Assembly (NCBI GenBank): GCA_937918905.1 | Contig: CAKZSH010000028.1 | Location: 59,139 to 123,138 of the forward strand | DNA: 64,000 nt | Source of the DNA: an uncultured Saprospiraceae bacterium | Lineage (GTDB): Bacteria > Bacteroidota > Bacteroidia > Chitinophagales > Saprospiraceae | Reading direction: 5' to 3' | Part shown: piece by piece, positions 1 to 64,000 of the stretch | Numbering within the stretch: the stretch's first letter is position 1 | How the letters are laid out: each line of letters starts with the position of its first letter | Made by a program: the position numbers and the translations under genes | The notes under the pieces: model-generated | Told to the model about the DNA's origin: nothing | The model's input: the letters and a program-made list of their open reading frames with translations, nothing else | The model's database searches: none

Positions 1-1
1 G

Positions 2-1021
2 GTTTCAGATGCAGGCTATAATCAAATCCCGTTAACTACATTTGGAGATTGGAGAGCGATTTTGTCGTTTGTAATTCATGCAGGATTAGGTGTGTTTGCG
101 TTGTTAAATTTTAATAAAAAATCCATCTTCAGTTTTGCTATTCTATTTTATATTTTGACTTTTTCCATTACTTCAAATGTCGTTTTTAATATTGGGACAA
201 GTTATGCTGAGCGGTTGTTATATGTACCTGTTTTAGGATTTACATTGGCATTGAGTTATGGATTATTGAAGTTATTTAAGTTGGATGAAAAACGGAGTTC
301 TAAATTTTCATTGAATAATTTTTTCCAAAAAAATATGGTACCGCTTGGTCTTTTAGCAATTATCACGGTTGCATTTTCTTTTAAAACAATTGATCGAAAT
401 AGTGTTTGGAAAGATAGTTTTACCCTGTATGATACAGATACTAAAATCTCTCCTGAATGTGGCAAATTGCAATATCATTATGGTTTGGAATTAATGAAAA
501 AGGGATTAGAAGCAACAGGTAACGAGAAGATGGAGGTCATGAATAAAGCAAGAGAAACTTTCGAAAAGGCCACTCAAATTTATCCAAAATACCATGATGC
601 TTATGCTCAACTTGGATTATGGCACTACAGGTTGTCAAAGAATAATGTGGCTCAAAAAGAACAATTGCAACAAGTGGCTTTGGAAAATTATCAAAAAGCT
701 ATTGAACATAAACCCAACAATGCTAAGGCATATAGTAATATGGGGATAATTTATTTTGAAAAAAGCCAAATTGCTGAACAGCAAGGTAATCTCGGACAAG
801 CGCAAAATTTTTTAAATCAAGCCAAACAAGTTTATGAAAAAGCAGTTAGTTTTGATCCTCGATATGTGGATGGATTGATGAATTTAGGAGTGGTCAATGC
901 GATGCAAAAAAACTTTCCTCAAGCCATAAAGTATTTTGAAGAAGGAATAAAATATTCAACTGATTCCAAGAAGATTGAGACCTTGAAAGGTTATTTGAAT
1001 AGCGCACGGCAAGGGAAGTAA
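2..1021 (+). CDS. C-terminal part of a membrane plus TPR-repeat protein (TMTC/DUF1736-like); the 5' end lies outside the window
   Basis: The frame is open from nt 2, upstream of the listed TTG at 62. Hydrophobic helices are followed by a YAERLLYVPVLGF motif (DUF1736/TMTC-type, as I recall), then TPR-like units (YPKYHDAYAQLG, KPNNAKAYSNMG, DPRYVDGLMNLG). Confidence 0.6.
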   Translation, partial: VSDAGYNQIPLTTFGDWRAILSFVIHAGLGVFALLNFNKKSIFSFAILFYILTFSITSNVVFNIGTSYAERLLYVPVLGFTLALSYGLLKLFKLDEKRSSKFSLNNFFQKNMVPLGLLAIITVAFSFKTIDRNSVWKDSFTLYDTDTKISPECGKLQYHYGLELMKKGLEATGNEKMEVMNKARETFEKATQIYPKYHDAYAQLGLWHYRLSKNNVAQKEQLQQVALENYQKAIEHKPNNAKAYSNMGIIYFEKSQIAEQQGNLGQAQNFLNQAKQVYEKAVSFDPRYVDGLMNLGVVNAMQKNFPQAIKYFEEGIKYSTDSKKIETLKGYLNSARQGK

Positions 1022-1022
1022 T

Positions 1023-1168
1023 GACGGTAGACGGTCGCTTCGCTTGACGGTGGACGGTGGACGGTGGACGGACGCTGCGCTTGACGGACCGAATAATTTT
1101 GAATTCACGTTATTTCGATCCGTCCAGCAAAGCGGCCGTCTAACGTCGAGCGAAGCGACCGTCAACCG
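1023..1168. repeat. Long imperfect hairpin, GC-rich, with arms made of tandem heptamers (tggacgg x3)
   Basis: gacggtcgcttcgct...(tggacgg)3...gacggaccgaataa pairs with ttatttcgatccgtcc...agcgaagcgaccgtc. It starts 2 nt after the stop codon at 1019-1021. Confidence 0.8.
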
Positions 1169-1175
1169 AAAAAAA

Positions 1176-1202
1176 AACGCCCCGCAAAAATGCGAGGCGT
1201 TT
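1176..1202. terminator. Bidirectional intrinsic terminator between convergent genes
   Basis: Stem aacgccccgca / tgcgaggcgtt with loop aaaa. An A-run precedes it and T-rich sequence follows. Confidence 0.7.
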
Positions 1203-1242
1203 GTAAGTTTTGGTTATGTTATTGCGATGGGTTCATAAGGAA

Positions 1243-3159
1243 TTATTCCTTACCACCATCCAATTCATCTTGATATACTTTCAATTCATCGAACTTACCA
1301 GAAGCAGCTAATTTAGCTTGTTTTGGCCAAGTTGTTGGATTGTGCATTTTGTAACGAGGACCAGCATTTTCTAAGATTTCTTTTAACTCATCAGCATGAG
1401 TGTCAGCAAGATCATCCCAGTTTTTGATGCCAGCAGCATGTAATAATTTTTCAATCTTTGGTCCGATACCTTCTACAATTTGAAGATACTCCGATCGGTA
1501 ACCTGCAGTTCCATTACCTTTTTTAAGTACTGCTTTTTCTCTTACCATTTCCACAGATTTTACGGACTGTGTATTGGTATTTAAAGTAACAGGTACTTCT
1601 TTGATAACTTGTACTTCTTTAATGACTTCTACCTCTTTGATGACTTCCACAGGTACTTCCTTAATCACTTCTACTTCTTTAAAGACGGTAACTTCAACAG
1701 GTACTTCTTTGATGACCTCCACTTTTACCTCTTTGATGACTTCCACTTCTTTGATGACTTCAACAGGCACCTCTTTAATTACTTCTTTAATGACTTCTAC
1801 CTCTTTAATCACTTCAACAGGAATCTGTTTAATCATTTCAACTGGCTTGACCACTTCTATCTCTTTGATCACTTCAACAGGAACTTCCTTAATGATTTCT
1901 ACTTCTTTGATCACTTCTACTTCTTTAATCACTTCAACGGGTACTTCCTTAATTATCTCCACTTCTTTAATCACTTCAACTTCCACTTCTTTTTCTACTA
2001 CAACGGGAACTTCTTTAATGACTTCCACTTCTTTGATTACCTCAACTTCTCTAATCATTTCAACAGGAACTTCTTTGATGACTTCTACTTGAACCTCTTT
2101 AATGACCTCTACTTCTTTAATCACTTCAACAGGAACTTCCTTGATAACTTCAACATTTCTCACTACATCCACTTCTTTAATTACCTCCACTTCTACTTCT
2201 TTAATTACCTCTACTTCTTTGATAACTTCCACAGGTACTTCCACATTTCTGATGACATCCACTTCTTTAATGACCTCCACAGGTACTTCCACATTTCTGA
2301 TGACCTCTACTTCTTTGATTACTTCCACAGGCACTTCTTTAATCACCTCTACTTCTTTGATTACTTCTACAGGTACCTCTTTGATTACTTCAACTTCCAC
2401 TTCTTTAATCACCTCTACTTCTTTAATGATAGGCACTTCTTTTGTGGTCATAACTTCTTTGATCACCTCCACTTCCTGAACAATAGGCACTTCTTTAATC
2501 ACCTCTACCTCCTTCATTATTTCTATCTCTTTGATTATTTCTACAGGCACTTCTTTAATTACCTCTACTTCTTTAATTACTTCAACCTCCTTAATTACTT
2601 CCACAGGCACTTCTTTGATTACCTCTACTTCAACAATTTTTTCAACAACAACTTCTCTCACCATATCAACAGATTTGAGACTTTGCATGCTATTGTTGAT
2701 TTCCACAGGTACTTCTTTGATGACCTCCACTTCTTTTACAATTTCTACCACTCTTTCCACAGGTACTTCTTTGATTACCTCTATTTCTTTAATCACTTCC
2801 ACAGGTACCTCTTTAATTACTTCAATTTCCACAGGTACTTCTTTGATTACCTCTATTTCTCTTTCAATAACTTCAGGTTGAATGTTTTTTGCGGTTTGAT
2901 AGTCTAATTCCAATGAAGCAAATCTATTTTGAAGACCTGCATATTCATTTTCAGTTTTCTCTTTTGCTACAAGAGCATTTTGTAAATCTCCTTGGACTGT
3001 ACCAATTTTGGCATCTCTTTCACTTAATAGCCCAGTATACTTTGATGAAATGGAAGAACTTCCAAACCATCGGCCAAGTAACCAAGACAAAAACCCAAAT
3101 AATAATATAGGGAGCCAACAAAGGAAATTAAAAAGCAATAATGAACTTAAAAACGTCAT
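1243..3159 (-). CDS. Membrane-anchored repeat protein: N-terminal TM helix, short coiled coil, dozens of EVIKEVPVEV-type repeats, C-terminal helix-hairpin-helix (H3TH, COG3743-like) module
   Basis: 638-aa ORF. N-terminus is LLLFNFLCWLPILLFGFLSWLLG. The C-terminus EGIGPKIEKLLHAAGIKNWDDLA...TTWPKQAKLAASGKFDELKVYQDELDGG matches the HhH tail I recall from COG3743-type proteins. Confidence 0.75.
   Translation of the reverse strand: MTFLSSLLLFNFLCWLPILLFGFLSWLLGRWFGSSSISSKYTGLLSERDAKIGTVQGDLQNALVAKEKTENEYAGLQNRFASLELDYQTAKNIQPEVIEREIEVIKEVPVEIEVIKEVPVEVIKEIEVIKEVPVERVVEIVKEVEVIKEVPVEINNSMQSLKSVDMVREVVVEKIVEVEVIKEVPVEVIKEVEVIKEVEVIKEVPVEIIKEIEIMKEVEVIKEVPIVQEVEVIKEVMTTKEVPIIKEVEVIKEVEVEVIKEVPVEVIKEVEVIKEVPVEVIKEVEVIRNVEVPVEVIKEVDVIRNVEVPVEVIKEVEVIKEVEVEVIKEVDVVRNVEVIKEVPVEVIKEVEVIKEVQVEVIKEVPVEMIREVEVIKEVEVIKEVPVVVEKEVEVEVIKEVEIIKEVPVEVIKEVEVIKEVEIIKEVPVEVIKEIEVVKPVEMIKQIPVEVIKEVEVIKEVIKEVPVEVIKEVEVIKEVKVEVIKEVPVEVTVFKEVEVIKEVPVEVIKEVEVIKEVQVIKEVPVTLNTNTQSVKSVEMVREKAVLKKGNGTAGYRSEYLQIVEGIGPKIEKLLHAAGIKNWDDLADTHADELKEILENAGPRYKMHNPTTWPKQAKLAASGKFDELKVYQDELDGGKE
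1555..2877 (-). repeat. In-frame tandem coding repeats (15/30-nt periodicity) encoding (E/V)VIKEVPVEV units
   Basis: Repeated gaagt(a/g)at(c/t)aaagaagt(a/g)cctgt(g/t)gaa-type DNA units on the minus strand. They generate several spurious antisense ORFs. Confidence 0.9.
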
Positions 3160-3634
3160 AGTATTTTAATCTTTTACTAAATGGTTAAAAAAATGGATTT
3201 GTTTGGGTAATATGTTACCATATTACCAATTAGATAAAGTTTTTAGGGTTAATTTTAACTGAAAGGAATTAGTATTTTGTATATGTAGAAGTGTTCAGAC
3301 CGAAAGATAGTGAAAAAAGTTAAATTCAAAAAAAAATCTGATATTTATTTGTTTTCTTATTTATTGAGGAATACCGCTTTATGTAACATTTTTTTTTATA
3401 TACATTTTTTTTATAATTATAAATGCCTATCATAATTAAAACTCTGATATTAATTTTTTTTTCTAGAATTCAAAAGATTTAATTAAATTTACGGTCGGTG
3501 AGATTTTTTAGAGGACAAAAATCATAAAAGTTCTCTTCTTTCTCAACTCTTATTAAACCAATCCTACAACTACATCCAAACTTATTTTCAAACAAAACCT
3601 GGAATGACCTTCCAGTCAAAATTTACCTTTTCTT

Positions 3635-4483
3635 ATGAATAATACTACCTTAGGAATTTTATCTGCAATTTTTATTCTTTTAGGTTCTTGGCTTGTTTCT
3701 AGCTTCACTTGTGGAGGCGGAGATGCAGCTAAATTTTCTGTACTGGATGGAACGCTGAATATAGAAAATGTTGAACCATACTCATTTGGAATGAATAGTG
3801 CTAAATTGGCACTTCCTTCTGAAACCTCTACTGCTTTCAAGAAAATCGCAACACATTTACAAAAAAATGATACTCGAACATTAAGTTTGATCGGGAATTA
3901 TTATAGTTCAGAAAATACTAAAAACGATACTGATTTAGGACTTGCTCGTGCTGAAGTGATAAAAGATAGATTAGTAAAAATGAAAGCACCTGAAAGTAGC
4001 ATTATCATTTCTAGTCGAAGACTTAATAATATCGATGGTTCTTCTGACGAAGCAATGTTATTGCCAGTTGATTTTATTTTCTCTGAAAAGACTTCAGGGA
4101 GTTCTATGAGTGATGGAGGTGAAACTACTGATGTTTCTGGTGGAGATGCAGCTTCTTTACTTGATGGATTTGTGATTACCTATGAAGATGGAAATACTTC
4201 ATTTAAAACTACTGATGAATTACAAGCTTTTATTGAAACTGCTCAAACATTCGTTAATGATAATCCTGATGGAAAAGTAGTTATTACAGGTCATACCGAT
4301 GATTCAAGAAGTTCAAAGCGTAGCGAAGAACTTTCTAAAGATCTTGCAATGAAAGTGAGAAGAATTTTTAGAACCGCAGGATTCGATAGAAAAAATATTG
4401 AGGTAGTGGCTAAGGGAAAATCTGAAATGTTGGATGATCCTGCACTAAGTAGAAGAATTGTTTTGACGATGGAATCAAATTAA
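3635..4483 (+). CDS. OmpA-family (peptidoglycan-associating) lipoprotein or secreted protein
   Basis: Signal-like N-terminus. The C-terminal VVITGHTDDSRSSKRSEELSKDLAMKVRR resembles the OmpA_C motif (GHTD...N..LS..RA). A degenerate second copy sits at LIGNYYSS...DLGLARAEVIKDRL. Confidence 0.6.
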   Translation: MNNTTLGILSAIFILLGSWLVSSFTCGGGDAAKFSVLDGTLNIENVEPYSFGMNSAKLALPSETSTAFKKIATHLQKNDTRTLSLIGNYYSSENTKNDTDLGLARAEVIKDRLVKMKAPESSIIISSRRLNNIDGSSDEAMLLPVDFIFSEKTSGSSMSDGGETTDVSGGDAASLLDGFVITYEDGNTSFKTTDELQAFIETAQTFVNDNPDGKVVITGHTDDSRSSKRSEELSKDLAMKVRRIFRTAGFDRKNIEVVAKGKSEMLDDPALSRRIVLTMESN

Positions 4484-4554
4484 TTTTGATAGAGAATTTC
4501 AAATTTGAATAAATCAAATCGAGATTCTTCATATAAATCGTTAATAAAAAAAAA

Positions 4555-4586
4555 ACGCCTTGGCTAGATTAGTCAAGGCGTTTTTT
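4555..4586 (+). terminator. Intrinsic terminator
   Basis: Stem acgccttg / caaggcgt with an 11-nt loop, followed by TTTTTT. Confidence 0.7.
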
Positions 4587-4593
4587 ATATTTG
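4586..4593 (+). promoter_or_regulatory. Candidate Bacteroidota -7 box (TATATTTG) upstream of folD
   Basis: Exact TAnnTTTG match 89 nt upstream of the ATG. I saw no clear -33 TTTG. Confidence 0.3.
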
Positions 4594-4681
4594 TAACAAA
4601 TTTTAAATCCTCCCAATTATTGGGACAAAAAATCTAAAAAAATATTTAGAATAACACTACTAATAATTAATTTTCTATTCT

Positions 4682-5569
4682 ATGACAAATCTTATCGATG
4701 GTAAAACTTTAGCTAATACCATAAAGGAAGAAATTGCACTCGAAGTTAATGAAATCAGGGAAAATGATGGAAAAATTCCTCATCTAGCAGCCATTTTAGT
4801 TGGAGAAGATGCAGCAAGTCAAGTGTATGTAAGGAATAAAGTTCGTTCATGTGAACAGGTTGGTTTTGAATCTACTTTAATTCGAAAAGATACTTCTACC
4901 ACAGAGGAAGAACTACTTGCAATAGTTGAAGATTTAAATAATGATCCTGAGATTGATGGATTTATCGTTCAGCTGCCTTTACCTAAACATATCAATGAAG
5001 AAAAAATAACTCTTGCCATTGATCCAAAGAAAGACGTTGATGGTTTTCATCCTGCCAATTTCGGTAGAATGGCTCAAGGGCTTCCCGCTTATTTGCCAGC
5101 TACTCCATTTGGAATTATGCAAATGTTGGATCGGTATAATATTGAGGTAGAAGGGAAGGAGTGTGTGGTATTAGGTAGAAGTAATATTGTAGGTACCCCA
5201 ATAAGTATTCTTTTATCAAGAAAAGCCCAACCTGGAAATGCAACAGTTTCGCTGTGTCATAGTCGTACTCAAGATTTAAAATCTCATACTTTAAGAGCCG
5301 ATATTATTGTAGCTGCACTCGGTATTCCTGAATTTTTAAGAGGTGATATGGTAAAAGAAGGTGTTGTTATTATTGATGTTGGAATTAATAGAGTCGATGA
5401 TTCTACCGCAAAACGAGGTTACCGATTAAAAGGTGATGTCCATTTTGAAGAAGTTGCTCCTAAAGCAAGTTTTATTACTCCCGTACCTGGTGGAGTAGGT
5501 CCTATGACTGTTACTTCACTATTAATGAATACGTTGAAAGCATCTCGTGGAGATATTTATGGAAAATGA
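4682..5569 (+). CDS. folD: Bifunctional 5,10-methylene-tetrahydrofolate dehydrogenase / methenyl-THF cyclohydrolase
   Basis: Full-length match to the FolD pattern: [57 protein letters not shown]. Confidence 0.95.
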
Positions 5570-5653
5570 TAAATACGTCTTTTTACGTTGGACGGTTTAT
5601 GTTTTACGGTCTACGGTTTTCGATAACTGTAAAACGTGAAAAGCAAAATATTT

Positions 5654-5850
5654 TTAACAATATTCGTAATTATTCAGTATTGGGTGTACACGAGTCAAGG
5701 TTTGACTTCTCAAGTCAAGCCTTGACTTATAAGAACATCAATTATAAGTCAGGCTTTGACTTATAAGAACGTCAATTATAAGTCAAAGCCTGACTTTTTA
5801 AGTCAGACCTTGACTCGTGTACAGCCAATGTTGAATAGTTAACAATATTC
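5654..5850. repeat. Copy A of the AAGTCAR-N3-YTGACTT / TGTACACGAG inverted-repeat element (core 5685-5823), MITE-like
   Basis: Five 17-bp palindromic units lie between the termini tgtacacgagtcaagg and ccttgactcgtgtaca. The outer arms attattcagtattgg / ccaatgttgaatag also pair. A 12-bp direct repeat ttaacaatattc sits at both ends (5654-5665 and 5839-5850). Confidence 0.85.
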
Positions 5851-6129
5851 ATATGAAAAATTAAGTTAATAGGTTGTAAGTATTATTTTTTTTTGAAATA
5901 TATTTCTTTTATCTCGTTTTTTTTTGAATATGTTCGATTAAAATATTTACTTTTGCTTTAGAACTAATATACCAACGAAACTTTCCTTTCACCAACCTTC
6001 TAAATCCTTCCTTATTTTATTTGAATCCTGACTTGTCTTTATACAAGACATAATACCTTTGTCAAAAGTTATTTATGCTAATCCATATTTGGCTTTTTCG
6101 CAAATTTATTTTTAAAACTAATTTTAAAT

Positions 6130-6738
6130 ATGGCCTTAAATTCTATACTCCCATTACTCATGACTTTCATGATGAACACCTTCTCTATATCCCAGTCCAC
6201 TCAAGATTTAACAACTTTGGGATTAAAAATAATGCAGGATGGAAAGGAATACGCTATCCTCTCTACTGAACAAAATATCAAATTGGCAAAAGACAAATTT
6301 GAAATCATTTTTAACCTAAAAAAAGATGATGATATTGCTGAGAAATATTTTGCCGCAAGAATTGTAGCAGATATTGATTCTGATATTTTTAAACAGTTTG
6401 AACCAAAAAAGAAGTTTGAAGAAGTTCCCTCTCTAGTAGCTGGTACAAGTATGGCTGGCCCCAAAGATGCTCCCTATAATTGTATATTTTTTGACGACCA
6501 AGCCCACCATTACATTTTCTATAATAACGAAGATGAAAAACGTGCGAATCTCATTTCAAAAGAAAACAATCTTTTGCAACTTGGATTTGATATTGAAAAT
6601 TACTGCATGCAGGACTTCGAAATCAATATCAGTAATTCCAATTTCGAAGCAATTTATATGGTGTTTTTTATTGATAAAAACCTAAATGAAATAGTAGAAG
6701 AAGGTGAATATGCCAAGTTGAAAATCACTTTTGAATGA
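6130..6738 (+). CDS. Hypothetical protein, probable signal peptide
   Basis: 202-aa ORF with a hydrophobic N-terminus. No motif recognised. Confidence 0.5.
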   Translation: MALNSILPLLMTFMMNTFSISQSTQDLTTLGLKIMQDGKEYAILSTEQNIKLAKDKFEIIFNLKKDDDIAEKYFAARIVADIDSDIFKQFEPKKKFEEVPSLVAGTSMAGPKDAPYNCIFFDDQAHHYIFYNNEDEKRANLISKENNLLQLGFDIENYCMQDFEINISNSNFEAIYMVFFIDKNLNEIVEEGEYAKLKITFE

Positions 6739-6759
6739 AGGGAATGTACCTGTCAAGAT

Positions 6760-6972
6760 GTATGAGTGTATTTATGTATATGTTGTCGAAATAATAGTGA
6801 AAGCGTTTTTATGATCCTTAGCCATCAGATTTATATCCGACGGTCACAGAACAAAATACTACTGACCCGCTTTTTTGAGAGTCTCAAAATTATCAATAGT
6901 CTTTTGAATACACTCCATACCTCATAAATAATCATAATTATTTCGACAACATATACACCTACACACTCATAC
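6760..6972. repeat. Inverted repeat with ~36-bp arms and a ~140-nt loop
   Basis: gtatgagtgtatttatgtatatgttgtcgaaataat pairs with attatttcgacaacatatacacctacacactcatac. Confidence 0.8.
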
Positions 6973-6990
6973 ACCTTAACACATTTTTCT

Positions 6991-6998
6991 TACATTTG
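6991..6998 (+). promoter_or_regulatory. Candidate -7 box TACATTTG for prmA
   Basis: Exact TAnnTTTG 28 nt upstream of the ATG at 7026. The listed TTG start at 6996 lies inside this box, which argues for the ATG start. Confidence 0.45.
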
Positions 6999-7025
6999 GG
7001 GTTCAAAAAAAGCAAACCTATCCAC

Positions 7026-7850
7026 ATGGATTATTTCAAATTTGAATTCCAAACCACTTCACAAAATGCCGAAATGCTCATTGCATTGCTTGGCGAACTT
7101 CCCTTCGATGTTTTTGAGGAAACCGATACTGGTCTTGATGCATTTATTCCTACTGAAAAATGTACAGAAACAGTAGAAAATGAGGTGCTTCAAATAAAAA
7201 ATCTTTTCGATTTTTCCTACCAAAAAGTATTTATTAAATATCAAAACTGGAATGCTGTTTGGGAATCAAATTTCCAACCCATTGTAGTCCGAGATTTTTG
7301 TGGAATCCGAGCTGATTTTCACGATCCTATTCCAAATATTCAACATGAAATTATCATTAATCCTCAAATGGCTTTTGGTACGGGGCATCATGAAACCACT
7401 TGGATGATGATGGATATGATGCAAAATATTGATTTTGTTGACAAAAATGTCTTTGATTATGGTTGTGGAACTGGAATTTTAGCCATTTTAGCGAGTCAAT
7501 TAGGTGCAAAAAAAATTGATGCGTTGGATATAGAATTGCCATCGTATGAAAACACTTTGGAAAATTCCCGTATAAATAACATCCAAAACGTCAATTCTAT
7601 TCATGGAACGCTTGAAAAGACTAAGGATTTTGAATATGACCTCATTTTAGCAAACATTAATCGGCACGTAATTTTAGACAGCTTCTCGACGTTAAATAAT
7701 ATGTTACCTCTTCAAGGTATTTTGTTGATTTCTGGAATCTTAAAATCAGATGAAAATTTAGTTTTGGAAGCTGCTCAACAAAATGGTTTTCATAACGAAA
7801 AAATAAACCGAAAAAATAATTGGATTTGCATTCAATTAACTAAAAAATAA
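7026..7850 (+). CDS. prmA: Ribosomal protein L11 methyltransferase
   Basis: Contains PrmA motifs FGTGHHETT and DYGCGTGILAI (SAM-binding GxGxG). The start is moved to the in-frame ATG at 7026. Confidence 0.9.
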   Translation: MDYFKFEFQTTSQNAEMLIALLGELPFDVFEETDTGLDAFIPTEKCTETVENEVLQIKNLFDFSYQKVFIKYQNWNAVWESNFQPIVVRDFCGIRADFHDPIPNIQHEIIINPQMAFGTGHHETTWMMMDMMQNIDFVDKNVFDYGCGTGILAILASQLGAKKIDALDIELPSYENTLENSRINNIQNVNSIHGTLEKTKDFEYDLILANINRHVILDSFSTLNNMLPLQGILLISGILKSDENLVLEAAQQNGFHNEKINRKNNWICIQLTKK

Positions 7851-7934
7851 CGGTGAACTGTGAACTGGTAACTTCGAATAAATTGGAATTGACCATAATT
7901 TCGAAGTTAACAGTTCAACGTTCACAGTTCACCG
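7851..7934. repeat. Hairpin built from (g/t)tgaac(t/g) heptamers, starting directly after the prmA stop codon
   Basis: cggtgaactgtgaactggtaacttcgaa pairs with ttcgaagttaacagttcaacgttcacagttcaccg, followed by an A-run. Confidence 0.85.
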
Positions 7935-7956
7935 TTAAAAAAAAAATTCCGATCTT

Positions 7957-10900
7957 ATGATTAAAAAAATACTATCCTCAGTTTTTGTAATTTTATTGTT
8001 ATGTGGCACACTAAATGCCCAACAAGACAATATTTTCCCAGAGAATAGAGCTGATTTTCTCAAACAATTCAAGGAGTTTTTTAATAAAAGTAAAAGCAAG
8101 GATATGGAGTCTTTTTTCAAAGACTTTGAATCTTATTTTCATAATAGTATTTCAGAGGAAGAGTTTCCATTACTTAGAGATGCATGTAATGAGATGCTAG
8201 GAAAAAAAATGTCTGCAAATCCATATTTCAAAAAATACCTTTCTGTTGTTTTAGCAATAAAAAAGAATGATGGAGTAAGTGCGAAACTTAATGAATGGAA
8301 CGAGGTTACGGTTGCAATGGTCAAGGCAATAAAAAATAGAAAACTAAAGCCTTTCAAAAATTACCTCGATTTTTCAGAATCATTTTTTGGACAAAATGCT
8401 TTACGATATTCAAAGCAAGGGATTAAATGGTACTACGAATCTGATAAATATAATTTAAAACTAGAAGATGGAGTTCCTTTAGTAGATTTTGAAAAAATGA
8501 ACTTGATAGGAACAAGAGGGAAAGATTCGATTGTGATACAAGAGACTGTCGGACAATATTATCCCACACAATTAAAATGGAAAGGTACTGGAGGAAAAGT
8601 AACATGGGAAAAGCTAGATCAACCTGACGTGTATTGTTTGTTGAATGATTATGAAATAGAGACTAAAAAAAGTTTATACAAAGCGAAAAATGTTCGATTA
8701 GTTTATCCTGAATTATTTCCAGGAGAGGAAATTGATGGTGATTTTGAAGATAAAGTTGTGGTTAGAAATAAATCAAGAGAGGGTTCTTATCCAAGATTTC
8801 TTTCCTATGAAAAAATTTTAAAAGTAAATAATATTGGAGAAGGCATCGAATACCAAGGAGGTTTTCGATTGGAAGGAAATACGGTATATGGTTATGGTAG
8901 TAAGGATACCCCTTCGGAAATTATCGTAAAAAGTGGGGGCAAAACTTCTTTCCGAGCCACCTCACAATTGTTTAAAATACGGAAGAGTGAACGTATCACA
9001 GGAGAACAAGTAAAAGTAGTGTTATATTTTGATCAGGATTCCATTTACCATCCATCGGTTAATCTCAAATATGATATAATAACTAAAGATTTGAATTTAG
9101 CAAGGGGAAAAAGAGGAAGTGATAGAAATCCATATTTTAACTCCTACCATCAAGTAAACATTAACGCTGATAAAATTGATTGGAACTTAGAAAGTGATAG
9201 TCTTTTGATTGGGAAAAAACAATTTGGATTAGGAAATGGGAAGAATGAAGTTACTTTTGAAAGTTTAAAATATTATGACGAAAAATATATCCTTAGGGTT
9301 CAAAATATTTCGGATGTCAATCCTATTGTAACTTTAAAAGTTTTGTCAGAGGAACTAGAACGAAGAGATATTGAAGCTCCTGAATTTGCACAAAAATTAA
9401 ACCCTCGTTTTGATACTAAAAATATTGAAAGTTTATTGTACGAGTTAGTTTCCAATGGTTTTGTGGATTATGATCAAGATGAGGAAATCGTCTATGTCAA
9501 AGATAAAATTTTTCATTATGCAGATGCAATGGCAAAGAAAACAGATTACGATGCCATCAAATTAGTCTCGACTGCTGAGAAAGATGCCAATGCTGTTTTT
9601 TCTATAAAAGATAAGTCACTTCAAGCCAATTCAGTTACCCAATTGGAGATTAACAAAAAACAAAAAGTGGCGATCAAACCAGCCAACAAATCCATCACTA
9701 TGCAAAAAAATAGAGATATGGATTTTGGAGGAAAAATCTTTGCAGGATTTAGTGTCTTGGAAGGAAAAGATTTCCACTTTGATTATGAGAAATATTTGAT
9801 GACTTTGGATTCTGTTCGGTATTTTGATTTATTTGTGCCAACTGAAGCCAAGGATGAAAATGGAGATCCCGTTTCTATTTCTATTGCTTCAAGAATTGAA
9901 CATACGAATGGAGTACTTTTAGTTGACTCTCCAAATAATAAAGCGGGTGCAGAGGATATTGATATTTTTCCTTCTTTTAATACCAAAGATTACTCCTACG
10001 TATATTACGATAATCGAAATATACATGATGGTGTTTACAAAAGGGATTCCTTTTATTTCAAATTAGATAAGTTTAGTTTTAACAGCCTTGATAATTTTAC
10101 CAAAGACGATATCCGATTTAAAGGAAATCTAGTCTCTGCTGATGTCTTTCCTGATTTTAAAGAAACATTACTCTTACAAGAAGAGGATCAATCTTTAGGT
10201 TTTACAACTCAAACTCCTTCGGCAGGTTTTCCTACCTACCAAGCCAAAGGAAATTACAAAGGAGAGATTCATATGAGCAACAAAGGGATGTTGGGAAAAG
10301 GAACCATTAATTATTTGACCTCTTCAACGGACTCTGAAGATATTTTATTTAAACCCAAACAAATGACTGCAACAGCAAGGTTGTTTGATTTGAGAGAAGA
10401 TCGACAAGGAGCTGTTGAAGTTCCACAGGCGCATGGTGAGGATATTCGGATTGACTGGAAACCCTACCAAGATAGTATGTATATTTTTACAAAGGAAAAT
10501 GCTTTTGAGTTGTTTAAAGAAAATGATCATAACATCACAGGAGGTTTGATTTTGACGCCAAATGGTTTGCGTGGAAATGGAAATATGAAATGGACAAAAG
10601 GTAGCCTAAAGTCAACATTAATAAAGTTTGGAGCATTCTCTGCCAATGCTGATACTTCCCGACTTCAAATTAATGCAGTAGGAACAAGTGCATTAGCATT
10701 GGATACTGATAATGTAAATAGTAAGTTGGATTTTGATAAACAAATGGGATATGTAGAAGCTAATGAAAAAGGACATTTTACTGAATTACCATTTAATCAA
10801 TATAAAACTTCGTTGACTACGTTTGATTGGGATATGAAGAATGATGCAATTACTTTTAAAACTGATCCAGGGCAAGTAGGAGCATTTGTTGCGACTGGAG

Positions 10901-12477
10901 ATAATCGAGATTCTTTACATTTTGAAGGAGAAAATGCTTTTTATGATTTGAAATCCAATGAGTTGAAAATAAGTGGAGTGAAGTCGATCAATACCTGTGA
11001 TGCGATAGTTTACACAGATGATGGAAAAGTGGAAATTTTCCAAGCAGGTAAAATGTCTACCTTAGAAAACTGTAAAATAGTGTGTGATACGATTTCAAAA
11101 AATCATGTTATTAATCGTGCTACTGTTGATATTGTTGGTAAAAAAGAATATACCGCAAAAGGTTTTTATGAATACAATGTCAAAGGTCGAAAACAAGAAA
11201 TTCCATTTGAAAATATTGTAGGAGGACGTTATGGTAAAGGAAAACGGAGTGAGAAAAAAACACGAACAACTGCCAAAGGAGAAGTGGATGAAACGAATAA
11301 TTTTTACATTGATTTAAAAACTGAGTTTCGTGGAGAGATCACCTTAACAGGAGATAAAAAACCATTAAATTTTAAAGGATTTGCTCGATTAGATACTGAA
11401 AAGTTACCACAGAGAGAATGGTTTTCTATTGATAGTGAAGGAGATAAAAATGATTTGATAATTGGATACAATACTCCAAAAAATTATGATGGTTATAAAT
11501 TGTACACAGGATTATATTTGAGTAAAGAATCTGCTCAACTTTACCCCCGTATTTTCCAACCGAAATATTTTAGAAAAGACCGTCCAATACTGGAAGTGAC
11601 AGGATTATTTAAATTAGATGAACCTAAAGATGAATTTATTTTTGGAGATACTTTAAAAATAAAATCCGATGTCAAGCAGGGGAACAAAATTACTTTTAGC
11701 AATAAGACTGGAGGCTTTAGAGCCGAAGGAAAACTGAATATTGGAGATCAGTTAAAATATATGTCAGTAGAGGCTGCAGGGAATGCTAGAACCGTGTATC
11801 CTGTTCCTCAAGATTCTGTTGCCCTTGGGCCATTTGGTTATGACGTGGAGGCTGATATGATGGCTGGGATAAAATCATTTATTCCCAAAAATATGTTGGA
11901 TTTTATGATTCAAGATATTAAAAGCAGTAGTTTTGATACGAGAGGAGTCGATTTTACGGATAATGATTTTTATGAAAAAGCGCTCTCAGAATTTATAAAA
12001 GATTCCAAACTACTTCATAATACCTTAACAAGAATGAAGACGGAATACCGTCTCAATCTTCCCAAAAAAGTGAATCCTTATACTTTTTTGTTTGGGAAAA
12101 TGGCTATGAAATGGGATCCTGATTATCAATCATTTGTCAATACAAATGACCAAGTAGGAGTTATCAGTATCAATGGTGAAGAGACAAATGTGACGCTTAA
12201 ATGTTATATCGAATTTAAGATGCCTTCCAATGGCGATGATCGATTGTACATGTATATCAAATCTCCAAGTGATACTTATTATTTCTTTGGTTACAAACAA
12301 GGTATCATGAATATTGTATCTAATAATACTAAGTTTAACGATTTGGTGATTAACATGAAAAAGAAGGAAAGAGTCTTAAAAATGGAGGATGGCGAAACTG
12401 TTGAATTTCAATATGTCGAACCTTCCACAGCAGAACGATTCGTGAGAAGAGCACAGACTGCGATACGGAAGAAGTAA
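7957..12477 (+). CDS. Very large secreted protein of unknown function (1506 aa)
   Basis: Uninterrupted ORF with a signal peptide (MIKKILSSVFVILLLCGTLNAQ). No family recognised. Confidence 0.8.
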   Translation: MIKKILSSVFVILLLCGTLNAQQDNIFPENRADFLKQFKEFFNKSKSKDMESFFKDFESYFHNSISEEEFPLLRDACNEMLGKKMSANPYFKKYLSVVLAIKKNDGVSAKLNEWNEVTVAMVKAIKNRKLKPFKNYLDFSESFFGQNALRYSKQGIKWYYESDKYNLKLEDGVPLVDFEKMNLIGTRGKDSIVIQETVGQYYPTQLKWKGTGGKVTWEKLDQPDVYCLLNDYEIETKKSLYKAKNVRLVYPELFPGEEIDGDFEDKVVVRNKSREGSYPRFLSYEKILKVNNIGEGIEYQGGFRLEGNTVYGYGSKDTPSEIIVKSGGKTSFRATSQLFKIRKSERITGEQVKVVLYFDQDSIYHPSVNLKYDIITKDLNLARGKRGSDRNPYFNSYHQVNINADKIDWNLESDSLLIGKKQFGLGNGKNEVTFESLKYYDEKYILRVQNISDVNPIVTLKVLSEELERRDIEAPEFAQKLNPRFDTKNIESLLYELVSNGFVDYDQDEEIVYVKDKIFHYADAMAKKTDYDAIKLVSTAEKDANAVFSIKDKSLQANSVTQLEINKKQKVAIKPANKSITMQKNRDMDFGGKIFAGFSVLEGKDFHFDYEKYLMTLDSVRYFDLFVPTEAKDENGDPVSISIASRIEHTNGVLLVDSPNNKAGAEDIDIFPSFNTKDYSYVYYDNRNIHDGVYKRDSFYFKLDKFSFNSLDNFTKDDIRFKGNLVSADVFPDFKETLLLQEEDQSLGFTTQTPSAGFPTYQAKGNYKGEIHMSNKGMLGKGTINYLTSSTDSEDILFKPKQMTATARLFDLREDRQGAVEVPQAHGEDIRIDWKPYQDSMYIFTKENAFELFKENDHNITGGLILTPNGLRGNGNMKWTKGSLKSTLIKFGAFSANADTSRLQINAVGTSALALDTDNVNSKLDFDKQMGYVEANEKGHFTELPFNQYKTSLTTFDWDMKNDAITFKTDPGQVGAFVATGDNRDSLHFEGENAFYDLKSNELKISGVKSINTCDAIVYTDDGKVEIFQAGKMSTLENCKIVCDTISKNHVINRATVDIVGKKEYTAKGFYEYNVKGRKQEIPFENIVGGRYGKGKRSEKKTRTTAKGEVDETNNFYIDLKTEFRGEITLTGDKKPLNFKGFARLDTEKLPQREWFSIDSEGDKNDLIIGYNTPKNYDGYKLYTGLYLSKESAQLYPRIFQPKYFRKDRPILEVTGLFKLDEPKDEFIFGDTLKIKSDVKQGNKITFSNKTGGFRAEGKLNIGDQLKYMSVEAAGNARTVYPVPQDSVALGPFGYDVEADMMAGIKSFIPKNMLDFMIQDIKSSSFDTRGVDFTDNDFYEKALSEFIKDSKLLHNTLTRMKTEYRLNLPKKVNPYTFLFGKMAMKWDPDYQSFVNTNDQVGVISINGEETNVTLKCYIEFKMPSNGDDRLYMYIKSPSDTYYFFGYKQGIMNIVSNNTKFNDLVINMKKKERVLKMEDGETVEFQYVEPSTAERFVRRAQTAIRKK

Positions 12478-12550
12478 AATCAACTGTTGATAAATGATTT
12501 TATGTAGATTAGTAAATTTGTTAAATAATCTAAGTAGCGAATAACAAGGA

Positions 12551-12636
12551 AGTCACAAGTTGAATCTTTAAATGAGTATAGAGTAGGAGAATCTTGAAGA
12601 TTAAAAGAATTTAAATAACAAATTCAACTTGTGACT
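12551..12636. repeat. Hairpin with a 15-bp perfect stem and a 56-nt loop
   Basis: agtcacaagttgaat pairs with attcaacttgtgact. Confidence 0.7.
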
Positions 12637-12669
12637 AGATTTTTCAAATGGATTGCAACTTGAATTAAA

Positions 12670-12772
12670 CGCTTCGCTTCCCTTCCCTATTGATTAATCA
12701 GGTTATATTGTGATCGAAAACATTTGCCTTCTATTCGTTTTCACGTTAACCTAATTAACCAATAGCGAAGCG
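12670..12772. repeat. Imperfect hairpin whose arm sequence recurs at 59497-59525
   Basis: cgcttcgct...ctattgattaatcaggtta pairs with taacctaattaaccaatagcgaagcg. Confidence 0.75.
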
Positions 12773-12827
12773 AACCAATTAACTATTCAACTTTTCAAAC
12801 AATTCCAAACCAATTAACGAACATACT

Positions 12828-13781
12828 ATGACAACCTTCCCCAGCCCACCTTTGCTACAATTTAATGGTCATCTTCAAACAATTATTCCAGGCGTTTTTC
12901 GAAAAGTACAAGGAGTACTTTATGAAAGAGAAAGGTTAGAATTGGAGGATGGCGACTTCCTCGATTTAGATTGGATTTTTAATCAAAGTAAAAATTTGGT
13001 AATTCTTTCACATGGTTTGGAAGGTAGTTCTGATCGTCAATATATTTTAGGTGCTGCGAAATTGTTTAGCCAAAATAATTGGGATGTTCTGGCTTGGAAT
13101 TGTAGATCTTGTAGCGGAGAAATGAACCGAACTGCAAGGTTATATCATCATGGTGATGTGGAAGATATTGGAACTGTAATCTCTCAAGCTGTTCAAAGAA
13201 ATGAATATGAAAATGTATTGTTGATAGGGTACAGTATGGGAGGTGCGATGAGTCTTAATTATTTAGGAAAAAATGGAAAAAAAATCCCTGACCAGATAAA
13301 AGGTGCGATTGCTTTTTCAACGCCATGCGACTTAAAAGAAGGGGCTGAAGTTTTAAATAAATCATCTAATGTCATTTATCGAAAACGATTTTTAAATAAT
13401 TTAAAAAGGAAGATTTTTATCAAAGAAAAAGAATTTCCAGGAAGAGTAGATTTAAAAAAATTAAATGAGATAAAAATTTGGAGAGACTTTGACGAACATT
13501 TTTCAGCACCACTTAATAACTATAAGAATGCGGAAGAGTTTTACTATAATTCTTCTGCTAAAAATTTTATGGAAAATATTCAAATACCTACGCTCTTAGT
13601 GAATGCTTTAAATGATCCTATCTTAACCCCTGCATGTTCCCCCTTCGATATTGCCAAAATCAATTCAAATATCATCATCGAAAATCCAAAACAAGGAGGG
13701 CATTGTGGATTTATGGAAAAGGGAGAAGAGTTTGCATGGTCAGAATATCGAGCACTAGAATTTGCAAAAACCGTTCTCTAA
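12828..13781 (+). CDS. Alpha/beta-fold hydrolase (YheT/ABHD1-3-like)
   Basis: HGLEGSS oxyanion region and GYSMGG nucleophile elbow. Length and C-terminal GGHCGF match this family. Confidence 0.8.
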   Translation: MTTFPSPPLLQFNGHLQTIIPGVFRKVQGVLYERERLELEDGDFLDLDWIFNQSKNLVILSHGLEGSSDRQYILGAAKLFSQNNWDVLAWNCRSCSGEMNRTARLYHHGDVEDIGTVISQAVQRNEYENVLLIGYSMGGAMSLNYLGKNGKKIPDQIKGAIAFSTPCDLKEGAEVLNKSSNVIYRKRFLNNLKRKIFIKEKEFPGRVDLKKLNEIKIWRDFDEHFSAPLNNYKNAEEFYYNSSAKNFMENIQIPTLLVNALNDPILTPACSPFDIAKINSNIIIENPKQGGHCGFMEKGEEFAWSEYRALEFAKTVL

Positions 13782-13801
13782 ATCACTAGCTTTCACGTAA
13801 A

Positions 13802-13818
13802 ACGACTTTCCAAGTCGT
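13802..13818. terminator. Small hairpin between convergent genes, a weak terminator candidate
   Basis: acgactt tcc aagtcgt, a 7-bp stem. The flanking A/T runs are weak. Confidence 0.3.
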
Positions 13819-13855
13819 CAAAATATTCGACAAAAAACAACCGTCACTCAAAACC

Positions 13856-14998
13856 TCAAAAACCAGCCACCACCAAAGCTGTAGCAATCAAAGGATCATC
13901 CTCTTTGTTAGCAGCACCCATTGGATTTGAAAAACTACCATCCGTATTTTGTTTATCCAACAATATATTTACAAGATCATTTTCCCACCCATCCACATGC
14001 CTCATCGCACGATATGCTTGCGCCCTAACGGATAAGTGGTAATAAAACATTACCTGATGCCATTGGTTAGGATCATCATGTGGAATCCCTTCTGGATAAT
14101 CCAAAATTGGATGATTCAATAGCCATTGAAATGCATCTTGAACCCTCTTATCAGAAGAGTCAACATTAGCAGCCAATAATGCCAAAAGTCCATCAGCAGT
14201 TGCAGTTGCGTAACTTCTATAATAAGGATTTTCTTGATTTTCAATATCTCCTTTATTGGTCGAAACAGTTGCTGTTGAAGCAAAAAAACCACCATCATAT
14301 TTGATTTTATCACTAGGAATGTTAGTAGGATGTAATCGAGTATCAGTTTGATTTTTTTGCAAAAGTGATAAAAAGTGTTGGCTTTGCGAGAATGAGCTAT
14401 CTTCTTGATTATCAAATAGTTGTAGCGTTTGTAGAATCCGACGAGTATGCGATAAATCTACATGGCCATGTTTTCCATCATCTAAAAATTTTTCCCCAAA
14501 ACCCCATGCACCGTAAGCAGGATGTTCCAAAATGAACCCACGTTGTTCTGTAAATTGTTGACCTTGCAAATAAGTTTTCATTTGATCCATTATCGCCTGA
14601 TCTTCAGGATAGTCAAAATGTTTGAAAATCCTCAAAGCGTAAGCCGTAGCATAATTTGGGTAGTCTAAAATGATGGGATTAAAATGTCCTAAAACGCCAT
14701 CTGTGCAACGAGAACGAATGAAATCCAATCCTTTTTTTATCTGTTCAGATGAAGGTTGGTAAATGTCATTTGGCACTTGAAGGAGTTGATAAAAAACAAA
14801 AGCCGAAACGGATTGACCGCTTTTTAAAATGCCATGAGTTTCGCTATGCCAGCCTCCGTCAATGTTTTGTTTTTCCCATAAAAAGCTAGCAGCATCATGG
14901 AGAACTTGTTCTTTTGAGTTGAGGGTAGGAGAGGTACAATTTGTGAAAAATAATATTTTGAAAATGAGAATGAATATTAAATAGAGTTTGATATTCAA
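13856..14998 (-). CDS. Secreted lipoprotein with prenyltransferase / squalene-cyclase-type alpha-alpha toroid repeats
   Basis: Repeats DGGWHSE, YGAWGFG, DGGFFAS and DGSFSNPMG match the prenyltransferase/SQHop cyclase repeat pattern. I prefer the TTG start at 14998, which gives MNIKLYLIFILIFKILFFTNC (lipobox), over the listed TTG at 15076. Confidence 0.65.
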   Translation of the reverse strand: MNIKLYLIFILIFKILFFTNCTSPTLNSKEQVLHDAASFLWEKQNIDGGWHSETHGILKSGQSVSAFVFYQLLQVPNDIYQPSSEQIKKGLDFIRSRCTDGVLGHFNPIILDYPNYATAYALRIFKHFDYPEDQAIMDQMKTYLQGQQFTEQRGFILEHPAYGAWGFGEKFLDDGKHGHVDLSHTRRILQTLQLFDNQEDSSFSQSQHFLSLLQKNQTDTRLHPTNIPSDKIKYDGGFFASTATVSTNKGDIENQENPYYRSYATATADGLLALLAANVDSSDKRVQDAFQWLLNHPILDYPEGIPHDDPNQWHQVMFYYHLSVRAQAYRAMRHVDGWENDLVNILLDKQNTDGSFSNPMGAANKEDDPLIATALVVAGF

Positions 14999-15110
14999 AA
15001 TAGATTGCGCATTTTTTTTGATAAAAAAATGATAGAAAAGTTCCACCGTAAATTTATTGTTAGAATTCAATTCCAAGTTTCTTTTGTAGTTTCAAAAAAT
15101 TAATCAAAAT

Positions 15111-15153
15111 AAAAAACACGTAATCTCGACTCATCGAAATTACGTGTTTTTTT
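15111..15153 (-). terminator. Intrinsic terminator (symmetric A/T runs) after the 15177-16496 gene
   Basis: aaaaaacacgtaat...attacgtgttttttt, a 13-14 bp stem flanked by A- and T-runs. Confidence 0.75.
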
Positions 15154-15176
15154 AATTTTCAATATTCAATTTCTTA

Positions 15177-16496
15177 TTAAAAATCAGTTTTTTGTTTTCC
15201 AGAATCACGATCAGCAGTCAATGTCATAACAACTGCTGCAGTACAAAAAACTGGACTTGTAATACAATGATGTCCAGACCAGCTACCATCTTCATTGATG
15301 ATGCTTCCTAGATTCTGTTTCATTTTGCTATGCCATTTATTCCAACTTTTAGAATCTTGGCTCATCACTAAAGCTTCACTTGTCATCATGTAACTGAGGT
15401 ATTCTTCACCTCCATTATTTCCAAAACCAGACAACACTTTATCACTTTTTAAATTCTCAGTAGCAGCCCGATTGACTTGATAAGTAAAGAGTATATCATT
15501 AGCCTCTTTTTCGCTATATCCGTTATTGGCAAGAGCTCGTTTAGTTGCTGAGTAGTCACTTGATTTGCTTTCTTTGATTTCAGCAGCATCCATTATCGCT
15601 TGAACTTTTTTGGCGTCGAGAGCAGTTGCACGTTGTGTACTTGAGTAGGCGTATAAATCAATTCCTGCAGCTTTTTCAGTAGCCGCCTTTCCAGATTTCG
15701 CATCTACATTTTTTTGCTGGTAAGCTCTTGATAAAGCTAAAACGTTTTTATCGATTTCGATGTCATTAGCTTCTGCCATTTCCAAAGCATTATTGGCCAT
15801 TGCTGAACTTAAAACTCTCGCCCAACCTCGGTCATTCCAACTACCATCTGCCAATTGAGTGTTTTCTAATTTTCTTAAACATTTTGCAATTGCTTTGTCA
15901 ATTTTGATTTGCAATTCATCATCACCGTCAGCCAATGGAGAGATGCGAATTAAAAATTGAGCAGCTAATGACACGTCAATATTTTGACCTAATTTTTGTT
16001 GAGGTTGTGTTCCTACCTGCTTGGTAATATTGGCATTATTTTCAGGAGCACCTTCGACTGTTTTCAGCATGTAGTTTAATGCTTTTCGAAGATTACCTTT
16101 ATACTGTCCATCCTGCAAGGTATTTCCTACTCGCATCAAAGCTAAACCAACAAAAGAAGTGGTAGCTGGATCAACATTGACTTGACGTGGGTCACGGATT
16201 TGTTGTGAAGCATGTTGTCCTGAACCGTATCCGCCATTTCGAGCCTGAGCTTTTGCTAACCAGTTCATACTTTTTTTCAAATAGGTAGGCAATGGTTTTA
16301 CGTGGTCATCTTTCATTGGATCAAAACTATCCGATTTACGAACGATAGATTTCACAGGTGTTCCATCATTTACATTGATAATTGGAGCATCGTCTTTGAA
16401 AGTATTACTTGGAGTATGATTGGAATTAAAATAAAAAAAGAGGGTACCTCCCAACACTATAAAAAGTGCTAATAAGGACATTTTAATAGTTTTCAT
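15177..16496 (-). CDS. Secreted protein with prenyltransferase / terpene-cyclase-like toroid repeats
   Basis: Signal/TM N-terminus. Repeats ARNGGYGSG, DGSWNDRGW, FGNNGGEEY and DGSWSGHHC. Confidence 0.6.
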   Translation of the reverse strand: MKTIKMSLLALFIVLGGTLFFYFNSNHTPSNTFKDDAPIINVNDGTPVKSIVRKSDSFDPMKDDHVKPLPTYLKKSMNWLAKAQARNGGYGSGQHASQQIRDPRQVNVDPATTSFVGLALMRVGNTLQDGQYKGNLRKALNYMLKTVEGAPENNANITKQVGTQPQQKLGQNIDVSLAAQFLIRISPLADGDDELQIKIDKAIAKCLRKLENTQLADGSWNDRGWARVLSSAMANNALEMAEANDIEIDKNVLALSRAYQQKNVDAKSGKAATEKAAGIDLYAYSSTQRATALDAKKVQAIMDAAEIKESKSSDYSATKRALANNGYSEKEANDILFTYQVNRAATENLKSDKVLSGFGNNGGEEYLSYMMTSEALVMSQDSKSWNKWHSKMKQNLGSIINEDGSWSGHHCITSPVFCTAAVVMTLTADRDSGKQKTDF

Positions 16497-16788
16497 AAAT
16501 AAGATTTTAATATGAATAGCTTAAAATTGCTGAGTCCTAGGCTACTCATTAGATGAATTAAAATGGATTTTAATTTTACGATTTTAAAAAAAATCGCTGT
16601 TGTCTGTACAGTTTTATATCATTTGAGATGATAAAAATACATAATTTGGTGTTGAAAATGTTGAATTTAACACTTCTATTTTTGATATGAATATTTATTG
16701 AAAAAGGTAAATGGGATAAAATTGGACTTACGTTATCTTTAGAACCTATTTTTTTGGAAAATGATTCATTCTTGAGTTTTAAATTTGC

Positions 16789-16881
16789 GAAGTCAGGGTT
16801 TGACATGGAATGGGAAGTTTTGATTTATAGGAACTTCGGTTGAAGTCAGGGCTGACTTTGGAGTCAGACCCTGACTCGTGT
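16789..16881. repeat. Copy B (one-sided, truncated) of the AAGTCAR-N3-YTGACTT element
   Basis: Units gaagtcagggtttgaca, gaagtcagggctgactt and ggagtcagaccctgactcgtgt. The right terminus ctgactcgtgt is present but the left terminus is missing. Confidence 0.75.
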
Positions 16882-17014
16882 TTTTAGAGATTGGAGAATA
16901 TTTATAGGATAATTCAAAAAAAAATCTCCAGATTCCAACTAATTAATATTTACTATTGTCATTAGTGCAATTCAGTTTTTACCCTAATTATTTAATGATA
17001 AAAATTTTAAGAAA

Positions 17015-17734
17015 ATGAAACTTACTCAAAACATTTTATTGGTTCTATTTATACTTTTATTCACCTCAAATTTAATGGCTCAAAACGGGGGATGGGGTGA
17101 AGATAAAAACATCGCTAAAGAAGAGCGTAACGTAGGTGATTTTACCTCAGTTTCCATAGGAGGAGGAATTGATCTTGAAATTACACAAGGTAATTCAAGT
17201 ACAATCGAAGTAGAGGTAACAGCGCACGCACTTGATTTATTAATTACAGAAGTAAAAGGAAATCAATTGCGAATTTATTTTGACAAAAAAGTACGCCGTG
17301 TAAAAACTTCTTTGGTTAAAATTACTGTTGACGATTTGAAATCCATACATGCAAGTGGCGGTTCAGATGTAGAATCTAAAGGAACTTTAAAATTTGATGA
17401 ATTGGAAATTCATGGAAGTGGCGGTTCAGATATGGAATTGGATTTGGAAGTAGAAAAATTATATGTCAATTGTAGTGGTGGCTCGGATGTGGAGATAGAA
17501 GGAAGTACTGATTTTTTAGATATTAATGCATCAGGCGGAAGTGATTTTGATGGATATGATTTTGAAGCTAAAGAAGTGATTATTTCAGCATCAGGTGGAT
17601 CGGATTCTAATGTGTATGCTTCGGAAAGTATTACCGTAAATGCTACTGGTTCAAGTGATGTTAATTACAAAGGAAACCCTTCCAAAACTAAATTAAGATC
17701 ATCAGGTTCATCGGATATTCATTCTTATAAATAA
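17015..17734 (+). CDS. DUF2807 / head-GIN-domain (putative adhesin-like beta-solenoid) protein
   Basis: Signal peptide, then periodic (A/G)SGGSD(V/F/M)E units typical of DUF2807. Confidence 0.7.
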   Translation: MKLTQNILLVLFILLFTSNLMAQNGGWGEDKNIAKEERNVGDFTSVSIGGGIDLEITQGNSSTIEVEVTAHALDLLITEVKGNQLRIYFDKKVRRVKTSLVKITVDDLKSIHASGGSDVESKGTLKFDELEIHGSGGSDMELDLEVEKLYVNCSGGSDVEIEGSTDFLDINASGGSDFDGYDFEAKEVIISASGGSDSNVYASESITVNATGSSDVNYKGNPSKTKLRSSGSSDIHSYK

Positions 17735-17878
17735 TCCAAGTTGCGGATAAATTGGCTTCGCCAATAATTTTTTCAACGTAGAGGTGCAGAGGTCTAAATT
17801 TTTTGAACTTGCTGCCGCAGGCATGGAAAAATTCTCAGCACCTTTGAGTCTCTGCGTTGAAAAATAAAAATTTAGAAA

Positions 17879-17905
17879 ATGAGCCCAAAGGGCTCATTTG
17901 TTTTT
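17879..17905 (+). terminator. Intrinsic terminator
   Basis: atgagccc aaa gggctcat followed by ttgttttt. An additional imperfect hairpin (ttttcaacgtagag / ctctgcgttgaaaa) lies at 17769-17863. Confidence 0.8.
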
Positions 17906-18035
17906 ATCCTCCTTCGTTTCAGAATTTCTAAATTCAGTTTTCATCTCTCCATCTTTCCTTTTTCTTTACTAACTTACAACCCTAAATAATTCATTGAATT
18001 AGATTCAAGCAATTGATTTAAACGAAACGAAAATC

Positions 18036-19382
18036 ATGTCAACAACCACAACCTACAGCAAATCATATAGACGATATGTGCTTTTTGTCCTTACTGGTGT
18101 TTATGCTTTTAATTTTATTGACCGACAAATCCTAGTCATACTTCAAGAACCTATCAAAAATGATTTAAATCTTAGTGACACCCAATTAGGTTTACTAACG
18201 GGATTAGCTTTTGCAATTTTATATTGCACACTAGGAATTCCAATCGCAAGGTATGCGGATAATCACAATCGTAAAAATATTGTTTCTATTTCATTAGTAG
18301 TTTGGAGTGGGATGACTGCGGTCTCAGGTATGGCTCAAAATTTTGTTCAACTACTGCTTGCAAGAGTTGGTGTAGGCATTGGAGAAGCAGGAGGAAGCCC
18401 CCCAGCACATTCCATTATTTCAGATTATTATGAACCCGAAAAAAGAGCCACCGCACTATCCATATATTCAACGGGAGTCTATATTGGAATCTTTTTAGGA
18501 TTCTTAATAGGTGGAATAATTGCTCAAAATTATGGTTGGCGAATGGCATTATATGCCCTTGGAATTCCTGGGATTTTATATGCAGTTTTGGTTTGGTTTA
18601 CCATTAAAGAACCTGTAAAAGGAAGAACAGATAGTGGAGCTGCCAAAGGGAAAGATTATTCTTTGAAGGAGGTTGTAAACACATTGTTACAAAAAAAGAC
18701 ATTTGTCTTTTTAGCCCTTGCAACAGGAATGCAAGCATTTGGAAATTATGGTATTGGAAATTGGTTAGGATCCTTTTTTCTACGAGTTCATGGTATGGAA
18801 ATTCAAACGGTAGGAATTACGCTTGGTTTTATAGCTGTGATAGGTGGTGGATTGGGAACATTTTTAGGAGGTGTATTTACAGATCAGTTGCGTAGTAGGG
18901 ATATTCGATGGTACTTATGGTTGCCAAGTTTGGCAGCTTTACTTAATATCTTGCCCTCTGCATTTGTTTTTTTTGGGCAAGAAACCAATGCTGTTTTAGC
19001 AGTTCTTGTTGCGACTTATTTTATTGGTGCTTTATATTTAGGGCCTTCGATTGCGGTGACTCATAGTTTAGTGCCTGCCAAAATGAGGGCTTTTGCTTCT
19101 GCTGTTTTATTTTTTGCATTGAATATTATTGGGATGGGATTAGGCCCTACGATGGTTGGAGTTTTGAGCGATTGGTTAGCACCTACTTATGGAGTCGATT
19201 CTTTGAGGTGGGCGTTTAGTTGTACTTTTATTTCAGGAATACTAGCAGCACTTTTGTTTTATTTGGCAGGGCAATCTTATAAAAAGGATTTGGAGAAAAG
19301 TAATAAAACTCAAAATATTGACTCTAGTAATTTAGATGATTTAGATGAAGATCTACTTGATGACCATTTGGCAAAACCATAA
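18036..19382 (+). CDS. MFS transporter (Spinster-like subgroup)
   Basis: About 12 predicted helices. Contains FNFIDRQIL and ARVGVGIGEAGGSPPAHSIISDYY motifs typical of this MFS group. Confidence 0.85.
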   Translation: MSTTTTYSKSYRRYVLFVLTGVYAFNFIDRQILVILQEPIKNDLNLSDTQLGLLTGLAFAILYCTLGIPIARYADNHNRKNIVSISLVVWSGMTAVSGMAQNFVQLLLARVGVGIGEAGGSPPAHSIISDYYEPEKRATALSIYSTGVYIGIFLGFLIGGIIAQNYGWRMALYALGIPGILYAVLVWFTIKEPVKGRTDSGAAKGKDYSLKEVVNTLLQKKTFVFLALATGMQAFGNYGIGNWLGSFFLRVHGMEIQTVGITLGFIAVIGGGLGTFLGGVFTDQLRSRDIRWYLWLPSLAALLNILPSAFVFFGQETNAVLAVLVATYFIGALYLGPSIAVTHSLVPAKMRAFASAVLFFALNIIGMGLGPTMVGVLSDWLAPTYGVDSLRWAFSCTFISGILAALLFYLAGQSYKKDLEKSNKTQNIDSSNLDDLDEDLLDDHLAKP

Positions 19383-19406
19383 ATTCATCCATAGCTACTC
19401 ATATCG

Positions 19407-19425
19407 AAGTCCTTCGGACTTGTTT
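19407..19425 (+). terminator. Short terminator-like hairpin after the MFS gene
   Basis: aagtcc ttc ggactt followed by gtttg. Short stem and weak T-run. Confidence 0.4.
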
Positions 19426-19582
19426 GCGTAACTTCAATTATTTAAATACTTTCTTTCGAATTCACTTTGCTAACTCCGAGGGAGGGATTTACAATCTAGT
19501 AATTCTTAACTTATTGATAATCAGGTGTTTAAGCGTCGGGTGACTGCAAGGTATCCGATACTTAATATTCATTAAATTTTTA

Positions 19583-19590
19583 TATTTTTG
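19583..19590 (+). promoter_or_regulatory. Candidate -7 box TATTTTTG for the DoxX-FKBP pair
   Basis: Exact TAnnTTTG 24 nt upstream of the ATG at 19614. Confidence 0.4.
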
Positions 19591-19613
19591 CCCTAAAATA
19601 AAGAAAATAGCGA

Positions 19614-20039
19614 ATGAAGGATATTATGGACTTGATGGCAAGGATTTTTTTGTCCCTAATTTTTTTATGGGAAGCATACGATTCCATCAAGTATTTTAAA
19701 ACAACAAAGGCAGCTATGACAGGGTATGGAATTACTTGGCGACAAGATTTACTGCTTGGTGGAGCAATTTTTTTAATGATATTTGGAGGCATATTAATAT
19801 TGACGGGCTACCGTTCTAAATTTGGATCCGTTTTATTATTGTTATTTTATATACCTGCTACATTTACCATCTATTCTTTTTGGAACGATCCACCTGAATT
19901 ATATCGAATCAACTCTATTCAGTTTATGAAAAACTTAGCGATTATTGGAGGCTTGATGATGATTTATGTAAATGGTGCTGGACGATATAGTATTAAACGA
20001 TTATTTGCAACAACACGTTTGCCTCGAAGTGCGAGGTGA
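19614..20039 (+). CDS. DoxX-family membrane protein
   Basis: 141 aa with 4 helices. RIFLSLIFLWEAYDSI and FMKNLAIIGGLMM match the DoxX pattern. Confidence 0.75.
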   Translation: MKDIMDLMARIFLSLIFLWEAYDSIKYFKTTKAAMTGYGITWRQDLLLGGAIFLMIFGGILILTGYRSKFGSVLLLLFYIPATFTIYSFWNDPPELYRINSIQFMKNLAIIGGLMMIYVNGAGRYSIKRLFATTRLPRSAR

Positions 20040-20062
20040 TTTTTTAAATAAATAAATCAGAA

Positions 20063-20752
20063 ATGAAAAAGACACTTTATATTCTAATTACAATGTTGAT
20101 GTTTTCTTTTTTTGCACAACCATTGATGGCACAGAAGGATAAACAATTGAAAACCTTCCAGGACTCTGTTTCTTATGCCTATGGTTTTTTGATTGGACAA
20201 CAAATGAAGGAGATGGGAAATATTAATAAAGAATTGCTTAAAAAAGGACTGGACGATCAATATGGAAATCAACAAATGATTTCAGAACAGGAGGCCCAAG
20301 AGATTATGAGAAAAGCTCAACAGGAACGGCAACGTGCTGAAAAAAAGAAACAATCTGCCCAAGGAAAAATTAATAAAGCCAAGGGAGAAAAATTCTTAGC
20401 TGACAACAAAAAGAAAAAAGATGTAGGCACCACACCAAGTGGATTGCAATACAAAGTGCTAAGAGATGCCAAAGGTCGAAAGCCTATGGCAAAGAATAAA
20501 GTAAAAGTACATTACGAAGGGAAATTGTTGGATGGGACTATTTTTGATAGTTCTTATGAGCGTAACGAACCTACTACTTTTGGTCTTACTCAAGTTATCA
20601 AAGGTTGGACAGAAGGATTGCAATTGATGAGTGTTGGCTCAAAATATCGTTTTTATATTCCATCTGATTTGGCATATGGTGCGAGAGGACAACGTGGAAT
20701 TCCACCTAATTCTGTTTTGGTTTTTGATGTTGAATTATTGGAAATACAATAG
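20063..20752 (+). CDS. FKBP-type peptidyl-prolyl cis-trans isomerase (FkpA/Mip-like, secreted)
   Basis: Signal peptide. FKBP core VKVHYEGKLLDGTIFDSS...VIKGWTEGLQLM..G.K....IPS.LAYG....IPPNSVLVFDVELL. Confidence 0.9.
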   Translation: MKKTLYILITMLMFSFFAQPLMAQKDKQLKTFQDSVSYAYGFLIGQQMKEMGNINKELLKKGLDDQYGNQQMISEQEAQEIMRKAQQERQRAEKKKQSAQGKINKAKGEKFLADNKKKKDVGTTPSGLQYKVLRDAKGRKPMAKNKVKVHYEGKLLDGTIFDSSYERNEPTTFGLTQVIKGWTEGLQLMSVGSKYRFYIPSDLAYGARGQRGIPPNSVLVFDVELLEIQ

Positions 20753-20767
20753 GTAATCGTTCTTTAA

Positions 20768-20824
20768 GTTTTGTGATTAGTGACTCGTGATTCGATACTG
20801 ATAACGAGTCACTAATCACAAAAC
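20768..20824. repeat. Perfect 21-bp-stem hairpin
   Basis: gttttgtgattagtgactcgt pairs with acgagtcactaatcacaaaac (14-nt loop). It shares gtgatt/gtgactcg words with the hairpin at 46589. Confidence 0.9.
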
Positions 20825-20873
20825 TCACAGTTCATATTTGGATTTTGATTTTTCAATTACTTACTTTTACCGC

Positions 20874-21452
20874 ATGATGGAATCTTTTGCAAAATTTTTA
20901 CTTTGGCTACATGGATGGAAAATAGATAAAAATGTTCCCAAGGAAGCTCAACGTAGTGTCGTGATTGCCGCACCTCATACGACTAATTGGGATGGGTATT
21001 TTGTACGTGTTGCTTTTTGGGTTTTAAAAATTCCTGTAAAAATTGCAATAAAAGACAATTGGACAAAAGGTCTAATTGGGTCACTTACGAAACGTGCAGG
21101 ATTTTTAGGAATTGATAGGAGTAAAAAAGATCCTAACAAACCTCGTAAAAGTCAAACAGAACAAATGGCTGATTTTTTTAAGCAGTTTGACGAAATTGCT
21201 TTAGTCATTGCACCTGAAGGAACTCGAACATTGCGTAAAGAATGGAAACTTGGTTTTTATCATGTTGCAAAAATGGCGAATGTACCCATCACCTTTGGCT
21301 ATTTGGATTATGAAAAAAAGATGGCAGGGATTGGAGGTGTTATTTATCCTACCGATGATATGGAAGCAGACATGAAAAAGATTATGAATTTTTACAAAAA
21401 TATCACTCCTAAAAAGAAATCTTATTTTAGTTTAGATGAGCGGTATATTTAG
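20874..21452 (+). CDS. Lysophospholipid (1-acyl-sn-glycerol-3-phosphate) acyltransferase family protein
   Basis: HX4D-type motif APHTTNWDG and APEGTR motif. The start could be the TTG at 20838 or the ATG at 20874. Confidence 0.75.
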   Translation: MMESFAKFLLWLHGWKIDKNVPKEAQRSVVIAAPHTTNWDGYFVRVAFWVLKIPVKIAIKDNWTKGLIGSLTKRAGFLGIDRSKKDPNKPRKSQTEQMADFFKQFDEIALVIAPEGTRTLRKEWKLGFYHVAKMANVPITFGYLDYEKKMAGIGGVIYPTDDMEADMKKIMNFYKNITPKKKSYFSLDERYI

Positions 21453-21457
21453 AAAAA

Positions 21458-21696
21458 GTAACCGCCAAATTTATTTGGCTGGTTGAACAAGTCATTGATT
21501 ATTATACCGAATTTAATAAGAGGTGTCGTGAATATTGATTTAGATTTTGTCGATAATAGAGGCAAAAAACGTAGGGATAGGCTAGCTATCACGAAGCTTT
21601 TTAACGGAGAGTAGCGGCGAAAGATAATTCAATATGTACGACATATCTTATTAAATTCGGTATTAATACAACCAGCCAAATGAATTTGGCGGTTAC
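21458..21696. repeat. Copy E1 of the GTAACCGCCAAAT...ATTTGGCGGTTAC double-hairpin element; fills the whole convergent spacer
   Basis: gtaaccgccaaatttatttggctggttg pairs with caaccagccaaatgaatttggcggttac. A second nested IR pairs ataccgaatttaataaga with tcttattaaattcggtat. Confidence 0.85.
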
Positions 21697-21699
21697 TTC

Positions 21700-22770
21700 C
21701 TAAACATCTTCAAACCACTCTTTCAACAACCTATTAATAGTATCTGCTTCGACTAAAAAACCATCATGTCCATATGGTGAATCCAAAGAAACATAATGTG
21801 CATTAGGAATATAATCTGCTAATTGTTGTTGTTCAGAAGGTGGGATTAATAGATCCGTATTGATGGATAAAATAAAAGCATTAGCAGTAATTTGAGATAA
21901 GGCTTGTTTGATGCCACTTCGTCCTCTTCCTCGCCCAATATTATGCGTATCCAATGTTTTGGTTAAACTAAAATACGCCTGTGCGTAAAAGCGTTGTTGT
22001 AATTTTTTTCCTTGATAAGAAATATAAGAAGCCGCTTTAAAATCATCAGTCTTTTCATTATCATCCGTTTGACTTTTGATATAAGCGTCAAAAGTACGGT
22101 AGGTGAGAAGTGCCATTCCACGGGCAGCTTTTAGTCCATTTTTACCAGCCATATCATAATCTTCTTGCCAAGTAGGATCAGCTTGAATCGCAAGGCGTTG
22201 AGCTTGATGAGTAGCGATAGCCCAAGCGGTTTCACGAGGACTCGTTACTAGGAGGGCAATATTTTTTATTTTATCTTTTAAAAGATAAGCCAATTCCATG
22301 ACCTGATGCCCCCCACAAGAACCTCCAATACACAAACTAATTTGATCAATTTCTAAATGTTGCCTTAAACAGTCATGTGCTTTCACTAAATCTCGAATCG
22401 TCAACAAAGGAAAATCTATTCCATATGCTTTTTGAGTGATAGGCGAAATACTTCGTGCGCAAGTACTTCCATAACATGAACCTAAGATATTCGCACATAC
22501 GATAAAATGTTTTTCAGGGTCATACATTTTTCCTTTTCCAAACAAACCACTCCACCAATCCGAAACATCTGAGTTAGCGGTCAAAGCATGGCATACCCAA
22601 ATGACATTGTCTTTGGCTTGATTTAATTTTCCAAAAGTGTGATAAGCAATTGTTACTTCAGGAAGTGATTCGCCCGATTCTAGTTCAAAAACTTTGTCGT
22701 ATTTGAAAAACTGTAACCCTTCGATTTCGATTGGGATTTTGTAAGTAGTATGTTTTTTAGAGGTAGGCAT
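21700..22770 (-). CDS. metX: Homoserine O-acetyltransferase
   Basis: Typical MetX length with the nucleophile region IGGSCGGHQ and HDGFL near the C-terminus. Adjacent to the sulfhydrylase gene. Confidence 0.9.
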   Translation of the reverse strand: MPTSKKHTTYKIPIEIEGLQFFKYDKVFELESGESLPEVTIAYHTFGKLNQAKDNVIWVCHALTANSDVSDWWSGLFGKGKMYDPEKHFIVCANILGSCYGSTCARSISPITQKAYGIDFPLLTIRDLVKAHDCLRQHLEIDQISLCIGGSCGGHQVMELAYLLKDKIKNIALLVTSPRETAWAIATHQAQRLAIQADPTWQEDYDMAGKNGLKAARGMALLTYRTFDAYIKSQTDDNEKTDDFKAASYISYQGKKLQQRFYAQAYFSLTKTLDTHNIGRGRGRSGIKQALSQITANAFILSINTDLLIPPSEQQQLADYIPNAHYVSLDSPYGHDGFLVEADTINRLLKEWFEDV

Positions 22771-22796
22771 TAATTTTATTTTTTGAAAAAATTTTT

Positions 22797-22873
22797 TTAG
22801 CCGCAGATTTTTTTTGATTTTCTAAAACGTGTTTTTCGTCAATCATAAAAAATCGGCGTAAATCTGTGGCTAA
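22797..22873. repeat. Intercistronic hairpin inside the met operon
   Basis: ttagccgcagattt pairs with aaatctgtggctaa, enclosing ~50 nt. Confidence 0.65.
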
Positions 22874-22894
22874 GAATTATCAATATTTTGTGAT

Positions 22895-24061
22895 TTATAC
22901 CGACTTTTTCAAGGCATTATCAATATCTTCAATAATATCATCCACATGTTCCAATCCAGTAGAAATACGAATCAATCCATTTGTAATGCCAACCTCTTGC
23001 CTTGCTTCTTCAGTCAGTTTAGCATGTGTGGTGGAAGCAGGATGTGTTGCAGTAGTTCGAGTATCTCCAAGGTTAGCCGTCAATGATAACAATTCAATTG
23101 CATCCAAAAAATCACGACCTTGTTGCAAACCACCTTTGACTTCAAAAGTAACAATTCCTCCACCTTTTTTCATTTGTTTTTTTGCAATGGAGCAGGCAGG
23201 ATGACTTTCCAGAAAAGGATAATTGACACGAATTACTTGATTATGATTTTGAAGAAAGTTGGCAAGTGCCAATGCATTATCACAATGTCGATCTAATCGA
23301 ACGCCAAGTGTCTCTAAACTCTTGGAAAGTATCCATGCATTGAACGGCGACAAAGAAGGCCCTGTGCTTCGACAAAATTTTCGAACATTTTCCATCAACT
23401 CCTTTTTACCTGCTACCACACCTCCTAGGACTCTTCCTTGACCATCAATAAATTTTGTAGCGGAGTGCATAATTAAATCTGCTCCGTACTTTGCAGGTTG
23501 TTGCAAATATGGTGTTGCAAAACAATTGTCCACACAGTAAATTAAGTTATGTGCTTTGGCAAAATCGCCTGCTACTTGCATATCAATAATATCTAACCCA
23601 GGGTTGGAAGGGGTTTCGATAAATAACATTTTAGTATTGGACTTTAGTTTTTCTTCCCAAGTTTCAGGTGCGTTGGGATTGACAAAATCATGTTCAATTC
23701 CCCATTTTGGAAGGTGATTAGTGAGTAAGGTATAGGTGGAACCAAATATCGCACGAGATGCCAAAACATGATCGCCTGCTTTTAAATGGGATAAAAATAG
23801 TGCAAAGACAGCTGCCATCCCTGAAGCGGTAGCAAATGCATCATCGACATTTTCCAATGCTGCCATTTTTAATTCCAATTCTGTACAACTTGGATTGGTA
23901 AAACGGCTATAAATATTACCTGAATCTTCCCCTGCGAATAATGAACGCATCTGCTCTGCATCGTTAAATACAAAACTTGATGTAGGGAAAATAGGTGTAC
24001 TATGTTCTCGATGTTGGCTGCGTTCAGTTTGAATTCGAATGGCTTTGGTTTCGAATTTCAT
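22895..24061 (-). CDS. PLP-dependent O-acetyl/O-succinyl-homoserine sulfhydrylase (Cys/Met metabolism family, MetZ-like)
   Basis: N-terminus FETKAIRIQTERSQHREHSTPIFPTSSFVF and the PLP-lysine region HSATKFIDGQG. Confidence 0.9.
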   Translation of the reverse strand: MKFETKAIRIQTERSQHREHSTPIFPTSSFVFNDAEQMRSLFAGEDSGNIYSRFTNPSCTELELKMAALENVDDAFATASGMAAVFALFLSHLKAGDHVLASRAIFGSTYTLLTNHLPKWGIEHDFVNPNAPETWEEKLKSNTKMLFIETPSNPGLDIIDMQVAGDFAKAHNLIYCVDNCFATPYLQQPAKYGADLIMHSATKFIDGQGRVLGGVVAGKKELMENVRKFCRSTGPSLSPFNAWILSKSLETLGVRLDRHCDNALALANFLQNHNQVIRVNYPFLESHPACSIAKKQMKKGGGIVTFEVKGGLQQGRDFLDAIELLSLTANLGDTRTTATHPASTTHAKLTEEARQEVGITNGLIRISTGLEHVDDIIEDIDNALKKSV

Positions 24062-24088
24062 ATGAATTTAATTTAAAAAAGGTTTTAT

Positions 24089-24185
24089 GGTAACGGTAAC
24101 CGTCAAATTTATTTGGTAAGATGTATAAATATGTGAAAATCAGTAAGTTACACAAACTGCCAACTAAAGTTGACGGTTACCGTTA
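24089..24185. repeat. Copy E2 (diverged) of the CCGCCAAAT family, in the divergent met / receptor spacer
   Basis: ggtaacggtaaccgtcaaatttatttggtaag pairs with ctgccaactaaagttgacggttaccgtta. Confidence 0.7.
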
Positions 24186-24402
24186 AAAAGATGCAAAGTT
24201 AATCTCTTACCACCTGAAAAGAATAATTTATTTTTTAGAATTTACGTCTTCCAACCGCAAGTATTTAAGATATTTGCCATCCAAATTTATATTTTGGTTC
24301 TGTTGTAAGTAAAAATAATCTTTCCCAATTTAAACGACTTTTGATTTTAAGCGTTTAAACATTTTAATTCATTTTAGAAACAAAGACATAAACTTAAACC
24401 CG

Positions 24403-26874
24403 ATGTTAAAAAAAGTTACAAAAGTATCTATTCTATTATTAATATTGATTTTACCGTTGACCATTTTTGCACAAAGACCAGGTGGCGGACAAAGAGTTGG
24501 CTCAGGTGGAGGATTTAAAGGAATAGTGAAGGGTAAAGTAGTAGATGCCACAACCCAAGCTCCAATGGAATATGCTACGATTTCCATTATTTCTCAAAAA
24601 GACAGTTCCATCGTTACGGGAGATATTACTTCAAAAACTGGTGTTTTTGCCATCGAAACACCTCCAGGGCGATATTTTGCAAAAGTTGATTTTATTGGTT
24701 TTAAACCCATAACACTTGATAATTTTGTCATAGGTAGAGAGAGTCGGGTAGTAGATTTGGGACAAATCGAACTAGGGGCGAACTCAGAAGTTTTAAATGA
24801 GATTGAGGTTAGAGCAGAAAAGAGTTCTGTTCAGATGGGCCTGGACAAAAGAATATTTAATGTAGGAAAAGACCTTGCAAATAATGGAGGTTCTGCGGCT
24901 GATATTTTGGATAATGTACCAAGTGTAGCAGTTGATATTGATGGCAATGTCAGTCTTCGTGGAAGTGAAGGCGTTCAGATTTTAGTGGATGGAAAGCCTT
25001 CAGGTTTGGTGGGAATCGGAAGTACAGGAGGACTCAAAGCTTTGCCCGCTAACTTGATTGATAAAGTAGAAGTGATTACTAATCCTTCAGCAAAATTTGA
25101 AGCAGAAGGGACTTCAGGGATTATTAATATTGTTTTGAAAAAAGAGAAAAAAAGTGGTTTGAATGGTTCGTTCGATTTTACGTTGGGGTATCCTGATATT
25201 TATGGCGTTGCTTTCAATTTGAATTATCGGAAAAACGACTTCAATTTTTTTACGAACATAGGAGTAAATCATAGAAAAAATTTGGGAGGAGGAACTTCTC
25301 ATCAACGTTTTTTTTCCAATTCAAAAATTACAAACCAAGAAAGAGATCATGAGCGTGGTGGGCTTTCAGGTAATATAAGATTTGGAGCAGACTATTATTT
25401 TAATCCAAAAAATACATTGACGACTTCTTTTTTATATCGAATAGGAAGAGATGATAACTTTTCGGAAATATATTACTACGACTTTTTAGAGACAGAAGAT
25501 AACCCTATCGGGACAACTTACCGAACTGATAATGAAGACGAAGATGAAACGAAATCAGAATTTGCATTGACCTACACTAAGAAGTTTAATAAAAAGAAAC
25601 ATGAGTTGGTCGCAGATTTTCGGTATCAAGATAATATTGAAGCAGAAAAATCACAATTTGAGGAAACTTATTTTGATCCTGATTTCAATCCATCTACGCA
25701 ACAGGCTCTTTTGCAACGATCTGGAAATGAGGAAGGAGAGCGAAGGATAATTACCAAATTAGATTATACGCTTCCTTTGGGAAAAAATGAAAGATTTGAA
25801 GCTGGATATCAAGGTTCTTTTCGAACAATTAATAATGATTACAAGGTAGAAGAAGAGATAAATGGGGAATATCAAGCCTTGCCAAATCTGACCAATGAGT
25901 TCAGTTATGATGAGAACATTTATGGAATTTATGCGACCTATGGTAATAAGATTAACAAATTCTCTTATCAAATAGGGACCAGACTTGAACACTCTGATGT
26001 ACGAACTGAACTTGTCAATAATGATTCTATCAATGCTAGAAATTACACTAATTTTTTTCCAAGTGGATTTGTTTCTTATGAGCTAAGTAATGGAAATTCA
26101 ATTCAAGCAAGTTATTCTCGAAGAGTTCGACGACCTCGGTTTTGGAGTTTGAATCCATTTTTTACATTTAGCGATGCCAGAAATCAATTTAGTGGAAACC
26201 CAAATCTTGATCCAGAATTTACAGATTCGTATGAAATAGGTCATGTTAAATATTGGGAAAAAGGATCATTGTCTTCGGCTATTTTTTACCGACATACAAC
26301 AGATGTAATTACTCGAATCATTACAAGTTCTTCAGCTGATACTACTTTTCGACGACCAGTTAATTTAGCAACTCAAGATGATATTGGTTTTGAATTTACA
26401 TTTTCCTATAACCCTGCTAAGTGGTTGCGGTTTAATGGAGATGTGAACTTGTTTCGGTCAATCACAGAAGGATCGAATGAAGGAATTAGTTACAATGCAG
26501 ATACTTATACTTCGAGAGGGCGGTTGACTTCAAGAGTGACGGTTAAGAAAAAAACGGATATTCAATTGCGATTTAATTATCGAGCACCAAGAGAAACTAC
26601 GCAGGGTAGTACCAAAGCTATTGCTTTTATTGATCTTGGAGTGAGTCGAGATATTCTAAAAAATAAAGGAACAATTACTTTTAATGCTTCTGATCCTTTC
26701 CAAACTCGAAGAAGAAGAGGAATCACGGAAACTGAAAATTTTTATCGAGAAGATGATTTTCAATGGAGAGGTCGTACATTTCGTTTGACTTTAAACTATC
26801 GACTCAATCAGAAAAAACGAAGAGGCGGTGGCCGTCGTGGTGGTGGTGGTTTTGAAGGTGGTGGAGAGTTTTAA
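24403..26874 (+). CDS. TonB-dependent-receptor-like outer-membrane beta-barrel with N-terminal carboxypeptidase-regulatory-like domain
   Basis: Signal peptide, GKVVDATTQAPMEYATISI (CarbopepD_reg), a plug-like region (VEVITNPSAKFEAEGTSGIINIVLKK), then alternating beta-strand pattern. Terminal F is present. Confidence 0.85.
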   Translation: MLKKVTKVSILLLILILPLTIFAQRPGGGQRVGSGGGFKGIVKGKVVDATTQAPMEYATISIISQKDSSIVTGDITSKTGVFAIETPPGRYFAKVDFIGFKPITLDNFVIGRESRVVDLGQIELGANSEVLNEIEVRAEKSSVQMGLDKRIFNVGKDLANNGGSAADILDNVPSVAVDIDGNVSLRGSEGVQILVDGKPSGLVGIGSTGGLKALPANLIDKVEVITNPSAKFEAEGTSGIINIVLKKEKKSGLNGSFDFTLGYPDIYGVAFNLNYRKNDFNFFTNIGVNHRKNLGGGTSHQRFFSNSKITNQERDHERGGLSGNIRFGADYYFNPKNTLTTSFLYRIGRDDNFSEIYYYDFLETEDNPIGTTYRTDNEDEDETKSEFALTYTKKFNKKKHELVADFRYQDNIEAEKSQFEETYFDPDFNPSTQQALLQRSGNEEGERRIITKLDYTLPLGKNERFEAGYQGSFRTINNDYKVEEEINGEYQALPNLTNEFSYDENIYGIYATYGNKINKFSYQIGTRLEHSDVRTELVNNDSINARNYTNFFPSGFVSYELSNGNSIQASYSRRVRRPRFWSLNPFFTFSDARNQFSGNPNLDPEFTDSYEIGHVKYWEKGSLSSAIFYRHTTDVITRIITSSSADTTFRRPVNLATQDDIGFEFTFSYNPAKWLRFNGDVNLFRSITEGSNEGISYNADTYTSRGRLTSRVTVKKKTDIQLRFNYRAPRETTQGSTKAIAFIDLGVSRDILKNKGTITFNASDPFQTRRRRGITETENFYREDDFQWRGRTFRLTLNYRLNQKKRRGGGRRGGGGFEGGGEF

Positions 26875-26965
26875 TCAATCAAAATCAAAATGGCAATCAA
26901 AATCAAAAACGTGATATTGTGAAAGCATGTTTTTTGATTTTGATTGTCATTTTGATTGATCAATT
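26873..26965. repeat. Hairpin made of (aatcaa/caaaat) words; fills the convergent spacer and overlaps the stop codon
   Basis: aatcaatcaaaatcaaaatggcaatcaaaatcaaaaac pairs with gttttttgattttgattgtcattttgattgatcaatt. Confidence 0.85.
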
Positions 26966-27235
26966 CTATTTTTCAGCTAAATATTTTTCAGTTTTGGCTT
27001 TTTCTACCTTATCTAAAAATTTATCAGATTCATGTTTGTCTCTTACCACTTTGGCAACTGTGAAGCAGGAAGAAACGGTGAAAATATAGGACATGGTCAA
27101 AAACCCTTTCATGGCAATAGTCGCTTCCAAATAAAATAATCCTGCCGCCATTCCCAATGATGAAATAGCAAATGTTATCCAAGCCATATTATAAAATGCC
27201 TTGGTATTGTGATTTTCATAAATGTAATTTTGCAT
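26966..27235 (-). CDS. YiaA/YiaB-family small inner-membrane protein
   Basis: 89 aa with two helix pairs. The WITFAISSLGMAAGLFYL...GFLTMSYIFTVSSCFTVAKVVRDKHE pattern is recalled from the YiaAB domain. Confidence 0.55.
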   Translation of the reverse strand: MQNYIYENHNTKAFYNMAWITFAISSLGMAAGLFYLEATIAMKGFLTMSYIFTVSSCFTVAKVVRDKHESDKFLDKVEKAKTEKYLAEK

Positions 27236-27250
27236 GACTAGAAGATTTTG

Positions 27251-27316
27251 AAAGTTCTATTTAGGGAGTAGGTTATTTATTTCCTACTCCCTTAACTTTT
27301 TAAGAAATAGAACTTT
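27251..27316. repeat. Nested hairpin
   Basis: The outer pair is aaagttctattt / aaatagaacttt. The inner pair is gggagtagg / cctactccc. Confidence 0.7.
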
Positions 27317-27519
27317 ATGAATAAACTAAATTTTTTAACGCCAGCAAATTTGGGATTTTGAGGTTTGGAATGGAGGATTTTATAGATGAAAAACGGATTT
27401 GTTTGGATGAAACTTAAAAGTATTCCATGTTTAGGGGTGGTTTTTAATACATTTATAATTATTCAGCATTTTCCCATCTCACCATTATTTTTTCGACGTA
27501 CAAAAGCCCGACAGCTAAA

Positions 27520-28287
27520 TCATTTAAAGAAAATTAAAATCGCCCCAACCGCAGTCATCACTAAAATCAATTTTCGATAATCATCATTTTTAATTTTTTT
27601 CACCAAATAAATTCCCACCCAAAATCCAAAAATCACCATCGGTATCAACCTTAAATTTACAGCAACAGATTCCATCGAAATGGTGCCCCAATAAAAAACG
27701 TGAATAGGGAATTTGATAATATTGATGATAAAAAATAACCAAGCCGCTGTTCCAATAAATTGATCTTTAGGCATTCGCATGGCTAGGAAAAAGATATTGG
27801 AAAATGCTCCAGCCAAGTTCCCAATCATTGTTGTAAAACCAGCCATAAATCCCATAATCGTTCCAAACCACCAATTGGTTGGAACTGTTTTTACTTTTCG
27901 GTTTTCCCACCAAAACATCATAATTACGGAAACGATTATGATGATCGCCATCCCTCTTTTAAAAGTAACTTCATCTAAATTTTTCCCTACTAAACTACCT
28001 ACCAAAACACCAATAATCATCCAAGGTAAAAGTTTAAATAAATACTTCCATTGCGCATGACGATTATAATAAATGACTGCGAAAATATCACCAAGCATCA
28101 GCAAAGGAAGCATGATGCCCGTAGAGGCTTGACTTTCAAAAACAAAAGCTAAAATGGTGACGGTAATTATGGTAATTCCTTTAATCCCTGCTTTGGCGAT
28201 GCCTATGAGAAAGGCTGCAAAAAATGCAAAAATCCAATAAGAGAGGGAGACTTGAAATTGTGGGGCTAGTTCGAGAATGGAGGACAT
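27520..28287 (-). CDS. TauE/SafE-family anion (sulfite) exporter
   Basis: 255 aa, ~8 helices, with the internal-duplication pattern typical of TauE/SafE (DUF81). Confidence 0.75.
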   Translation of the reverse strand: MSSILELAPQFQVSLSYWIFAFFAAFLIGIAKAGIKGITIITVTILAFVFESQASTGIMLPLLMLGDIFAVIYYNRHAQWKYLFKLLPWMIIGVLVGSLVGKNLDEVTFKRGMAIIIIVSVIMMFWWENRKVKTVPTNWWFGTIMGFMAGFTTMIGNLAGAFSNIFFLAMRMPKDQFIGTAAWLFFIINIIKFPIHVFYWGTISMESVAVNLRLIPMVIFGFWVGIYLVKKIKNDDYRKLILVMTAVGAILIFFK

Positions 28288-28321
28288 ATATTGTTGATAT
28301 TCAGTTGGTTATATGACTTTA

Positions 28322-28442
28322 CTAGACCTAAGAATAAAGATTTAAGACATAAGATTTTTACGATTGTATAAATTACTAAAAATCAATTGATAACAAGATT
28401 GTTAGAAGTCTTATCATCTTAAATCTTTTTTCTTATATCTAG
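28322..28442. repeat. Hairpin with ~36-bp arms built from ttaagat/taagac words
   Basis: ctagacctaagaataaagatttaagacataagattt pairs with gaagtcttatcatcttaaatcttttttcttatatctag. Word content is related to the hairpin at 47270. Confidence 0.8.
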
Positions 28443-28452
28443 CAACTAGAAA

Positions 28453-29655
28453 TTATTTGTTGATTTTTCGTAGTACTTGCTCTGCAATGTACTCCATTTT
28501 TTTTACAAAAATATCAATCTCTTCCTCTGAATTATAATAATGAATAGAAGCCCGATTGACACTACTCAACCCACGTTTGTCCATATCAATAACAGTAGAA
28601 AAACGTGCGCTAACAGAAGTATTGACACTTTGTTGAAGCAGTACTTTATGTAAATCCTCAGGTGGAATTTTATCTAAAACAAAACTTACAATTCCACATT
28701 TTTGATTGCCAATATCTAAGACTTTTATTCCTTCAATGTGATTTAATTTTTCTCTTAAAATATTGGATAAATGTTGAATCCGTTTCCAAGTATTTTTGAT
28801 CCCTAATTGATTCAAATAGGAGAGGGCTTTAGAAAAACCTAAAACTAAAGCATAGGATTTTTCCCAATTTTCAAACATTTTAACATCGCTATCCAAATGA
28901 TAATTTTCAACGTCATCCCAATGTGCAGTTACCATATCCAAAGTTGGCGGATTTAATTTTTTTAAAATGCCTTTTCGGACATACAAAAATCCTAAACCTC
29001 TTGGGCCTCTTAAATATTTTCGACTGGTAGTTGCTAGGAAATCACATTGGATTTTTTCAACATCAACTGGCATATGACCCACCGACTGGCAGGCATCCAA
29101 TAGATAAAGAATGTTATGTTTTTTTGCGATAGCACCTATTTTTTCAGCTGGGACAATCAAACCACTATTGGTAGGAATATGTGTGATGGCAATGAGTTTT
29201 ACCTGAGGTGAAATCATTGATTCCATTTTTTCCAACATTATATTTCCAAATTCATCATTCGGTATAATTTGGATCTCAATTCCTTTTTGTTTTTTAAGGT
29301 TTAAAAAATTAATAAAATTATTTCCATACTCAACTTCTGAAGTGAGAATGATGTCTCCTACTTCAAATGGAATAGCGTACAAGGCTTTGTTAAAACCTTC
29401 CGATGCATTTCCTACAATTGCAATTTCATCAGGAGAAGCATTGATAAGCGTAGCGGCTTCTTGATAAAATTGGTCAATGGTTTTTTGATATTGATCTTTG
29501 GCTTCGTAGCCGCCTACCATTGCTTCGAGTTGAAGGTATTCTGTGATAACATCAACGACAGCTTTGATGGGAAGGGAACATCCTGCATTATTAAAATGTA
29601 GCACATTTTGTACACCAGGAGTATCTGCTCTAAGTTGGTCGATATTTAAGTTCAT
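28453..29655 (-). CDS. Class V aminotransferase-fold PLP enzyme (cysteine desulfurase / lyase-like)
   Basis: FNNAGCS, LDACQSVGH and the lysine region TSRKYLRGPRGLGFLYV. The start ATG overlaps the upstream stop (TAATG). Confidence 0.8.
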   Translation of the reverse strand: MNLNIDQLRADTPGVQNVLHFNNAGCSLPIKAVVDVITEYLQLEAMVGGYEAKDQYQKTIDQFYQEAATLINASPDEIAIVGNASEGFNKALYAIPFEVGDIILTSEVEYGNNFINFLNLKKQKGIEIQIIPNDEFGNIMLEKMESMISPQVKLIAITHIPTNSGLIVPAEKIGAIAKKHNILYLLDACQSVGHMPVDVEKIQCDFLATTSRKYLRGPRGLGFLYVRKGILKKLNPPTLDMVTAHWDDVENYHLDSDVKMFENWEKSYALVLGFSKALSYLNQLGIKNTWKRIQHLSNILREKLNHIEGIKVLDIGNQKCGIVSFVLDKIPPEDLHKVLLQQSVNTSVSARFSTVIDMDKRGLSSVNRASIHYYNSEEEIDIFVKKMEYIAEQVLRKINK

Positions 29656-31619
29656 TAATTTTGGTAAATTAATTTTCCAGTAAAATTATTTTTTTCTCCT
29701 TTGATATTTAAAAAATAAGTTCCCGTTGGAAATTGTAAAGGTATTGTTAGGAAATGTTTCCCTTTAGGAAGTTGCCCTATATTTTTTCCAAAAACTATTT
29801 TTCCTTCCAAATTAGTTAAGGTAAATTTTATATCATCTGATTGTTGTAATTCAAATGAGATATTTTGATTTTGGGAAAATGGATTTGGATATTTTACATC
29901 AAATACATTTTCCAAAACCTCTGAATTGTTGACTGAAAATTCAGTACCCAAATCCAAAAATAAAACAAAACCATCATGATCGGAAGTATAATAATTGGGA
30001 GAATTAGTAGTAAAGTAATCGTCTGAAAAATCTGAGTTAGCTCTTACATATTGTAGTTTATCAACCGTAAGTCCTTGTAAATCAGTAGTTAAGCAATGAT
30101 CTAGGATTTGAGCATTGTTTTGAAAAACAAAAGAATATTGTTCTTCTTCGGGAACTGTAAGGCTTTGATTGGTCAATGGAATGGAAACAATATTTTGAAC
30201 TGGATATTCAGCACCCAAGGAAGGGGTACCTGCAATTTGATTAACGATATCGACTCTTCCATCCGAAAATTGAAAGGCATTAAAATCGCCAACAACTACT
30301 AAATTTTCATTGATTCTTGCTTCCACCATTTGCGCCACAGAGATGGCCTGTTCATGTCTTCTTATCCATTTGGTACTTGATGAGCCTCCTAAAGATTTTA
30401 GATGTAAGTTTAAAACTTTGATTGGTTTTGGAGGAGTAGTGTTAAAATTTCCTTCCAATAATAATGGCGGTCGATAATGTAAACTTCCTCCTACACTTAA
30501 ATTTTCATTAGCACCTAGTTGAGTAACTTGTACATCCGAAACGGTATTTTTCACCAAATAACCAACCTCAATTATAAAGCTTCCACTCGAACCACTCGAA
30601 ATCAAATAAGGCGTGTATATAATGTTAGGATGCATACTTTGAATATGATTTGCAAGATCTTGAAGTACAAATAAACTCCTCACTTCTTGAACAGCAACAA
30701 TGTCTGGTGCTTTCATGAGGTCAACAATGTAGTTGGCTAGTTTTTGTCGCCGAATATTATATTCACTTTCCAAATTTGAAAACACTAAACAATTAATGGA
30801 ACCAATTGTAGCTTGAGTATTTAATGGAGCATCCACTCCTTGAAAAGGTGGTTGACCTGTAATTTCATAATCGGTAGCCCTCAAAATATAATCTTCAAAA
30901 GCATAATCAATGACGCCAGTAGCAGCAATATTTAATCGAGCAGAAAGATTGTTTTGATTCGGTAAACCAAATTCATCAGGATCAAAATCAAGGATTTCAG
31001 GATTGCCATCCCACTCAGGTAAACCATTGGGCGCAGGTGCTAAAATACCAGGTTCTCTAAAACTTCTTTTTGCTCCAATTTTGATTGGCGTTTCTCCAAA
31101 TTGATTTGTCGATGCAGTTGTTGTGGCTTGTGAAAATTGAACCAACATCCCTTCCACTTTTTCCAAATCAGGATAACTACCTGATGTTTCTGAAGGGTAA
31201 TTTTCAGTTAAAAGAACAGGAGTTGGAAGAGCCACATTTGTTGAATCAATGGTTATAGTCAATCCATCAGCTTCATCAATTTGAGTACGTTGAAAAAATT
31301 CCCTTACTGTTCCAGTAATAGAAACCAAATTTCCTTCTTGTACCGTAGGAGTATTGTTAGTAATTATTTTGATGCCGTTGGAAGTTGAAAGATTGGTATC
31401 GGCTCGATAGTCAGGGGTTTGAATAAAAAAGAAATCGTTACCTACTGCGGTGACCACATTTTGATTGGTTTGTACAGTTTGATTGAGGTATGGAGAGAAA
31501 ATTTGATCTCCTTGAATTTCCCATATTTCCAGTTCAGGAGTCTGTGCCTGTAATATGTTGAAAGTCAGTAAGTTAAGTCCTAATAGTATCATCAATTTTT
31601 TCATAAACATTTCTTTCAT
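29655..31619 (-). CDS. Secreted endonuclease/exonuclease/phosphatase (EEP) family protein with T9SS C-terminal sorting domain
   Basis: Signal peptide. EEP signatures include VAVQEV, NLHLKS, GDFNAF and SDHDG. The C-terminal YPNPFSQNQNISFEL...GTYFLNIKG...KLIYQ resembles a Por/T9SS tail. Confidence 0.8.
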   Translation of the reverse strand: MKEMFMKKLMILLGLNLLTFNILQAQTPELEIWEIQGDQIFSPYLNQTVQTNQNVVTAVGNDFFFIQTPDYRADTNLSTSNGIKIITNNTPTVQEGNLVSITGTVREFFQRTQIDEADGLTITIDSTNVALPTPVLLTENYPSETSGSYPDLEKVEGMLVQFSQATTTASTNQFGETPIKIGAKRSFREPGILAPAPNGLPEWDGNPEILDFDPDEFGLPNQNNLSARLNIAATGVIDYAFEDYILRATDYEITGQPPFQGVDAPLNTQATIGSINCLVFSNLESEYNIRRQKLANYIVDLMKAPDIVAVQEVRSLFVLQDLANHIQSMHPNIIYTPYLISSGSSGSFIIEVGYLVKNTVSDVQVTQLGANENLSVGGSLHYRPPLLLEGNFNTTPPKPIKVLNLHLKSLGGSSSTKWIRRHEQAISVAQMVEARINENLVVVGDFNAFQFSDGRVDIVNQIAGTPSLGAEYPVQNIVSIPLTNQSLTVPEEEQYSFVFQNNAQILDHCLTTDLQGLTVDKLQYVRANSDFSDDYFTTNSPNYYTSDHDGFVLFLDLGTEFSVNNSEVLENVFDVKYPNPFSQNQNISFELQQSDDIKFTLTNLEGKIVFGKNIGQLPKGKHFLTIPLQFPTGTYFLNIKGEKNNFTGKLIYQN

Positions 31620-31683
31620 TTAAAAAATAGTAATAAACAATTACTATTTTTGAACAATACCTTTTTTAATTTATTTTAAATAT

Positions 31684-32160
31684 ATGCAAGACAAGACCAA
31701 CGATCCTTTTATGACAAAAGCTAAAGACCCTGTAAATCAAGCAACGGTAGTGCTTGGGTTTATAGTGGTTTTCATTGCTTTGACAAAAATAGCAATTTGG
31801 ACGGGAGCAGCCGAATTTAAAGACTATATTCCATGGATAATATCGGCTTCCTTTCTTTTGTTTTTTGCAGTACTCAATTCTATTTTTAGTCTTAGTTCGG
31901 ACGATATGAATAAATATTGGATTCGATCTATGATTTCTTATTCGGTACTGGCAATTATTTCTGGGATTTTAGCGTATTTAACTTCGTCAGTTTCTTTTGA
32001 AGAAGCAGGAACAATTCGATGGATTTTTATTGTATTGACTTTTGTCTATCTCGTTTTTTTATCCATTGTCAATTTTATGAAAAGGATTGTTTCTTTTGCG
32101 GAACGAGAGGAATGGCAAGCACCTAAAAAGAGAAGTAAAAATCGTAAAGGGAGAAGATGA
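31684..32160 (+). CDS. Hypothetical 4-TM membrane protein with basic C-terminal tail
   Basis: 158-aa ORF with four hydrophobic segments. No family recognised. Confidence 0.5.
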   Translation: MQDKTNDPFMTKAKDPVNQATVVLGFIVVFIALTKIAIWTGAAEFKDYIPWIISASFLLFFAVLNSIFSLSSDDMNKYWIRSMISYSVLAIISGILAYLTSSVSFEEAGTIRWIFIVLTFVYLVFLSIVNFMKRIVSFAEREEWQAPKKRSKNRKGRR

Positions 32161-32170
32161 GTTTTGATTC

Positions 32171-32275
<105 letters not shown>

Positions 32276-32278
32276 ATC

Positions 32279-32833
32279 ATGAAGAATAATATTTTAAATT
32301 TCGGGTTTTCAATTTTTGCAATTGTATTGTTTTTTTCTTGTAGCCCAAATCCAAAAGTAGCAAATACCAGCTATGATGTAAAAAAAGCAGAAGCTAGAAT
32401 TGCATCAGCAACGGCTACGGTAGGCGATACGCTTAAAAAAATTGAAAAAACAGATGCTGAATGGAAAGCACAATTGACCAAAGAAGAGTATTATGTATTG
32501 CGTCAAGCGGGAACGGAACGTTCTTTTACGGGCGATCTTTGGGATAATAAAAAGGAAGGAATTTATACTTGTGCAGGATGTGATTTGCCATTGTTTGATT
32601 CTTCTACCAAATATAAATCAGGGACAGGTTGGCCGAGTTATTATCAACCGATTAAGGAGGAACACATCGGAAACGATACGGATCAAAAATTAGGATATAC
32701 TCGAAATGAAGTGCATTGTGCGAGATGTGGCGGGCACTTGGGGCATGTATTTAATGATGGACCACAGCCGACTGGATTGAGATATTGTATCAATTCTGTT
32801 TCGTTGAATTTTGTAGAGGAAAAAGAAAAGTAA
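32279..32833 (+). CDS. msrB: Peptide-methionine (R)-S-oxide reductase, lipoprotein/secreted form
   Basis: Two CxxC pairs ([21 protein letters not shown]) and RYCINS with the catalytic Cys. N-terminal signal with FFSC lipobox. Confidence 0.92.
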
Positions 32834-32838
32834 TATTT

Positions 32839-32899
32839 TAATTGGCAGGTTGATTTGAAAATATTGAATCAACCTGCCAATTGAAATTGGCGGTTACAC
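32839..32899. repeat. Copy E3 (variant) of the CCGCCAAAT family
   Basis: attggcaggttga pairs with tcaacctgccaat, followed by tgaaattggcggttaca. The ggTTAca end supplies the TAA stop of the minus-strand gene at 32894. Confidence 0.75.
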
Positions 32900-33484
32900 T
32901 TTTAAAGAATATTTGACCATCTGAAAATGCTCCACTAATTTTTCAAAATCCTTAGTTTCCTTTGGGATTTCTATTTCACCATTTCCATTAAAAAAACTAT
33001 AATCAACGGATTTAATTTTTATCCGATTGGTATTGATGTCAATGGATGCAATTTTTAAATACGGAATTAATTGATTTTCTCTAGTTCCATATTTCCTTTC
33101 ATTTCTTGCTATCGCAATTTTATTGAGCGTATTTAAGTTTTCCTGCGACATAAATTTGGCGACTGCATGTTCGCCAACTTCAAAGCAAATTGATTTATAA
33201 TGATTTAAAAATCTATAATAAAATACCACCGCCATAAATAAGAATAACAATCCTAATTTTGGAATTGCATTTCTTAAAATGGGCATAATGCTTTTTCCTG
33301 GATTGACATTAAAGCTGAGCCAAAAGAAAATAAGGGCAAAAACAATGACAAATATTAGCAAGATTCTCATCACTTTTTTTGCCACATAACTAGATACTTT
33401 TGAAGAATCAAATTGATAAATCATACTTATATTGAAATTGATAAATTCTAAATATGTAAAGATATAAACTTTAAAAAACTCCAT
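32894..33484 (-). CDS. Hypothetical membrane protein
   Basis: 196-aa ORF with two central TM helices. No family recognised. Confidence 0.45.
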   Translation of the reverse strand: MEFFKVYIFTYLEFINFNISMIYQFDSSKVSSYVAKKVMRILLIFVIVFALIFFWLSFNVNPGKSIMPILRNAIPKLGLLFLFMAVVFYYRFLNHYKSICFEVGEHAVAKFMSQENLNTLNKIAIARNERKYGTRENQLIPYLKIASIDINTNRIKIKSVDYSFFNGNGEIEIPKETKDFEKLVEHFQMVKYSLKV

Positions 33485-33552
33485 ATTTACTTTTGCAATA
33501 ATAATTTAAAGTCAATCTAACTTGTCCACTCTTTAAATTTCCAATTTTTCCT

Positions 33553-33560
33553 TACTTTTG
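33553..33560 (+). promoter_or_regulatory. Candidate -7 box TACTTTTG for the acyltransferase gene
   Basis: Exact TAnnTTTG 32 nt upstream of the TTG start at 33592. A second identical box lies at 33488-33495. Confidence 0.4.
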
Positions 33561-33591
33561 CCGTTTTCGAAATCAAACTAATCAATCTATA

Positions 33592-34878
33592 TTGTACAGT
33601 TTTGTTAGACCCATAGCGGCATTAGCTTTAAAGATTTTTTTTAGAAAAATCTACTTTACGAATCGTGACCGATTGCCGAAGGGGAAACCTTTGATCCTTG
33701 CCATCAATCATCCAACTGCTTTTATCGAACCTTGTATTTGTGCTTGTTTTTTGCCAATGCAACTTTATTTTTTGGTACGTGGTGATTTATTTAAAAAACC
33801 ATTTTATCGAAAAATATTGAATATCCTACATATGGTTCCGATTTATCGAATGGCGGAAGATGGGTATGGTTCAATGAAAAAAAATAACGATACATTTCGT
33901 TTTTGTTATGATGCATTGAATGAACGTAAGACTGTTGTTATTTTGCCAGAGGGAAGCACGGTGCAAGAAAAAAGATTGCGTCCTATCAAAAAAGGTTTGG
34001 CTCGAATTGCTTTTGGGGCCTATGAAACTCATGGAGATATTGACTTGCATATTGTTGCTATTGGCGTCAATTACACGGAACCCGATAAGTTTAGATCGGT
34101 TGCGATGTTTGATGTGGGAGAGCCGATTAGATTGAGAGATTATTATGATTACCATGCTGAAAATCCTAAAAAGGCGATTCGGCTTTTAACGGCTAAGGTG
34201 AAAGAAGATTTGGAAAACTTGATTGTGAGCATTCCTGAAGTGGATGATGAAAAATTAACAGAGCAGTTTTTTTCGATTTATCATAACGATCATAAAGAGA
34301 AAATTTTCCCGATAGTTGCAGAGAACAGAAAACCATTGACGGATGAAATGAATATTGGAAAAGGAGTTCATCAAATGACTCCCGAAGAAAAAAATAATTG
34401 GTCGCAACAGATTGAAAATTATTTATCCAACTTAAAATCCAAAGGAGTTTCTGATGTCGGATTGCAAAAACCAAAGATGTACAATTGGAAAAATACTTTG
34501 TTTTTAGTGCTTGGTTTTATTCCATTTTTACTTGGGTTTTGGTTGAACTATCCCATTTTCGGATTCGCAAAACATGTGTCTCAAACCAAGGTAAAACGCC
34601 AAGAATTTAAAGCACCTGTGGCATTGGCGGTAGGTTTGGGATTGAGTATTGTTTTAGTTTTTTTCTTGGTTTCAGTTGGTGTTGCATTTTGGGGATGGTG
34701 GGCGATTTTGGTTTTGATTGGGTTGTTTTATTTGGGCCGTTTTTCATTAGTTTATTTGGAAATTTATGAAAAATGGAAAGCTGCGAAAGCAAGTCGTAAA
34801 TTGAATTCCAATGAAATTGAAGCATTGAAAAAAGAAAGAAAATTAATATCTGATAGAGTAGGGGAAATGATTGCATGA
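33592..34878 (+). CDS. Glycerol/lysophospholipid acyltransferase-family protein with C-terminal TM domain
   Basis: NHPTAFIEP (HX4-acidic motif), PEGSTVQE motif, C-terminal hydrophobic helices. TTG start. Confidence 0.7.
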   Translation: MYSFVRPIAALALKIFFRKIYFTNRDRLPKGKPLILAINHPTAFIEPCICACFLPMQLYFLVRGDLFKKPFYRKILNILHMVPIYRMAEDGYGSMKKNNDTFRFCYDALNERKTVVILPEGSTVQEKRLRPIKKGLARIAFGAYETHGDIDLHIVAIGVNYTEPDKFRSVAMFDVGEPIRLRDYYDYHAENPKKAIRLLTAKVKEDLENLIVSIPEVDDEKLTEQFFSIYHNDHKEKIFPIVAENRKPLTDEMNIGKGVHQMTPEEKNNWSQQIENYLSNLKSKGVSDVGLQKPKMYNWKNTLFLVLGFIPFLLGFWLNYPIFGFAKHVSQTKVKRQEFKAPVALAVGLGLSIVLVFFLVSVGVAFWGWWAILVLIGLFYLGRFSLVYLEIYEKWKAAKASRKLNSNEIEALKKERKLISDRVGEMIA

Positions 34879-34985
34879 TTGTCCAATTGTTTTGCTTCGC
34901 AATTGTTTGATTGTAATCGGAAAAGTATGATTCCTATCTATTCGACTACAATCAAACAATTGCGAAGCAAAACAATTGGACAATC
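34877..34985. repeat. Near-perfect 43-bp-stem hairpin filling a convergent spacer; the left arm overlaps the TGA stop
   Basis: gattgtccaattgttttgcttcgcaattgtttgattgtaatcg pairs with cgactacaatcaaacaattgcgaagcaaaacaattggacaatc with one mismatch. Confidence 0.9.
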
Positions 34986-34997
34986 AAATTCTTTTGA

Positions 34998-36275
34998 TTA
35001 AAAAACATACGCTTGATCTCTTTTCCTAAAATTCAATAACAGCTCTTTAGCATCTGCCTCTGATTTATTGACGAAATAATATTTTTGTAACAATTCTCTT
35101 GCAGCTTCTTCGACGGGTACATTCGGATAATAATTATCTCTCGCAAAATGTACAAACTTCATTAAAAAGAAAGCATTAAACCACCGAAAAAAACGTCCTC
35201 CAAAAGTAATAGGAGCGGTCGTATTCGCTTGAATTTCAGCTAGTTTCGCATCGAAATTATTATCATTTAAAAAAGTCAAAATTGATTCAGGTAAATGTTT
35301 TTTCATCATTTCCAATTGTTCTTTTTCAAAAAACAAAAGGTTGGGAGCCACATCTAAAAATTGTTTGAGATCATCGAAGATTTTAAAATTGTAAGTGTAA
35401 TACTCAACTGAATTTTGATCTTGATTTTTATTTTCCAAAATATCATTGACTGCTTTACCAGTTCCAAATGGTACTCGATGCGACTTGCGAGGAGAGGGAA
35501 TGACCGTGGTATTTTTAAGAACTGAAAAAGCATTGATAGCGGTAAATTTATGTAGAAAATAAAAATCCTCACCCGCCTTCCTTTTATTCATTCCACCTTG
35601 TTGTTGGTACGCATCACAACGAACTGCCATGCTTGACCCAATCGTTTGAAACGCCAATGGAAAACTTGCATATTTTTGGGCGTGAATATAATACCTTAAA
35701 TGTAATTCATACTTTGTGATGGCTTCATAAATTTCAGTTTGATAATCATTTCCTTCCAAGGGATGCTCAAAATGAATTCCACACGCTTGAGTTTTTTGGT
35801 TTTTGGAAAAATGAGTTTCGATAGCTTGAAAATAATTTTTTTCACAAAGACTATCGGCATCAAAACAAACAATAACGCCATCAGATTTTCCCACACTTTC
35901 CAAACGTCGAACAGCTTCATCCATCCCAATTTTTCGAGCAGTTCCTACGCCTGCAATTTTTTGTTTAAGGTTAGTTTTGTAAATGATATGAAATTGTAAA
36001 TGTATTGTTGAGTTTTCTTTTGCCCAGCCAGTTGCAGACTCGAAAGTTTTTTGATTTTGAGATTTTACGGCATCTGAGGATTGTTCTCCATCATTAATAA
36101 TGACGATGACTTCTGTATCGCAAGTAGGCTTGTCACAATTTTTCAAACCATCCAATGATTGAATAAGATGATGTTCATCGTAGCAAGGAATGACGACAAT
36201 CATTCCGAGATTTTGAGTAGGAGTTTGGTTGATGAGTTTGGGGTAGAGGGCTTGTTTTTCCAAGTAACGTGTCAT
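34998..36275 (-). CDS. Family-2 glycosyltransferase
   Basis: VVIPCYDE N-terminal GT2 signature and a DAD (DxD) motif at CFDADSL. Starting at the internal ATG 36275 gives an ATGA overlap with the upstream stop. The listed start is 36296. Confidence 0.75.
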   Translation of the reverse strand: MTRYLEKQALYPKLINQTPTQNLGMIVVIPCYDEHHLIQSLDGLKNCDKPTCDTEVIVIINDGEQSSDAVKSQNQKTFESATGWAKENSTIHLQFHIIYKTNLKQKIAGVGTARKIGMDEAVRRLESVGKSDGVIVCFDADSLCEKNYFQAIETHFSKNQKTQACGIHFEHPLEGNDYQTEIYEAITKYELHLRYYIHAQKYASFPLAFQTIGSSMAVRCDAYQQQGGMNKRKAGEDFYFLHKFTAINAFSVLKNTTVIPSPRKSHRVPFGTGKAVNDILENKNQDQNSVEYYTYNFKIFDDLKQFLDVAPNLLFFEKEQLEMMKKHLPESILTFLNDNNFDAKLAEIQANTTAPITFGGRFFRWFNAFFLMKFVHFARDNYYPNVPVEEAARELLQKYYFVNKSEADAKELLLNFRKRDQAYVF

Positions 36276-37177
36276 TCTTCTTCTTCGTTTTTCCAATATT
36301 CTAATTCAAAAATTTCACCAGACCATTGAGAGAAATTCTTTTCTGTTAAATCCAAAACTTTTTCTTCAATCTTTTCTCCATGTTTATTGTAATTTACTTT
36401 GCGAGTGGAGCTTAAATTATCATTGGTAAAAACCTCTTCTTCGATGAGTTGATTTTTATCATTTGTTTTAACGATGCTCTCTTTTTTCAAACCTTGCTTT
36501 GGATAAAGCATTTCCATACCGATGATATTTCCATCATCATCTTCAAGGGTAGTTTGCTCTAAAATAATATCGTTATTGTCTGTGTAGAATACTTTTGCAT
36601 AATCTAAATCGCCAGCTTCATTATATTCGTAGAGGGTACAAGTGGGAGGTTGCTCTGAGAAATTATCGTTTTTTTGAATGACGTTATTTTTATCATCGTA
36701 TTTATAACTTGTTGATATCCAGGGTTTTGTAAAGTCGTCGCCATCGTATTCTGTTTTGTCTAGCAAGTTTCCACGTTCATCATAAGTATATTGCACTTTT
36801 CCAGAAATCACCTCTTCATCATCAATAAAAAGTTCACTTAGGATTTTATCATTATCATCATATTCAAATTGAATACCTGCATAACCTCCTCCTTCGTAGA
36901 TTTCTCTTTGTTCTATTTTTCTACCCTTTTCATCATATTTGTATTCCCAATTTTGTTGCATTTGGTTGACATAATCAGTTTGGGTAGTTTTTAATAACAA
37001 TGCTCCTTCATAAATGTGTTCTACCAAGATATTTATTTCATCGTTTTCATAAATTTCTTCTCGAATAGAATTGCCTGCTTCATTATATTGAACATAACTC
37101 ACTAAAAATTTTTCAGTCATGTTACCGTCCTCATCGCATTCGTAGTCGTATGATTTTTTTGATTTTAATTTTGGCAT
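36272..37177 (-). CDS. Small acidic protein made of ~8 YD-type (Rhs-like) repeats, no signal peptide
   Basis: Repeats YDYECDEDGN, VQYNEAGN, YKYDEKGR, FEYDDNDK, YTYDERGN, YKYDDKNN, YEYNEAGD and NYNKHGE. Confidence 0.6.
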   Translation of the reverse strand: MPKLKSKKSYDYECDEDGNMTEKFLVSYVQYNEAGNSIREEIYENDEINILVEHIYEGALLLKTTQTDYVNQMQQNWEYKYDEKGRKIEQREIYEGGGYAGIQFEYDDNDKILSELFIDDEEVISGKVQYTYDERGNLLDKTEYDGDDFTKPWISTSYKYDDKNNVIQKNDNFSEQPPTCTLYEYNEAGDLDYAKVFYTDNNDIILEQTTLEDDDGNIIGMEMLYPKQGLKKESIVKTNDKNQLIEEEVFTNDNLSSTRKVNYNKHGEKIEEKVLDLTEKNFSQWSGEIFELEYWKNEEEE

Positions 37178-37197
37178 TTTTTTTAATTGTTTTTTTT

Positions 37198-37300
37198 TGC
37201 CACATAGGACACATAGCTGTTTTCACAATAGAGCACAATAGGTTAGGTCGAAAAAATTATGTGCTCTATTGTGAAAATATCTATGTGGGCTATGTGGCAA
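37198..37300. repeat. Hairpin with ~43-bp arms and cacatag words
   Basis: ttgccacataggacacatagctgttttcacaatagagcacaata pairs with tatgtgctctattgtgaaaatatctatgtgggctatgtggcaa. Confidence 0.85.
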
Positions 37301-37312
37301 AACTCTAAAATA

Positions 37313-38080
37313 TTAAGCAGATCGAACCTTTCGAATCAATACAGGCAGCAAAGATAAAACAATCAAAGCAATTCCAATACCTGCGGCAATCACTACATTT
37401 TGTTCCATCCCTTTTTGTTTTAAAATGATTCCAGTAAACGCCCATATCAAAACCAAACCATAAGCAATATCATTGCGAGAACTAATCACACGTTGACCAA
37501 TGTAGGCTGCAATCATAATCATTCCTATCGTCCAAAAGACTTCAGCGATTCCAAAACCATCCCAACTAATACTGACTAAATATGCAGTTGCGTTCGCAAT
37601 CATCGCCACAGTAATCCATCCCATATAAATACTAAATGGAGTATGCACCAACCATTTTACAGCAGATGAAACAGCGACTCTTCCAATTCCCAATCTTTGA
37701 TAAATAGTAATTAATAGAATTAAAAAAGTAGCCATGATGCCAACTGAAATCAAAACTTTATCATAATGCCATGCAAAAATCCAAGCAATATTGGCAGCGC
37801 AAGTCAACAAAAAGAGAACTCCGATTTGATTAAACCAAGGAGTATCATCTTGAGGTGATTTAAATAAATCTTTGGCTTGATAAATCACAAAACCAAGTAG
37901 GAACAAATAAATGACTCCCCAAATAGAAAAGGTAATTCCTGCGGGTACAAAAAGATTAGGAAAGGAGTCAGAGATTTCCCCTGGATTACGACCATTGATT
38001 GGTAGTGCATTCGATAAATAATTAATGTAAACCATTGCGCCAAATGCAATGATATTTAAAACTTGAAGTGGCTTTTTCAT
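37313..38080 (-). CDS. Multi-pass membrane protein, TspO/MBR-related (long form)
   Basis: 255 aa, ~7 helices. NALPINGRNPGEISDSFPNLFVPAGITFSIWGVIY resembles long TspO/MBR-annotated proteins as I remember them. Confidence 0.5.
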   Translation of the reverse strand: MKKPLQVLNIIAFGAMVYINYLSNALPINGRNPGEISDSFPNLFVPAGITFSIWGVIYLFLLGFVIYQAKDLFKSPQDDTPWFNQIGVLFLLTCAANIAWIFAWHYDKVLISVGIMATFLILLITIYQRLGIGRVAVSSAVKWLVHTPFSIYMGWITVAMIANATAYLVSISWDGFGIAEVFWTIGMIMIAAYIGQRVISSRNDIAYGLVLIWAFTGIILKQKGMEQNVVIAAGIGIALIVLSLLPVLIRKVRSA

Positions 38081-38291
38081 TTTATTATGATTTTGGTTTT
38101 GCGTTTTTAGGAATTTTAAATAGTATAACCAAAGCTACTAGAATTTTTTACAAAATAAAAAATCAAATCTTATTGCCACCCATCGAAAAAGTATTCGACA
38201 CCACTAACACATATATACTTATACAACTATACACAAGTATTGAACATTTTATCAAAACACCAACTCATAGCACAAAATCTATTCTAAATTT

Positions 38292-38299
38292 TATCTTTG
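38292..38299 (+). promoter_or_regulatory. Candidate -7 box TATCTTTG for the WbqC-like gene
   Basis: Exact TAnnTTTG 21 nt upstream of the in-frame TTG at 38320. Confidence 0.45.
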
Positions 38300-38319
38300 C
38301 AAAAAATTTAAACATCAAT

Positions 38320-38964
38320 TTGGAAGACTCTATTTTATTAGAATTACAATATTTGCCATCCATTCAATATGTAACTAAATTGTTACAATATCCTACGGTT
38401 TGGATAGAGCAGCATGAAAATTACTCAAAAGGTAGTTATCGAAACCGTTGTCATTTGGCAAGTGCTCAGGGTTTATTACGATTGAGTATTCCGTTGGCAG
38501 GGGGGAAGCACCAGCAGCAACCGATTCGAGAAGTAAAAATTGCCTACAAAGAACCTTGGCAATCTCAGCATTGGACGGCTATCAAATCTGCATATGGTAA
38601 ATCTCCATTTTTTGAATATTATGCTGATTTTTTTCAACCTCTTTTTCAAAAAAAATATACCTACTTATGGGATTGGAATTGGGACTTGTTGCAACAGATT
38701 TTACAGGTTGTAGCAATTGATACCAATATTCAACTAACGGAGCAATTTGATAAAAAACCAAAAGATGGAATCCTTGATTTTCGAAATTCCATTTCTCCTA
38801 AGCCATCTAGACACGTTTTGGATAAATCGTATAAAATCGCCCAATATGTTCAGGTTTTCGAAGAAAAACATGGATTTCTACCTGATTTAAGTATCTTGGA
38901 TTTACTTTTTTGTAGTGGGCCGGAGGCAGTTGTATATTTGCAATGTAGTATAGTTGAAGGGTAG
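38320..38964 (+). CDS. WbqC-family protein
   Basis: LQYLPSIQY...IEQHENYSKGSYRNRCHL...LSIPL matches the WbqC-like family. A start at 38320 gives the usual ~215 aa. The listed 38068 start adds ~84 low-complexity residues overlapping the divergent gene. Confidence 0.7.
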   Translation: MEDSILLELQYLPSIQYVTKLLQYPTVWIEQHENYSKGSYRNRCHLASAQGLLRLSIPLAGGKHQQQPIREVKIAYKEPWQSQHWTAIKSAYGKSPFFEYYADFFQPLFQKKYTYLWDWNWDLLQQILQVVAIDTNIQLTEQFDKKPKDGILDFRNSISPKPSRHVLDKSYKIAQYVQVFEEKHGFLPDLSILDLLFCSGPEAVVYLQCSIVEG

Positions 38965-38980
38965 TGAGATGAAGATGCCA

Positions 38981-39067
38981 TGTAACCGCCAAATTTATTT
39001 GGCTGGTTGTATAAATTATTGATAACCAGCTATTTACACAACCTGCCAAATGAATTTGGAGGTTACA
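38981..39067. repeat. Copy E4 of the CCGCCAAAT double-hairpin element
   Basis: tgtaaccgccaaatttatttggctggttgtataaat pairs with acaacctgccaaatgaatttggaggttaca. Nearly identical to E5. Confidence 0.9.
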
Positions 39068-39205
39068 ACTTTTAAAAAAAATCAAGTTAAAAAAGTACCC
39101 AACGTCAATTTTAAAAGTCTAAACCAAGGTTATTGTACTCAGTAAATAGAAAATACATATTACGTAATCTCAATACCCAATACCCATAATCTTAATACCC
39201 AATAA

Positions 39206-40930
39206 ATGGATCATATAATAAATAAGGACTTACAAGTTTATCGAACTCAAATAGATCAAATCGTAAAAGAACTTCACGATTTGACGATTGACATTCATCA
39301 CAGCGAATTAGAAAAGGTGGTAAGTGATTTACGAAATCGAATCAACGAACCCTTTATGTTTGTAATCGTAGGTGAGGTGAAAGTAGGGAAAAGTAGTTTT
39401 GTAAATGCATTGTTAAGTGCAGATAAAGAAATATGTAAAGTTTCGCCTGCACCAATGACGGATACGATTCAACAAATTATTTATGGAGAAAATGAGGAAA
39501 TCATAGAAGTCAATCCTTTCCTTAAAAAAATCATGCAGCCCGTTGAGATTTTAAAGGAGATCGCAATTGTAGATACTCCAGGAACCAACACAATTGTCGA
39601 TCAACATCAAGAAATTACAGAACGATTTATTCCAGCTTCTGATTTGATTGTTTTTGTTTTTGAATCCAAAAATCCCTACCGACAATCTGCTTGGGAATTT
39701 TTTGATTATATCCATGAAGACTGGCGAAAGAAAATCATTTTTGTTTTACAACAAAAAGATTTGATGCCATTGGAAGACTTAAATGTCAATATCAAAGGGG
39801 TGAAAGACTATGCGATTAAAAAAGGAATTACGGAACCTAATATTTTTGCAGTTTCTGCAAAATTGGAATTAGAACATAATTATGAGGAAAGTGGATACTT
39901 GCCACTTCGAGGATTTATCAAGGATAATATCACAGGAGGAAAAGCACCTTTTCTAAAATTACAAAATAACATTGCGACTTCTAAAAACGTAAATGAACGA
40001 ATCACGAAAGGAGTGAATGATCGTCAAAGTCAATGGGAAGCAGATGTGACTTTTAGAAAAGACATCATCGATACTTTGGACGAACAAGCAGTCAAGTCAA
40101 ATGTTCAAGTCGATAATTTGGTTGAAAATTTATTATCGAGTTACGATCGAATTACTTTTAAAAAGCAAACGGAACTAAGCGAAGGACTTTCTTTCTTTAC
40201 ATTATTAAAAAGAAAATTCACTTCTTTCTTTTCTCGAAAAGACGATCCTCAAAAATGGTTGGATGAATTGGCGACCAACTTTGATCAAGAACTGAATACA
40301 GAACTTAAAAGTAAATTAAATGATGGGGTAGTGGACATTGCGGAAAGTATTCAAACAATGGGAAAAATGATTGATTTAAAAATTCAAAACAGTCAAACCA
40401 TTTTAAAAAATAATCATGATATCTTTAGTGATATTGCAGAACGAAGGAGTAATGTTTTGATTGATTTGCAAAGAACGTTTTCGGATTTTATGTCGAAATC
40501 TGAGAATTTTACTGATAGGGAATTGTTTGGAGGAAATGAAAATCTAGTGCCCAACTTGACAACTGGTAGTGGAATCGCAGCAGTCGGAATTATTCTTTCT
40601 ACATTTTTAAGTGGAACGTTGGCAGATGTAACTGGCGGAATTTTGACTACCGTAGGTTTATTATTTGCAGGAGTAAGTGTAGGAAAAAAACGGAGACAAG
40701 TGCTTGGAAGCTTTAAAGAAGAAATTGCAAAAGGTCGTTTGCGATTGGAAAATGAAGTGACTGAAAAATTGAAAACTTACATCACGAACATCAAACAAAA
40801 GATTGATGCAAACTTCCATGACTTTGATGACTTGATTGCTAATGAGGAAAAGCAAGTGGAACAGTTGCAAGAAAAAAGAAAGTCGATTGAAGATCGATTG
40901 GATAAAATGGAAGCGGAGTTAACTACTTAA
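39206..40930 (+). CDS. Bacterial dynamin-like GTPase with C-terminal membrane paddle and coiled coil
   Basis: G1 GEVKVGKSSFVNALL, G3 VDTPGTN, G4-like LQQKD. Hydrophobic hairpin GSGIAAVGIILSTFLSGTLADVTGGILTTVGLLFAGVSVG. Confidence 0.8.
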   Translation: MDHIINKDLQVYRTQIDQIVKELHDLTIDIHHSELEKVVSDLRNRINEPFMFVIVGEVKVGKSSFVNALLSADKEICKVSPAPMTDTIQQIIYGENEEIIEVNPFLKKIMQPVEILKEIAIVDTPGTNTIVDQHQEITERFIPASDLIVFVFESKNPYRQSAWEFFDYIHEDWRKKIIFVLQQKDLMPLEDLNVNIKGVKDYAIKKGITEPNIFAVSAKLELEHNYEESGYLPLRGFIKDNITGGKAPFLKLQNNIATSKNVNERITKGVNDRQSQWEADVTFRKDIIDTLDEQAVKSNVQVDNLVENLLSSYDRITFKKQTELSEGLSFFTLLKRKFTSFFSRKDDPQKWLDELATNFDQELNTELKSKLNDGVVDIAESIQTMGKMIDLKIQNSQTILKNNHDIFSDIAERRSNVLIDLQRTFSDFMSKSENFTDRELFGGNENLVPNLTTGSGIAAVGIILSTFLSGTLADVTGGILTTVGLLFAGVSVGKKRRQVLGSFKEEIAKGRLRLENEVTEKLKTYITNIKQKIDANFHDFDDLIANEEKQVEQLQEKRKSIEDRLDKMEAELTT

Positions 40931-40974
40931 TTATTCCCATCTCACCAACTGATTTTATAAAATAAATATTTAAT

Positions 40975-41015
40975 AGTCCTGACAGGTTTTAAAAACCTAT
41001 CAGGACTTTCTGTTT
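40975..41015 (+). terminator. Intrinsic terminator after the dynamin-like gene
   Basis: agtcctgacaggtt pairs with aacctatcaggact with one mismatch, followed by ttctgttt. Confidence 0.65.
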
Positions 41016-41119
41016 CTAAATAGTTGATTAACAATTAGTTATAAAATGTCAATTAATTTATGCTAAAAATTTTAATCAAAATTTAATCAATAAAAAATCA
41101 TCTTTTAATTTTCGTTTAA

Positions 41120-41470
41120 TCAACTTTTAATATCTGGTTCCCAAATTTATATCAGGTTCTTGAAAGAAAGAAACGATTTGAAAGAAAAAAATGGCGGGAT
41201 CGTTACCTTGAAATACTACATTTTTTAGCTAAAAATTATTTTGAAAATACAGCTTATCAAGAAGCTTTAAATTATTGTCAAATGATTTTAGAAAAAGATA
41301 ATTGCTACGAACTAGCGCACAACTTAATGATTCAAGTATATGAAAAATTAGGGCAAAGGGGAATGGCGATTCGTCAATTTAAAAGATGCGAGATGGTTTT
41401 GGAAAAGGAACTTGGAATGAAACCTTCTTCTTCGACTGTTGAAATTTTTGAGCGGTTGAAGTCTGCTTGA
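41120..41470 (+). pseudogene. Remnant of a SARP/BTAD-type transcriptional activator (C-terminal BTAD half only)
   Basis: The open frame from 41120 reads WRDRYLEILHFLAKNYFENTAYQEALNYCQMILEKDNCYELAHNLMIQVYEKLGQRGMAIRQFKRCEMVLEKELGMKPS. There is no winged-helix N-terminal domain, and no ATG before 41282. Confidence 0.5.
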
Positions 41471-41543
41471 TGTAACCGCCAAATTCATTTGGCTGGTTGT
41501 ATAAATGACCTGTACAACCTGCCAAATGAATTTGGCGGTTACA
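41471..41543. repeat. Copy E5 of the CCGCCAAAT double-hairpin element; fills the spacer from stop to stop
   Basis: tgtaaccgccaaattcatttggctggttgtataaat pairs with tacaacctgccaaatgaatttggcggttaca. Confidence 0.9.
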
Positions 41544-41546
41544 TAT

Positions 41547-42704
41547 TTAAAATACCACTTCAAATTCAGGAAAACCATCCATCCATTGCTCAATGGTAAC
41601 GGGTATTTTTTCCTTGTCTTTTAGAATATTAGTATGATATTTTACTTTGAAACGATCTTGCATTTGGTCATAGATAATCGTTGCTGACCAAAACTCACCT
41701 TTCTCATTAATCATAATAATTGCTTCATTGGTTGTGGCCAAACCTGCTACACTTCCTACAAAAACATTTGCATTAAATTTATCCTTTTTGTCTTTAGGGA
41801 TTTTTGAAATACTTTGAAAATTAAAAGCGTAAGATTCATAATTTCCTTTTCCAACCACATTTTTAAATGAGTCTCTTAATTGTTGATTTGGAAAAATACT
41901 AAACTCTTCACCATAGGAAAGTTCCAATTTTTCAGGAGCCAATTGACTATCATATTTCCCATTTGCATGAGCACGCATCCCAAAACCACATGCCCAATTA
42001 TTGGAATTTTGAACGACCCGAATTTGGTTTTTATGTTTTTGAAAAATCAATTCACAAATTTCTTCTTCGTCAAACATCGAATTTTTAAAGGTGGCAACCC
42101 CTCCATTTAAATTGGCCGTTCCTTCCAAAACTCCGCTGTGTCCACCATTAAAAACTTCCAAAGCGAAGTCAATAGTTTTGTCCGACACATTTCCTAAAAT
42201 CAACATACCAGGACTGTAAGCACTATTGCGATACCACGCGCCCGACCAACCTGTGTTGTCCATGGTAGGAACTTCGTGGAGCAAAAAAGGCATAGATTGC
42301 GTACTATCTTCATTGCTCCAAATTCCAGAAATCGTGGTTAACTCGGAAAGGCTTCCCATAAATTTCCCGCTAAAATTATCATTCGAAAATTCATCTAAAA
42401 CAAAAGTTTCATTGAGATGCAGTTCACCTGAGAGTTCTATTTTATTATCCCGTTTTCCCTTTTCATCATAACAATAATATCCACCGAGAACTCCATTTGA
42501 CCAATTGATAAGAACAAATTCAATGGGATATTGATTGTCAATTTTCCCTTCATATTTTTTGATAAAAGCATCGGTAGGAGCAACCAATGATTGTGCATGG
42601 TTAGGTTTGGATATTGAAGAGGTAGGTTTGTCTTTTTTTGGTTTTTCATTTTTACAAAAAGAAAATAAAAACGAAAGGGTTAAGAAAAATAATATTTTTC
42701 TCAT
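41547..42704 (-). CDS. Hypothetical lipoprotein
   Basis: 385-aa ORF with lipobox LSFLFSFC. No family recognised. Confidence 0.6.
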   Translation of the reverse strand: MRKILFFLTLSFLFSFCKNEKPKKDKPTSSISKPNHAQSLVAPTDAFIKKYEGKIDNQYPIEFVLINWSNGVLGGYYCYDEKGKRDNKIELSGELHLNETFVLDEFSNDNFSGKFMGSLSELTTISGIWSNEDSTQSMPFLLHEVPTMDNTGWSGAWYRNSAYSPGMLILGNVSDKTIDFALEVFNGGHSGVLEGTANLNGGVATFKNSMFDEEEICELIFQKHKNQIRVVQNSNNWACGFGMRAHANGKYDSQLAPEKLELSYGEEFSIFPNQQLRDSFKNVVGKGNYESYAFNFQSISKIPKDKKDKFNANVFVGSVAGLATTNEAIIMINEKGEFWSATIIYDQMQDRFKVKYHTNILKDKEKIPVTIEQWMDGFPEFEVVF

Positions 42705-42730
42705 GGTTTTGGATTTAAGTTAATTCAATC

Positions 42731-42942
42731 ACACGAGTCAGGGTTTGACTTGAAAAGTCAAGCTCTGACTTCTATTGATGTTCTTGTAAGTTTGCTATTC
42801 TTTTAAGTTTGATGTTCCTGTAAGAACTTGTTTAGATTTTTTTCTTCGAGGCGAAAAAGCTAGGTTTTTCGCCCGATTAAAAAAGTTTAAAAGGGTTCTA
42901 AGTCAAAGCCTGACTTTGAAGTCAGACCTTGACTCGTGTACA
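42731..42942. repeat. Copy C of the AAGTCAR-N3-YTGACTT element
   Basis: Termini acacgagtcagggtttgactt and aagtcagaccttgactcgtgtaca. There is an internal hairpin ggcgaaaaa gctag gtttttcgcc. The flanks aattcaat / attgaatt also pair. Confidence 0.85.
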
Positions 42943-42956
42943 TTTAATATTGAATT

Positions 42957-45851
42957 TTATTTCTTCTCAAAAATTTCAAATTCTTTAGTTTCTACTTTGC
43001 CACCTTTTGCAATTTCGATGGTGTATTTTCCTGATCGTAGATACGTTTTTTTAGTGTCCGTATCTTTGATTTTTACTTTTTTATCTTTTAACTTTTTATT
43101 TAAAAATCGCTCGTAATTGCTTCGTTTTGAGTCGTTTATAGATAAGTCATATTCGACATGATTAATTCCTTGATGGGCATTATGATCTAATGCTTTTAAA
43201 ACATTTCCATCTTCATCTTTAATTTTAATGGTTGCATTGCCACTTGTTTTTGTAAAAAATGGAATTTCTATTTTAGGTTCAAAAGCATCTCTCCACGGAC
43301 TAGGTTTGCTTCCCCAACGGCTAGAGTAACGCACTTTTTTGACCTCAAAAATATGAACCATTTTGTCCATCAACTCCTCATCCAACTGTTGTAAGTGTGC
43401 TACATTTGCTTTGTAAAATGATCGACCATGAGTCCCTAAAACGATTTCTTTTTGAGTAGGATGAACCACAAAATCATGAACCGCTACCGCAGGTAAATCT
43501 TTGTTCATCAACATAAATGATTCTCCTTGGTTAAATGAAACATAAACTCCATGGTCGGTTCCCACGTAAAGAATGTCTTCATTTTCAGGATCTTCCTTGA
43601 TAACATTTACAGGTTCGAGTGGAAGGTCGAGACCAAGGCGTTTCCAACTTTTTCCATAGTCAGTAGATTGGTAAATATGCGATTCAAAATTGTCCCATCG
43701 ATACCCATTCAGGGCAATGTACACGGTGGCCTTATCAAACTTAGAGGCTTGGATTCTTGCTACCCAAAGGTCCTTGGGTAAACCTGCATTGAGGTTGTCC
43801 CAAGTGTTGCCACCATCTTTTGTGAGGTGTACCAAACCATCATCACTTCCAGTATAAATTAATCCAAATTTTAAAGGGGACTCATGAATTGCGGTGAGCG
43901 TTCCATAGGCAACATCTCCTTTTTGCCCCCCATTGGTTAAGTCTTTGGAGATGGCATCGAAGTCATCACCTTGATTCATACTTCGAAATAATTTATTGGC
44001 ACCCATGTATAAAATATCTTGATTGTGGATAGACAAATGAATGGGCGTTTGCCAGTTCCATCGAAGTGGTCGTTCTCCTAATTCATGTTTTGGGGTAATA
44101 TATTTACGGCGACCTGATTTTTGATTAATTCTAAAATAATTACCAAATTGATAACCCGTGTACACCGTGTTATTATCTCGTAAGTCAATGGCGACTTGCA
44201 TACCGTCGCCACCCATAATGGATTTGTAAGGGTATTGGCCTGAGTTGTGCCAAGCCTTGCTGCCTATTTTATAATTGCTTGACCCTACCCAAACACCGTT
44301 GTCTTGAAGACCTCCATAAATATTGTAAGGTTCTGCATTGTCTAATGCCACATAATAAAATTGACCAAGTGCAGGAGAGTTGCATTTGATCCATTCTTCG
44401 CCATCGTCGTAAGAAATATTGATTCCTCCATCATTTCCGATAATAATATGTTGCTCTCGATTTGGATTGACCCAACAAGCGTGGTGATCGACATGAACAT
44501 TATCTGCTCCAATCAATTTAAAAGTTTTTCCACCGTCATTCGAACGAATTGCTCTAAATCCCATGATGTAAATTTTATCAGGATTGTGTGGTGATACTCG
44601 AATGTTTCCAAAATAATAACCATAAGAATTGTAAACTTGATCGAGAAAACCTTCATGAGTTTTTTTCCAAACATTGCCTCCATCATTGGAACGATAAACT
44701 TCAGCTCCAATAACGGGTGTATCAAATAACAATGAATTTGCATCTTCCAAATACTCGACTAAAGCCAACGGGGTGATCTTATCTTTCTTTATCATTTTAG
44801 TCACTTTCTTAAAGGAATATTTTTTAGGAAAACGATTGTTAGATAAAAAGTCGCTTACTTTTTCTTTGTCTAATTTTAAAAAATCTGCATTTGACATATT
44901 TCTTAAATCATCTTTTGACAAACCTGCTTCAGGATCTTTTTTCTCTGGAGGTCGTCTAAAATAATTATCTAACAAAGCGTAAACTACTTCCTTTCCATCT
45001 TTCTCATAGAGTGCCAAGCCGATTCGTCCAACTCCTTCGCCCTGCGGAAAACGACTTTTTCCCATACTCACCACGCCCCAAGTTTTTCCACCATCAGTGC
45101 TTTTATAAATTTTAGAACCTTTGCCTGATTCTACAAAATTCCAGGCTCTCCGAGTTCGTTCCCAAGTAGCGGCGTAAAGGACATCAGGATTTTTTTGACT
45201 AACTACTAAGTCGATAGCACCCGCATTTTCATTTTCAAAAAGTGTACGTTCCCACGTGACTCCTCCATCTGAAGTTTTGTAGACTCCTCGATCTTCACTT
45301 GGAGAATAAAGTGCTCCTAATGTTGCGACCCATGCTACATCAGGATTGGTAGGATGTAACACTACTCTTCCAATATGATGAGATTCGGGTAATCCCATGT
45401 GTTGCCATGATTGACCATCATCCGTACTTTTAAAAATACCAACTCCTGAATAACTTGAACGTGAACTATTATTTTCACCTGTACCGACCCATATCACATT
45501 ATTTTTCCAATCGACTGCAATGTCTCCTATGGTCATCACAATTTCATTGTCAAATAAAGGGGTAAAAGTTGTTCCATTATTGATCGTTTTCCAAAGTCCG
45601 CCCGAAGCATATGCTACATAAAAATGAGTGGGATCATCAGGAGAAACATCCACATCAACTACACGCCCACTAAAAACTGTTGGTCCAACAGATTGAAATG
45701 GAATATTGGAAATCATGGATTTTTCTGCTAATGCCTTTCGCTTTTCATAACTAGCAATTCGATCTTTTGCACTTGTGGCAGGGTAGGGGTTTTGGGAAAA
45801 AGAAATTTGAAGAAAAGAAATAAGTCCAATGAATAGAAGTATCTTTCTCAT
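42957..45851 (-). CDS. Secreted sortilin/VPS10-like protein with BNR/Asp-box repeats (two beta-propellers)
   Basis: Multiple SxDxGxTW boxes (STDDGQSW, TSDGGVTW, STDGGKTW, SNDGGNVW, SNDGGKTF, TKDGGNTW, STDYGKSW). Signal peptide begins at the internal ATG 45851. Confidence 0.8.
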   Translation of the reverse strand: MRKILLFIGLISFLQISFSQNPYPATSAKDRIASYEKRKALAEKSMISNIPFQSVGPTVFSGRVVDVDVSPDDPTHFYVAYASGGLWKTINNGTTFTPLFDNEIVMTIGDIAVDWKNNVIWVGTGENNSSRSSYSGVGIFKSTDDGQSWQHMGLPESHHIGRVVLHPTNPDVAWVATLGALYSPSEDRGVYKTSDGGVTWERTLFENENAGAIDLVVSQKNPDVLYAATWERTRRAWNFVESGKGSKIYKSTDGGKTWGVVSMGKSRFPQGEGVGRIGLALYEKDGKEVVYALLDNYFRRPPEKKDPEAGLSKDDLRNMSNADFLKLDKEKVSDFLSNNRFPKKYSFKKVTKMIKKDKITPLALVEYLEDANSLLFDTPVIGAEVYRSNDGGNVWKKTHEGFLDQVYNSYGYYFGNIRVSPHNPDKIYIMGFRAIRSNDGGKTFKLIGADNVHVDHHACWVNPNREQHIIIGNDGGINISYDDGEEWIKCNSPALGQFYYVALDNAEPYNIYGGLQDNGVWVGSSNYKIGSKAWHNSGQYPYKSIMGGDGMQVAIDLRDNNTVYTGYQFGNYFRINQKSGRRKYITPKHELGERPLRWNWQTPIHLSIHNQDILYMGANKLFRSMNQGDDFDAISKDLTNGGQKGDVAYGTLTAIHESPLKFGLIYTGSDDGLVHLTKDGGNTWDNLNAGLPKDLWVARIQASKFDKATVYIALNGYRWDNFESHIYQSTDYGKSWKRLGLDLPLEPVNVIKEDPENEDILYVGTDHGVYVSFNQGESFMLMNKDLPAVAVHDFVVHPTQKEIVLGTHGRSFYKANVAHLQQLDEELMDKMVHIFEVKKVRYSSRWGSKPSPWRDAFEPKIEIPFFTKTSGNATIKIKDEDGNVLKALDHNAHQGINHVEYDLSINDSKRSNYERFLNKKLKDKKVKIKDTDTKKTYLRSGKYTIEIAKGGKVETKEFEIFEKK

Positions 45852-45888
45852 GTTAAGTCGTTTTGGTTTGAAATTGATTATGTAAACA

Positions 45889-45922
45889 TAAAAAAAGTCC
45901 GACAACTTTCGTCATCGGACTT
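45889..45922 (-). terminator. Intrinsic terminator ending the ECF-sigma / DUF4252 operon
   Basis: On the minus strand, aagtccga...tcggactt is followed by TTTTTT. Confidence 0.65.
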
Positions 45923-45950
45923 CAATTTTATCAACTAATCAAAAATTTTT

Positions 45951-46045
45951 AACGTTGAATTTTTAACGTTGAACGGTGAACCAAAATTTGTGATTCTAGG
46001 AAACAAGGAGTTAATCTTTCACAGTTCAAAGTTCACCATTCAATT
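45951..46045. repeat. Imperfect hairpin of NNtgaac heptamer arrays (same word family as 7851-7934)
   Basis: The left arm is cgttgaat ttttaac gttgaac ggtgaac. The right arm is ttcacag ttcaaag ttcacc attcaat. Confidence 0.45.
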
Positions 46046-46557
46046 CATGCTCTTGGATTTTTCTTTGGTAATTTTTTAAAGATGTCGCCACCTTCAACGT
46101 CAAAGTTGAGTTCTTCCAAATCTTCTAAATTTAATGCGCCCTCCAAACTCAAAAGAATAAATTCGTCGTCGCCTTTAATGACAACTAAAACGTTGGTTAT
46201 TTTTTTCCCTTCTTCTCTTATCATAAAATTAACTCGAACATCTTCATCTCGAACGGTTATCAAATCTTCGAATTTATTTTTACGAACATCTTTCATTAAT
46301 TTTTTAATATCGGATTTGCTGACCACATCTTTTTCTTCAGCGATCATGATTCGCAGTTTGGTTATTTTTTCCAAAATCTCAGTTCCACTTTCATCCGACA
46401 TTTTTGATGCCAAGCTAAGTATCCAACCATTTAAAGAAATGTCGGTTACTTTTTCATCAGAGATATATTTGTCATAAAATTTTTCAATGCATTCATGTTG
46501 GCTTTGTGCAAAGAAAGGAATGGCTAAAATTGCCAATGCAATAATTATTTTTTTCAT
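46045..46557 (-). CDS. DUF4252 lipoprotein/secreted protein (paralog 3)
   Basis: Signal peptide, FYDKYISDEKVTDISLNGWILSLASK and later LRIMIAE...FMIRE pattern shared with the two upstream paralogs. Confidence 0.7.
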   Translation of the reverse strand: MKKIIIALAILAIPFFAQSQHECIEKFYDKYISDEKVTDISLNGWILSLASKMSDESGTEILEKITKLRIMIAEEKDVVSKSDIKKLMKDVRKNKFEDLITVRDEDVRVNFMIREEGKKITNVLVVIKGDDEFILLSLEGALNLEDLEELNFDVEGGDIFKKLPKKNPRA

Positions 46558-46588
46558 GATGGTATTTTTTATTAGTGGTGGTTTAATT

Positions 46589-46653
46589 GTGATTGGTGAT
46601 TGGTAAATGGTGACTCGTTTTTCGAAAAACGAATCACTATTTACCAGTCACGA
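46589..46653. repeat. Intercistronic hairpin with (ggtgatt)x2 words
   Basis: gtgattggtgattggtaaatggtgactcgttttt pairs with aaaaacgaatcactatttaccagtcacgat, centred on ttcgaa. Confidence 0.8.
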
Positions 46654-47241
46654 TTATGCTCTAACTTTTTTCTTCTTTTTCTTTTCGGTAGGTGGAGGAA
46701 TTTCTTCCTCTTTTACGTTTATTTTCTTTCTGACTTTTTCCAATTCCATCAAGTCATTGATGAGTCGGTTTAAGTCTTTTGTTCGTATTTTCGTTTTCAT
46801 ATTCATCATCACAAAGCTATCTTCTTCAGAGACTAGGATTAATAAATTTTTCAATTTATCATTTTTACCTCTTCCCATGATATGGAAAGTTTTACCTTTT
46901 TCCCTAACAGAAATCAACTCTTCGTAATTACTTTTTTTTGCTCCTGCAACTAGTTTGTTATAATCTTCGGTAGTAACATGATTGTCATCTTCCATGACTA
47001 GTATTCGCATCGTCTTAAATTTCTTTGCAAACTTTAAAGCAATCTTTGCCTCAGGTTCATCTTTGTCAATAAACTCATTGGCAACACCTGTGGAGAACCA
47101 AATCAAAAACCCTGGAATCACTACATTTCTAGTATTCTCGTATTTTTTATATTTATGATAAAAATTTTTGATGACTCGATTTTGTGCTTGAGAACATAGT
47201 GGAAGGCTTATCAAAAATGTAAGGAGCAATATATTTTTCAT
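46654..47241 (-). CDS. DUF4252 protein (paralog 2) with Lys-rich tail
   Basis: FYHKYKKYENTRNVVIPGFLIWF... plus RILVMED, as in the paralogs. Confidence 0.7.
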   Translation of the reverse strand: MKNILLLTFLISLPLCSQAQNRVIKNFYHKYKKYENTRNVVIPGFLIWFSTGVANEFIDKDEPEAKIALKFAKKFKTMRILVMEDDNHVTTEDYNKLVAGAKKSNYEELISVREKGKTFHIMGRGKNDKLKNLLILVSEEDSFVMMNMKTKIRTKDLNRLINDLMELEKVRKKINVKEEEIPPPTEKKKKKKVRA

Positions 47242-47269
47242 ATGCTTAAAGGGTTTTTTGTTAGAGAAA

Positions 47270-47361
47270 AATTAAGATGAAAGATGGTAAGAATTAAGAT
47301 GTAAGATTCAAAAATTTAGAATGGTCTTATATCTTAACTCTTACCATTTTTCATTTTAATT
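47270..47361. repeat. Intercistronic hairpin with ~40-bp arms and ttaagat/ggtaaga words
   Basis: aattaagatgaaagatggtaagaattaagatgtaagattc pairs with gaatggtcttatatcttaactcttaccatttttcattttaatt. The right arm overlaps the stop codon at 47356. Confidence 0.8.
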
Positions 47362-47910
47362 CGAGCTCTTATCTACTTCTTTTTCTATAGTAGTGCCTAT
47401 CTTTTGTAGATGTTCAGCACCGCTCATTTCTATTTTATCAGCGAGTTGTGCGATTTTGTTCAGGTCAAGTCTTCCGAGGAAACTAACCATTACAAATTCA
47501 TCTTCACTACCTACCAAGAGAAATAATTCTTCGATGACGTTATTGGTTTCTTTGATCCAAAAGTTGACATTGTCACCTTTGTCTCTAACGGTAAGCAATA
47601 CTTCATAGCCATCGTTGACATTGATTAATTTTCGAGCTTCTTTGTAATATTGCTTAGGATTTTCTTCAGTAACCAGTACTCTTAAGCCTTTGATGTCTTT
47701 AGCAACATCCATGATGATTTGGGCTTCTTCATCTTTAAGTTCATCAATATCTATTTTGGAAATCATGTTGAACATTTTACCGCTAACGAAAACGACAGTA
47801 AAATTTTCATCATCTAAATATCGGTCAAAATAGGTAGAGATGGCGTCATTTTGAGCGTGGGCTGATATGCTTAGTAAGAGCACCACTATTATTGTATTTA
47901 AATATTTCAT
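47356..47910 (-). CDS. DUF4252 protein (paralog 1)
   Basis: YFDRYLDDENFTVVFVSGKMFNMISKI...LRVLVTE...FWIKE. Confidence 0.7.
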   Translation of the reverse strand: MKYLNTIIVVLLLSISAHAQNDAISTYFDRYLDDENFTVVFVSGKMFNMISKIDIDELKDEEAQIIMDVAKDIKGLRVLVTEENPKQYYKEARKLINVNDGYEVLLTVRDKGDNVNFWIKETNNVIEELFLLVGSEDEFVMVSFLGRLDLNKIAQLADKIEMSGAEHLQKIGTTIEKEVDKSSN

Positions 47911-48018
47911 TGTTTTAGAATTTTAATGTAATTGACTTGATGTAAAATCAAGTGGTGAAAAATGGTCTTGATAAAATATCATTGCTAGCAAAGGGTGTTT
48001 TGTTCGTATTTATTCTTT

Positions 48019-48534
48019 TTATTTAAACGTTCGTTTTTTGGCGGCTTTGATTTCAATTAAGCCTTTTGATGCTTTTGAAGTACCTTTTTTCATTTTTCCA
48101 GAGAGCAATAAAAGTGCTGCTTTGGTGGCTTCGTAGGCTTCTTTCTCATCGGTAATTTCATAGGGAGCAAATCGGTCATCAGTTTTTGCGACGGTATTGT
48201 TTTCAGTAGTTTTGTTGACTTGATTGAAAATAAAAATACTTCCTAACAATACAATTCCAACTGCTGCAATTGTTCTAATCGAACGAGCCCAATTCAAAGT
48301 CCTTACCTTAGCTTGAGGTTCATTCTTAATTTGCTCTAACAAACGTTTTTCAAAATCATCACTAATCATCACATCTTGTTCTTCTTTGAAAAACTGGAAC
48401 AATGGCTGAAACTGTTGGTGCTCAGGAGCGACCTTACCATTGTTAAAATATTGTTTGAGTTTTTCCTCCTCTTGGAGAGAAGTTTCGCCTTTCCAATATT
48501 TATCGAGTAGTTGAGTGATGTTATTAAATTCCAT
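48019..48534 (-). CDS. Putative anti-sigma factor (single-pass membrane protein)
   Basis: It overlaps the ECF sigma gene by 11 nt and has a central TM helix (IAAVGIVLLGSIFIF). The call rests on position. Confidence 0.55.
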   Translation of the reverse strand: MEFNNITQLLDKYWKGETSLQEEEKLKQYFNNGKVAPEHQQFQPLFQFFKEEQDVMISDDFEKRLLEQIKNEPQAKVRTLNWARSIRTIAAVGIVLLGSIFIFNQVNKTTENNTVAKTDDRFAPYEITDEKEAYEATKAALLLLSGKMKKGTSKASKGLIEIKAAKKRTFK

Positions 48535-49033
48535 AATTTTCTGAATTGATTAATTGACTTTTAATGTGTTTCCGTGCTCTAAAAAGATACACTTTGACTT
48601 GGCTCATTGGGATTTGTAATTGTTCCTCGATCTCCTTGTAACTCAACCCTTCGATGTCGCGCATATGCATGACTTCCTTTTGCTTATTTGGAAGTGCGTT
48701 GATCATATTTTTAATGCGTTGCATGGTGTCTTGTGATTCAGTTACTTGATGAGGTGTTCGCTGGTCGGAAGTGACATCAAATCCTTCAGGAATGATCCCC
48801 ATTTTATAATGTTTATTTCGAGTTTTGTCTATGGAAAGATTTTTTGTAATTCGAATACACCAAGCTTCAAGGTTGGAATATTCAGCAAGTTTATCTCTTT
48901 GTTTCCACAATTTAATCATCACTTCTTGAATTACATCTTCCGCCTCTGCTGGGTTGCCCACGATGCGTAATGCAAAGCGGTACAGCTTATTTTTAAGGGG
49001 CAGGACTTCCGATGTGAATTGTTTTATTTCCAT
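48524..49033 (-). CDS. ECF-type RNA polymerase sigma-70 factor
   Basis: Region 2 (AEDVIQEVMIKLW...LEAWCIRITKNLSIDKTR) and region 4 (RDIEGLSYKEIEEQLQIPMSQVKVYLFRARKHI). Confidence 0.9.
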   Translation of the reverse strand: MEIKQFTSEVLPLKNKLYRFALRIVGNPAEAEDVIQEVMIKLWKQRDKLAEYSNLEAWCIRITKNLSIDKTRNKHYKMGIIPEGFDVTSDQRTPHQVTESQDTMQRIKNMINALPNKQKEVMHMRDIEGLSYKEIEEQLQIPMSQVKVYLFRARKHIKSQLINSENYGI

Positions 49034-49046
49034 ATTACAAGGGGAA

Positions 49047-49072
49047 GACGAAGTGATTAAAAAAAATGTTAC
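49047..49072 (-). promoter_or_regulatory. Candidate ECF-type autoregulated promoter (AAC-N17-CGTC)
   Basis: The minus strand reads tgtAAC attttttttaatcactt CGTCt, ending 13 nt before the sigma ATG. Confidence 0.3.
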
Positions 49073-49145
49073 AGGAGGTTTTTAATTTTATATAAAAATA
49101 CTTATAAAAAGGCTGGAGTACTTGGTTTTATTAGGTTTTTTGTTT

Positions 49146-49580
49146 TTAAATATTTTCATCAAGGAGGAATTCGTCATAGGTTTTGATGACTTTATGGTGA
49201 TCTATTTTAAAATACCAAACTCCAATTAGCATCGAAATAAAAAATGTAATTCCTGAGAAATAGGATAAACCGATGATATAATGATTTATCCATCCAATGA
49301 TAAAGGAAGTGAAAAATGCTAAAAAACTGAGATCTATTTTTATGAGTTTTTTGCTTTGATTTCGGCTAATAATGGAATGGGCAATTATTATGAATAAAAA
49401 GTAGATTGGCAACAATGGAATGAGCAATGAAAGTCCATGTAAAAAAGGATTAACCAAATGAACTTCAAAATCTTCAATAAAAAATGGACCAATTAACCAA
49501 CTACAAAATAGCATCAAAAAACTCGAAACAGAAATGGCAAATGTCCAAACTCTTGAAGGGTAAACTGTGAGATTTTTCAT
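49146..49580 (-). CDS. 4-TM membrane protein, tandem paralog 3 (diverged tail YDEFLLDENI)
   Basis: Shares the N-terminal Y(P/S)x(R/K)VW motif and the WYFKI motif before the tail with the two upstream ORFs. Confidence 0.6.
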   Translation of the reverse strand: MKNLTVYPSRVWTFAISVSSFLMLFCSWLIGPFFIEDFEVHLVNPFLHGLSLLIPLLPIYFLFIIIAHSIISRNQSKKLIKIDLSFLAFFTSFIIGWINHYIIGLSYFSGITFFISMLIGVWYFKIDHHKVIKTYDEFLLDENI

Positions 49581-49601
49581 GGCTTTTAATTTTTATAACA
49601 A

Positions 49602-50063
49602 TCATTCTCCAAAATTAAAATCATCATCTAAAACATCTTCTCTAAATTTTGGTTTTTCAACAACCACTTCTTGAACGATTCTAAAACTCCAGATCGCTAT
49701 GGTAAAACATGCAGCATAAATCAAAACTAAATCATAGGTATCTAAATAAAAGAAATTCATATGTTTTTTGATTAAAGTTAATGGTAAGATTCCTAAGAGC
49801 AATCCCACTACATTGGCAATAGCTTTAGTGATTTTGATGTTTTGTTGCATCTTAAATAGATACTTATTAATCCCCGCAAAGACTGCACAAAAAGGAACAG
49901 AACATCCAAATGCAAATAGCATTGTAAATAAAATTTTAAATAATAGATTTACGATATTATGATTGATATAGGTTTGACTAAAAAAGTATGCAGTAGAAAA
50001 AATAGGGCCTGCTATTGCTGTAAATAACCAAACTTTTATACTGTATGGAAGGAAATTATTCAT
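49602..50063 (-). CDS. 4-TM membrane protein, tandem paralog 2 (tail VLDDDFNFGE)
   Basis: Contains YSIKVWLF, INKYLFK, IWSFRI and the LDDDFNF tail. Confidence 0.6.
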   Translation of the reverse strand: MNNFLPYSIKVWLFTAIAGPIFSTAYFFSQTYINHNIVNLLFKILFTMLFAFGCSVPFCAVFAGINKYLFKMQQNIKITKAIANVVGLLLGILPLTLIKKHMNFFYLDTYDLVLIYAACFTIAIWSFRIVQEVVVEKPKFREDVLDDDFNFGE

Positions 50064-50072
50064 TGTTACTTT

Positions 50073-50558
50073 TTATTTTTCAAAGTTAAAATCATCATCC
50101 AAGATATGGTTATGAGTTTTCTTTTTTAATATATTTTGATCTCTTTCTATTTTGAAAATCCATACTGCAGAAGAAATGACGACGACATACAACAAGACAA
50201 AATAGAATATATCATTATCAATATTGAAACTATTAAAATCAGGTATACCGAATTCAAGAAACAATAAAATAAAAATAGGAAATAGACCTAAAAATAATGC
50301 TTGTAAGTTTATCCCAATTTTTAATGAAACAGGATCAATGATTTTTGAGAAAAGATATTTGTTAAAAACTTGAAAAAATAGAAAAGGAATAAAGGAGGCT
50401 ATTCCTGCAACAACACAAAAAAAGAAATAATATGGGAGCCTTCTTATAAAAATAAAAATATCATCATAACTCGAAATATAAATTAGAATAATGAATGGTG
50501 GTAATAAGCAGGAGGTTAACCAAATTTTTAAACTATAAAAAGAGTAATTACTTTTCAT
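50073..50558 (-). CDS. 4-TM membrane protein, tandem paralog 1 (tail ILDDDFNFEK)
   Basis: Contains YSLKIWLT, FNKYLFS, VWIFKI and the LDDDFNF tail. Confidence 0.6.
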   Translation of the reverse strand: MKSNYSFYSLKIWLTSCLLPPFIILIYISSYDDIFIFIRRLPYYFFFCVVAGIASFIPFLFFQVFNKYLFSKIIDPVSLKIGINLQALFLGLFPIFILLFLEFGIPDFNSFNIDNDIFYFVLLYVVVISSAVWIFKIERDQNILKKKTHNHILDDDFNFEK

Positions 50559-50593
50559 GAACTTGTTATATTTAAAAACTGTCCTTTATCATT

Positions 50594-50631
50594 AAAAAAA
50601 AAATGTCCTTCCGTAAAACTACGAAAGGACA
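50594..50631 (-). terminator. Intrinsic terminator after the SRPBCC gene
   Basis: On the minus strand, tgtcctttcgta gttt tacggaaggaca is followed by T10. Confidence 0.75.
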
Positions 50632-50661
50632 TTTTTATTTTCACAAGAAATCTTAAATTAT

Positions 50662-51039
50662 CTATCCGCCAGTTTCTTGGCGTAGAATCTTCATTTGACT
50701 CTCCCATAATTGTTTGGTATCATCGACTTCATCTTCATCACAGTAATCTGTAATTTCCAAAATCGTTTCACCTGTAACAGGAGATTTGCTCATACGAAAT
50801 TCGAAGTATTCGCCTTCTTCAGCATCTTCCCATTGGAATCGAACACGTTCGTCTTCGATATCGTCAATGACCTTTGCCATCTCACCAGCTCCGCTCCAAA
50901 TAAAAGTATATTCCTCTCCAGTAATATCCACTTCATCACAAAACCATCGAATCAAGCAAGAAGGTGTAGTGAAAAATTTATAAAGGATAGTGGGGGAGGC
51001 TCTAAAAATAAATTCTAAATCAAGTGCGACTCTTTTCAT
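50662..51039 (-). CDS. SRPBCC/START-like (Aha1-type) small protein
   Basis: 125 aa. ASPTILYKFFTTPSCLIRWFCDEV... matches my recollection of START-like domain proteins in Bacteroidota. Confidence 0.5.
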   Translation of the reverse strand: MKRVALDLEFIFRASPTILYKFFTTPSCLIRWFCDEVDITGEEYTFIWSGAGEMAKVIDDIEDERVRFQWEDAEEGEYFEFRMSKSPVTGETILEITDYCDEDEVDDTKQLWESQMKILRQETGG

Positions 51040-51696
51040 TTTAAAGAGTTTAAAAAAGTAAAAAAATAGTGTATTCAGTAATCATACTGATATTGTAAAT
51101 GTATTACATAAATTTGTAATTTTTACCATATCAATGAGCGCAATAAATAATAAATAAATGGGATTTCCAAATATTAGTTAAAATTTTACCAAAGGAATAA
51201 TTATCAAATAAAAATTTCATTCGACAAAAAAAGACCCAAAAAAGATATTTTTAGAAATCAAAAATTAAAATATTATTCTTTTAATAATTTATAATCAAGA
51301 ATAATAATATGTAATTTGTTGACAATGTATTGATTAAAGTTGTTGAATTAATCTTATCAAAAAATAAATGTGGAAATAATAAAAATAAAAATAGGTTAGT
51401 GTTATTTTTACATAACCCTTGACAAATCAAGGAATTTCGTGTATTTTTGTGGATGTAATACGATATAATCAAAAAAATACCTCCCAATCGTAATGAAAGG
51501 TCTCAAAGCATTCAACTTATCTCATCTCAGCACCTGCACCTTAGTAATTATTTTTGAGAGAATATTTTCAACAAATTTTTTCCCATTTAACATCTTAATG
51601 ATCTTACCGAAAAATCGGAATTCTTAAACAAGTTTTTTAGAACTTATCAGTTTCTAAGAATAAACACTATTATCAACCAAACCATAAATTACTTGC

Positions 51697-52566
51697 ATGA
51701 GACAACTTAAGATTACCAAGTCAATTACTAATCGAGAAAGTCAATCATTAGAAAAATACCTCCAAGAGATAGGAAAGGTTGATCTTTTGACTCCAGAAGA
51801 AGAAGTTGATTTAGCACAGCGCATTAAGCAAGGCGATCAACAAGCTCTCGAAAAATTGACTAAAGCGAACCTCCGATTCGTTGTTTCTGTTGCAAAGCAA
51901 TATCAAAACCAAGGACTTTCATTAAGTGATTTAATTAATGAAGGAAATTTAGGTTTGATAAAAGCTGCTCAACGTTTTGACGAAACCCGTGGTTTCAAAT
52001 TTATCTCTTATGCAGTTTGGTGGATTAGACAATCCATCTTACAAGCTCTCGCAGAGCAATCCCGTATTGTACGGCTTCCACTCAATAAAGTTGGATCTTT
52101 AAATAAGATCAATAAAGCATTTTCAGAGTTGGAACAAGAGTACGAACGCGAACCTTCTGCTGATGAGTTAGCAGACCTTTTAGATATCCCGACCGAAGAA
52201 GTACAAACCACTCTTGGTGTAGCTGCACGTCACGTGAGCATGGACGCACCTTTTGTGGAAGGCGAAGATAACTCTTTGCTTGATGTCCTTGAAAATGGAG
52301 GTACTCCAGGCACCGATTCAAAATTAGAATACAAAGAATCTCTCCGTAGAGAAATTGAACGTTCATTAAGTACACTTACCGACCGTCAATGCGATGTAAT
52401 CAAATTGTATTTTGGAATTGGAGTAGAACATCCTATGTCATTAGAAGACATCGGCGAGAGATTTGGATTAACTCGTGAACGAGTTCGCCAAATTAAAGAC
52501 AAAGCTATCAATAAGTTAAGAAATACCTCTAGAAGTAAATTGTTGAAAAACTACCTCGGTGCATAA
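51697..52566 (+). CDS. rpoD: Primary RNA polymerase sigma factor (short Bacteroidota RpoD/SigA)
   Basis: Region 2 ([13 protein letters not shown]...[32 protein letters not shown]), region 3 and region 4 ([24 protein letters not shown]). Confidence 0.95.
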
Positions 52567-52607
52567 CCGATTACTTCTTTTTTAAAAATTATTGACGCAA
52601 ATTAGAA

Positions 52608-52641
52608 AAGCATCTCGAATTAGTTCGGGGTGCTTTTTTTT
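52608..52641 (+). terminator. Intrinsic terminator after rpoD
   Basis: aagcatctcgaa ttag ttcggggtgctt (with G-U pairs) followed by T8. Confidence 0.75.
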
Positions 52642-52767
52642 ATGCATATGCTATGCTTGACGGGTCGTATGAATAGTGAAACCGTTGAGCATTGGTTCCG
52701 TAAAACATCGAAGGCAGAGTCTAGGTAATATCATGGATAACTAGCGAAACGGCTGTCAAGCATAACC

Positions 52768-52795
52768 TTTGTCCAAGAAAAAATCCCTATTTTTG
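52768..52795 (+). promoter_or_regulatory. Candidate Bacteroidota promoter for gap (-33 TTTG, -7 TATTTTTG)
   Basis: TTTG lies at 52768-52771 and TAnnTTTG at 52788-52795, a 16-nt spacing. The ATG is 60 nt downstream. Confidence 0.45.
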
Positions 52796-52854
52796 CATTG
52801 AAAATTTAACCATTTATATATTATTTAACCATATAACTAAAAACTCATTTTGCC

Positions 52855-54330
52855 ATGAGCGACAAAAAAATGGCCTTGCGAAGTCAATCAGATACTTCGT
52901 TAAGCAAATGGCGTGAAAAAGAAAAAATCGCGCTAGAATTATTACAACTCGTAGGAGAACTTCGATTTGATCGTACCGTTGAATTATTACTTTTTCGACG
53001 AGATATTTACGATGCACGTCCAAGCGAAGTTTTAAATACCCATAAGTATTCTAAAAATTATACCGACCATGAAGTGACTGTAGAAACTACATTTGCAATC
53101 ACTAAAGCTATCGCAAATATTAAAAATATTGCCCCATCTCGAATTGACTTGGGAACGTTGGCTGCACAATGGTTGGAGACACAAGATCTGTACAGCAATA
53201 TCGAAGAATTTGTAGGAGATAAACTTACAGACTTTAGTCATGCTGAGCAGGATGGATTGGACTCTAAAGATATAGTACTTTATGGATTTGGTAGAATTGG
53301 TAGATTACTGGCAAGAAGAATTGTTTCGATGACTGCCAAGGGAGATCAATTGAGATTAAAGGCAATTGTGCTTCGTCCCAAATTAGCAGACCGTTATGAA
53401 GAGACTGTAAAACGTGCGGCCTTGATGGAAAAAGATACTGTTCATGGAAGCTTTAAAGGTAGAGTAGAAGTGAGTGACGATGGTTCTGAAATGATTATCA
53501 ATGGAAATCGTGTTCAAATGATTTACGCAAAGCAACCGAGTGATATCGATTATACTGAATTTGGAATTAAAGATGGTTTAGTGATTGACAATACTGGAGT
53601 GTGGAGAGATAAAGCTGGTTTAAGTGAACATTTGCGACCAGGAGTTTCGCAAGTAATGTTGACTGCACCAGGGAAAGATATTTCAAATATTGTTTACGGA
53701 GTCAATCATGAAGAATTGGATTTGATGAATGAAAAAGTGATGAGTGCAGCATCTTGTACTACCAATGCAATTGTACCTGTCATCAAAGTAATTGATTCCA
53801 ACCTTGGAATTGAAAAAGGACATATTGAAACGATACATGCTTATACGAGCGATCAAAATTTATTAGACAATTTTCATAAAAAACAAAGAAGGGGAAGAGG
53901 AGCTGCTACCAATATGGTTTTGACTTCGACAGGAGCAGCCAAGGCCGTTTCCAAAGTTTTTCCTCATCTTAAAGGAAAGTTGACAGGTAACGCAGTTCGG
54001 GTACCTACTCCAAATGTCTCTTTAGCAATAATGAATTTTACTTTAAAAAATCCTTCAGATGTAGCTTCCATTAATGCAATGGTCAAAGAAGCTGCCTTGA
54101 ATGGAAAATTGGTAGAGCAAATTGAATATTCTACTTCTACCGAATTTGTTTCAAGTCATGCAGTAAGTTCTATTGCAACTTCGGTTTTTGATGCTCCCTC
54201 AACTATTGTTTCGGAGGATGGAAAATCAGCTACTTTATATGCGTGGTATGATAATGAATATGGGTATAGTTGCCAAGTGATTCGATTAGCGAAACATGTA
54301 GCGAAGGTGCGAAGAAAGGTTTATTATTAA
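52855..54330 (+). CDS. gap: Glyceraldehyde-3-phosphate dehydrogenase, long form with ~135-aa N-terminal extension
   Basis: NAD-binding site LYGFGRIGR at about residue 143, catalytic SAASCTTNA, and WYDNEYGYS near the C-terminus. Confidence 0.9.
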   Translation: MSDKKMALRSQSDTSLSKWREKEKIALELLQLVGELRFDRTVELLLFRRDIYDARPSEVLNTHKYSKNYTDHEVTVETTFAITKAIANIKNIAPSRIDLGTLAAQWLETQDLYSNIEEFVGDKLTDFSHAEQDGLDSKDIVLYGFGRIGRLLARRIVSMTAKGDQLRLKAIVLRPKLADRYEETVKRAALMEKDTVHGSFKGRVEVSDDGSEMIINGNRVQMIYAKQPSDIDYTEFGIKDGLVIDNTGVWRDKAGLSEHLRPGVSQVMLTAPGKDISNIVYGVNHEELDLMNEKVMSAASCTTNAIVPVIKVIDSNLGIEKGHIETIHAYTSDQNLLDNFHKKQRRGRGAATNMVLTSTGAAKAVSKVFPHLKGKLTGNAVRVPTPNVSLAIMNFTLKNPSDVASINAMVKEAALNGKLVEQIEYSTSTEFVSSHAVSSIATSVFDAPSTIVSEDGKSATLYAWYDNEYGYSCQVIRLAKHVAKVRRKVYY

Positions 54331-54338
54331 ATTGAAAT

Positions 54339-54716
54339 GGTTATTAAGTTATTGGTTATTGAGTTATTTCGAATACTGTGAAAAGCAAGGTTATTCGAAA
54401 TAAGTTATTAACTGACGTTGCACAAAAATATATTGAGTATTGAACGCTGAGACGCTGAGACACGGAGTTTGTCGAATACTGTATTGAGGCCGCAGAGGAT
54501 TTTTATTAAAATAAAAATGAGCTGAGATGCAGAGATATTCAAATTGTTCTTGATAAAAGGCTTTGTGAACTTTGCTTATATTTTTCGCAGAAAAATACTC
54601 TGCGGCTTCAATACAGTATTCGACGAACTCCGTGTCTCAGCGTCTCAGCGTTCAATACTCAATATATTTTTTGCGAAACATGAGTTATTAACTCAATAAC
54701 CAATAACTCAATAACC
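54339..54716. repeat. Composite ~380-bp nested hairpin: outer gttattN-word arms, a local hairpin, and a ~75-80-bp near-perfect inner stem
   Basis: Outer arms: ggttattaagttattggttattgagtta pairs with taactcaataaccaataactcaataacc. Inner stem: 54416-54497 pairs with 54598-54679 and contains (gctgagac)x2. Local hairpin: ttatttcgaata...tattcgaaataa. Confidence 0.9.
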
Positions 54717-54819
54717 AAAATAAAATCATACAAGAGAACAATTGTATCCAACAAGAAATTTAACCTCTTAAAGATCCCATTGTTCTCTTTTTGTTTTTTA
54801 CCAACAATATATTTACAAA

Positions 54820-55365
54820 ATGGATGTAATTGAAAAAACCAAAAGTTGGATTGAAAAATTTGTAATAGGATTAAACCTTTGTCCTTTTGCAAATCATCCA
54901 TTTGTAAATAATCGTATTCGATACCGATTGGAAGAGACAAATGATTTAGAAAAATTAGTAGCTACGTTTATTGAGGAATTAGAATTTTTACAAAAAAAAT
55001 CAAATCATGAATTGGAGACGACCTTTATCATTCATCCCAATTTATTGAATGATTTTTTAGACTATAATGACTTTCAGGAAGTCATTAATGCGATCCTAGA
55101 AAAATACGATTTAGAAGGTGTTTTGCAAGTAGCCATGTTTCATCCTGACTTTCAATTTGCAGGTGAAGATTTGGATGCGCCTTCAAATTATGTGACTCGT
55201 TCTCCATTTCCCATGTTACATATTTTAAGAGAAGAAAGTGTGGAAAAAGCCATACATTCGCATTCCAATACCAATTTAATTCCAGAAGAAAATATTCAAA
55301 AAATGAATGATTTGGGATTGGAAGGAATTCAAAAAATGATTGGAGATTTAATAAAAAACTCATAA
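54820..55365 (+). CDS. DUF1415-family protein
   Basis: WIEKFVIGLNLCPFA near the N-terminus and FHPDFQFAG...YVTRSPFPMLHILRE match DUF1415 as I recall it. Confidence 0.7.
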   Translation: MDVIEKTKSWIEKFVIGLNLCPFANHPFVNNRIRYRLEETNDLEKLVATFIEELEFLQKKSNHELETTFIIHPNLLNDFLDYNDFQEVINAILEKYDLEGVLQVAMFHPDFQFAGEDLDAPSNYVTRSPFPMLHILREESVEKAIHSHSNTNLIPEENIQKMNDLGLEGIQKMIGDLIKNS

Positions 55366-55366
55366 G

Positions 55367-55768
55367 ATGAAAATTACTTTAGAAACTAATAATTCATTGA
55401 ATCAATACATCGCAAAAAATGAGGATGGACATGAAGTTCACCTTAGCGGTGATGGAACAGCTGCAGGGCCAATGCAAACCATTTTGATGGCAGTAGCAGG
55501 ATGTAGTACCATTGATATTGTTATGATTTTGGAAAAAATGAGACAAAAAGTAACTGACGTAAAAGTGGATGTGGACGGAACTCGCAGAGAGGAGATTCCA
55601 AGAGTGTACACCAAAATCCATATGCATTATAAAATATATGGCGAAGTAAAAGAAAATAAAGCAGAACAAGCGGTGGCTTTGTCTTTGGAGAAATATTGTT
55701 CTGTTTCTAAAATGTTGGAAAAAGCTGCGGAAATTACGAGTAGTTTTGAAGTGATAAAAACAACGTAA
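55367..55768 (+). CDS. OsmC/Ohr-family protein (YhfA-like)
   Basis: GPMQTILMAVAGCSTIDIV and LEKYCSVSKML carry the two conserved Cys regions. The gene starts 2 nt after the upstream stop. Confidence 0.8.
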   Translation: MKITLETNNSLNQYIAKNEDGHEVHLSGDGTAAGPMQTILMAVAGCSTIDIVMILEKMRQKVTDVKVDVDGTRREEIPRVYTKIHMHYKIYGEVKENKAEQAVALSLEKYCSVSKMLEKAAEITSSFEVIKTT

Positions 55769-56075
55769 TTTTAAAAGGAACGATTCGAAGATAAAAATAG
55801 ATGATTCATCTATAATTTATAACTATTCGTTTCATTTGTACCTGTTTTTCCAACAAAAAATCAGACATTTACGGAGTTATTGATATTAAAAAATATGAAG
55901 TCCTATTGAAGACGTTGAAGCCAGAAAAGTTGAGATAAATATTACGAACTGTAAACTTTAATTTTAATTTAGCCGTTTTAAAAATTGGAACATTTTTTTG
56001 AACAACTTTTATTTTGAGAAAAACTGCATCTGCAATTACTTACTCCTATTTCATAAAAATCAGAACACCACACAA

Positions 56076-58649
56076 ATGGAATTTTATTTAAAAAAACCAA
56101 AGTGGATGGTATCCCTTTGTTTTTTACTGTTTTTAAGTCTTTCCCAAAGTTATGCTCAAAGTTTAACCAAGGTTAAAGGAAAAGTAATTGATGCAAATAC
56201 CAAAGAAGTCTTACCTTTTGTAAATATTGGTTTTGTTGGAACAACCGTTGGGACCACCACAGATTTTGATGGTTACTACGAAATTGAATCTCAATGGATG
56301 AGTGACCAAATTGTGGTATCGTATGTTGGATACCAATCTGATACGGTCAAAATTGAATTAGGGAAAAGACAAATCATTGACTTTGAGTTAAAGAGTGCCT
56401 CCACTCAACTTGGCGAAATTGTAATTAAAGCGAAAAAAAGAAGATACCGTAGGAGAGGGAATCCTGCTGTTTCTTTCGTAAAAAAAGCAATTGCTAATAA
56501 AGATAAAAACCGCCTCGAAAGCCAAGACTATTATCAATATAATAAGTATGAAAAAATTGAATTAGACCTCAATAATATTACAGACAAATTTCGAGATCGT
56601 AAGATGTTTAATCGGTTTCAATTTATTTTTGAAAATGTCGATACTTCGGATATTAATGGAAAACCATACCTTCCTGTTTATCTTCAAGAAACTAATTCGA
56701 GGGTTTATTATCGAAAAAATCCAAGCACAGATAGAGAGTTTAGAGATGCAGTAAAGATTTCCAATTTCGAACAATTGGTGGATGACAATACGGTTTCCCA
56801 ATTGATGGATATGATTTATCAAGAGGTCGATATTTACAAAAATAACATTGATGTTGCAGGGGTACAATTTGTAAGTCCTCTGTCGAAAACTGCTCCCTTT
56901 TTCTATCAATTTTATATTAATGATTCTACGGTGGTCAATGATGTGAAATGCATTGATCTCGCTTTCCAACCTGCCAATAAGCAGAACTTTGGATTTAAGG
57001 GAAATTTATTTATTTCCTTGGATTCCAATTACACGGTAGTGAAAGTAGATATGGGAATCACGGATCAAATTAATTTGAATTGGATTAGTGATATGCGAGT
57101 TTCTCAAGAGTTTAAAAAATCTGGCGACGTATGGATTGTGGCTAAGGATAATTTGATTCTTGATTTTCAATTAACTAAAAAAGGGTTTGGATTTTTTGGG
57201 AGAAAAACAATAGAACATACGGATCATGTTTTTAACCAACCTCCCGATAAAAAAATATGGGCAGGAGTAAATAAAAAGGTGGACTCGGAAGATCTTTTTG
57301 AAAAAGATGAATCTTATTGGAATAAAAATCGTCCTTCCGAATTGACTGAAAAAGAAGCAGCTATTTATAAAACGGTGGACACGCTGCAACAGATTCCCGC
57401 TTTTAGAAATACATTGAACCTCATCAATTTTGTATCAACTGGTTATATTCCAGTAGGCCCTATTGATATTGGACCAGCCAACGGATTTTATGGATTTAAC
57501 CAAGTAGAAGGTCGTAGAGTTAGATTTGGAGGTGAAACGAATATGAAGTTTTCTAAGAAACTTAGATTGCAAGGACAATTACTTTATGCATTTGGAGATC
57601 AGAAATGGAAGTATTCAACTCAGGCTTTGTATTCCTTTAACGATGATTTTAATGAAAATCCAAGACATTATATTTCTTTTCGACATCAACATGATACTAA
57701 TTTTCCAGGGCAGAATTTAGAGTTTATCAATGAAGATAATTTCTTGCTTTCCTTTAAAAGAGGGGTATTTGACAAGATGATTTTTTTCACTTCCAGCAGA
57801 TTGGAATATCAACGAGAAACAGATAGTAATTTTTCTTATCAATTTAGTTTTGAAAAAAGAAGAGAACGTCCTATCGGATCTTTGTTTTTTAAATTTAAAG
57901 AGAACGAGGTTGAAAAATCATTAGCAGAAGTAAACATCACTGAGGCAGGGGTTAGACTACGGTGGGCACCCAATGAACAATTTTTGCAAGGTCGAACTTA
58001 TAGAACGAACTTGTTTAATAAGTATCCTATTTTTACTTTAAACTACCAATATGGAATTCCTGAATTCCTAGATAGTGATTATGATTATCATAAGGTGACT
58101 TTAAATATTTTCAAAAAATTTCGTTTCTCATTTTTAGGAATGGCTCATGTTTATTTGGAAGGAGGAAAAGTATTTGGTGACGTTCCATTCAATCTAATGT
58201 TTTTACCGAGAGCAAATCAAACTTTTTCTTACCAAACATTTTCATATAATTTGATGAACTTTTTGGAGTTTGTAAGTGATGAATATGTGAGTTTAAATGT
58301 GTTGTATTTTATGAATGGTTACCTCTTGAACAAAATGCCTTTGATTAGGAAATTAAAATTAAGAGAGGTCTTTACTTTTAAAATGTTGTACGGAGGTGTA
58401 ACGGATAGAAACAATCCGAATTTAGATCCAGGGTTAATTCAATTTCCAACTGATCTGGAAGGGAACATTACGACTTTTACTTTGGAAGATAAACCCTACC
58501 TTGAAGGTAGTGTAGGTATCGCTAATATTTTTAAAATACTTTCTTTGGATTTAGTAAAAAGATTTAACTATTTAGATAATCCAAATGTCCCTGAATTATT
58601 TGGTGTGAGAGGTTTAGGAATTAGATTTAGGATGGGATTGGAATTTTAA
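56076..58649 (+). CDS. DUF5686 plus carboxypeptidase-regulatory-like domain outer-membrane protein
   Basis: Signal peptide from the ATG at 56076. GKVIDANTKEVLPFVNIGFVGTTVGTTTDFDGYYEI (CarbopepD_reg) is followed by a long beta-rich region ending GLEF. Confidence 0.7.
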   Translation: MEFYLKKPKWMVSLCFLLFLSLSQSYAQSLTKVKGKVIDANTKEVLPFVNIGFVGTTVGTTTDFDGYYEIESQWMSDQIVVSYVGYQSDTVKIELGKRQIIDFELKSASTQLGEIVIKAKKRRYRRRGNPAVSFVKKAIANKDKNRLESQDYYQYNKYEKIELDLNNITDKFRDRKMFNRFQFIFENVDTSDINGKPYLPVYLQETNSRVYYRKNPSTDREFRDAVKISNFEQLVDDNTVSQLMDMIYQEVDIYKNNIDVAGVQFVSPLSKTAPFFYQFYINDSTVVNDVKCIDLAFQPANKQNFGFKGNLFISLDSNYTVVKVDMGITDQINLNWISDMRVSQEFKKSGDVWIVAKDNLILDFQLTKKGFGFFGRKTIEHTDHVFNQPPDKKIWAGVNKKVDSEDLFEKDESYWNKNRPSELTEKEAAIYKTVDTLQQIPAFRNTLNLINFVSTGYIPVGPIDIGPANGFYGFNQVEGRRVRFGGETNMKFSKKLRLQGQLLYAFGDQKWKYSTQALYSFNDDFNENPRHYISFRHQHDTNFPGQNLEFINEDNFLLSFKRGVFDKMIFFTSSRLEYQRETDSNFSYQFSFEKRRERPIGSLFFKFKENEVEKSLAEVNITEAGVRLRWAPNEQFLQGRTYRTNLFNKYPIFTLNYQYGIPEFLDSDYDYHKVTLNIFKKFRFSFLGMAHVYLEGGKVFGDVPFNLMFLPRANQTFSYQTFSYNLMNFLEFVSDEYVSLNVLYFMNGYLLNKMPLIRKLKLREVFTFKMLYGGVTDRNNPNLDPGLIQFPTDLEGNITTFTLEDKPYLEGSVGIANIFKILSLDLVKRFNYLDNPNVPELFGVRGLGIRFRMGLEF

Positions 58650-58673
58650 TTTAACTACTTGATTTTATAAAAA

Positions 58674-58716
58674 ATAGAGCCACTTAAATTTTGTTTTAAG
58701 TGGCTCTATTTTTTTG
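58674..58716 (+). terminator. Strong intrinsic terminator
   Basis: Perfect 15-bp stem atagagccacttaaa / tttaagtggctctat followed by T6. Confidence 0.85.
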
Positions 58717-58764
58717 TTGTAATGCAAAACATTACCTTCGCTTTTTTGAAATTAACGTCTATTT

Positions 58765-59478
58765 ATGAGTAACATAAGATTAGCATCTACCATTTTGCTA
58801 GCAAGAGATTACAATGGAGAATTGGAAGTTTTGTTATTAAAAAGAAATAAGGCATTGGCTTTTGCAGGTGGCTTGTGGGTTTTCCCAGGTGGTAAAATTG
58901 AACCTGAAGAACTAGCAGCTAGCGAAGACGAACTAGCTGCTGCAAAACTAGCTGCAGTTCGAGAAACGAAGGAAGAGGCTGATTTAGACATTGATATAGA
59001 TGGTCTTATTTTTTTTAGACATTGGACAACTCCAGTTATTGAACCTCGAAGGTACGCCACCTATTTTTTCTTTGGTGGAGTAAATGATGTTTCTACAAAA
59101 GTTACAGTAGATGATAGTGAAATTAAAAAACACCTTTGGGTCAATCCGCAAAAAGCAATCGATAAATTGAAAGAAGGTGGATTAGCAATGATGCCACCTA
59201 CATTGATGAGTTTGCAATTGATAAGTAAATGTAAATCAGTCAAAGAAGTTGAACAACTATTGAGTCAAGCGGAACCCATTTTTATTCTACCTACTTTACA
59301 AATGAACGATGGTAAAATGGTTTGCATGTACAAAGGGGATGCGGGTTATCCTACCGCAAGTCCAAATACGATTGGAGCAAGACATCGTTTGGTTTTAGAT
59401 TTTAAAACTGGCGATTTTACTTTTGAATATAATGGTTGTGATGAGGTGTTACCTGTGAATGGTGGGATGCATATATGA
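58765..59478 (+). CDS. NUDIX hydrolase
   Basis: Nudix box GGKIEPEE...AAVRETKEEADL, with an insertion between the G and RE parts. Confidence 0.8.
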   Translation: MSNIRLASTILLARDYNGELEVLLLKRNKALAFAGGLWVFPGGKIEPEELAASEDELAAAKLAAVRETKEEADLDIDIDGLIFFRHWTTPVIEPRRYATYFFFGGVNDVSTKVTVDDSEIKKHLWVNPQKAIDKLKEGGLAMMPPTLMSLQLISKCKSVKEVEQLLSQAEPIFILPTLQMNDGKMVCMYKGDAGYPTASPNTIGARHRLVLDFKTGDFTFEYNGCDEVLPVNGGMHI

Positions 59479-59745
59479 AAAGTTGATTAGTTAATTATGT
59501 GCTTCGCTATTAGTTAATTAGGTTATCGTAAGTTTTAAAATTTTGTTACAAATGCGAATCAATGCATCAACAGTATTCGACAATCATAAAAATCATAATT
59601 ATCATATAATCAATCCGTGTTAAAATAATTTTGATTTGGATTTTTTAACGCGGATTGATTATAATAACTGTGATTTTTATGATTGTCCTTAATTCGTAGT
59701 TCTAGACCTAATCAACTATTTAACTGATTCACTAATCAACTTTTG
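59478..59745. repeat. Nested double hairpin; the left arm overlaps the stop codon
   Basis: Outer arms: aaaagttgattagttaat...tattagttaattaggt pairs with acctaatcaactatttaactgattcactaatcaactttt. Inner arms: gacaatcataaaaatcataattatcatataatcaatccgtgttaaaa pairs with ttttaacgcggattgattataataactgtgatttttatgattgtc. Confidence 0.85.
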
Positions 59746-59783
59746 AAAATTGCTGATTAGTTACTAAAAATAAAAAACAAAGA

Positions 59784-60755
59784 ATGCCAATTGAACCTTT
59801 TCGAATAGAAATCCCCTTAGGAATTATGTTTCAAACTGTGAATTGTTACCTCATTCCAGGAGAGCAATTGACACTCATTGATTGTGGTTTGTATAGTGAA
59901 GAGAATTGGGATTTGTTTCAAAAAAAAATAAACGACTTAGGCTACCAAGTTAAAGATATTGAGCAGGTAATAATTACTCATGAGCATAGTGATCACATCG
60001 GATTACTACCTGAAATAATGGCGCATAGTAATGCCATTGTAAGAGCACCTAAAGTTATCGAAGGATGGTTTTCCCAACCTACTGAAATGAAAAAGCGACA
60101 AGGTGATTTTAATAAAAAAATATTCAGTACTGTTGGTTTTCCACAGAAGATTTATAATCAAGTCTTACAGTTTGTAGAAATGACAAAACTAGGGAGACAG
60201 ATTCAAGAAATGGATCGAATCCATTTTTACGAAGCAGGCGATTTTCTACGAATTGGAAATACAGAATGGGAGATTTTAAATACACCTGGACATAGTTTGA
60301 CGCAATATGTTTTTTTGCAAAAACAAGAAAAACGAATTTTTGGAAGTGATATGTTATTGCCTATCGCCCCCATGCCGATTCTTATGGAAAACCCCAATAA
60401 AAAAGACGAGCCTGTTCAGCCACTCATTGATTTACTTCATTCTTTCGAACGACTAAAAAAATATAATATTCAAACTGTTTACCCCGGTCATGGGGAAACT
60501 TTTCAGGATGCTAATCAGATGATTGACAAACAATTAGCACGTATTCAAATGCGAAAAGAAGAATGTTATGAAGCTATAAAAAATGGACTTATTTCTCCTT
60601 ATCAAATTAATCGAAAAATGTACCCTTATCAATTTATTCCACCAGATTTTAGTGGCATGTATATGATTTTAGGATACCTTGATTTATTACAAAATGAAGG
60701 TCGTATTTTAAAATCTCATGATAAAAATGGAAGTATGGTATTTAGTATAAAGTGA
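59784..60755 (+). CDS. MBL-fold metallo-hydrolase
   Basis: THEHSDHIG (HxHxDH), a later TPGHS and a PGHG motif. Confidence 0.85.
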   Translation: MPIEPFRIEIPLGIMFQTVNCYLIPGEQLTLIDCGLYSEENWDLFQKKINDLGYQVKDIEQVIITHEHSDHIGLLPEIMAHSNAIVRAPKVIEGWFSQPTEMKKRQGDFNKKIFSTVGFPQKIYNQVLQFVEMTKLGRQIQEMDRIHFYEAGDFLRIGNTEWEILNTPGHSLTQYVFLQKQEKRIFGSDMLLPIAPMPILMENPNKKDEPVQPLIDLLHSFERLKKYNIQTVYPGHGETFQDANQMIDKQLARIQMRKEECYEAIKNGLISPYQINRKMYPYQFIPPDFSGMYMILGYLDLLQNEGRILKSHDKNGSMVFSIK

Positions 60756-60811
60756 TTTTTTAGGAATGGTTTTATGAGATTTAAGATTTGCTGTACCTAT
60801 TCAGCATTGGC

Positions 60812-60915
60812 TGTATACGAGTCAAGGTCTGACTTTTTAAGTCAGGCTTTGACTTATGTTGATGTTCTTATAAGTCAAGGCTTGACTTGAAAAGTCAAAC
60901 CTTGACTTGTGTATA
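60812..60915. repeat. Copy D of the AAGTCAR-N3-YTGACTT element (shortest, 104 bp)
   Basis: Termini tgtatacgagtcaaggtctgactt and aagtcaaaccttgacttgtgtata, with four palindromic units. Confidence 0.85.
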
Positions 60916-61070
60916 GCGATCGTCGGATGTAAATCCGACTCTCTCGGACCTTTGCAAAACAAATTATTCGAAATAACTCAATAACCCAATAACTCATTAA
61001 CCAATTTCAAGATTTAATTTTTTTCAAAATTATACCCATCTTTTCCACTCTTTTATCGTATAATAGCTCT

Positions 61071-62018
61071 ATGAAAATTACTAAAGCCATCATAACTGCA
61101 GCAGCACGAGGAGGTCGCCTATATCCAGTAGGCGATACTGTGCAAAAAGCAATGTTACCACTTGCCGATGTGGACGGAGTTCACAAACCAATTATCCAAA
61201 TTATTGCTGAAGAAGCCTTTGCATCAGGTATTGAAGAAATCTGTTTGATCGTAGCACCAGGTGACGAAAAACGATATGTGGAAGCTTTTACAACCTTGAA
61301 AAATAATTTGACCCATTCGTATGGAAGTGTGGATTGGGCAAAAGGTCAAGCAGAAAAAATCACTAATCTTTTGGATAGATTACAGTTTGTAGTTCAAGAA
61401 GAAATGCTTGGATTTGGACATGCTGTGATGTGCGGTCAAAAGTTTGTAGGAGATGATGCATTTTTATTGTTATTGGGAGATCATCTTTATCGATCGGGTT
61501 TGGACGAAATGAATTGTGCCTCTCAATTAGTGGATTTAGCCAAAAAGGAAACTTGTTCCGTTTCGGCAGTCAATGCTACTAACGAGCACCTCATTGGTCA
61601 TTATGGAACGTTAACTGGGAAACATGTGAACACTTATAATGGAGTGTATGAAATAGAAAAAATTATTGAAAAGCCATCCATCAGTCAGGCGGAATTGGAA
61701 CTTCAAACGGCTGGGATGCGAGTAGGTCATTATCTTTGTTTTTTTGGGATGCATGTCCTTGAAGCACCTATTTTTTCTTTTCTCGAACAACAAATGAAAA
61801 AAAATAAAAAAGGAACTGATCTTCAGTTAACTCCTGCATTGCAACAATTGGCTCAGCATCAAAAATATTTAGCAAAAGAGGTCACAGGAAGGAGATTCAA
61901 TTTAGGAACTCGTTTTGGTTGGTTGGAAGCTCAACTTGCATTTGGTCAGGATGGGCCTTATAGTGAAGAATTGTTGTCGAGTATCATTGAACAATTAGCA
62001 TTTAAAAAAATAAAATAA
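61071..62018 (+). CDS. Sugar-1-phosphate nucleotidyltransferase (UTP-glucose-1-phosphate uridylyltransferase-like)
   Basis: N-terminal AIITAAARGGRLYPVGDTVQKAMLPL resembles the GalU G-x-G-T-R-x-L-P / K-x-M-L-P signature. LLLGDH is also present. Confidence 0.65.
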   Translation: MKITKAIITAAARGGRLYPVGDTVQKAMLPLADVDGVHKPIIQIIAEEAFASGIEEICLIVAPGDEKRYVEAFTTLKNNLTHSYGSVDWAKGQAEKITNLLDRLQFVVQEEMLGFGHAVMCGQKFVGDDAFLLLLGDHLYRSGLDEMNCASQLVDLAKKETCSVSAVNATNEHLIGHYGTLTGKHVNTYNGVYEIEKIIEKPSISQAELELQTAGMRVGHYLCFFGMHVLEAPIFSFLEQQMKKNKKGTDLQLTPALQQLAQHQKYLAKEVTGRRFNLGTRFGWLEAQLAFGQDGPYSEELLSSIIEQLAFKKIK

Positions 62019-62038
62019 AGAATAGGATTCAAAATTAT

Positions 62039-62211
62039 GGATAAATGATGTTGAGAAAAATATTTTTTTGAGATTCCACCCCCCCAACCCCCGCCAGCGG
62101 GGGAGAATGAACGTGTTTCTATCGCGTTAAAAGGACGCGTACTATCTCCCCCGCTGGCGGGGGTTGGGGGGTGGAATCTCAAAAAAATATTTTTCTCAAC
62201 ATCATTTATCC
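62039..62211. repeat. Near-perfect ~67-bp-stem hairpin with an extremely GC-rich core (C7AAC5GCCAGCG5)
   Basis: ggataaatgatgttgagaaaaatatttttttgagattccacccccccaacccccgccagcgggggaga pairs with its reverse complement at 62145-62211, with one C/G indel. The loop is 38 nt. Confidence 0.95.
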
Positions 62212-62230
62212 TTAATCAAAATAAATCAAC

Positions 62231-64000
62231 TTGAATATATTTATAGAAACCATAACTAGTTCTAATCCTAAATTTCGAGATAGATCTTTCTTTGATTTAT
62301 GCAAAGGAAAATCTGTAAATGTATTGTTAAAGGATTTAAAAGAATTAGAAGATTTTCGAAAAAGTACGGAGAATTTATATGAACGAGTTCGTGCATGTTT
62401 GTTTTTGCATGGTGCGTATCGGTATTTTTTACAACAACATCCTAAGCTTCCAGATACTGGAATTATTCCCTACGAAGGTTATATCCATTTGTTGAATCGA
62501 AGATTTGAAGAAGCGATTAGTCATTTTCATATAGCACAAAAAAAAGATGGCCCAAGTGGTACATTGATGAGTGCCTTATCGGAAGCCTATCACCAGCGTA
62601 GTTTTCAAATTTTGGCAGATCAAGTTCGACGAAGTGTAAGAGCAAGTGTTGGAAATCAATGGATGTTCAGAGGTGGTTTTGCAGAACAACATCCCATTCA
62701 TATTCATCCACAATTATTGAAGAGGGAAGAAGGATCTACTTTATTCCCAATCTTGGAAGAGCAAACTGCTGTTCGAATGGATTTGACTCATAGTGGATGG
62801 TCGGACATTTTCTTTCTAGGAATGGATTATCCGAAAGGAGCAAGGGTGCTCAATGTTTCGATTAATCTTGGCGTGTACGGTAGAGATAAAAGTATTCGAC
62901 CCCCAATTCAAACTTATGTCAGAGTGATAACGGAACCACTCATTCGATTGACAAGTGTGGATTTAGGTACGACAAAAGACATTACTGATCTTGATGATTT
63001 ATTTAATTTTGGAAATGATTATTTAGGACTAGTAAAAGCAGGAGTCATTGCTTCGGGTTGTATCACTCCTGCCTTTGAAGGAACGCAACAATCTTTAGCA
63101 GAAATACTCAGTCGAATTGTTGCACCAGGGATGGGCTTGGAAGTGGTAACAATGGTCAATGATATTCCCAAAGGTTCCCGATTTGCAGTTTCGACCAACT
63201 TGTTAGGATCGATAATTAGTGCTTTGATGAGAGCCACTCAGCAAACTAAAAACCTTGCAGGAGCATTGTTAGAATCAGAAAGAAGACTAGTTGCTTCTCG
63301 TGCTATCCTTGGCGAGTGGATTGGAGGATCTGGCGGAGGGTGGCAAGATTCGGGTGGAGTGTGGCCTGGAGTCAAAGCCATTGAGGGAGCTTTTGCTCAA
63401 GAGGGAGATCCTGAATTCGGAATTAGTAATGGATGTTTATTGCCTCGTCATAGAGTTTTAAAAGGAGAAGATCTACATCCTGAATTTGCGGAGCGATTGA
63501 CAAAATCCTTGGTTTTAATGCATGGTGGAATGGCTCAGAATGTTGGCCCTATTTTAGAAATGGTGACTGAAAAATATTTATATCGTTCAGGTGAAGAATG
63601 GAAAGCAAGACATGCAACAACAAAAATCTACGATCAAATTTTAGTAGCTTTAAAAAATGGAGACATTCCGAAATTGGCCAAATTGACTTCTAAAAATTTT
63701 GATTATCCGATCAAGACGATCATCCCTTGGGCATCTACACATTTTACAGAAGTCATTATTAAAAAAGCAAAAAGCAGATTTAAAAAAGACTATTTAGGAT
63801 TTATGATGTTGGGTGGAATGTCAGGAGGAGGAATGGGAATGTACGTCAAACCTCAACGATATGAAAAACGCAAGCAAGGCGTTTTAGATATTTTAAGAGA
63901 AACAAAATCAGAACTTTCATCTGCATTGCCATTTGCAATGGAACCAGTCGTTTACAATTTTGAAATAAATAACAAAGGTAGTTTTAGCAAAATACAAAAG
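62231..64000 (+). CDS. GHMP-kinase-superfamily protein, fucokinase-like, with ~300-aa N-terminal region of unknown function; the 3' end lies outside the window
   Basis: The frame is open from the stop at 62222 to the window end and is not in the ORF track. The TTG at 62231 is the first start. Degenerate GHMP motif DIPKGSRFAVSTNLLGSIISAL and GGSGGGWQDSGG (fucokinase-type GGGWQD). Confidence 0.65.
   Translation, partial: MNIFIETITSSNPKFRDRSFFDLCKGKSVNVLLKDLKELEDFRKSTENLYERVRACLFLHGAYRYFLQQHPKLPDTGIIPYEGYIHLLNRRFEEAISHFHIAQKKDGPSGTLMSALSEAYHQRSFQILADQVRRSVRASVGNQWMFRGGFAEQHPIHIHPQLLKREEGSTLFPILEEQTAVRMDLTHSGWSDIFFLGMDYPKGARVLNVSINLGVYGRDKSIRPPIQTYVRVITEPLIRLTSVDLGTTKDITDLDDLFNFGNDYLGLVKAGVIASGCITPAFEGTQQSLAEILSRIVAPGMGLEVVTMVNDIPKGSRFAVSTNLLGSIISALMRATQQTKNLAGALLESERRLVASRAILGEWIGGSGGGWQDSGGVWPGVKAIEGAFAQEGDPEFGISNGCLLPRHRVLKGEDLHPEFAERLTKSLVLMHGGMAQNVGPILEMVTEKYLYRSGEEWKARHATTKIYDQILVALKNGDIPKLAKLTSKNFDYPIKTIIPWASTHFTEVIIKKAKSRFKKDYLGFMMLGGMSGGGMGMYVKPQRYEKRKQGVLDILRETKSELSSALPFAMEPVVYNFEINNKGSFSKIQK

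Follow-up and report, generated by a model that had tools for sequence, protein, structure and literature searches.

Long intergenic hairpins of a Saprospiraceae genome segment look like several families of REPIN- and MITE-like palindromic repeats

What are the long hairpins that lie between the genes of this stretch of DNA, and why are they there? The window, that is, the whole 64-kb stretch of a Saprospiraceae (Bacteroidota) genome that was analysed, includes 11.2 kb (17.5%) outside open reading frames. The ungapped inverted-repeat score of each spacer of at least 40 nt (n = 41) was compared with 100 dinucleotide shuffles, the control proposed by the first-pass annotation, and the best inverted repeat exceeded all 100 shuffles in 25 of the 41 spacers. 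A scan of the whole window returned 25 inverted repeats with a score of at least 16, every one of them outside the ORFs (p about 1e-19). Hairpin arms in the window ranged from 20 to 87 nt. Ordinary terminators with an A-run, a stem and a T-run accounted for three of the 25 repeats (15111, 50594 and 58669). An inverted repeat was present at every position listed by the first-pass annotation, and the window hairpins are a real observation; the claim that they fill nearly every gene junction was right as to the hairpins but overstated their share, which was about 60% of the spacers. The hairpins are probably selfish or non-autonomous palindromic repeats (REPIN- or MITE-like) of several families, further shaped by slippage. 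Several small, non-coding repeat families would, on this account, have densely colonised the intergenic DNA, acting at the DNA level.

At least five dispersed families (A-E) were found within the 64 kb. The hairpins had been described as mostly locus-specific, with most sequences unique; this did not hold, as at least five families recur in the window and one more in another genus. The unit of family A, GTAACCGCCAAATTYATTTGG, is an imperfect palindrome of 25-30 nt that has GTAA as its 5' foot. Its core gave 16 matches at no more than three mismatches, compared with 0.6 expected by chance, and inverted doublets were present at four of the five window loci:

21456..21698, unstranded: element in which a second palindrome (21504-21663) lies between family A REP units of opposite orientation (21456-21485 and 21669-21698); a convergent spacer is filled by it to 3 nt and 1 nt from the two stop codons
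24091..24185, unstranded: family A REPIN-like doublet; divergent spacers hold no other strong inverted repeat
32835..32899, unstranded: hairpin fused with a family A REP variant (GTAACCGCCAATTTCAATTGGCAGG, minus strand), filling a 60-nt convergent spacer
38981..39067, unstranded: REPIN-like doublet of family A whose loop is 15 nt long
41470..41544, unstranded: family A REPIN-like doublet with 97% complementary arms and an 11-nt loop, ending 2 nt from a stop codon

Neither a RAYT nor any other transposase was found within the window. On metagenome contig L130, a 220-aa ORF has the family A unit GTAACCGCCAAATTTATTTGGCG arrayed on either side; this ORF matched NCBIfam REP_Tyr_transpos (E 1e-21, 77 bits) as well as Pfam Y1_Tnp, and its best PDB match was E. 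coli TnpAREP (4ER8). Because its unit brackets a RAYT gene on L130, family A can be identified, on sequence grounds, as a REP/REPIN family of the classic type. The contig, with a GC content of 52%, comes from a different organism, on which the RAYT link of family A rests. The earlier suggestion that the hairpins are footprints of HUH/Y1 hairpin transposition was borne out for family A, whose unit flanks the RAYT gene; the units would presumably be copied in trans by a REP-associated tyrosine (HUH/Y1) transposase that acts on hairpins of single-stranded DNA. The density of long inverted repeats was compared between true REP-A contigs, the window and 108 chance-hit metagenome contigs, and amounted to 0.41, 0.39 and 0.06 per kb, respectively. 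Heptamer-armed hairpins were also present on the REP-A contigs.

The remaining families were represented by larger and often composite palindromes. The family B core gave 23 matches versus 0.3 expected by chance, and further cores or words were common to distant loci:

5646..5862, unstranded: family B composite palindrome with several AAGTCAAGGYTTGACTT sub-hairpins and the ends GTACACGAGTCAAGG...CCTTGACTCGTGTAC
16790..16881, unstranded: weak inverted repeat of degenerate family B units, located in a divergent spacer
42729..42942, unstranded: family B element with a central GC-rich stem-loop, GGCGAAAAAG...TTTTTCGCC
60797..61010, unstranded: family B element (60797-60917), then a family C word array (60965-61010)
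54332..54718, unstranded: palindrome of about 387 nt with family C word arrays outside (54332-54375 and 54689-54718) and inner arms (54424-54504 and 54591-54671) of 81 nt, 96% complementary; DNA-fold dG of the spacer, -141 kcal/mol
12551..12797, unstranded: two hairpins, about 12551-12637 and 12678-12774, the latter overlapped by a family D segment (12743-12797) common to 59476-59529
59476..59770, unstranded: nested palindrome with the outer family D segment 59476-59529, an inner inverted repeat (59579-59687) with AATCATAAA words, and an innermost stem
7849..7936, unstranded: family E heptamer hairpin of GTGAACT and GTTCACC arrays, overlapping the TAA stop codon of a prmA-like gene
45946..46043, unstranded: family E hairpin of AACGTTG and AACGGTG words, with the last DUF4252 gene on one side and the 45894-45923 canonical terminator on the other
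20762..20830, unstranded: hairpin of GTGATT-type words, its core GTGACTCGT...ACGAGTCAC common to 46589-46651
46589..46651, unstranded: hairpin inside an operon, between two DUF4252 genes and ending 2 nt from a stop codon; it has a GTGACTCG core and a (GTGATTG)x3.6 array
28319..28445, unstranded: hairpin of nnTAAGA heptamer words, weakly related to 47270-47361
47270..47361, unstranded: hairpin whose 37-nt arms consist of TAAGAT-type words, overlapping the upstream DUF4252 gene at its stop codon
37195..37302, unstranded: palindrome belonging to the 'CACATAG' family, TTTT-CCACATAG-nn-CACATAG...

The 'CACATAG' family had three copies in locus L011, which belongs to another genus, and its arms were 81-84% identical between the window and L011, while the metC-like protein was just 72% identical. 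Comparison of the sequences indicates that families B-E, the 'CACATAG' family and the heptamer-armed hairpins are multi-copy, shared across genomes, and inserted or replaced among close relatives. They may be viewed as REPIN- or MITE-like foldback elements, which would be copied as whole palindromes and inserted, replaced or nested one inside another.

The distribution of the hairpins among relatives was patchy. Long inverted repeats were abundant in Saprospiraceae L010, L011 and L050, almost missing from L003, L004, L012 and L023, and about zero in Flavobacteriaceae. The metC-like/metX-like junction was 124-136 nt long and contained a hairpin in the window as well as in L005 and L050, and was 11-43 nt long and free of a hairpin in L003, L004 and L009-L011; in L003, the counterpart of the 243-nt palindrome at 21456 was a spacer of about 35 nt. 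Conservation of pairing in orthologous spacers had been proposed as a test, but no hairpin spacer aligned between L010 and L011, despite 93-94% identity of their coding DNA. The two differed by unrelated palindromes at corresponding junctions, by a 269-nt insertion in L011 and by a swapped core within common outer heptamer arms. Near-identical copies of whole elements, loops included, were found in the relatives' families. For none of the families were target-site duplications or exact empty sites defined. At about 8 of the 12 hairpin junctions scored in L011, a hairpin was kept in both L010 and L011, even where its sequence differed; such retention could mean selection for a hairpin there.

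A number of the hairpins carried no family assignment:

1025..1168, unstranded: nested palindrome with 33-nt outer arms and a (GACGGTG)x3.7 array at 1046-1071, starting 3 nt past the stop codon of the 62-1021 ORF and followed by a bidirectional terminator (about 1170-1205)
6751..6981, unstranded: palindrome filling a 257-nt spacer, its 45-50-nt arms separated by a loop of about 135 nt
17769..17864, unstranded: imperfect long hairpin, then a canonical terminator (about 17865-17895)
22802..22858, unstranded: weaker hairpin, TTAGCCACAGATTT...AAATCTGCGGCTAA, in the metC-like/metX-like spacer
26871..26963, unstranded: AATCAA(A)/TTTTGA(T) array hairpin, filling a 91-nt convergent spacer and overlapping the stop codon of a TonB-dependent receptor gene
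27251..27316, unstranded: hairpin with the inner stem AGGGAGTAGG...CCTACTCCCT
32163..32270, unstranded: hairpin with nnnGATT words in the left arm and (CCATAAT)x4.4 in the right arm
34876..34986, unstranded: near-perfect palindrome with 44-55-nt arms, beginning on a TGA stop codon
62034..62216, unstranded: palindrome with a C/G-rich core between 58-nt arms, starting 16 nt past the stop codon of a nucleotidyltransferase gene

Seven or eight window hairpins (1025, 6751, 26871, 34876, 62034 and others) had no second copy in the data examined, and a local origin is therefore possible for these. The 64 kb are too small a sample for any hairpin to be called unique. A 7-nt periodicity of the arms, as described earlier, was real (lag-7 identity of 0.350 versus 0.285 +/- 0.011 in shuffles) but confined to a subset, with 7 as the best lag in about 8 of 24 arms. 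TRF detected short period-7 arrays in the arms; their number per kb was ~6.5x that of Flavobacteriaceae-type loci. The modal array period was clearly 7, and periods of 6, 8 and 9 also occurred. A contig of the same species, L001, lacked exactly one CCATAAT unit (32239-32245) of the 32163..32270 hairpin, and another, L204, had two extra heptamers (14 nt) at 45964 in the 45946..46043 hairpin. In L204, C at 47348 and 47355 converted two G·T pairs of the 47270..47361 hairpin into G:C. Heptamer arrays had expanded independently in a single arm, with 8.9 copies in L011 versus 4.4. Since strains differ by 7 and 14 nt, the sequences demonstrate that the short tandem arrays in the arms, mostly of 7 nt, lengthen and shorten through replication slippage, and this would give each hairpin copy its individual, 'locus-specific' look. 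According to PMC4679880, which summarises Mrazek 2007, heptanucleotides are the commonest long simple-sequence repeats of bacteria, and their origin has been put down to polymerase slippage.

These indels and the one-arm expansion, together with the diversity of the heptamer words and the single-copy hairpins, would also fit an origin in place, which we regard as rather unlikely. Apparently unique, heptamer-armed hairpins would then be made by slippage duplication followed by inverted copying through intramolecular template switching (quasi-palindrome formation or correction), and a palindrome-tolerant lineage would let them grow neutrally at harmless sites. The left arm of the 269-nt insertion, which resembles the flanking native TTGATGAGGGTTTATG of L010, agrees with such a course; the insertion itself, however, belongs to a family that is dispersed and conserved in its central hairpin. 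Many of the hairpins are copies of complete elements, loops included, the 'CACATAG' family is conserved across genera, and replacement of a core within conserved arms is better explained by element insertion or recombination.

It had also been proposed that the arms are arrays for a heptamer-binding protein (an insulator, nucleoid protein or RNA-binding regulator), in keeping with the 7-nt periodicity of many arms and the recurrence of words such as GTTATCA, GGTTGAx and nnnGATT. The words of 32 independent arrays, however, had no common motif or consensus, and their mean rotation-insensitive distance was barely below that of shuffled words (2.97 versus 3.06 +/- 0.03). With the other array periods and a copy number that differs between strains, binding by one such protein appears very improbable.

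The position of the hairpins relative to genes was biased. In agreement with the earlier description, several hairpin edges (7849, 21456, 26871, 32835, 34876, 41544, 46651 and 47361) lay between -6 and +5 nt from a stop codon. In tandem spacers, the upstream stop codon was nearer than the next start codon for 33 of 40 hairpins (p = 4e-5), and divergent spacers, which make up 19% of the non-coding DNA, held one of 25 inverted repeats (p = 0.03). For palindromic repeats, this would likely mean that insertions are tolerated past stop codons and shunned in divergent (promoter) spacers and coding DNA; existing hairpins may also be preferred targets. Proximity to stop codons is equally expected of a functional 3' RNA element and counts against the selfish-element reading. 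Terminators were located separately:

4550..4586, unstranded: canonical bidirectional intrinsic terminator outside the palindromic elements, with A-run, GC stem and T-run
about 1170-1205, 15111-15152, 17865-17895, 45894-45923, 50599-50636, 52608-52640 and 58669-58714, unstranded: similar canonical terminators

The hairpins could instead be host-selected 3'-UTR or inter-cistronic RNA elements, free in sequence and kept in pairing, which might serve as U-tract-independent terminators or attenuators, 3'-exonuclease barriers, RNase III sites or, within about 15 nt of the stop codon, modulators of ribosome release. The strong stop-codon bias, the avoidance of divergent spacers, the hairpins kept in both L010 and L011, and the small number of canonical terminators (about 8 for about 50 genes) are in line with such roles. 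REPs of E. coli reportedly stabilise mRNA and, at no more than about 15 nt from the stop codon, affect translation. No T-runs followed the hairpin stems of the window's palindromic elements, however. Retained canonical terminators lie beside several hairpins (at 1176, 17865, 45894 and 52608), some of them directly downstream, and hairpins also occur inside operons, which upholds the earlier view that they are not simply intrinsic terminators. Close relatives lack hairpins at the same junctions or genome-wide, and many hairpins belong to multi-copy families, one of them RAYT-linked. 'Divergence with maintenance of pairing' was not supported as a sign of selection, since arm complementarity within copies (0.80-1.00) was only slightly above arm identity between copies (0.68-0.97) and G·U-type mismatches had no transcript-strand bias (43 versus 35, p = 0.43). 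We therefore consider RNA elements an unlikely primary explanation. Because the palindromic repeats are transcribed as 3'-UTR or inter-cistronic hairpins, an effect on mRNA stability or ribosome release is possible; it would be secondary, and not the reason for the hairpins' existence.

Two further candidates, integron attC sites and assembly artefacts, were rejected as having next to no probability. Variable imperfect palindromes directly after cassette stop codons are typical of attC; here, the genes are housekeeping genes in both orientations, syntenic with hairpin-free relatives, and the termini at 7849, 26871 and 47270, read by eye, do not match the core sites RYYYAAC/GTTRRRY. Chimeric assemblies can yield palindromes, but independent assemblies from two sources reproduced the hairpins at 99.6-99.95% identity.

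The first-pass annotation knew of no described element class with this combination of properties; REP/REPIN/BIME and MITE-type palindromic repeats, however, match most of the features. In Bacteroidetes, RAYT classes have been described together with their cognate REPs (PMC6006769). The GTAA foot of family A differs from the canonical REP foot, GT[AG]G, and the hairpins look like a variant of known element types, not a new regulatory system.

The inverted repeats that the first-pass annotation had placed in the intergenic spacers proved to be real, as a shuffle test, a whole-window scan and folding all agreed. The ungapped inverted-repeat score of each spacer was compared to 100 dinucleotide-preserving shuffles, and in 25 of the 41 spacers of at least 40 nt the observed score was reached by none of them. 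The whole-window scan (score of at least 16, loop of at most 200 nt) returned 25 inverted repeats, all located outside ORFs, in 11.2 kb (17.5%) of the stretch (p ~1e-19). Three of these, at 15111, 50594 and 58669, were ordinary terminators, in which the stem stands between an A-run and a T-run. Folding revealed near-perfect stems of 20-87 nt. Hairpins were frequent, as had been claimed, but the true share of filled junctions was approximately 60% rather than nearly all. The proposed 7-nt periodicity of the arms was likewise borne out in part. Identity at lag 7 was 0.350 versus 0.285 +/- 0.011 in shuffles, and TRF found short period-7 arrays inside arms, but 7 was the best lag in only about one third of the arms. 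In the core (62057-62194) of the palindrome at 62034-62216 there are extended stretches of C and of G (CCACCCCCCCAACCCCCGCCAGCGGGGGAG and its complement), which is odd for a genome of 34% GC.

The window (34% GC, approximately 50 genes) encodes a metC-like protein with 72-79% identity to proteins of Saprospiraceae/Lewinellaceae MAGs. Its gene content is typical of Bacteroidota and includes TonB-dependent receptors, a Por secretion tail and, within a sigma/anti-sigma operon, three DUF4252 genes. It was therefore identified as a fragment of an uncultured Saprospiraceae genome. The following coding features were annotated:

1243-3159, minus strand: 638-aa ORF, consisting almost wholly of tandem repeats in frame (periods 18, 24, 42 and 60 nt)
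7957-12477, plus strand: 1506-aa ORF with a signal-like sequence at its N-terminus
46045-49033, minus strand: operon for an ECF-type sigma factor and a putative anti-sigma protein, together with three DUF4252 paralogues

The product of the 638-aa ORF, whose one domain match is a weak helix-hairpin-helix near the C-terminus, seems to be a strongly repetitive protein. The 1506-aa ORF gave zero Pfam matches. In the operon, long hairpins separate the DUF4252 paralogues and a canonical terminator follows the last gene. An assembly artefact was ruled out, because 12 hairpins recurred at 99.6-99.95% identity in same-species contigs from two independent assemblies (ENA and Logan). Short-read contigs of the same population ended mostly inside palindromes or repeats, so these elements fragment assemblies of this organism:

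Contig ends in palindromes or repeats (contigs L002, L203 and L205-L207), window positions 45970, 54462, 54495, 60878, 60962, 62068, 62075, 22844 and 26902

The hairpins were strongly biased towards the ends of genes. In tandem spacers, 33 of 40 lay closer to the stop codon upstream than to the start codon that follows (p = 4e-5), with median distances of approximately 12 nt and 44 nt, respectively. Of the non-coding DNA, 19% belongs to divergent spacers, which held a single one of the 25 inverted repeats (p = 0.03). Such placement fits either accumulation at tolerated sites, as for REPs and MITEs (small non-autonomous palindromic elements), or a function in the 3' RNA. The earlier view that these are not plain terminators was correct, given the lack of T-runs, the hairpins within operons and the presence of separate canonical terminators:

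Separate canonical terminators at approximately 1170, 4550, 17865, 45894 and 52608

A host-selected RNA function would account for the clustering near upstream stop codons and the scarcity in divergent spacers, but we consider it quite improbable on several counts. The 10 nt following the stems were not T-rich except at the three ordinary terminators, so that the other hairpins lack the build of an intrinsic terminator, a GC-rich stem of ~5-15 bp with a T-run. Hairpins lie inside the sigma/anti-sigma/DUF4252 operon, one of them directly upstream of its canonical terminator. Mismatches of the G·U type were divided 43 versus 35 between the sense and antisense strands (p = 0.43), and an RNA-strand signature was rejected. 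Strong concerted evolution of the arms was also rejected, as complementarity within copies (0.80-1.00) was barely above identity between copies (0.68-0.97). An Rfam search of the whole window at E<=1 gave nothing at gathering score and returned only sub-threshold, generic miRNA-precursor hairpin models, so a described RNA family was discarded as the identity of the hairpins. REPs of E. coli affect mRNA decay or ribosome release, and by analogy secondary effects of this kind would be plausible here. Integron attC sites were considered separately and rejected on account of the housekeeping genes, mixed orientation and synteny with relatives; the termini, read by eye, did not fit the R''/R' core sites (RYYYAAC / GTTRRRY).

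The hairpins had been described as mostly locus-specific, which largely failed to hold. All-against-all blastn of the spacers grouped them into at least five dispersed families within 64 kb:

Family A: 21456/21669, 24091/24160, 32870, 38981/39032 and 41470/41513
Family B: 5646-5862, 16790-16881, 42729-42942 and 60797-60917
Family C: 54332/54689, linked with 60965
Family D: 59476, linked with 12743
Family E: 7906, linked with 45946

Core matches in the window numbered 16 for family A and 23 for family B, versus 0.6 and 0.3 expected by chance. When the window families were compared by blastn to relatives, matches were found only for family A and a GACGGTG array. On another metagenome contig, a direct array of approximately 15 GACGGTG-type heptamers (L153, 6892-6995) has its word in common with the window hairpin at 1046-1071. 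The link between the window hairpin at 37195 and a CACATAG palindrome, present three times in L011, a relative of a different genus, required an arm-by-arm comparison more sensitive than blastn; arm identities were 81-84%. Families B-E and the CACATAG and GGTTGAT-type palindromes are small non-coding elements with terminal inverted repeats in multiple dispersed copies, as MITEs are. For seven or eight hairpins no partner was present in the sampled data, where 64 kb of a multi-megabase genome cannot prove uniqueness. These apparently unique hairpins might instead have grown in place by slippage and template switching, which we regard as unlikely.

The family A unit, GTAACCGCCAAATTYATTTGGCTGGTTGTA, is an imperfect palindrome within the 20-40 nt of a REP, with a CCAAAT..ATTTGG stem and a bulge, and was present as nine units at five loci in 64 kb. 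At up to 3 mismatches, all 16 core matches lay in spacers except one weak 3-mismatch match in an ORF (33146-33162), so that within this window family A has the multiple extragenic copies of a REP. At four of the five loci (21456/21669, 24091/24160, 38981/39032 and 41470/41513) the units formed inverted doublets that fold into one hairpin, with arm complementarity of 82-97%, and family A therefore fits the definition of a REPIN. The foot was GTAA in all nine window units instead of the canonical GT[AG]G; non-canonical feet have been reported for some classes of RAYT, the REP-associated tyrosine transposase (PMC6006769).

No RAYT was present in the window. A metagenome collection was scanned with the 17-nt family A core, which yielded 120 loci, most of them chance matches; 12 extended to the full REP including the GTAA foot, and the 108 chance-match loci were reused as a random metagenome control. 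One of these 12 loci, the metagenome contig L130, has a 220-aa ORF bordered on either side by arrays of the core, tandem as well as inverted, with 12 exact matches altogether; the L130 units also had the GTAA foot. The ORF matched NCBIfam REP_Tyr_transpos (E 1e-21, 77.1 bits, just below the cutoff of 80) and Pfam Y1_Tnp (23.2 bits, cutoff 23), its best PDB match was E. coli TnpAREP (4ER8), and it contained the motifs NHAH, WQ and YILENP. Judged from these matches, the arrangement is the classic one of a RAYT gene and cognate REPs (PMC3116915, PMC6006769); RAYT subclasses have been reported from Bacteroidetes (PMC6006769). Family A is thus, on predicted features, a REP/REPIN family, whose RAYT link comes from another organism. 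A tblastn search with the L130 protein against 2.3 Mb of collected loci returned no second RAYT. In L130, the gene and the REP arrays (1770-3180) lie directly downstream of a tRNA-Met gene, and the REP units stand in tandem repeats (period 43-44 nt), which include a conserved inter-REP segment.

The distribution of long inverted repeats among relatives was uneven. Their density was 2.2 per kb of non-coding DNA in the window and similar in three Saprospiraceae/Lewinellaceae relatives (L010, L011 and L050). Other relatives (L003, L004, L012 and L023) had almost none, and loci from Flavobacteriaceae and Bacillus, retrieved with the same query protein, had practically none. Per kb of total sequence, the true family A contigs held 0.41, the window 0.39 and the 108 chance-match contigs 0.06; the former also bear heptamer-armed hairpins, e.g., (GGTTGAG)n. 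This patchy, lineage-specific spread fits invading repeats and not a conserved regulatory device. Three loci of unrelated filamentous sulfate reducers (L071, L075 and L065; Desulfonema magnum, Desulfococcaceae) also had a raised density, with 3-5 long intergenic inverted repeats per locus of 13-21 kb, against zero in most of the other taxa retrieved with that protein.

Gain and loss were visible at individual junctions. In the window and in L005 and L050, the metC-like/metX-like junction measured 124-136 nt and included a hairpin; in L003, L004 and L009-L011 it measured only 11-43 nt. The convergent spacer filled by the 243-nt palindrome 21456-21698, whose ends lie within 3 nt and 1 nt of the two stop codons, was approximately 35 nt long in L003. 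Between L010 and L011, coding DNA was 93-94% identical and blastn alignments broke at every hairpin spacer. Homologous hairpins of these two loci differed in heptamer number, with one (GATGAAT)n arm of 5.0 copies in L010 versus 8.9 in L011. Some junctions carried unrelated palindromes, and elsewhere common outer GTTATNN heptamer arms enclosed wholly different cores of ~140 nt. The single clean insertion, 269 nt in L011 (15442-15710) and absent from L010, had ambiguous boundaries and no readable target-site duplication. The MITE-like families yielded no parent insertion sequence whose ends match theirs, and no transposase gene was seen in the examined loci, which were searched for RAYTs. Several families in L010/L011 had a conserved central hairpin between mirrored arrays of 7-10-nt words, e.g., TTCATCCACTCG...CGAGTGGATGAA with GGTTGATRA words and GGTGGTAAC...GTTACCACC with GGTTTGA words. 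Some of the copies were near-identical, loops included, indicating that whole elements were copied.

Differences between the window and same-species contigs pointed to slippage: they amounted to exactly one CCATAAT unit (32239-32245) in one contig and to two heptamers (AACGTTGAACGGTG at 45964) in another, each inside a hairpin arm. Period-7 arrays were approximately 6.5 times commoner per kb in Saprospiraceae-type than in Flavobacteriaceae-type loci, with a sharp mode at 7. Those of the window were short (2.7-5 units, TRF), being intergenic 7-nt tandem units of slippage-variable copy number, i.e., heptanucleotide simple-sequence repeats. According to Mrazek et al. 2007, as summarised in PMC4679880, heptanucleotides are the commonest long simple-sequence repeats in bacteria; slippage of the polymerase has been named as their source. 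The words of 32 independent arrays had no common consensus and were about as different as shuffled words (2.97 versus 3.06 +/- 0.03). A single heptamer-binding motif was thereby ruled out, which argues against the earlier idea of arrays for one heptamer-binding protein. At 47348 and 47355, the same-species contig L204 has C versus T in the window; each change turns a G·T of the hairpin 47270-47361 into G:C, so the strain variant has a more perfect stem.

Taken together, the hairpins are probably a mixture of palindromic repeats, in which a true REP/REPIN family stands alongside several foldback families of a REPIN- or MITE-like kind. The arms of the latter would diversify through heptamer slippage, and the repeats would accumulate beside stop codons. 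The kind of element is known; the variant may be undescribed, as it joins a conserved central hairpin to mirrored arms of tandem words, is nested and turns over very fast. A more far-reaching proposal, which we hold to be rather doubtful, is that the non-REP, heptamer-armed hairpins form an undescribed bacterial foldback class typical of Saprospiraceae/Lewinellaceae. Such elements would combine a short conserved central hairpin with mirrored 7-10-nt word arrays, insert beside stops or into hairpin centres (nested 'Russian doll' palindromes), turn over faster than 6-7% coding divergence, and be mobilised by an HUH/Y1-type enzyme or made by hairpin-templated synthesis. Literature searches on Saprospiraceae inverted repeats and on bacterial foldback elements with tandem-repeat arms returned nothing specific.

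If this reading holds, the lineage offers exceptionally rich natural material for the study of small palindromic repeats, since the window combines approximately two long hairpins per kb of its non-coding DNA with nesting and the coexistence of several families. As turnover is visible at 93-94% coding identity, REPIN-like target choice, the upkeep of arm pairing and its interplay with slippage would become testable by comparative genomics. In practice, the elements break short-read assemblies of these MAGs, and automatic tools will mis-call them as terminators, sRNAs or miRNA-like hairpins. Being very stable structures a few nucleotides from stop codons, they may alter the expression of neighbouring genes.

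The hairpins resemble several known systems in part. They share with Rho-independent terminators the form of an inverted repeat and the place shortly after a stop codon, but their stems of 20-87 nt are often AT-rich, lack a T-run, occur within operons and stand beside separate canonical terminators. Bacterial MITEs and palindromic intergenic repeats (Correia/NEMIS, ERIC, RUP and Nezha) are non-coding, multi-copy intergenic elements of ~70-400 bp with terminal inverted repeats, often co-transcribed with their neighbours and polymorphic in insertion between relatives. The present elements share their size, terminal inverted repeats, intergenic multi-copy occurrence and insertion polymorphism. 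They differ in that no target-site duplication or parent IS with matching ends was found, and in that the whole element is a near-perfect palindrome with internally tandem-repetitive arms. Eukaryotic Foldback (FB) elements have long inverted arms of short tandem repeats, with arm length variable between copies. The likeness in arm construction is an analogy only and implies no homology, as FB elements belong to another domain of life and are of kilobase scale.

Heptanucleotide repeats (the LSSRs of Mrazek 2007, cyanobacterial STRR and the TAACTGA repeats of Beggiatoaceae, Cyanobacteria and some Bacteroidetes; PMC4679880) are likewise intergenic 7-nt tandem arrays, patchy, variable in copy number and ascribed to slippage. 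The described repeats form direct arrays, in many cases with a single word throughout the genome and a location upstream of start codons, whereas here many words in 2-9 units are mirrored on both hairpin arms beside stop codons. The REP/REPIN-RAYT systems (enterobacterial BIMEs, Pseudomonas REPINs, and RAYT subclasses 2.4 and 2.6 in Bacteroidetes) share short imperfect palindromes that are exclusively extragenic and mostly at gene 3' ends, inverted doublets folding into long hairpins, and species-specific multi-copy families, of which several per genome are possible. A further likeness is the unit flanking a single RAYT gene, for family A in L130, and compensatory-looking variation has been reported for REP/REPIN arms (PMC3116915, PMC6006769). 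The differences are the GTAA foot and a RAYT link for family A only and in another organism. Many of the present hairpins also reverse the arrangement, with a conserved central hairpin and arms built from tandem 7-10-nt words; these arms reach 40-90 nt, far more than in classical REPINs.

Follow-up and report, generated by a model that had tools for sequence, protein, structure and literature searches.

HubP and FimV, which act as wall-fixed cytoplasmic anchors at the cell pole, combine a periplasmic peptidoglycan-binding part, one transmembrane (TM) helix, a long, very acidic and repetitive cytoplasmic region and a terminal interaction domain. ZipA is a bitopic anchor with its N-terminus outside and its C-terminus inside (N-out/C-in); beyond a charged region and a long extended linker, it ends in a small globular binding domain. 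Small acidic domains of the helix-hairpin-helix (HhH) type are also found on flexible linkers in NusA (AR1/AR2) and RNA polymerase (alpha-CTD), where they bind proteins rather than, or besides, DNA.

Protist membrane skeletons offer a second comparison. Epiplastins have a medial domain rich in V/E/I/K/Q/P and poor in A/G, with many acid-base dyads, between an ordinary head and tail, and those with more than three VPV motifs form the articulin subclass (PMC6212826); articulin-like proteins have been noted in Caulobacter (PMC6212826, PMC4303705). A third comparison is provided by the COG3743-type module, which is not resolved in solved structures (PMC12079452; PDB 8yy9 chain O) and the function of which a 2025 structural study calls obscure (PMC12079452). 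We found no functional study in the literature on COG3743, DUF4332, HhH extensions of ribosomal proteins and Bacteroidetes articulins.

Here we describe P0001, a protein encoded in a stretch of 64,000 nucleotides (the window) from an uncultured Saprospiraceae bacterium, whose genome is an incomplete MAG of 372 contigs. Our preferred reading, which we hold to be somewhat better than an even bet, is that a conserved pair of genes encodes an envelope tether pinned to peptidoglycan, with P0001 as its cytoplasmic arm. The gene and its parts are as follows.

1243 to 3159, minus strand: complete coding sequence of the tether protein P0001 (638 amino acids plus stop)
3067 to 3156, minus strand: N-terminal hydrophobic anchor, amino acids 2-31, motif C-W-L-P-I-L-L...W-L-L-G-R (KD19 up to 2.18; predicted N-out/C-in)
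2887 to 3060, minus strand: helical, coiled-coil-like stalk, amino acids 34-91 (AF2 helix, pLDDT 54-68)
1588 to 2877, minus strand: repeat rod, amino acids 95-524, of EVIKEV and EVIKEVPV units (net charge -56, 19 VPV motifs)
1501 to 1587, minus strand: non-repetitive linker, amino acids 525-553, TLNTNTQSVKSVEMVREKAVLKK..., conserved in orthologues
1246 to 1500, minus strand: HhH module of the COG3743/DUF4332 type, amino acids 554-638 (profile matches; AF2 five-helix bundle)
1175 to 1202, minus strand: intrinsic terminator of the tether gene, a 12-bp stem followed by a T run

Comparison with orthologues confirmed that the reading frame is real, conserved and under strong purifying selection: dN/dS was 0.03-0.25 across all parts (overall about 0.05) and the start MT(F/I)LS was kept. 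The gene also has its own terminator. An artefactual or non-coding origin was rejected because of this dN/dS of about 0.05 and because the orthologues are collinear. The layout proposed in the sequence-only reading was borne out, P0001 having an N-terminal TM helix, a helix of about 60 residues, about 430 residues of repeats and a C-terminal HhH module. The exact sequence of P0001 was absent from a collection of 15 billion proteins; a word search with its N-terminal 100 residues and a metagenome scan with its N-terminal 95 residues gave no match, and a metagenome scan with alignment A2 returned 3 loci only.

Residues 2-31 are the sole strongly hydrophobic stretch of P0001 and were modelled as helical (pLDDT about 80), within one continuous AF2 helix over residues 2-91. 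No K or R precedes the TM helix, which is followed by R30, K40, R48 and K51. P0001 shares with 13 related tethers a flank free of K/R before the helix and 2-4 K/R within 15 residues after it. P0001 is predicted to sit in the inner membrane through this helix, with few residues outside (N-out/C-in). A cytoplasmic location is also argued by the presence of the module on obligately cytoplasmic proteins of the same genome (S1, S16 and others). An N-terminal TM anchor is shared with protein-O (PDB 8yy9 chain O). P0001 differs from ZipA in having no ZipA_C Pfam match, a sequence-constrained rod that is four times longer and an OmpA-like partner gene.

We considered the possibility that the N-terminal helix is instead a signal anchor and that most of P0001 is periplasmic, working there with the OmpA-like protein. 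The spacers of TonB and TolA are superficially similar to the Pro/Glu/Lys/Val-rich spacer of P0001, and the neighbouring gene is OmpA/Pal-like. Yet the charge distribution, with R30 and K40 after the helix and no K/R before it, is opposite to that of a signal anchor, the 28-residue hydrophobic run has no positive n-region, and the module also terminates cytoplasmic ribosomal proteins and glycogen enzymes. P0001 had no TonB_C or TolA Pfam match either. We rejected its membership of the TonB/TolA group, and the periplasmic arrangement appears very improbable.

The preferred reading, an envelope tether, draws on the gene that lies on the other side of the divergent intergenic region.

3160 to 3634, no strand: AT-rich intergenic region separating the divergent tether and OmpA-like genes
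3635 to 4483, plus strand: OmpA-like partner gene, 282 amino acids (Pfam OmpA E 7e-18; adjacency in 13/13 loci)

In the partner protein, one N-terminal TM helix is directly followed by a Cys (SSFTCGG); the protein also has two peptidoglycan-binding stretches of the OmpA type. An OmpA-family gene adjoined the tether gene in all 13 loci with readable flanks (the window; C307 and C353, contigs of the same genome; L051, L054, L056, L057, L072, L073, L075, L076, L077 and L079), and no such neighbour was found beside the non-TM module proteins that were examined. The two genes are co-directional in 11 of these loci, with a gap of a few to about 60 bp, and divergent in two. In the window's own genus they are divergent and 475 bp apart, and do not form an operon. 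The interval between them (3160 to 3634) contains a single match to TAnnTTTG, the Bacteroidota -7 box, at 3577-3584 on the minus strand, 418 nt upstream of the tether start codon, and no sigma-70-like site; an Rfam search of window positions 1-8000 gave sub-threshold noise only.

We define the cassette by four features: the tether has an N-terminal TM anchor of the C-x-W-L-P type, a long rod and one or more C-terminal modules, and a single-TM gene of the OmpA family lies beside it. All four are present in the window; the cassette was recovered at all 13 loci, and the source genome has three (window, C307 and C353). The tether TM helix has a Cys at its outer end in 12 of 14 cases, and a Cys comes just after the partner TM helix in 13 of 14; both were lost in one genome, the exception to this pattern being L079, where the tether has no Cys and the partner retains its own. 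Many OmpA-like partners have two Cys, which could pair with each other. Unlike in HubP/FimV, wall binding (by OmpA-like domains instead of LysM) and the cytoplasmic arm are here divided between two polypeptides, and the repeats are unrelated, no sequence similarity being found. A role in anti-phage defence was unsupported, P0001 having no match among the PADLOC defence models (Zorya and others) and the partner a weak, generic match to the MotB/ZorB OmpA domain (E 0.0017).

The rod (residues 95-524) is composed of V (32%), E (26%), I (14.5%), K (12%) and P (5%), without A or G. Its autocorrelation has maxima at lags 6, 8, 14 and 20, with values of about zero at all odd lags, indicating units of 6 and 8 residues (EVIKEV and EVIKEVPV) and not the penta- and decapeptides of the sequence-only reading. 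The two-residue register is unbroken over 430 residues, phase 1 being occupied by E/I/P (113/49/24) and phase 2 by V/K/I/R (131/53/15/7); a plain alternation of acidic and aliphatic residues, as claimed earlier, is too simple a description.

The 37 EVIKEV units are encoded by 27 distinct 18-mers, and exact DNA repeats within the tract reach 35 nt at most. Because the DNA copies are synonymously scrambled, the tract is not expected to be very recombinogenic and its collapse during assembly is not likely. Six independently assembled orthologues (562, 562, 570, 576, 584 and about 592 residues, against 638 for P0001) were collinear with it, kept its positional landmarks in the rod and had indels there of whole units only. 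Against these orthologues the dN/dS of the rod was 0.04-0.07, with synonymous sites near saturation. The length variation that had been expected was found among these orthologues. The highly recombinogenic nature of the repeats was not supported, in view of the synonymous scrambling, a dN/dS of about 0.05 and the landmarks kept between species.

In the AF2 prediction of full-length P0001, made with the six orthologues, residues 94-530 took no fold (pLDDT about 25); a short helix was modelled at 531-541, in the linker. For this reason neither the beta-solenoid-like rod suggested earlier nor any other model of the rod can be claimed, and the view that it is probably extended and beta-rich draws on periodicity and composition. 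The accompanying idea of an extended, charged spacer was supported, the spacer being acidic.

P0001 and epiplastins both have a V/E/I/K/P low-complexity medial domain with acid-base dyads and VPV motifs, a head and a tail free of repeats (residues 1-94 and 525-638 in P0001) and an association with membranes. With 93% V/E/I/K/Q/P, no A or G, 56 dyads and 19 VPV motifs, P0001 has the composition described for epiplastins and articulins (PMC6212826). Unlike epiplastins, it is bacterial, with a TM helix of its own, an HhH end and an OmpA-like gene pair. Its EVIKEVP resembles the alveolin EKIVEVP, its units having 6 and 8 residues against the 12 reported for alveolins. This is a resemblance of repeats, known here from sequence alone, for which we claim no common descent.

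If the likeness extended to function, the V/E/I/K/P repeats would self-assemble into an articulin/alveolin-like beta-sheet lamina beneath the inner membrane, which we regard as unlikely; equally doubtful is that the TM helix and OmpA-like partner would fix such a lamina, with the HhH tail as an accessory adaptor. Besides the composition, this idea is favoured by the strict two-residue periodicity that beta-strands require and by the sequence of the repeats being under very strong purifying selection, unusual in a mere spacer. Homologues with VEKIVEKRVEVPVEK repeats also pass the gathering score of Pfam IMCp (PF12314, 21.1 bits), with 32.8 bits for P0088 and 30.8 bits for P0093. Yet neither P0001 itself nor two pieces of its repeat matched IMCp at E ≤ 10, and AF2 modelled the rod as coil (pLDDT about 25) with no strand, though the register is compatible with strands. 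Low-complexity likeness can also arise by convergence, and the source genome has one repeat-rod protein of this kind, against the many used by protists. Furthermore, the paralogues C307 and C353 have long alpha-helical coiled coils at the stalk position and in place of the repeat rod, which argues for a generic rod. A complete Saprospiraceae counterpart of the epiplast, in which an articulin/alveolin-like beta-sheet layer, riveted to peptidoglycan by the OmpA-like partner, would recruit module-tagged ribosomes, storage granules and other machines through its HhH modules, is in our opinion a long shot.

P0001 ends in the C-terminal module, which AF2 modelled as five helices over residues 554-638 (mean pLDDT 85). 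It matched HHH_5 (E 1.9e-5) and also DUF4332. In Pfam HHH_5 (PF14520, gathering cut-off 27 bits), P0001 scored 23.1 bits as a whole protein and 25.5 bits as an isolated tail, and relatives passed the cut-off (27.9 bits for L018, 29.0 for P0088 and 28.7 for the L073 gene). In Pfam DUF4332 (PF14229, cut-off 23.2 bits), P0001 scored 14.2 and 17.8 bits, and the paralogue C150 of the same genome (25.0 bits) and P0088 (27.0 bits) passed. By these scores the module family is HhH, with the P0001 copy just under the Pfam line.

Similar modules follow a flexible linker at the C-terminus of alphaproteobacterial NuoE, L21, S2 and the protein-O of the Dinoroseobacter shibae RC-LH1 complex (E 3e-6 to 8e-6). 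P0001 matched the C-terminal extension of NuoE (NCBIfam PRK12373, positions 323-390; E 7.6e-6), L21 (PRK12278; E 1.3e-4) and the C-terminus of protein-O (8yy9_O residues 158-229; E 3.2e-6, and E 2.8e-6 with profile A1). By this similarity its tail belongs with the COG3743-type modules, as had been proposed, the assignment being made through NuoE, L21 and protein-O. It is about 30-35% identical to the alphaproteobacterial modules, and P0001-type modules form a distinct Bacteroidota subfamily with the consensus ...AGPRYxMHxPxTWPxQA....

A more specific claim, that the tail is H3TH-like, found no specific support. A Foldseek search of the PDB with the module model gave no match with E < 0.27, the best matches being generic HhH parts. 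The best 50 matches listed were to Pol theta, the thumb of Y-family polymerases, NusA, RadA and SAM domains, with no FEN-1 or 5'-nuclease among them. Matches to NusA-type domains were marginal (TIGR01954 E 0.069; Foldseek 4mtn E 1.0), and P0001 differs from NusA AR1/AR2 in that its module consists of a single HhH hairpin and a distinct W-x-x-Q-A helical half.

The sequence-only reading implied that the HhH module binds DNA non-specifically and so ties the chromosome to the membrane, an alternative that we consider possible though less probable. The hairpin is canonical (G-I-G-P-K, with a conserved Lys), and there are weak profile and fold matches to HhH parts that contact DNA in Pol IV, Pol beta, RadA and Pol iota. 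In many relatives (C14, C346 and C333 of the same genome; L048 and L060) the module follows a Lys/Ala/Pro-rich linker like histone H1, that of C14 matching Pfam HC2 with E 4.9e-6, below the curated cut-off; HU-like and phasin-like heads once considered for L074 and L048, respectively, were dropped for want of Pfam support. A polymeric ligand is suggested by the occurrence of as many as 12 modules in tandem. Among Halomonas PhaC2 variants, some have this module and others an H1-like domain (PMC8686332).

Against this, the P0001 module is acidic (12 K+R, 16 D+E, net charge -4, pI 5.3) and sits on a rod of charge -56, which weakens the case for DNA binding. Most of 783 related modules are likewise net negative, the hairpin Lys being the sole consistently basic position. 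Basic modules occur only where the linker is basic too (Spearman 0.61, n = 54, sequences not independent), and a single HhH motif is present instead of an (HhH)2 pair. The tail thus remains of the HhH type, while its predicted binding to nucleic acid is weakened. Nucleoid or nucleic acid, and a common protein partner as in the case of the acidic HhH repeats of NusA, are both candidate ligands, neither strongly favoured.

In the source genome the module also ends S1, S16, a GT5/GT4 glycogen-synthase-like enzyme and an AMPK1_CBM (CBM48) protein. In other genomes it is found on L27 (confirmed by Pfam) and, as identified from N-terminal sequences, on S2, a formate-dehydrogenase cytochrome-b-like protein and an Hdr/GlpC-like Fe-S protein. 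Matches with E ≤ 1e-10 were found in 4,086 or more clusters (50% identity), nearly all through the module. These cytoplasmic machines, like the conserved OmpA-like partner and the alveolin/articulin likeness, had escaped the sequence-only reading.

In the envelope tether that we favour, the neighbouring single-TM protein would hold peptidoglycan through its periplasmic OmpA-like domains. It may associate with P0001 through the TM helices, as gene adjacency suggests, possibly assisted by a disulfide between the Cys at the periplasmic face of the membrane, and the complex would thereby be pinned to the cell wall. On the cytoplasmic side, the short coiled coil probably pairs two P0001 chains, and the sequence-constrained, acidic repeat of 430 residues, with an E/I/P face and a V/K face, would serve as a long spacer or scaffold, a part taken by an alpha-helical coiled coil in the paralogous cassettes. 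The HhH module would be a general docking unit, which the same lineage also attaches by flexible linkers to ribosomal proteins, glycogen enzymes and further machines. If so, P0001 would hold a cytoplasmic structure, the common target of all these modules, at a distance from the wall-fixed point.

These observations point to a two-gene envelope-to-cytoplasm tether that has gone undescribed. Until now Caulobacter was the only bacterium in which proteins resembling those of protist membrane skeletons had been noted, and no context was given (PMC4303705, PMC6212826). In P0001 an articulin/alveolin-like repeat is found in a defined and testable setting, with a membrane anchor, a conserved wall-binding partner gene and a docking module. 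P0001 also provides a bacterial, expressible model for repeats of this type, for which a structure is still lacking. If the repeats did form a bacterial epiplast, this would be a new cytoskeleton and system of cytoplasmic organisation, in which the alveolins might have their prokaryotic source or a convergent twin. If the cassette is indeed a tether, it would give a handle on the function of a module widespread in at least 4,000 clusters (50% identity) and, by linking peptidoglycan to a cytoplasmic structure, would represent a new kind of interior organisation in large filamentous Bacteroidota.

The gene of the putative tether protein P0001 is intact, in an assembly of 5.55 Mb (372 contigs, G+C 34%) for which uncultured Saprospiraceae MAGs are the closest public records. 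The sequence-only reading of a membrane-anchored repeat protein ending in a HhH module was confirmed in its order of parts, with the following corrected layout.

Window 1243..3159, minus strand: P0001 ORF, uninterrupted, 638 aa
P0001 residues 2-31: sole strongly hydrophobic stretch
P0001 residues 95-524: repeats
P0001 residues 525-553: non-repetitive linker
P0001 residues 554-638: five-helix domain, the C-terminal module
Window 1202..1175, minus strand: terminator, a 12-bp stem then a T run, 41 nt past the stop codon

The stem and T run indicate that the gene terminates its own transcript. Residues 2-91 were modelled by AF2, with five orthologues, as a single continuous helix (pLDDT 54-83), and the C-terminal domain modelled alone reached pLDDT 85 (35-sequence alignment). 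Convergent to the gene is a multi-TM protein with C-terminal TPR repeats (window 2-1021, open at the window edge), a neighbour kept only inside the genus (61-64% identity). Between it and the terminator lies a palindromic, GC-rich element some 150 bp long (window 1022-1172) with GACGGTG repeats, outer arms GACGGTCGCTTCGCT / AGCGAAGCGACCGTC and a folding energy of -86 kcal/mol (z -9.6). It looks like a member of a dispersed MITE/REP-like family, since a search of the same genome, counting both strands, returned 74 matches that lie on about 40 contigs and frequently at their ends.

V makes up 32% of the repeats, E 26%, I 14.5%, K 12% and P 5%; Ala and Gly are absent. Their autocorrelation peaked at lags 6, 8, 14 and 20 and was near zero at all odd lags, so the units are EVIKEV (6 residues) and EVIKEVPV (8 residues) instead of the penta/decapeptides proposed earlier. 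The 430-residue tract keeps one two-residue register end to end, one phase holding E 113, I 49 and P 24 and the other V 131, K 53, I 15 and R 7, for a net charge of -56. Residues 94-530 took no defined fold in the AF2 model (pLDDT about 25), which leaves a beta-solenoid possible but unsupported.

The repeats had also been expected to be highly recombinogenic at the DNA level. Their coding copies are no such near-perfect array, as they differ from one another in synonymous positions: 27 different 18-mers encode the 37 EVIKEV units, the longest exact internal repeat is 35 nt, and TRF rows showed 61-95% matches. Against five same-genus orthologues, synonymous sites were near saturation (pS 0.55-0.8) and dN/dS in the repeats was 0.04-0.07, a level that matches the C-terminal domain and lies below the N-terminus. 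The predicted length polymorphism was borne out between species (562, 562, 570, 576 and 584 aa, about 592 aa for a metagenomic copy, 638 aa for P0001); the indels are whole units without exception, clustered mid-tract, and landmarks are shared by position (NN..LK.VDMVREV, PVVIEKEVEVEV, VIKPVEMIKEIPVEV, PVEVTVFKEVEV, VPVTL.TNTQ). The low dN/dS, saturated synonymous sites, common landmarks and whole-unit indels indicate an ancient tract, stable in position and under selection for its amino-acid sequence. Its collapse by a short-read assembler appears unlikely.

The tract also resembles the epiplastins, membrane-skeleton proteins of protists. The alveolin motif EKIVEVP is a near-permutation of EVIKEVP. 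Two homologous proteins of the same overall architecture with VEKIVEKRVEVPVEK repeats, P0088 (632 aa) and P0093 (521 aa, on a 5.18-Mb contig), scored 32.8 and 30.8 bits against Pfam IMCp (gathering score 21.1); P0001 and pieces of its repeat gave no match to this profile. Epiplastins are defined by a medial domain rich in V/E/I/K/Q/P and poor in A/G, many acid-base dyads and ordinary head and tail domains, and the articulin subclass by more than three VPV motifs (Goodenough et al., PMC6212826). With VEIKQP at 93%, 56 dyads and 19 VPV, the P0001 tract qualifies, by composition, as an articulin-type epiplastin on these criteria. The likeness could nevertheless be convergence of low-complexity sequence, and we regard an epiplast-like sub-membrane skeleton built from these repeats as improbable. 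Caulobacter was the sole bacterial case of articulin-like proteins mentioned in the literature searched (PMC4303705, PMC6212826), and our search found no paper linking such proteins to Bacteroidetes; alveolin/articulin-type repeats appear undescribed in Bacteroidota in the searchable literature. On metagenome contig WLWF01000443.1 (L080:310-933), a 208-aa protein that has neither TM helix nor HhH module contains a short EVIKEVPVEVIKE tract, preceded by an unrelated N-terminal domain and followed by a coiled coil, so this type of repeat is also found outside the tether architecture.

In Pfam the C-terminal module scored 25.5 bits for HHH_5 (cut-off 27) and 17.8 bits for DUF4332 (cut-off 23.2), below both thresholds, which its near relatives clear. 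It matches C-terminal extensions of alphaproteobacterial NuoE (E 7.6e-6), L21 and S2, and likewise the C-terminal end of protein-O from the D. shibae RC-LH1 (8yy9_O, E 3e-6), a domain unresolved in that structure and of a function its authors term obscure (PMC12079452). A Foldseek search of the PDB with the module's model reached E 0.27 at best. Its top matches were to SAM domains and to HhH-bearing segments in Pol theta, Y-family polymerases, NusA and RadA, with no FEN-1/5'-nuclease among the 50 best hits listed. The HhH label is therefore supported; the more specific H3TH one is not. A profile of full-length orthologues matched 6,764 clusters (50% identity), at least 4,086 of them at E <= 1e-10. 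The match ran through the module in almost every case, and only about seven of the best 150 also covered the repeats.

The genome of P0001 holds 16 modules on 11 genes. By Pfam, the N-terminal parts include an HTH_3 protein and the following, whose linkers to the module are acidic (E/V/P/A) or basic (K/A/P).

C366:23110-25467: ribosomal protein S1
C103:3585-4607: ribosomal protein S16
C311:8720-10411: GT5/GT4 glycogen-synthase-like enzyme
C14:311-1054: AMPK1_CBM glycogen-binding domain (CBM48), with an H1-like Lys-rich linker

Two further proteins, with 2 and 4 modules, have a TM helix and a coiled coil. The module is also the C-terminal part of L27 in other genomes (Pfam) and, by reading of N-terminal sequence only, of S16, S2 and CBM48 proteins (including Lewinella cohaerens DSM 23179), a formate-dehydrogenase cytochrome-b-like membrane protein and an Hdr/GlpC-like Fe-S protein; the L27 and S2 carriers belong to other Saprospiraceae and Chitinophagaceae. 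These ribosomal, glycogen and other carriers mark the module as a predicted cytoplasmic tag, and a promiscuous one. In addition, in two other genera, one or two genes that follow the tether cassette described below (L073:6840-7817; downstream of the L079 tether gene) encode proteins with two proprotein-convertase P-domains each that end in the same module; no obvious signal peptide was seen in the first residues read.

The hydrophobic helix of P0001 has no Lys/Arg before it and R30, K40, R48 and K51 after it. The same pattern recurs in 13 related tethers, several of which start straight with M-C-x-L-(I/L)-P. From these flanking charges and the cytoplasmic module carriers we infer an N-out/C-in topology, answering the earlier query whether the HhH domain is cytoplasmic. 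That P0001 is a periplasmic TonB/TolA-like rod seems very improbable.

An OmpA-like gene adjoins the tether gene.

Window 3635..4483, plus strand: OmpA-like partner, 282 aa, upstream of and divergent to the P0001 gene

The partner combines one N-terminal TM helix, with a Cys shortly behind, and a pair of OmpA-like stretches (Pfam OmpA E 7e-18). Such a neighbour was present in 13/13 TM-anchored module loci with readable flanks (window, C307, C353, L051, L054, L056, L057, L072, L073, L075, L076 with P0093, L077 with P0088, L079) and at none of the non-TM module proteins examined. In 11 of the 13 the two genes run in one direction with a few to about 60 bp between them; in the other two they are divergent, a layout kept in same-genus orthologues of P0001. 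Three such cassettes in the P0001 genome each carry a different rod.

Cassette of P0001: 430 aa of V/E/I/K/P repeats, one acidic module
Cassette on C307: about 250 aa of coiled coil, two modules
Cassette on C353: about 650 aa of coiled coil, four basic modules

That rods of such different types can take each other's place suggests that the middle part would be a long spacer or scaffold. In 12/14 sequences the tether helix has a Cys at its periplasmic end (Cys14 of P0001, window 3118-3120), and in 13/14 a Cys lies within about 3-15 residues past the partner's helix, likewise on the periplasmic face (Cys26, window 3710-3712); in the L030 genome both are without it (NWMYFVAS, ANFGGDS), and at L079 the tether only. 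An intermolecular disulfide is conceivable on this thin evidence.

DNA binding by the module is suggested by its G-I-G-P-K hairpin, its frequent joining to H1-like linkers rich in Lys, runs of as many as 12 modules in tandem and a parallel in PhaC2 (PMC8686332). However, the P0001 module has 12 K+R against 16 D+E (pI 5.3) and is borne on a strongly acidic rod, and most of 783 modules in 253 related proteins are net negative, only the hairpin Lys being consistently basic. Module charge also tracks the net charge of the 60 preceding residues (Spearman 0.61, n=54 non-independent sequences, own genome plus L029-L071). Two classes appear to exist: one is basic and found on granule-type (CBM48) or H1-like proteins, the other is acidic to neutral and found on ribosomal proteins and the P0001 tether. 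Protein-binding acidic HhH domains are known, e.g. NusA AR1/AR2. A direct nucleoid anchor, as a special case of an envelope tether, is possible but rather unlikely.

The separate parts of the tether/OmpA cassette are of known kinds; their combination appears undescribed in the searchable literature. On balance we slightly favor the view that two proteins form an envelope tether pinned to peptidoglycan, in which P0001 is the cytoplasmic arm and its docking module would hold a putative ligand.

What the first reader, a model, noticed from the sequence alone, without database searches (positions are those of the whole stretch)
5654..5850. Dispersed element family built from 17-bp palindromic units AAGTCAR-N3-YTGACTT bounded by TGTACACGAG inverted termini
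There are four copies in 64 kb: 5685-5823 (5 units), 16789-16881 (truncated, right end only), 42731-42942 (with ~120 bp of unrelated inner sequence) and 60812-60915 (4 units).

Each unit is itself a perfect or G-T-tolerant palindrome with 7-bp arms and a 3-nt centre. That is the geometry of a dimeric DNA-binding-protein site. The units on the two halves of an element also pair with each other.

Copy A is flanked by an exact 12-bp direct repeat, ttaacaatattc, which could be a target-site duplication. The other copies show no such duplication. No transposase is present in the window, so if the element is mobile it is non-autonomous.
Basis: seen in the sequence. Interest (0 to 1): 0.6.

Follow-up and report, generated by a model that had tools for sequence, protein, structure and literature searches.

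The report
IS66-type miniature transposon with palindromic core
The repeats are real copies of a small gene-less jumping element (a MITE) that uses the end sequences of ISBst12/IS66-type insertion sequences and carries a four-hairpin palindromic core; it is an ordinary kind of selfish DNA, and its core also occurs without the transposon ends, which is not explained.

Summary
The 17-bp unit AAGTCAR-N3-YTGACTT occurs 14 times in the window against 0.09 expected. It occurs 258 times in this 5.5-Mb genome against 0-1 in each of 30 relatives.

The canonical element is 142 bp: a 26-bp terminal inverted repeat (TIR), GTAAYTATTCAGCATTGGCTGTACAC, then a 90-bp core of four units, then the second TIR. 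With these ends, 10 of 26 complete copies have perfect 8-bp target-site duplications (TSDs), against 1.2% for random pairing. Copy A's "12-bp repeat" is an 8-bp TSD (CAATATTC) plus 4 chance bases.

The TIR tip matches ISBst12-group (IS66-family) insertion sequences. These are published ISDge4 and a 16-copy, 1.5-kb IS in a sister genus whose end is GTAATTATTCAG with 8-bp TSDs. Two other MITE families in the same genome share this tip and the 8-bp TSDs.

So this is a non-autonomous ISBst12-type MITE, a new member of a known kind. This scan has reported the type in several other genomes. No cognate transposase was found.

Three points are unexplained:
- About a third of cores lack TIRs.
- The units are better conserved than the TIRs.
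- A similar double hairpin occurs sporadically in other phyla.

The suggestion that the units are binding sites for a dimeric protein is neither supported nor excluded.

The parts
5658..5665 (.). Left 8-bp target-site duplication of copy A (CAATATTC)
   Evidence: It is identical to 5843-5850. 8/8 TSDs occur in 10 of 26 complete copies, against 1.2% for random pairing.
5666..5691 (+). Left 26-nt TIR of copy A (GTAATTATTCAGTATTGGGTGTACAC)
   Evidence: It matches the family TIR consensus. Its first 12 nt equal the left end of the ISBst12-type IS of G075 and resemble the ISDge4 TIRs.
5692..5816 (.). Core of copy A: five 17-bp units. The canonical core has four; this one has an extra unit plus spacer from a 34-bp tandem duplication at 5712-5796.
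   Evidence: Unit hits. Tandem repeat of period 34, 2.5 copies. Alignment to the 142-bp consensus.
5817..5842 (-). Right TIR of copy A, with its tip mutated from GTAA to TTAA
   Evidence: The reverse complement reads TTAACTATTCAACATTGGCTGTACAC.
5843..5850 (.). Right 8-bp target-site duplication of copy A (CAATATTC)
16790..16880 (.). Copy B: partial, diverged core of the GGG-type unit variant. It has no TIRs and no TSD.
42735..42935 (.). Copy C: core with units 1-2 and 3-4 separated by a nested ~128-bp insert that contains another repeat (…CTTGTTTAGATTTTTTTCTTCGAGGCGAAAAAGC…). The flanking arms (42710-42734 and 42936-42960) are decayed TIRs.
   Evidence: The inserted motif recurs at other cores.
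60793..60818 (+). Left TIR of copy D (GTACCTATTCAGCATTGGCTGTATAC)
60819..60908 (.). Canonical 90-bp four-unit core of copy D
60909..60917 (-). Remnant of the right TIR of copy D (GTGTATAGC). The outer 17 nt are missing, so this copy is immobile and has no recognisable TSD.

Best explanation
This is a family of miniature inverted-repeat transposable elements (MITEs) with ISBst12-group (IS66-family) ends.

Structure. The canonical copy is 142 bp: a 26-nt TIR, a 90-bp palindromic core, and a second TIR. The core reads unit 1, linker, unit 2, 16-nt centre, unit 3, linker, unit 4.

Shown:
- The element is multi-copy, almost exclusively intergenic, and confined to this species among the genomes searched.
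- Complete copies are flanked by 8-bp duplications of AT-rich targets.
- The outer 12-13 nt of the TIR (GTAAYTRTTCAGC) equal the ends of autonomous single-ORF IS66-family elements.
- The same tip bounds other, unrelated MITE families in this genome.

Inferred:
- A DDE transposase of the ISBst12 type, supplied in trans, binds the tips and makes an 8-bp staggered cut at the target. It integrates the element by copy-and-paste, as reported for ISDge4.
- The sequence inside the tips (TTGGCTGTACAC plus the four-unit core) is cargo, not the transposase site.
- The core is a palindrome of palindromes. It evolves by slipped-strand duplication of 34-bp unit-plus-spacer blocks, by flip-flop inversion of its centre, by nested insertion of other small repeats, and by partial arm-to-arm homogenisation.

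Open: the same core also exists without TIRs and without TSDs, at sharp CAC|GAGTCA…TGACTC|GTG boundaries. The core is therefore probably an older or independently spreading hairpin module, REPIN-like in layout, that the MITE captured. How the TIR-less copies spread is not known.
For: Abundance and specificity:
- 14 units in the window against 0.09 expected.
- 258 exact units in the genome against 0-1 in each of 30 relatives.
- The 131-nt element gave no BLAST hit in 30 relatives, including 9 congeners.

Ends and TSD:
- The table of 89 bounded cores shows the 26-nt arm.
- Of 26 copies with both arms, 10 have 8/8 TSDs and 4 have 7/8. Random pairing gives 1.2% at 8/8, and the next 8 nt outward show no such signal.

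IS66/ISBst12 link:
- ISDge4 has TIRs GTGACTACTCAGCA / GTAACTGCTCAGCA and an 8-bp direct repeat. It has a single ORF and moves by copy-and-paste (PMC12898284).
- G075, a genome of the same family but another genus, has 16 copies of a 1.53-kb IS. Its 482-aa ORF matches PF03050. Its ends are GTAATTATTCAGAG… / GTAACTGTTCAGAG…, and its 8-bp TSDs include CGAAAATC and AGAACTTC.
- A young MITE sub-lineage (C172, C203, C343; up to 98.6% identical) has the same GTGA/GTAA asymmetry as ISDge4.

Same tip, other cargo:
- The 152/153-bp and 198/199-bp MITE families in this genome have perfect 8-bp TSDs.
- Further arm types with the same tip also occur.

Insertion at copy A: five of the congeners compared have only about 67-98 nt between folD and the conserved promoter block, where this genome has about 310 nt.

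Location: 141 of 143 placeable copies are intergenic, and there is no orientation bias relative to the flanking genes.

Core dynamics:
- A 34-bp tandem duplication.
- The orientation of the centre is independent of arm type.
- Nested inserts.
- 31 concerted arm changes against 6 expected.
Against: - No transposase with matching ends was found in this genome. The single IS66-family gene (C213:10189-11730) has the TIR GTAAGTTCAAACTGATTTCA and is only 25% identical to the G075 enzyme. The assembly is 93% complete in 372 contigs, so an IS may be unassembled.
- The TIR pattern was not found in any other species' genome. It gave only chance hits in metagenome contigs.
- Of 89 bounded cores, 30 have no TIR and 29 have only one, yet their units are about 96-97% identical to consensus. 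Plain MITE decay does not explain this.
- In complete copies the units (95-99% conserved) are better conserved than the TIRs (85-90%).
- No filled-versus-empty polymorphism between strains could be examined.
Confidence: 0.85

Rival explanations
1. REP/REPIN-type element. On this reading each unit pair is a REP hairpin and the four-unit core is an inverted REP doublet. It would be mobilised as single-stranded DNA by a RAYT (Y1/HUH) transposase, and the TIRs would be incidental.
For: - The core has the REPIN layout: two imperfect hairpins in inverted orientation around a short spacer, foldable as one long hairpin.
- About a third of cores have no TIR and no TSD, with sharp boundaries.
- The genome has two intact RAYT-like genes.
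- REP dimers embedded in longer palindromes are described (PMC3733652).
Against: - No Y1 gene has units within 1.5 kb. The C125 gene is flanked by its own, different GTAG-containing inverted repeats.
- The units carry no GTAG or CGTC tag.
- Complete copies have 8-bp TSDs, which HUH transposition does not produce.
Confidence: 0.07
2. Host-function array of protein-binding sites. Each 17-bp palindrome would bind a dimeric DNA-binding protein, for example a nucleoid or regulatory protein, and the elements would be kept for that reason.
For: - The AGTCA / TGACT half-sites are conserved while the 5-nt centre varies, both here and in look-alike hairpins of other phyla.
- The units are better conserved than the TIRs.
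- The unit spacing of about 20-21 bp would put the sites on one face of the helix (inference).
Against: - The centres of neighbouring units are complementary to each other and co-vary (94 of 94 cases elsewhere; variant copies here). This points to base pairing, not to independent operators.
- The family is absent from all nine congeners searched, so it cannot serve a conserved host function.
- There is no enrichment at promoters: divergent gaps hold 18% of copies against 21-29% in the background.
- No candidate binding protein was identified.
Confidence: 0.05
3. Structured RNA element: a transcription terminator, an mRNA stabiliser or a small RNA encoded by the repeat.
For: - The predicted hairpin is very stable (RNA dG -108 kcal/mol, z = -24).
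- Copies are mildly enriched between convergent genes (25% against 15-18%).
- G·U-type asymmetries occur in each half.
Against: - No Rfam family matched at gathering score. Relaxed hits are generic miRNA-like hairpins far below threshold.
- There is no orientation bias relative to the flanking genes.
- The G·T asymmetry is mirror-symmetric, so neither strand is favoured.
- The element is nearly a perfect DNA palindrome, as expected of a foldback MITE.
Confidence: 0.03

Closest known systems
ISBst12-group insertion sequences of the IS66 family (ISBst12, ISDge4; here also the 1.53-kb, 16-copy IS of genome G075)
   Same: The terminal sequence is shared: GTAAYTRTTCAGC here, against GTAACTGCTCAGCA / GTGACTACTCAGCA in ISDge4 and GTAATTATTCAGAG / GTAACTGTTCAGAG in G075. 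Also shared are the imperfect GTGA/GTAA pair of ends in one sub-lineage, the 8-bp target-site duplication and AT-rich targets.
   Different: The element has no transposase gene and is 142 bp rather than about 1.5 kb. Inside the 13-nt tip nothing resembles the IS. The only IS66-family transposase in this genome has a different TIR.
Bacterial MITEs with long foldback structure: Correia elements of Neisseria, ERIC/IRU of enterobacteria, RUP of pneumococcus, and BrickBuilt of Porphyromonas gingivalis (comparison from memory)
   Same: All are small, non-coding, multi-copy and intergenic, with TIRs plus a TSD. The whole element folds into a hairpin, and the internal modules are repeated in variable numbers.
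   Different: The TIR family and the TSD length differ (Correia elements duplicate TA). The core is built from four 17-bp quasi-palindromes, and it also circulates without TIRs.
REP / REPIN elements with RAYT transposases (PMC3733652)
   Same: The core looks like an inverted doublet of imperfect hairpins that can fold either separately or as one long stem. Some copies sit at the tip of longer, locus-specific palindromes.
   Different: There is no GTAG or CGTC tag. No RAYT gene is flanked by the units. TSDs are present on the complete copies.
ISBst12/IS66-type MITEs reported earlier in this scan in other genomes (e1-4463162, e1-2567268, e1-2986815, e1-4571613 and others)
   Same: GTAA-type ends, 8-bp TSDs, a palindromic core, and a core motif that recurs in distant bacteria.
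   Different: The host and the core sequence differ. Those are unchecked AI notes. Here only the ISDge4 citation was verified.

Membership tests
Bacterial MITE | Short, non-coding, multi-copy | tested here: met
   The canonical copy is 142 bp. There are 159 clusters of two or more units. Only spurious short ORFs overlap.
Bacterial MITE | Terminal inverted repeats | tested here: met
   26-nt TIRs are present on both sides in 30 of 89 bounded cores and on one side in 29.
Bacterial MITE | Target-site duplication of fixed length | tested here: met
   The TSD is 8 bp. It is 8/8 in 10 of 26 copies and 7/8 in 4 of 26. Random pairing gives 1.2% at 8/8.
Bacterial MITE | Filled and empty sites among relatives or strains | tested here: inconclusive
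   Congeners lack about 200-240 nt at the folD site, but they are only 76-81% identical, so the exact empty site cannot be read. Strain-level reads were unavailable.
IS66 family, ISBst12 group (as the source of the ends) | Ends starting 5'-GTAA (or GTGA) and resembling those of known members | tested here: met
   GTAAYTATTCAGCA matches the ISDge4 ends in 12-13 of 14 positions. It matches the left end of the G075 IS in 12 of 12.
IS66 family, ISBst12 group (as the source of the ends) | 8-bp direct repeats on insertion | tested here: met
IS66 family, ISBst12 group (as the source of the ends) | A cognate single-ORF DDE_Tnp_IS66 transposase with the same ends in the same genome | tested here: not met
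   The only PF03050 hit (C213) has the TIR GTAAGTTCAAACTG…. The assembly is incomplete, so absence is not shown.
REP/REPIN-RAYT system | Conserved GTAG or CGTC tag next to the hairpin | tested here: not met
   The unit flanks read CAC|GAGTCA. The criteria come from PMC3733652.
REP/REPIN-RAYT system | A RAYT gene flanked by the same repeats | tested here: not met
   There are four Y1 hits and none has units within 1.5 kb. The C125 gene carries different repeats.
REP/REPIN-RAYT system | Inverted doublet of hairpins, without a TSD | tested here: inconclusive
   The doublet layout is met. A TSD is absent only in the TIR-less copies and present in the complete ones.
Known structured RNA family (Rfam) | A match at gathering score | tested here: not met

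The most novel reading that the evidence does not exclude
The four-unit core may not be mere MITE stuffing. It could be a member of a separate class of double-hairpin modules (AGTCA-N5-TGACT, twice, with complementary N5) that spreads or arises independently of the ISBst12 ends.

Evidence that does not exclude this:
- TIR-less copies here have sharp boundaries and no TSD.
- The module sits at the tip of locus-specific palindromes.
- 33-nt versions occur as dispersed repeats in MAGs of Bacteroidota, Chloroflexota, Ignavibacteria, Desulfobacterales and Hyphomicrobiales.

On this reading an unidentified hairpin-specific enzyme, or a templated palindrome-forming process, would propagate the module, and the MITE would be a secondary capture.
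Probability: 0.3. Interest if true: 0.55.

Novelty: new member of a known kind. Interest (0 to 1): 0.3.

Why it matters
As a MITE it matters mainly for annotation.
- It accounts for about 150-190 intergenic hairpins in this genome and for many contig breaks in the short-read assemblies.
- It shows that an ISBst12-type transposase has recently been active on at least three cargo families in this lineage.

The less ordinary points could show how small palindromic repeats originate and are picked up by transposon ends:
- a core that also circulates without ends;
- units that are better conserved than the TIRs;
- a sporadic cross-phylum look-alike.

All three rest on sequence patterns only.

Tried and rejected
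- RAYT/REPIN mobilisation: Y1 genes exist, but none is flanked by the units.
- The outer arm as an independent palindromic repeat into which the core inserted: the arm almost never occurs without the core. Only 3 solo left arms and 1 solo right arm were found, none next to a transposase.
- A master IS carrying this TIR elsewhere: there were 0 hits in one genome per species and 6 chance hits in metagenome contigs.
- A shared neighbouring gene around the cross-phylum 33-mers: none was found.
- GTAA-type TIRs around those 33-mers: not general. Only one Saprospiraceae MAG shows a nested GTAA-ended palindrome.
- An alternative TIR family for the TIR-less cores: none recurs, apart from one small AATCAAAATCAAAA arm type.
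- TSDs at TIR-less cores: none at any symmetric offset.
- Strand bias relative to transcription: none.
- Rfam: nothing.
- Literature search on the AAGTCA/TGACTT motif: nothing relevant.
Logan contigs stop inside the element from both sides.
- Prevalence of the exact 33-mer in a 400-genome sample of the phylum: 0 of 400. The motif is therefore sporadic, not widespread.

Full report

Yes. All four loci contain the reported units. The pattern AAGTCAR-N3-YTGACTT, allowing one mismatch, hits 14 times in the window against 0.09 expected. None of 100 dinucleotide shuffles reaches that number.

The window lies on contig C28 of a 5.55-Mb, 34% G+C, 372-contig metagenome-assembled genome.

Genome-wide there are 258 exact units, and 541 with up to one mismatch. 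They fall into 159 clusters of at least two units. Each of 30 relatives, nine congeners among them, has 0-1 exact units, which is chance level. None has a BLAST match to the 131-nt element. The family is therefore abundant and, among the genomes searched, specific to this species.

**2. Anatomy**

I listed 89 cores with well-defined outer units together with their flanks.

The modal complete element is 142 bp: a 26-nt TIR, a 90-bp core and a second 26-nt TIR. The core reads GAGTCA-N5-TGACTT, a 3-5-nt linker, AAGTCA-N5-TGACTT, a 16-nt centre (ATATTGATGTTCTTAT or its complement), and then the mirror image.

The consensus folds into a single 65-bp-stem hairpin. The DNA free energy is -65.6 kcal/mol (z = -20) and the RNA free energy is -108 kcal/mol.

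Each half comes in two sequence types. Unit 1 can pair with unit 2 through G·T wobbles, or with unit 4 across the element. The asymmetry is mirror-symmetric, so neither strand is favoured.

The orientation of the 16-nt centre is independent of the arm types, which indicates flip-flop inversion. Longer copies arise in two ways:
- Tandem duplication of a 34-bp unit-plus-spacer block. In copy A this lies at 5712-5796.
- Nested insertion of other small repeats, as in copy C.

**3. Target-site duplication**

With the corrected ends, 26 copies carry both arms. Of these, 10 have identical 8-mers immediately outside the arms and 4 more match at 7 of 8. Random pairing of left and right flanks gives 1.2% perfect matches. 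The next 8 nt outward show no such signal. The targets are AT-rich, for example AAAAAATC, TTTAAAAT and AATATTTA.

Copy A spans 5666-5842, with the TSD CAATATTC at 5658-5665 and 5843-5850. On the right side that 'ttaa' is the mutated tip of the TIR.

Window copies B, C and D lack TSDs because they are degenerate. B is a partial core, C has decayed arms and a nested insert, and D has a truncated right TIR.

**4. Which transposon family?**

Ends beginning GTAA combined with 8-bp duplications are the hallmark of the IS66 family. That rests on my own knowledge of the ISfinder tables.

ISDge4, of the ISBst12 group, has TIRs GTGACTACTCAGCA and GTAACTGCTCAGCA. It makes an 8-bp direct repeat, has a single transposase ORF and behaves as copy-and-paste. 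The MITE tips GTAACTATTCAGCA and GTGACTATTCAGCA differ from these at one or two positions. One young sub-lineage (C172, C203, C343; up to 98.6% identical) has the same GTGA/GTAA pair of unequal ends.

Independent evidence came from within the session:
- I searched the bacterial family with the genome's only IS66-family transposase.
- This turned up a genome of another genus (G075) with 16 copies of a 1.53-kb IS.
- Its 482-aa ORF matches PF03050.
- Its ends read GTAATTATTCAGAG… and GTAACTGTTCAGAG….
- It is flanked by 8-bp TSDs (CGAAAATC and AGAACTTC).
- Its first 12 nt are identical to the MITE tip.

The same genome also carries other MITE families with the same 12-13-nt tip, unrelated interiors and perfect 8-bp TSDs:
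- A 152/153-bp family, at C5:1981-2132 and C123:17114-17266.
- A 198/199-bp family, at C180:11109-11306 and C354:6409-6607.

Several further arm types with the same tip also occur. The tip is therefore the part shared with autonomous elements and across cargo types, and everything inside it is cargo.

**5. What is missing**

The genome's single IS66-family gene (C213:10189-11730, 514 aa) sits at a contig end. It has a different TIR, GTAAGTTCAAACTGATTTCA, and is only 25% identical to the G075 enzyme.

The MITE's TIR was not found in any other species' genome. In metagenome contigs it gave only chance hits. The cognate autonomous element is therefore unknown. It may be unassembled (93% completeness), lost, or the C213 enzyme may cross-mobilise.

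**6. Context**

Of the 143 copies that can be placed, 141 are intergenic. By gap type they fall as follows:

| Gap type | Copies | Background, by gap length | Background, by gap number |
|---|---|---|---|
| Tandem genes | 57% | 56% | 61% |
| Convergent genes | 25% | 15% | 18% |
| Divergent genes | 18% | 29% | 21% |

This is the usual depletion at promoters. Orientation is not correlated with the direction of the flanking genes. No Rfam family matches.

At the folD locus, five of the congeners compared have about 67-98 nt between folD and a conserved promoter block, where this genome has about 310 nt. This is consistent with insertion of the 185-bp element plus TSD. The species are only 76-81% identical, however, so the empty site cannot be read base by base.

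Public short-read contigs stop inside the element from both sides.

**7. Rivals**

*REPIN/RAYT.* The core has the layout of an inverted REP doublet, and two RAYT-like genes exist. None is flanked by the units, and one carries its own GTAG-type repeats. The units have no GTAG or CGTC tag, and the complete copies have TSDs.

*Protein-binding array.* The half-sites AGTCA/TGACT are conserved. However, the 5-nt centres of neighbouring units are complementary and co-vary. The family is also absent from congeners. A nucleic-acid hairpin fits better than independent operators. Direct binding tests were not possible.

*Structured RNA.* There is no strand bias and no Rfam match.

**8. What remains odd**

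(a) Of the 89 bounded cores, 30 have no recognisable TIR and 29 have only one. The boundary is always CAC|GAGTCA…TGACTC|GTG, no TSD appears at any offset, and the units are still about 96-97% identical to consensus (this figure is partly biased by how the cores were ascertained). Decay of complete MITEs does not explain this. The core seems to exist in its own right.

(b) In complete copies the units are 95-99% conserved, against 85-90% for the TIRs.

(c) A few TIR-less cores sit at the tip of long, locus-specific palindromes. One example is the pair of 41-nt arms at C213:5720. Relatives carry entirely different hairpins at that site. Arm changes are concerted about five times more often than independence predicts, 31 against 6, but one-sided changes dominate at 157.

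(d) I scanned one genome per species for two adjacent units. The scan returned more than 89 loci in roughly 45 MAGs of Bacteroidales, Lentimicrobiaceae, Saprospiraceae, Roseivirga, Ignavibacteria, Chloroflexota, Desulfobacterales and Hyphomicrobiales.
- All are 33-nt palindromes of the form AGTCA-N5-TGACTT-N-AAGTCA-N5'-TGACT, with N5' complementary to N5 (94 of 94, 54 of them perfect).
- They are mostly intergenic and multi-copy, with a genome-specific N5.
- They have no shared neighbouring gene.
- The motif is sporadic. None of 400 sampled genomes of the phylum has it.
- A short relative of it (AAGGTGACTYNRAGTCACCTT) occurs at 1-13 copies in seven of ten genomes of the genus.

Whether this resemblance reflects homology, horizontal spread or convergence is open. 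Earlier notes of this scan report similar 'cores shared with distant bacteria' for other ISBst12-type MITEs. Those notes are unchecked.

**9. Verdict**

This is a genuine, recently active, non-autonomous ISBst12/IS66-type MITE family, undescribed as far as the searched collections show, but of an ordinary kind. The DNA-binding-site idea is unsupported. Interest is low to moderate and rests on the independent life of the palindromic core.

Noticed in passing
G000 contigs C5:1981-2132, C123:17114-17266, C180:11109-11306, C354:6409-6607 (outside the window): Two further MITE families (152/153 bp and 198/199 bp) have the same GTAAYTRTTCAGC tips and perfect 8-bp TSDs but unrelated interiors. Other arm types with the same tip also occur. 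One of them, GTAATTGTTCAAATTTATTCATAAG…, often lies at contig ends.
   Followed up: partly
L012-L100 (other species' genomes): 33-nt palindromes of the form AGTCA-N5-TGACTT-N-AAGTCA-N5'-TGACT, with a co-varying, genome-specific N5, occur as dispersed intergenic repeats in MAGs of at least five phyla. One Chloroflexota bin has more than 20 loci. They are sporadic: 0 of 400 sampled genomes of the window's phylum have one.
   Followed up: partly
G000 e.g. C60:33091-33123, C130:3467-3499, C68:9950-9982; congeners G001 and G002 just after the folD stop: A small genus-wide family of roughly 33-nt hairpins, (A/T)YTCAYAAGGTGACTT-N-AAGTCACCTTRTGAR, often lies right after stop codons. There are 1-13 copies in 7 of 10 genomes of the genus.
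   Followed up: partly
window 42772-42899 and G000 C14:33497-, C20:~6820-6850, C296:~5790-5828: Another small repeat (…ACCTGTTTAGATTTTTTTCTTCGAGRCGAAAAA…GCCCGATTAAAAAAGTTTAAA…) is found nested inside or beside cores. A second one (GTGTCWTGGGTCACAAAGTTATGACC…) also sits inside several cores.
   Followed up: no
G000 C213:9463-11766 (L011 775-2478): A single-ORF IS66-family IS (514-aa transposase, TIR GTAAGTTCAAACTGATTTCA) ends exactly at the contig end. It is probably multi-copy or collapsed in the assembly.
   Followed up: partly
G000 C125:23922-24653 (L007 1327-2058): A RAYT-like Y1 transposase gene (158 aa) is bracketed by 36-40-nt inverted repeats that contain a GGTCTGTAAGACC hairpin and a GTAG motif. 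This is a REPtron-like unit unrelated to the finding.
   Followed up: no
Intergenic regions of congeners at the folD and C213:5720 loci (L102-L109, L145-L150): Orthologous spacers in sister species carry entirely different long nested palindromes, some of them wrapped around the terminator hairpin. Intergenic hairpins therefore turn over very fast in this genus.
   Followed up: partly
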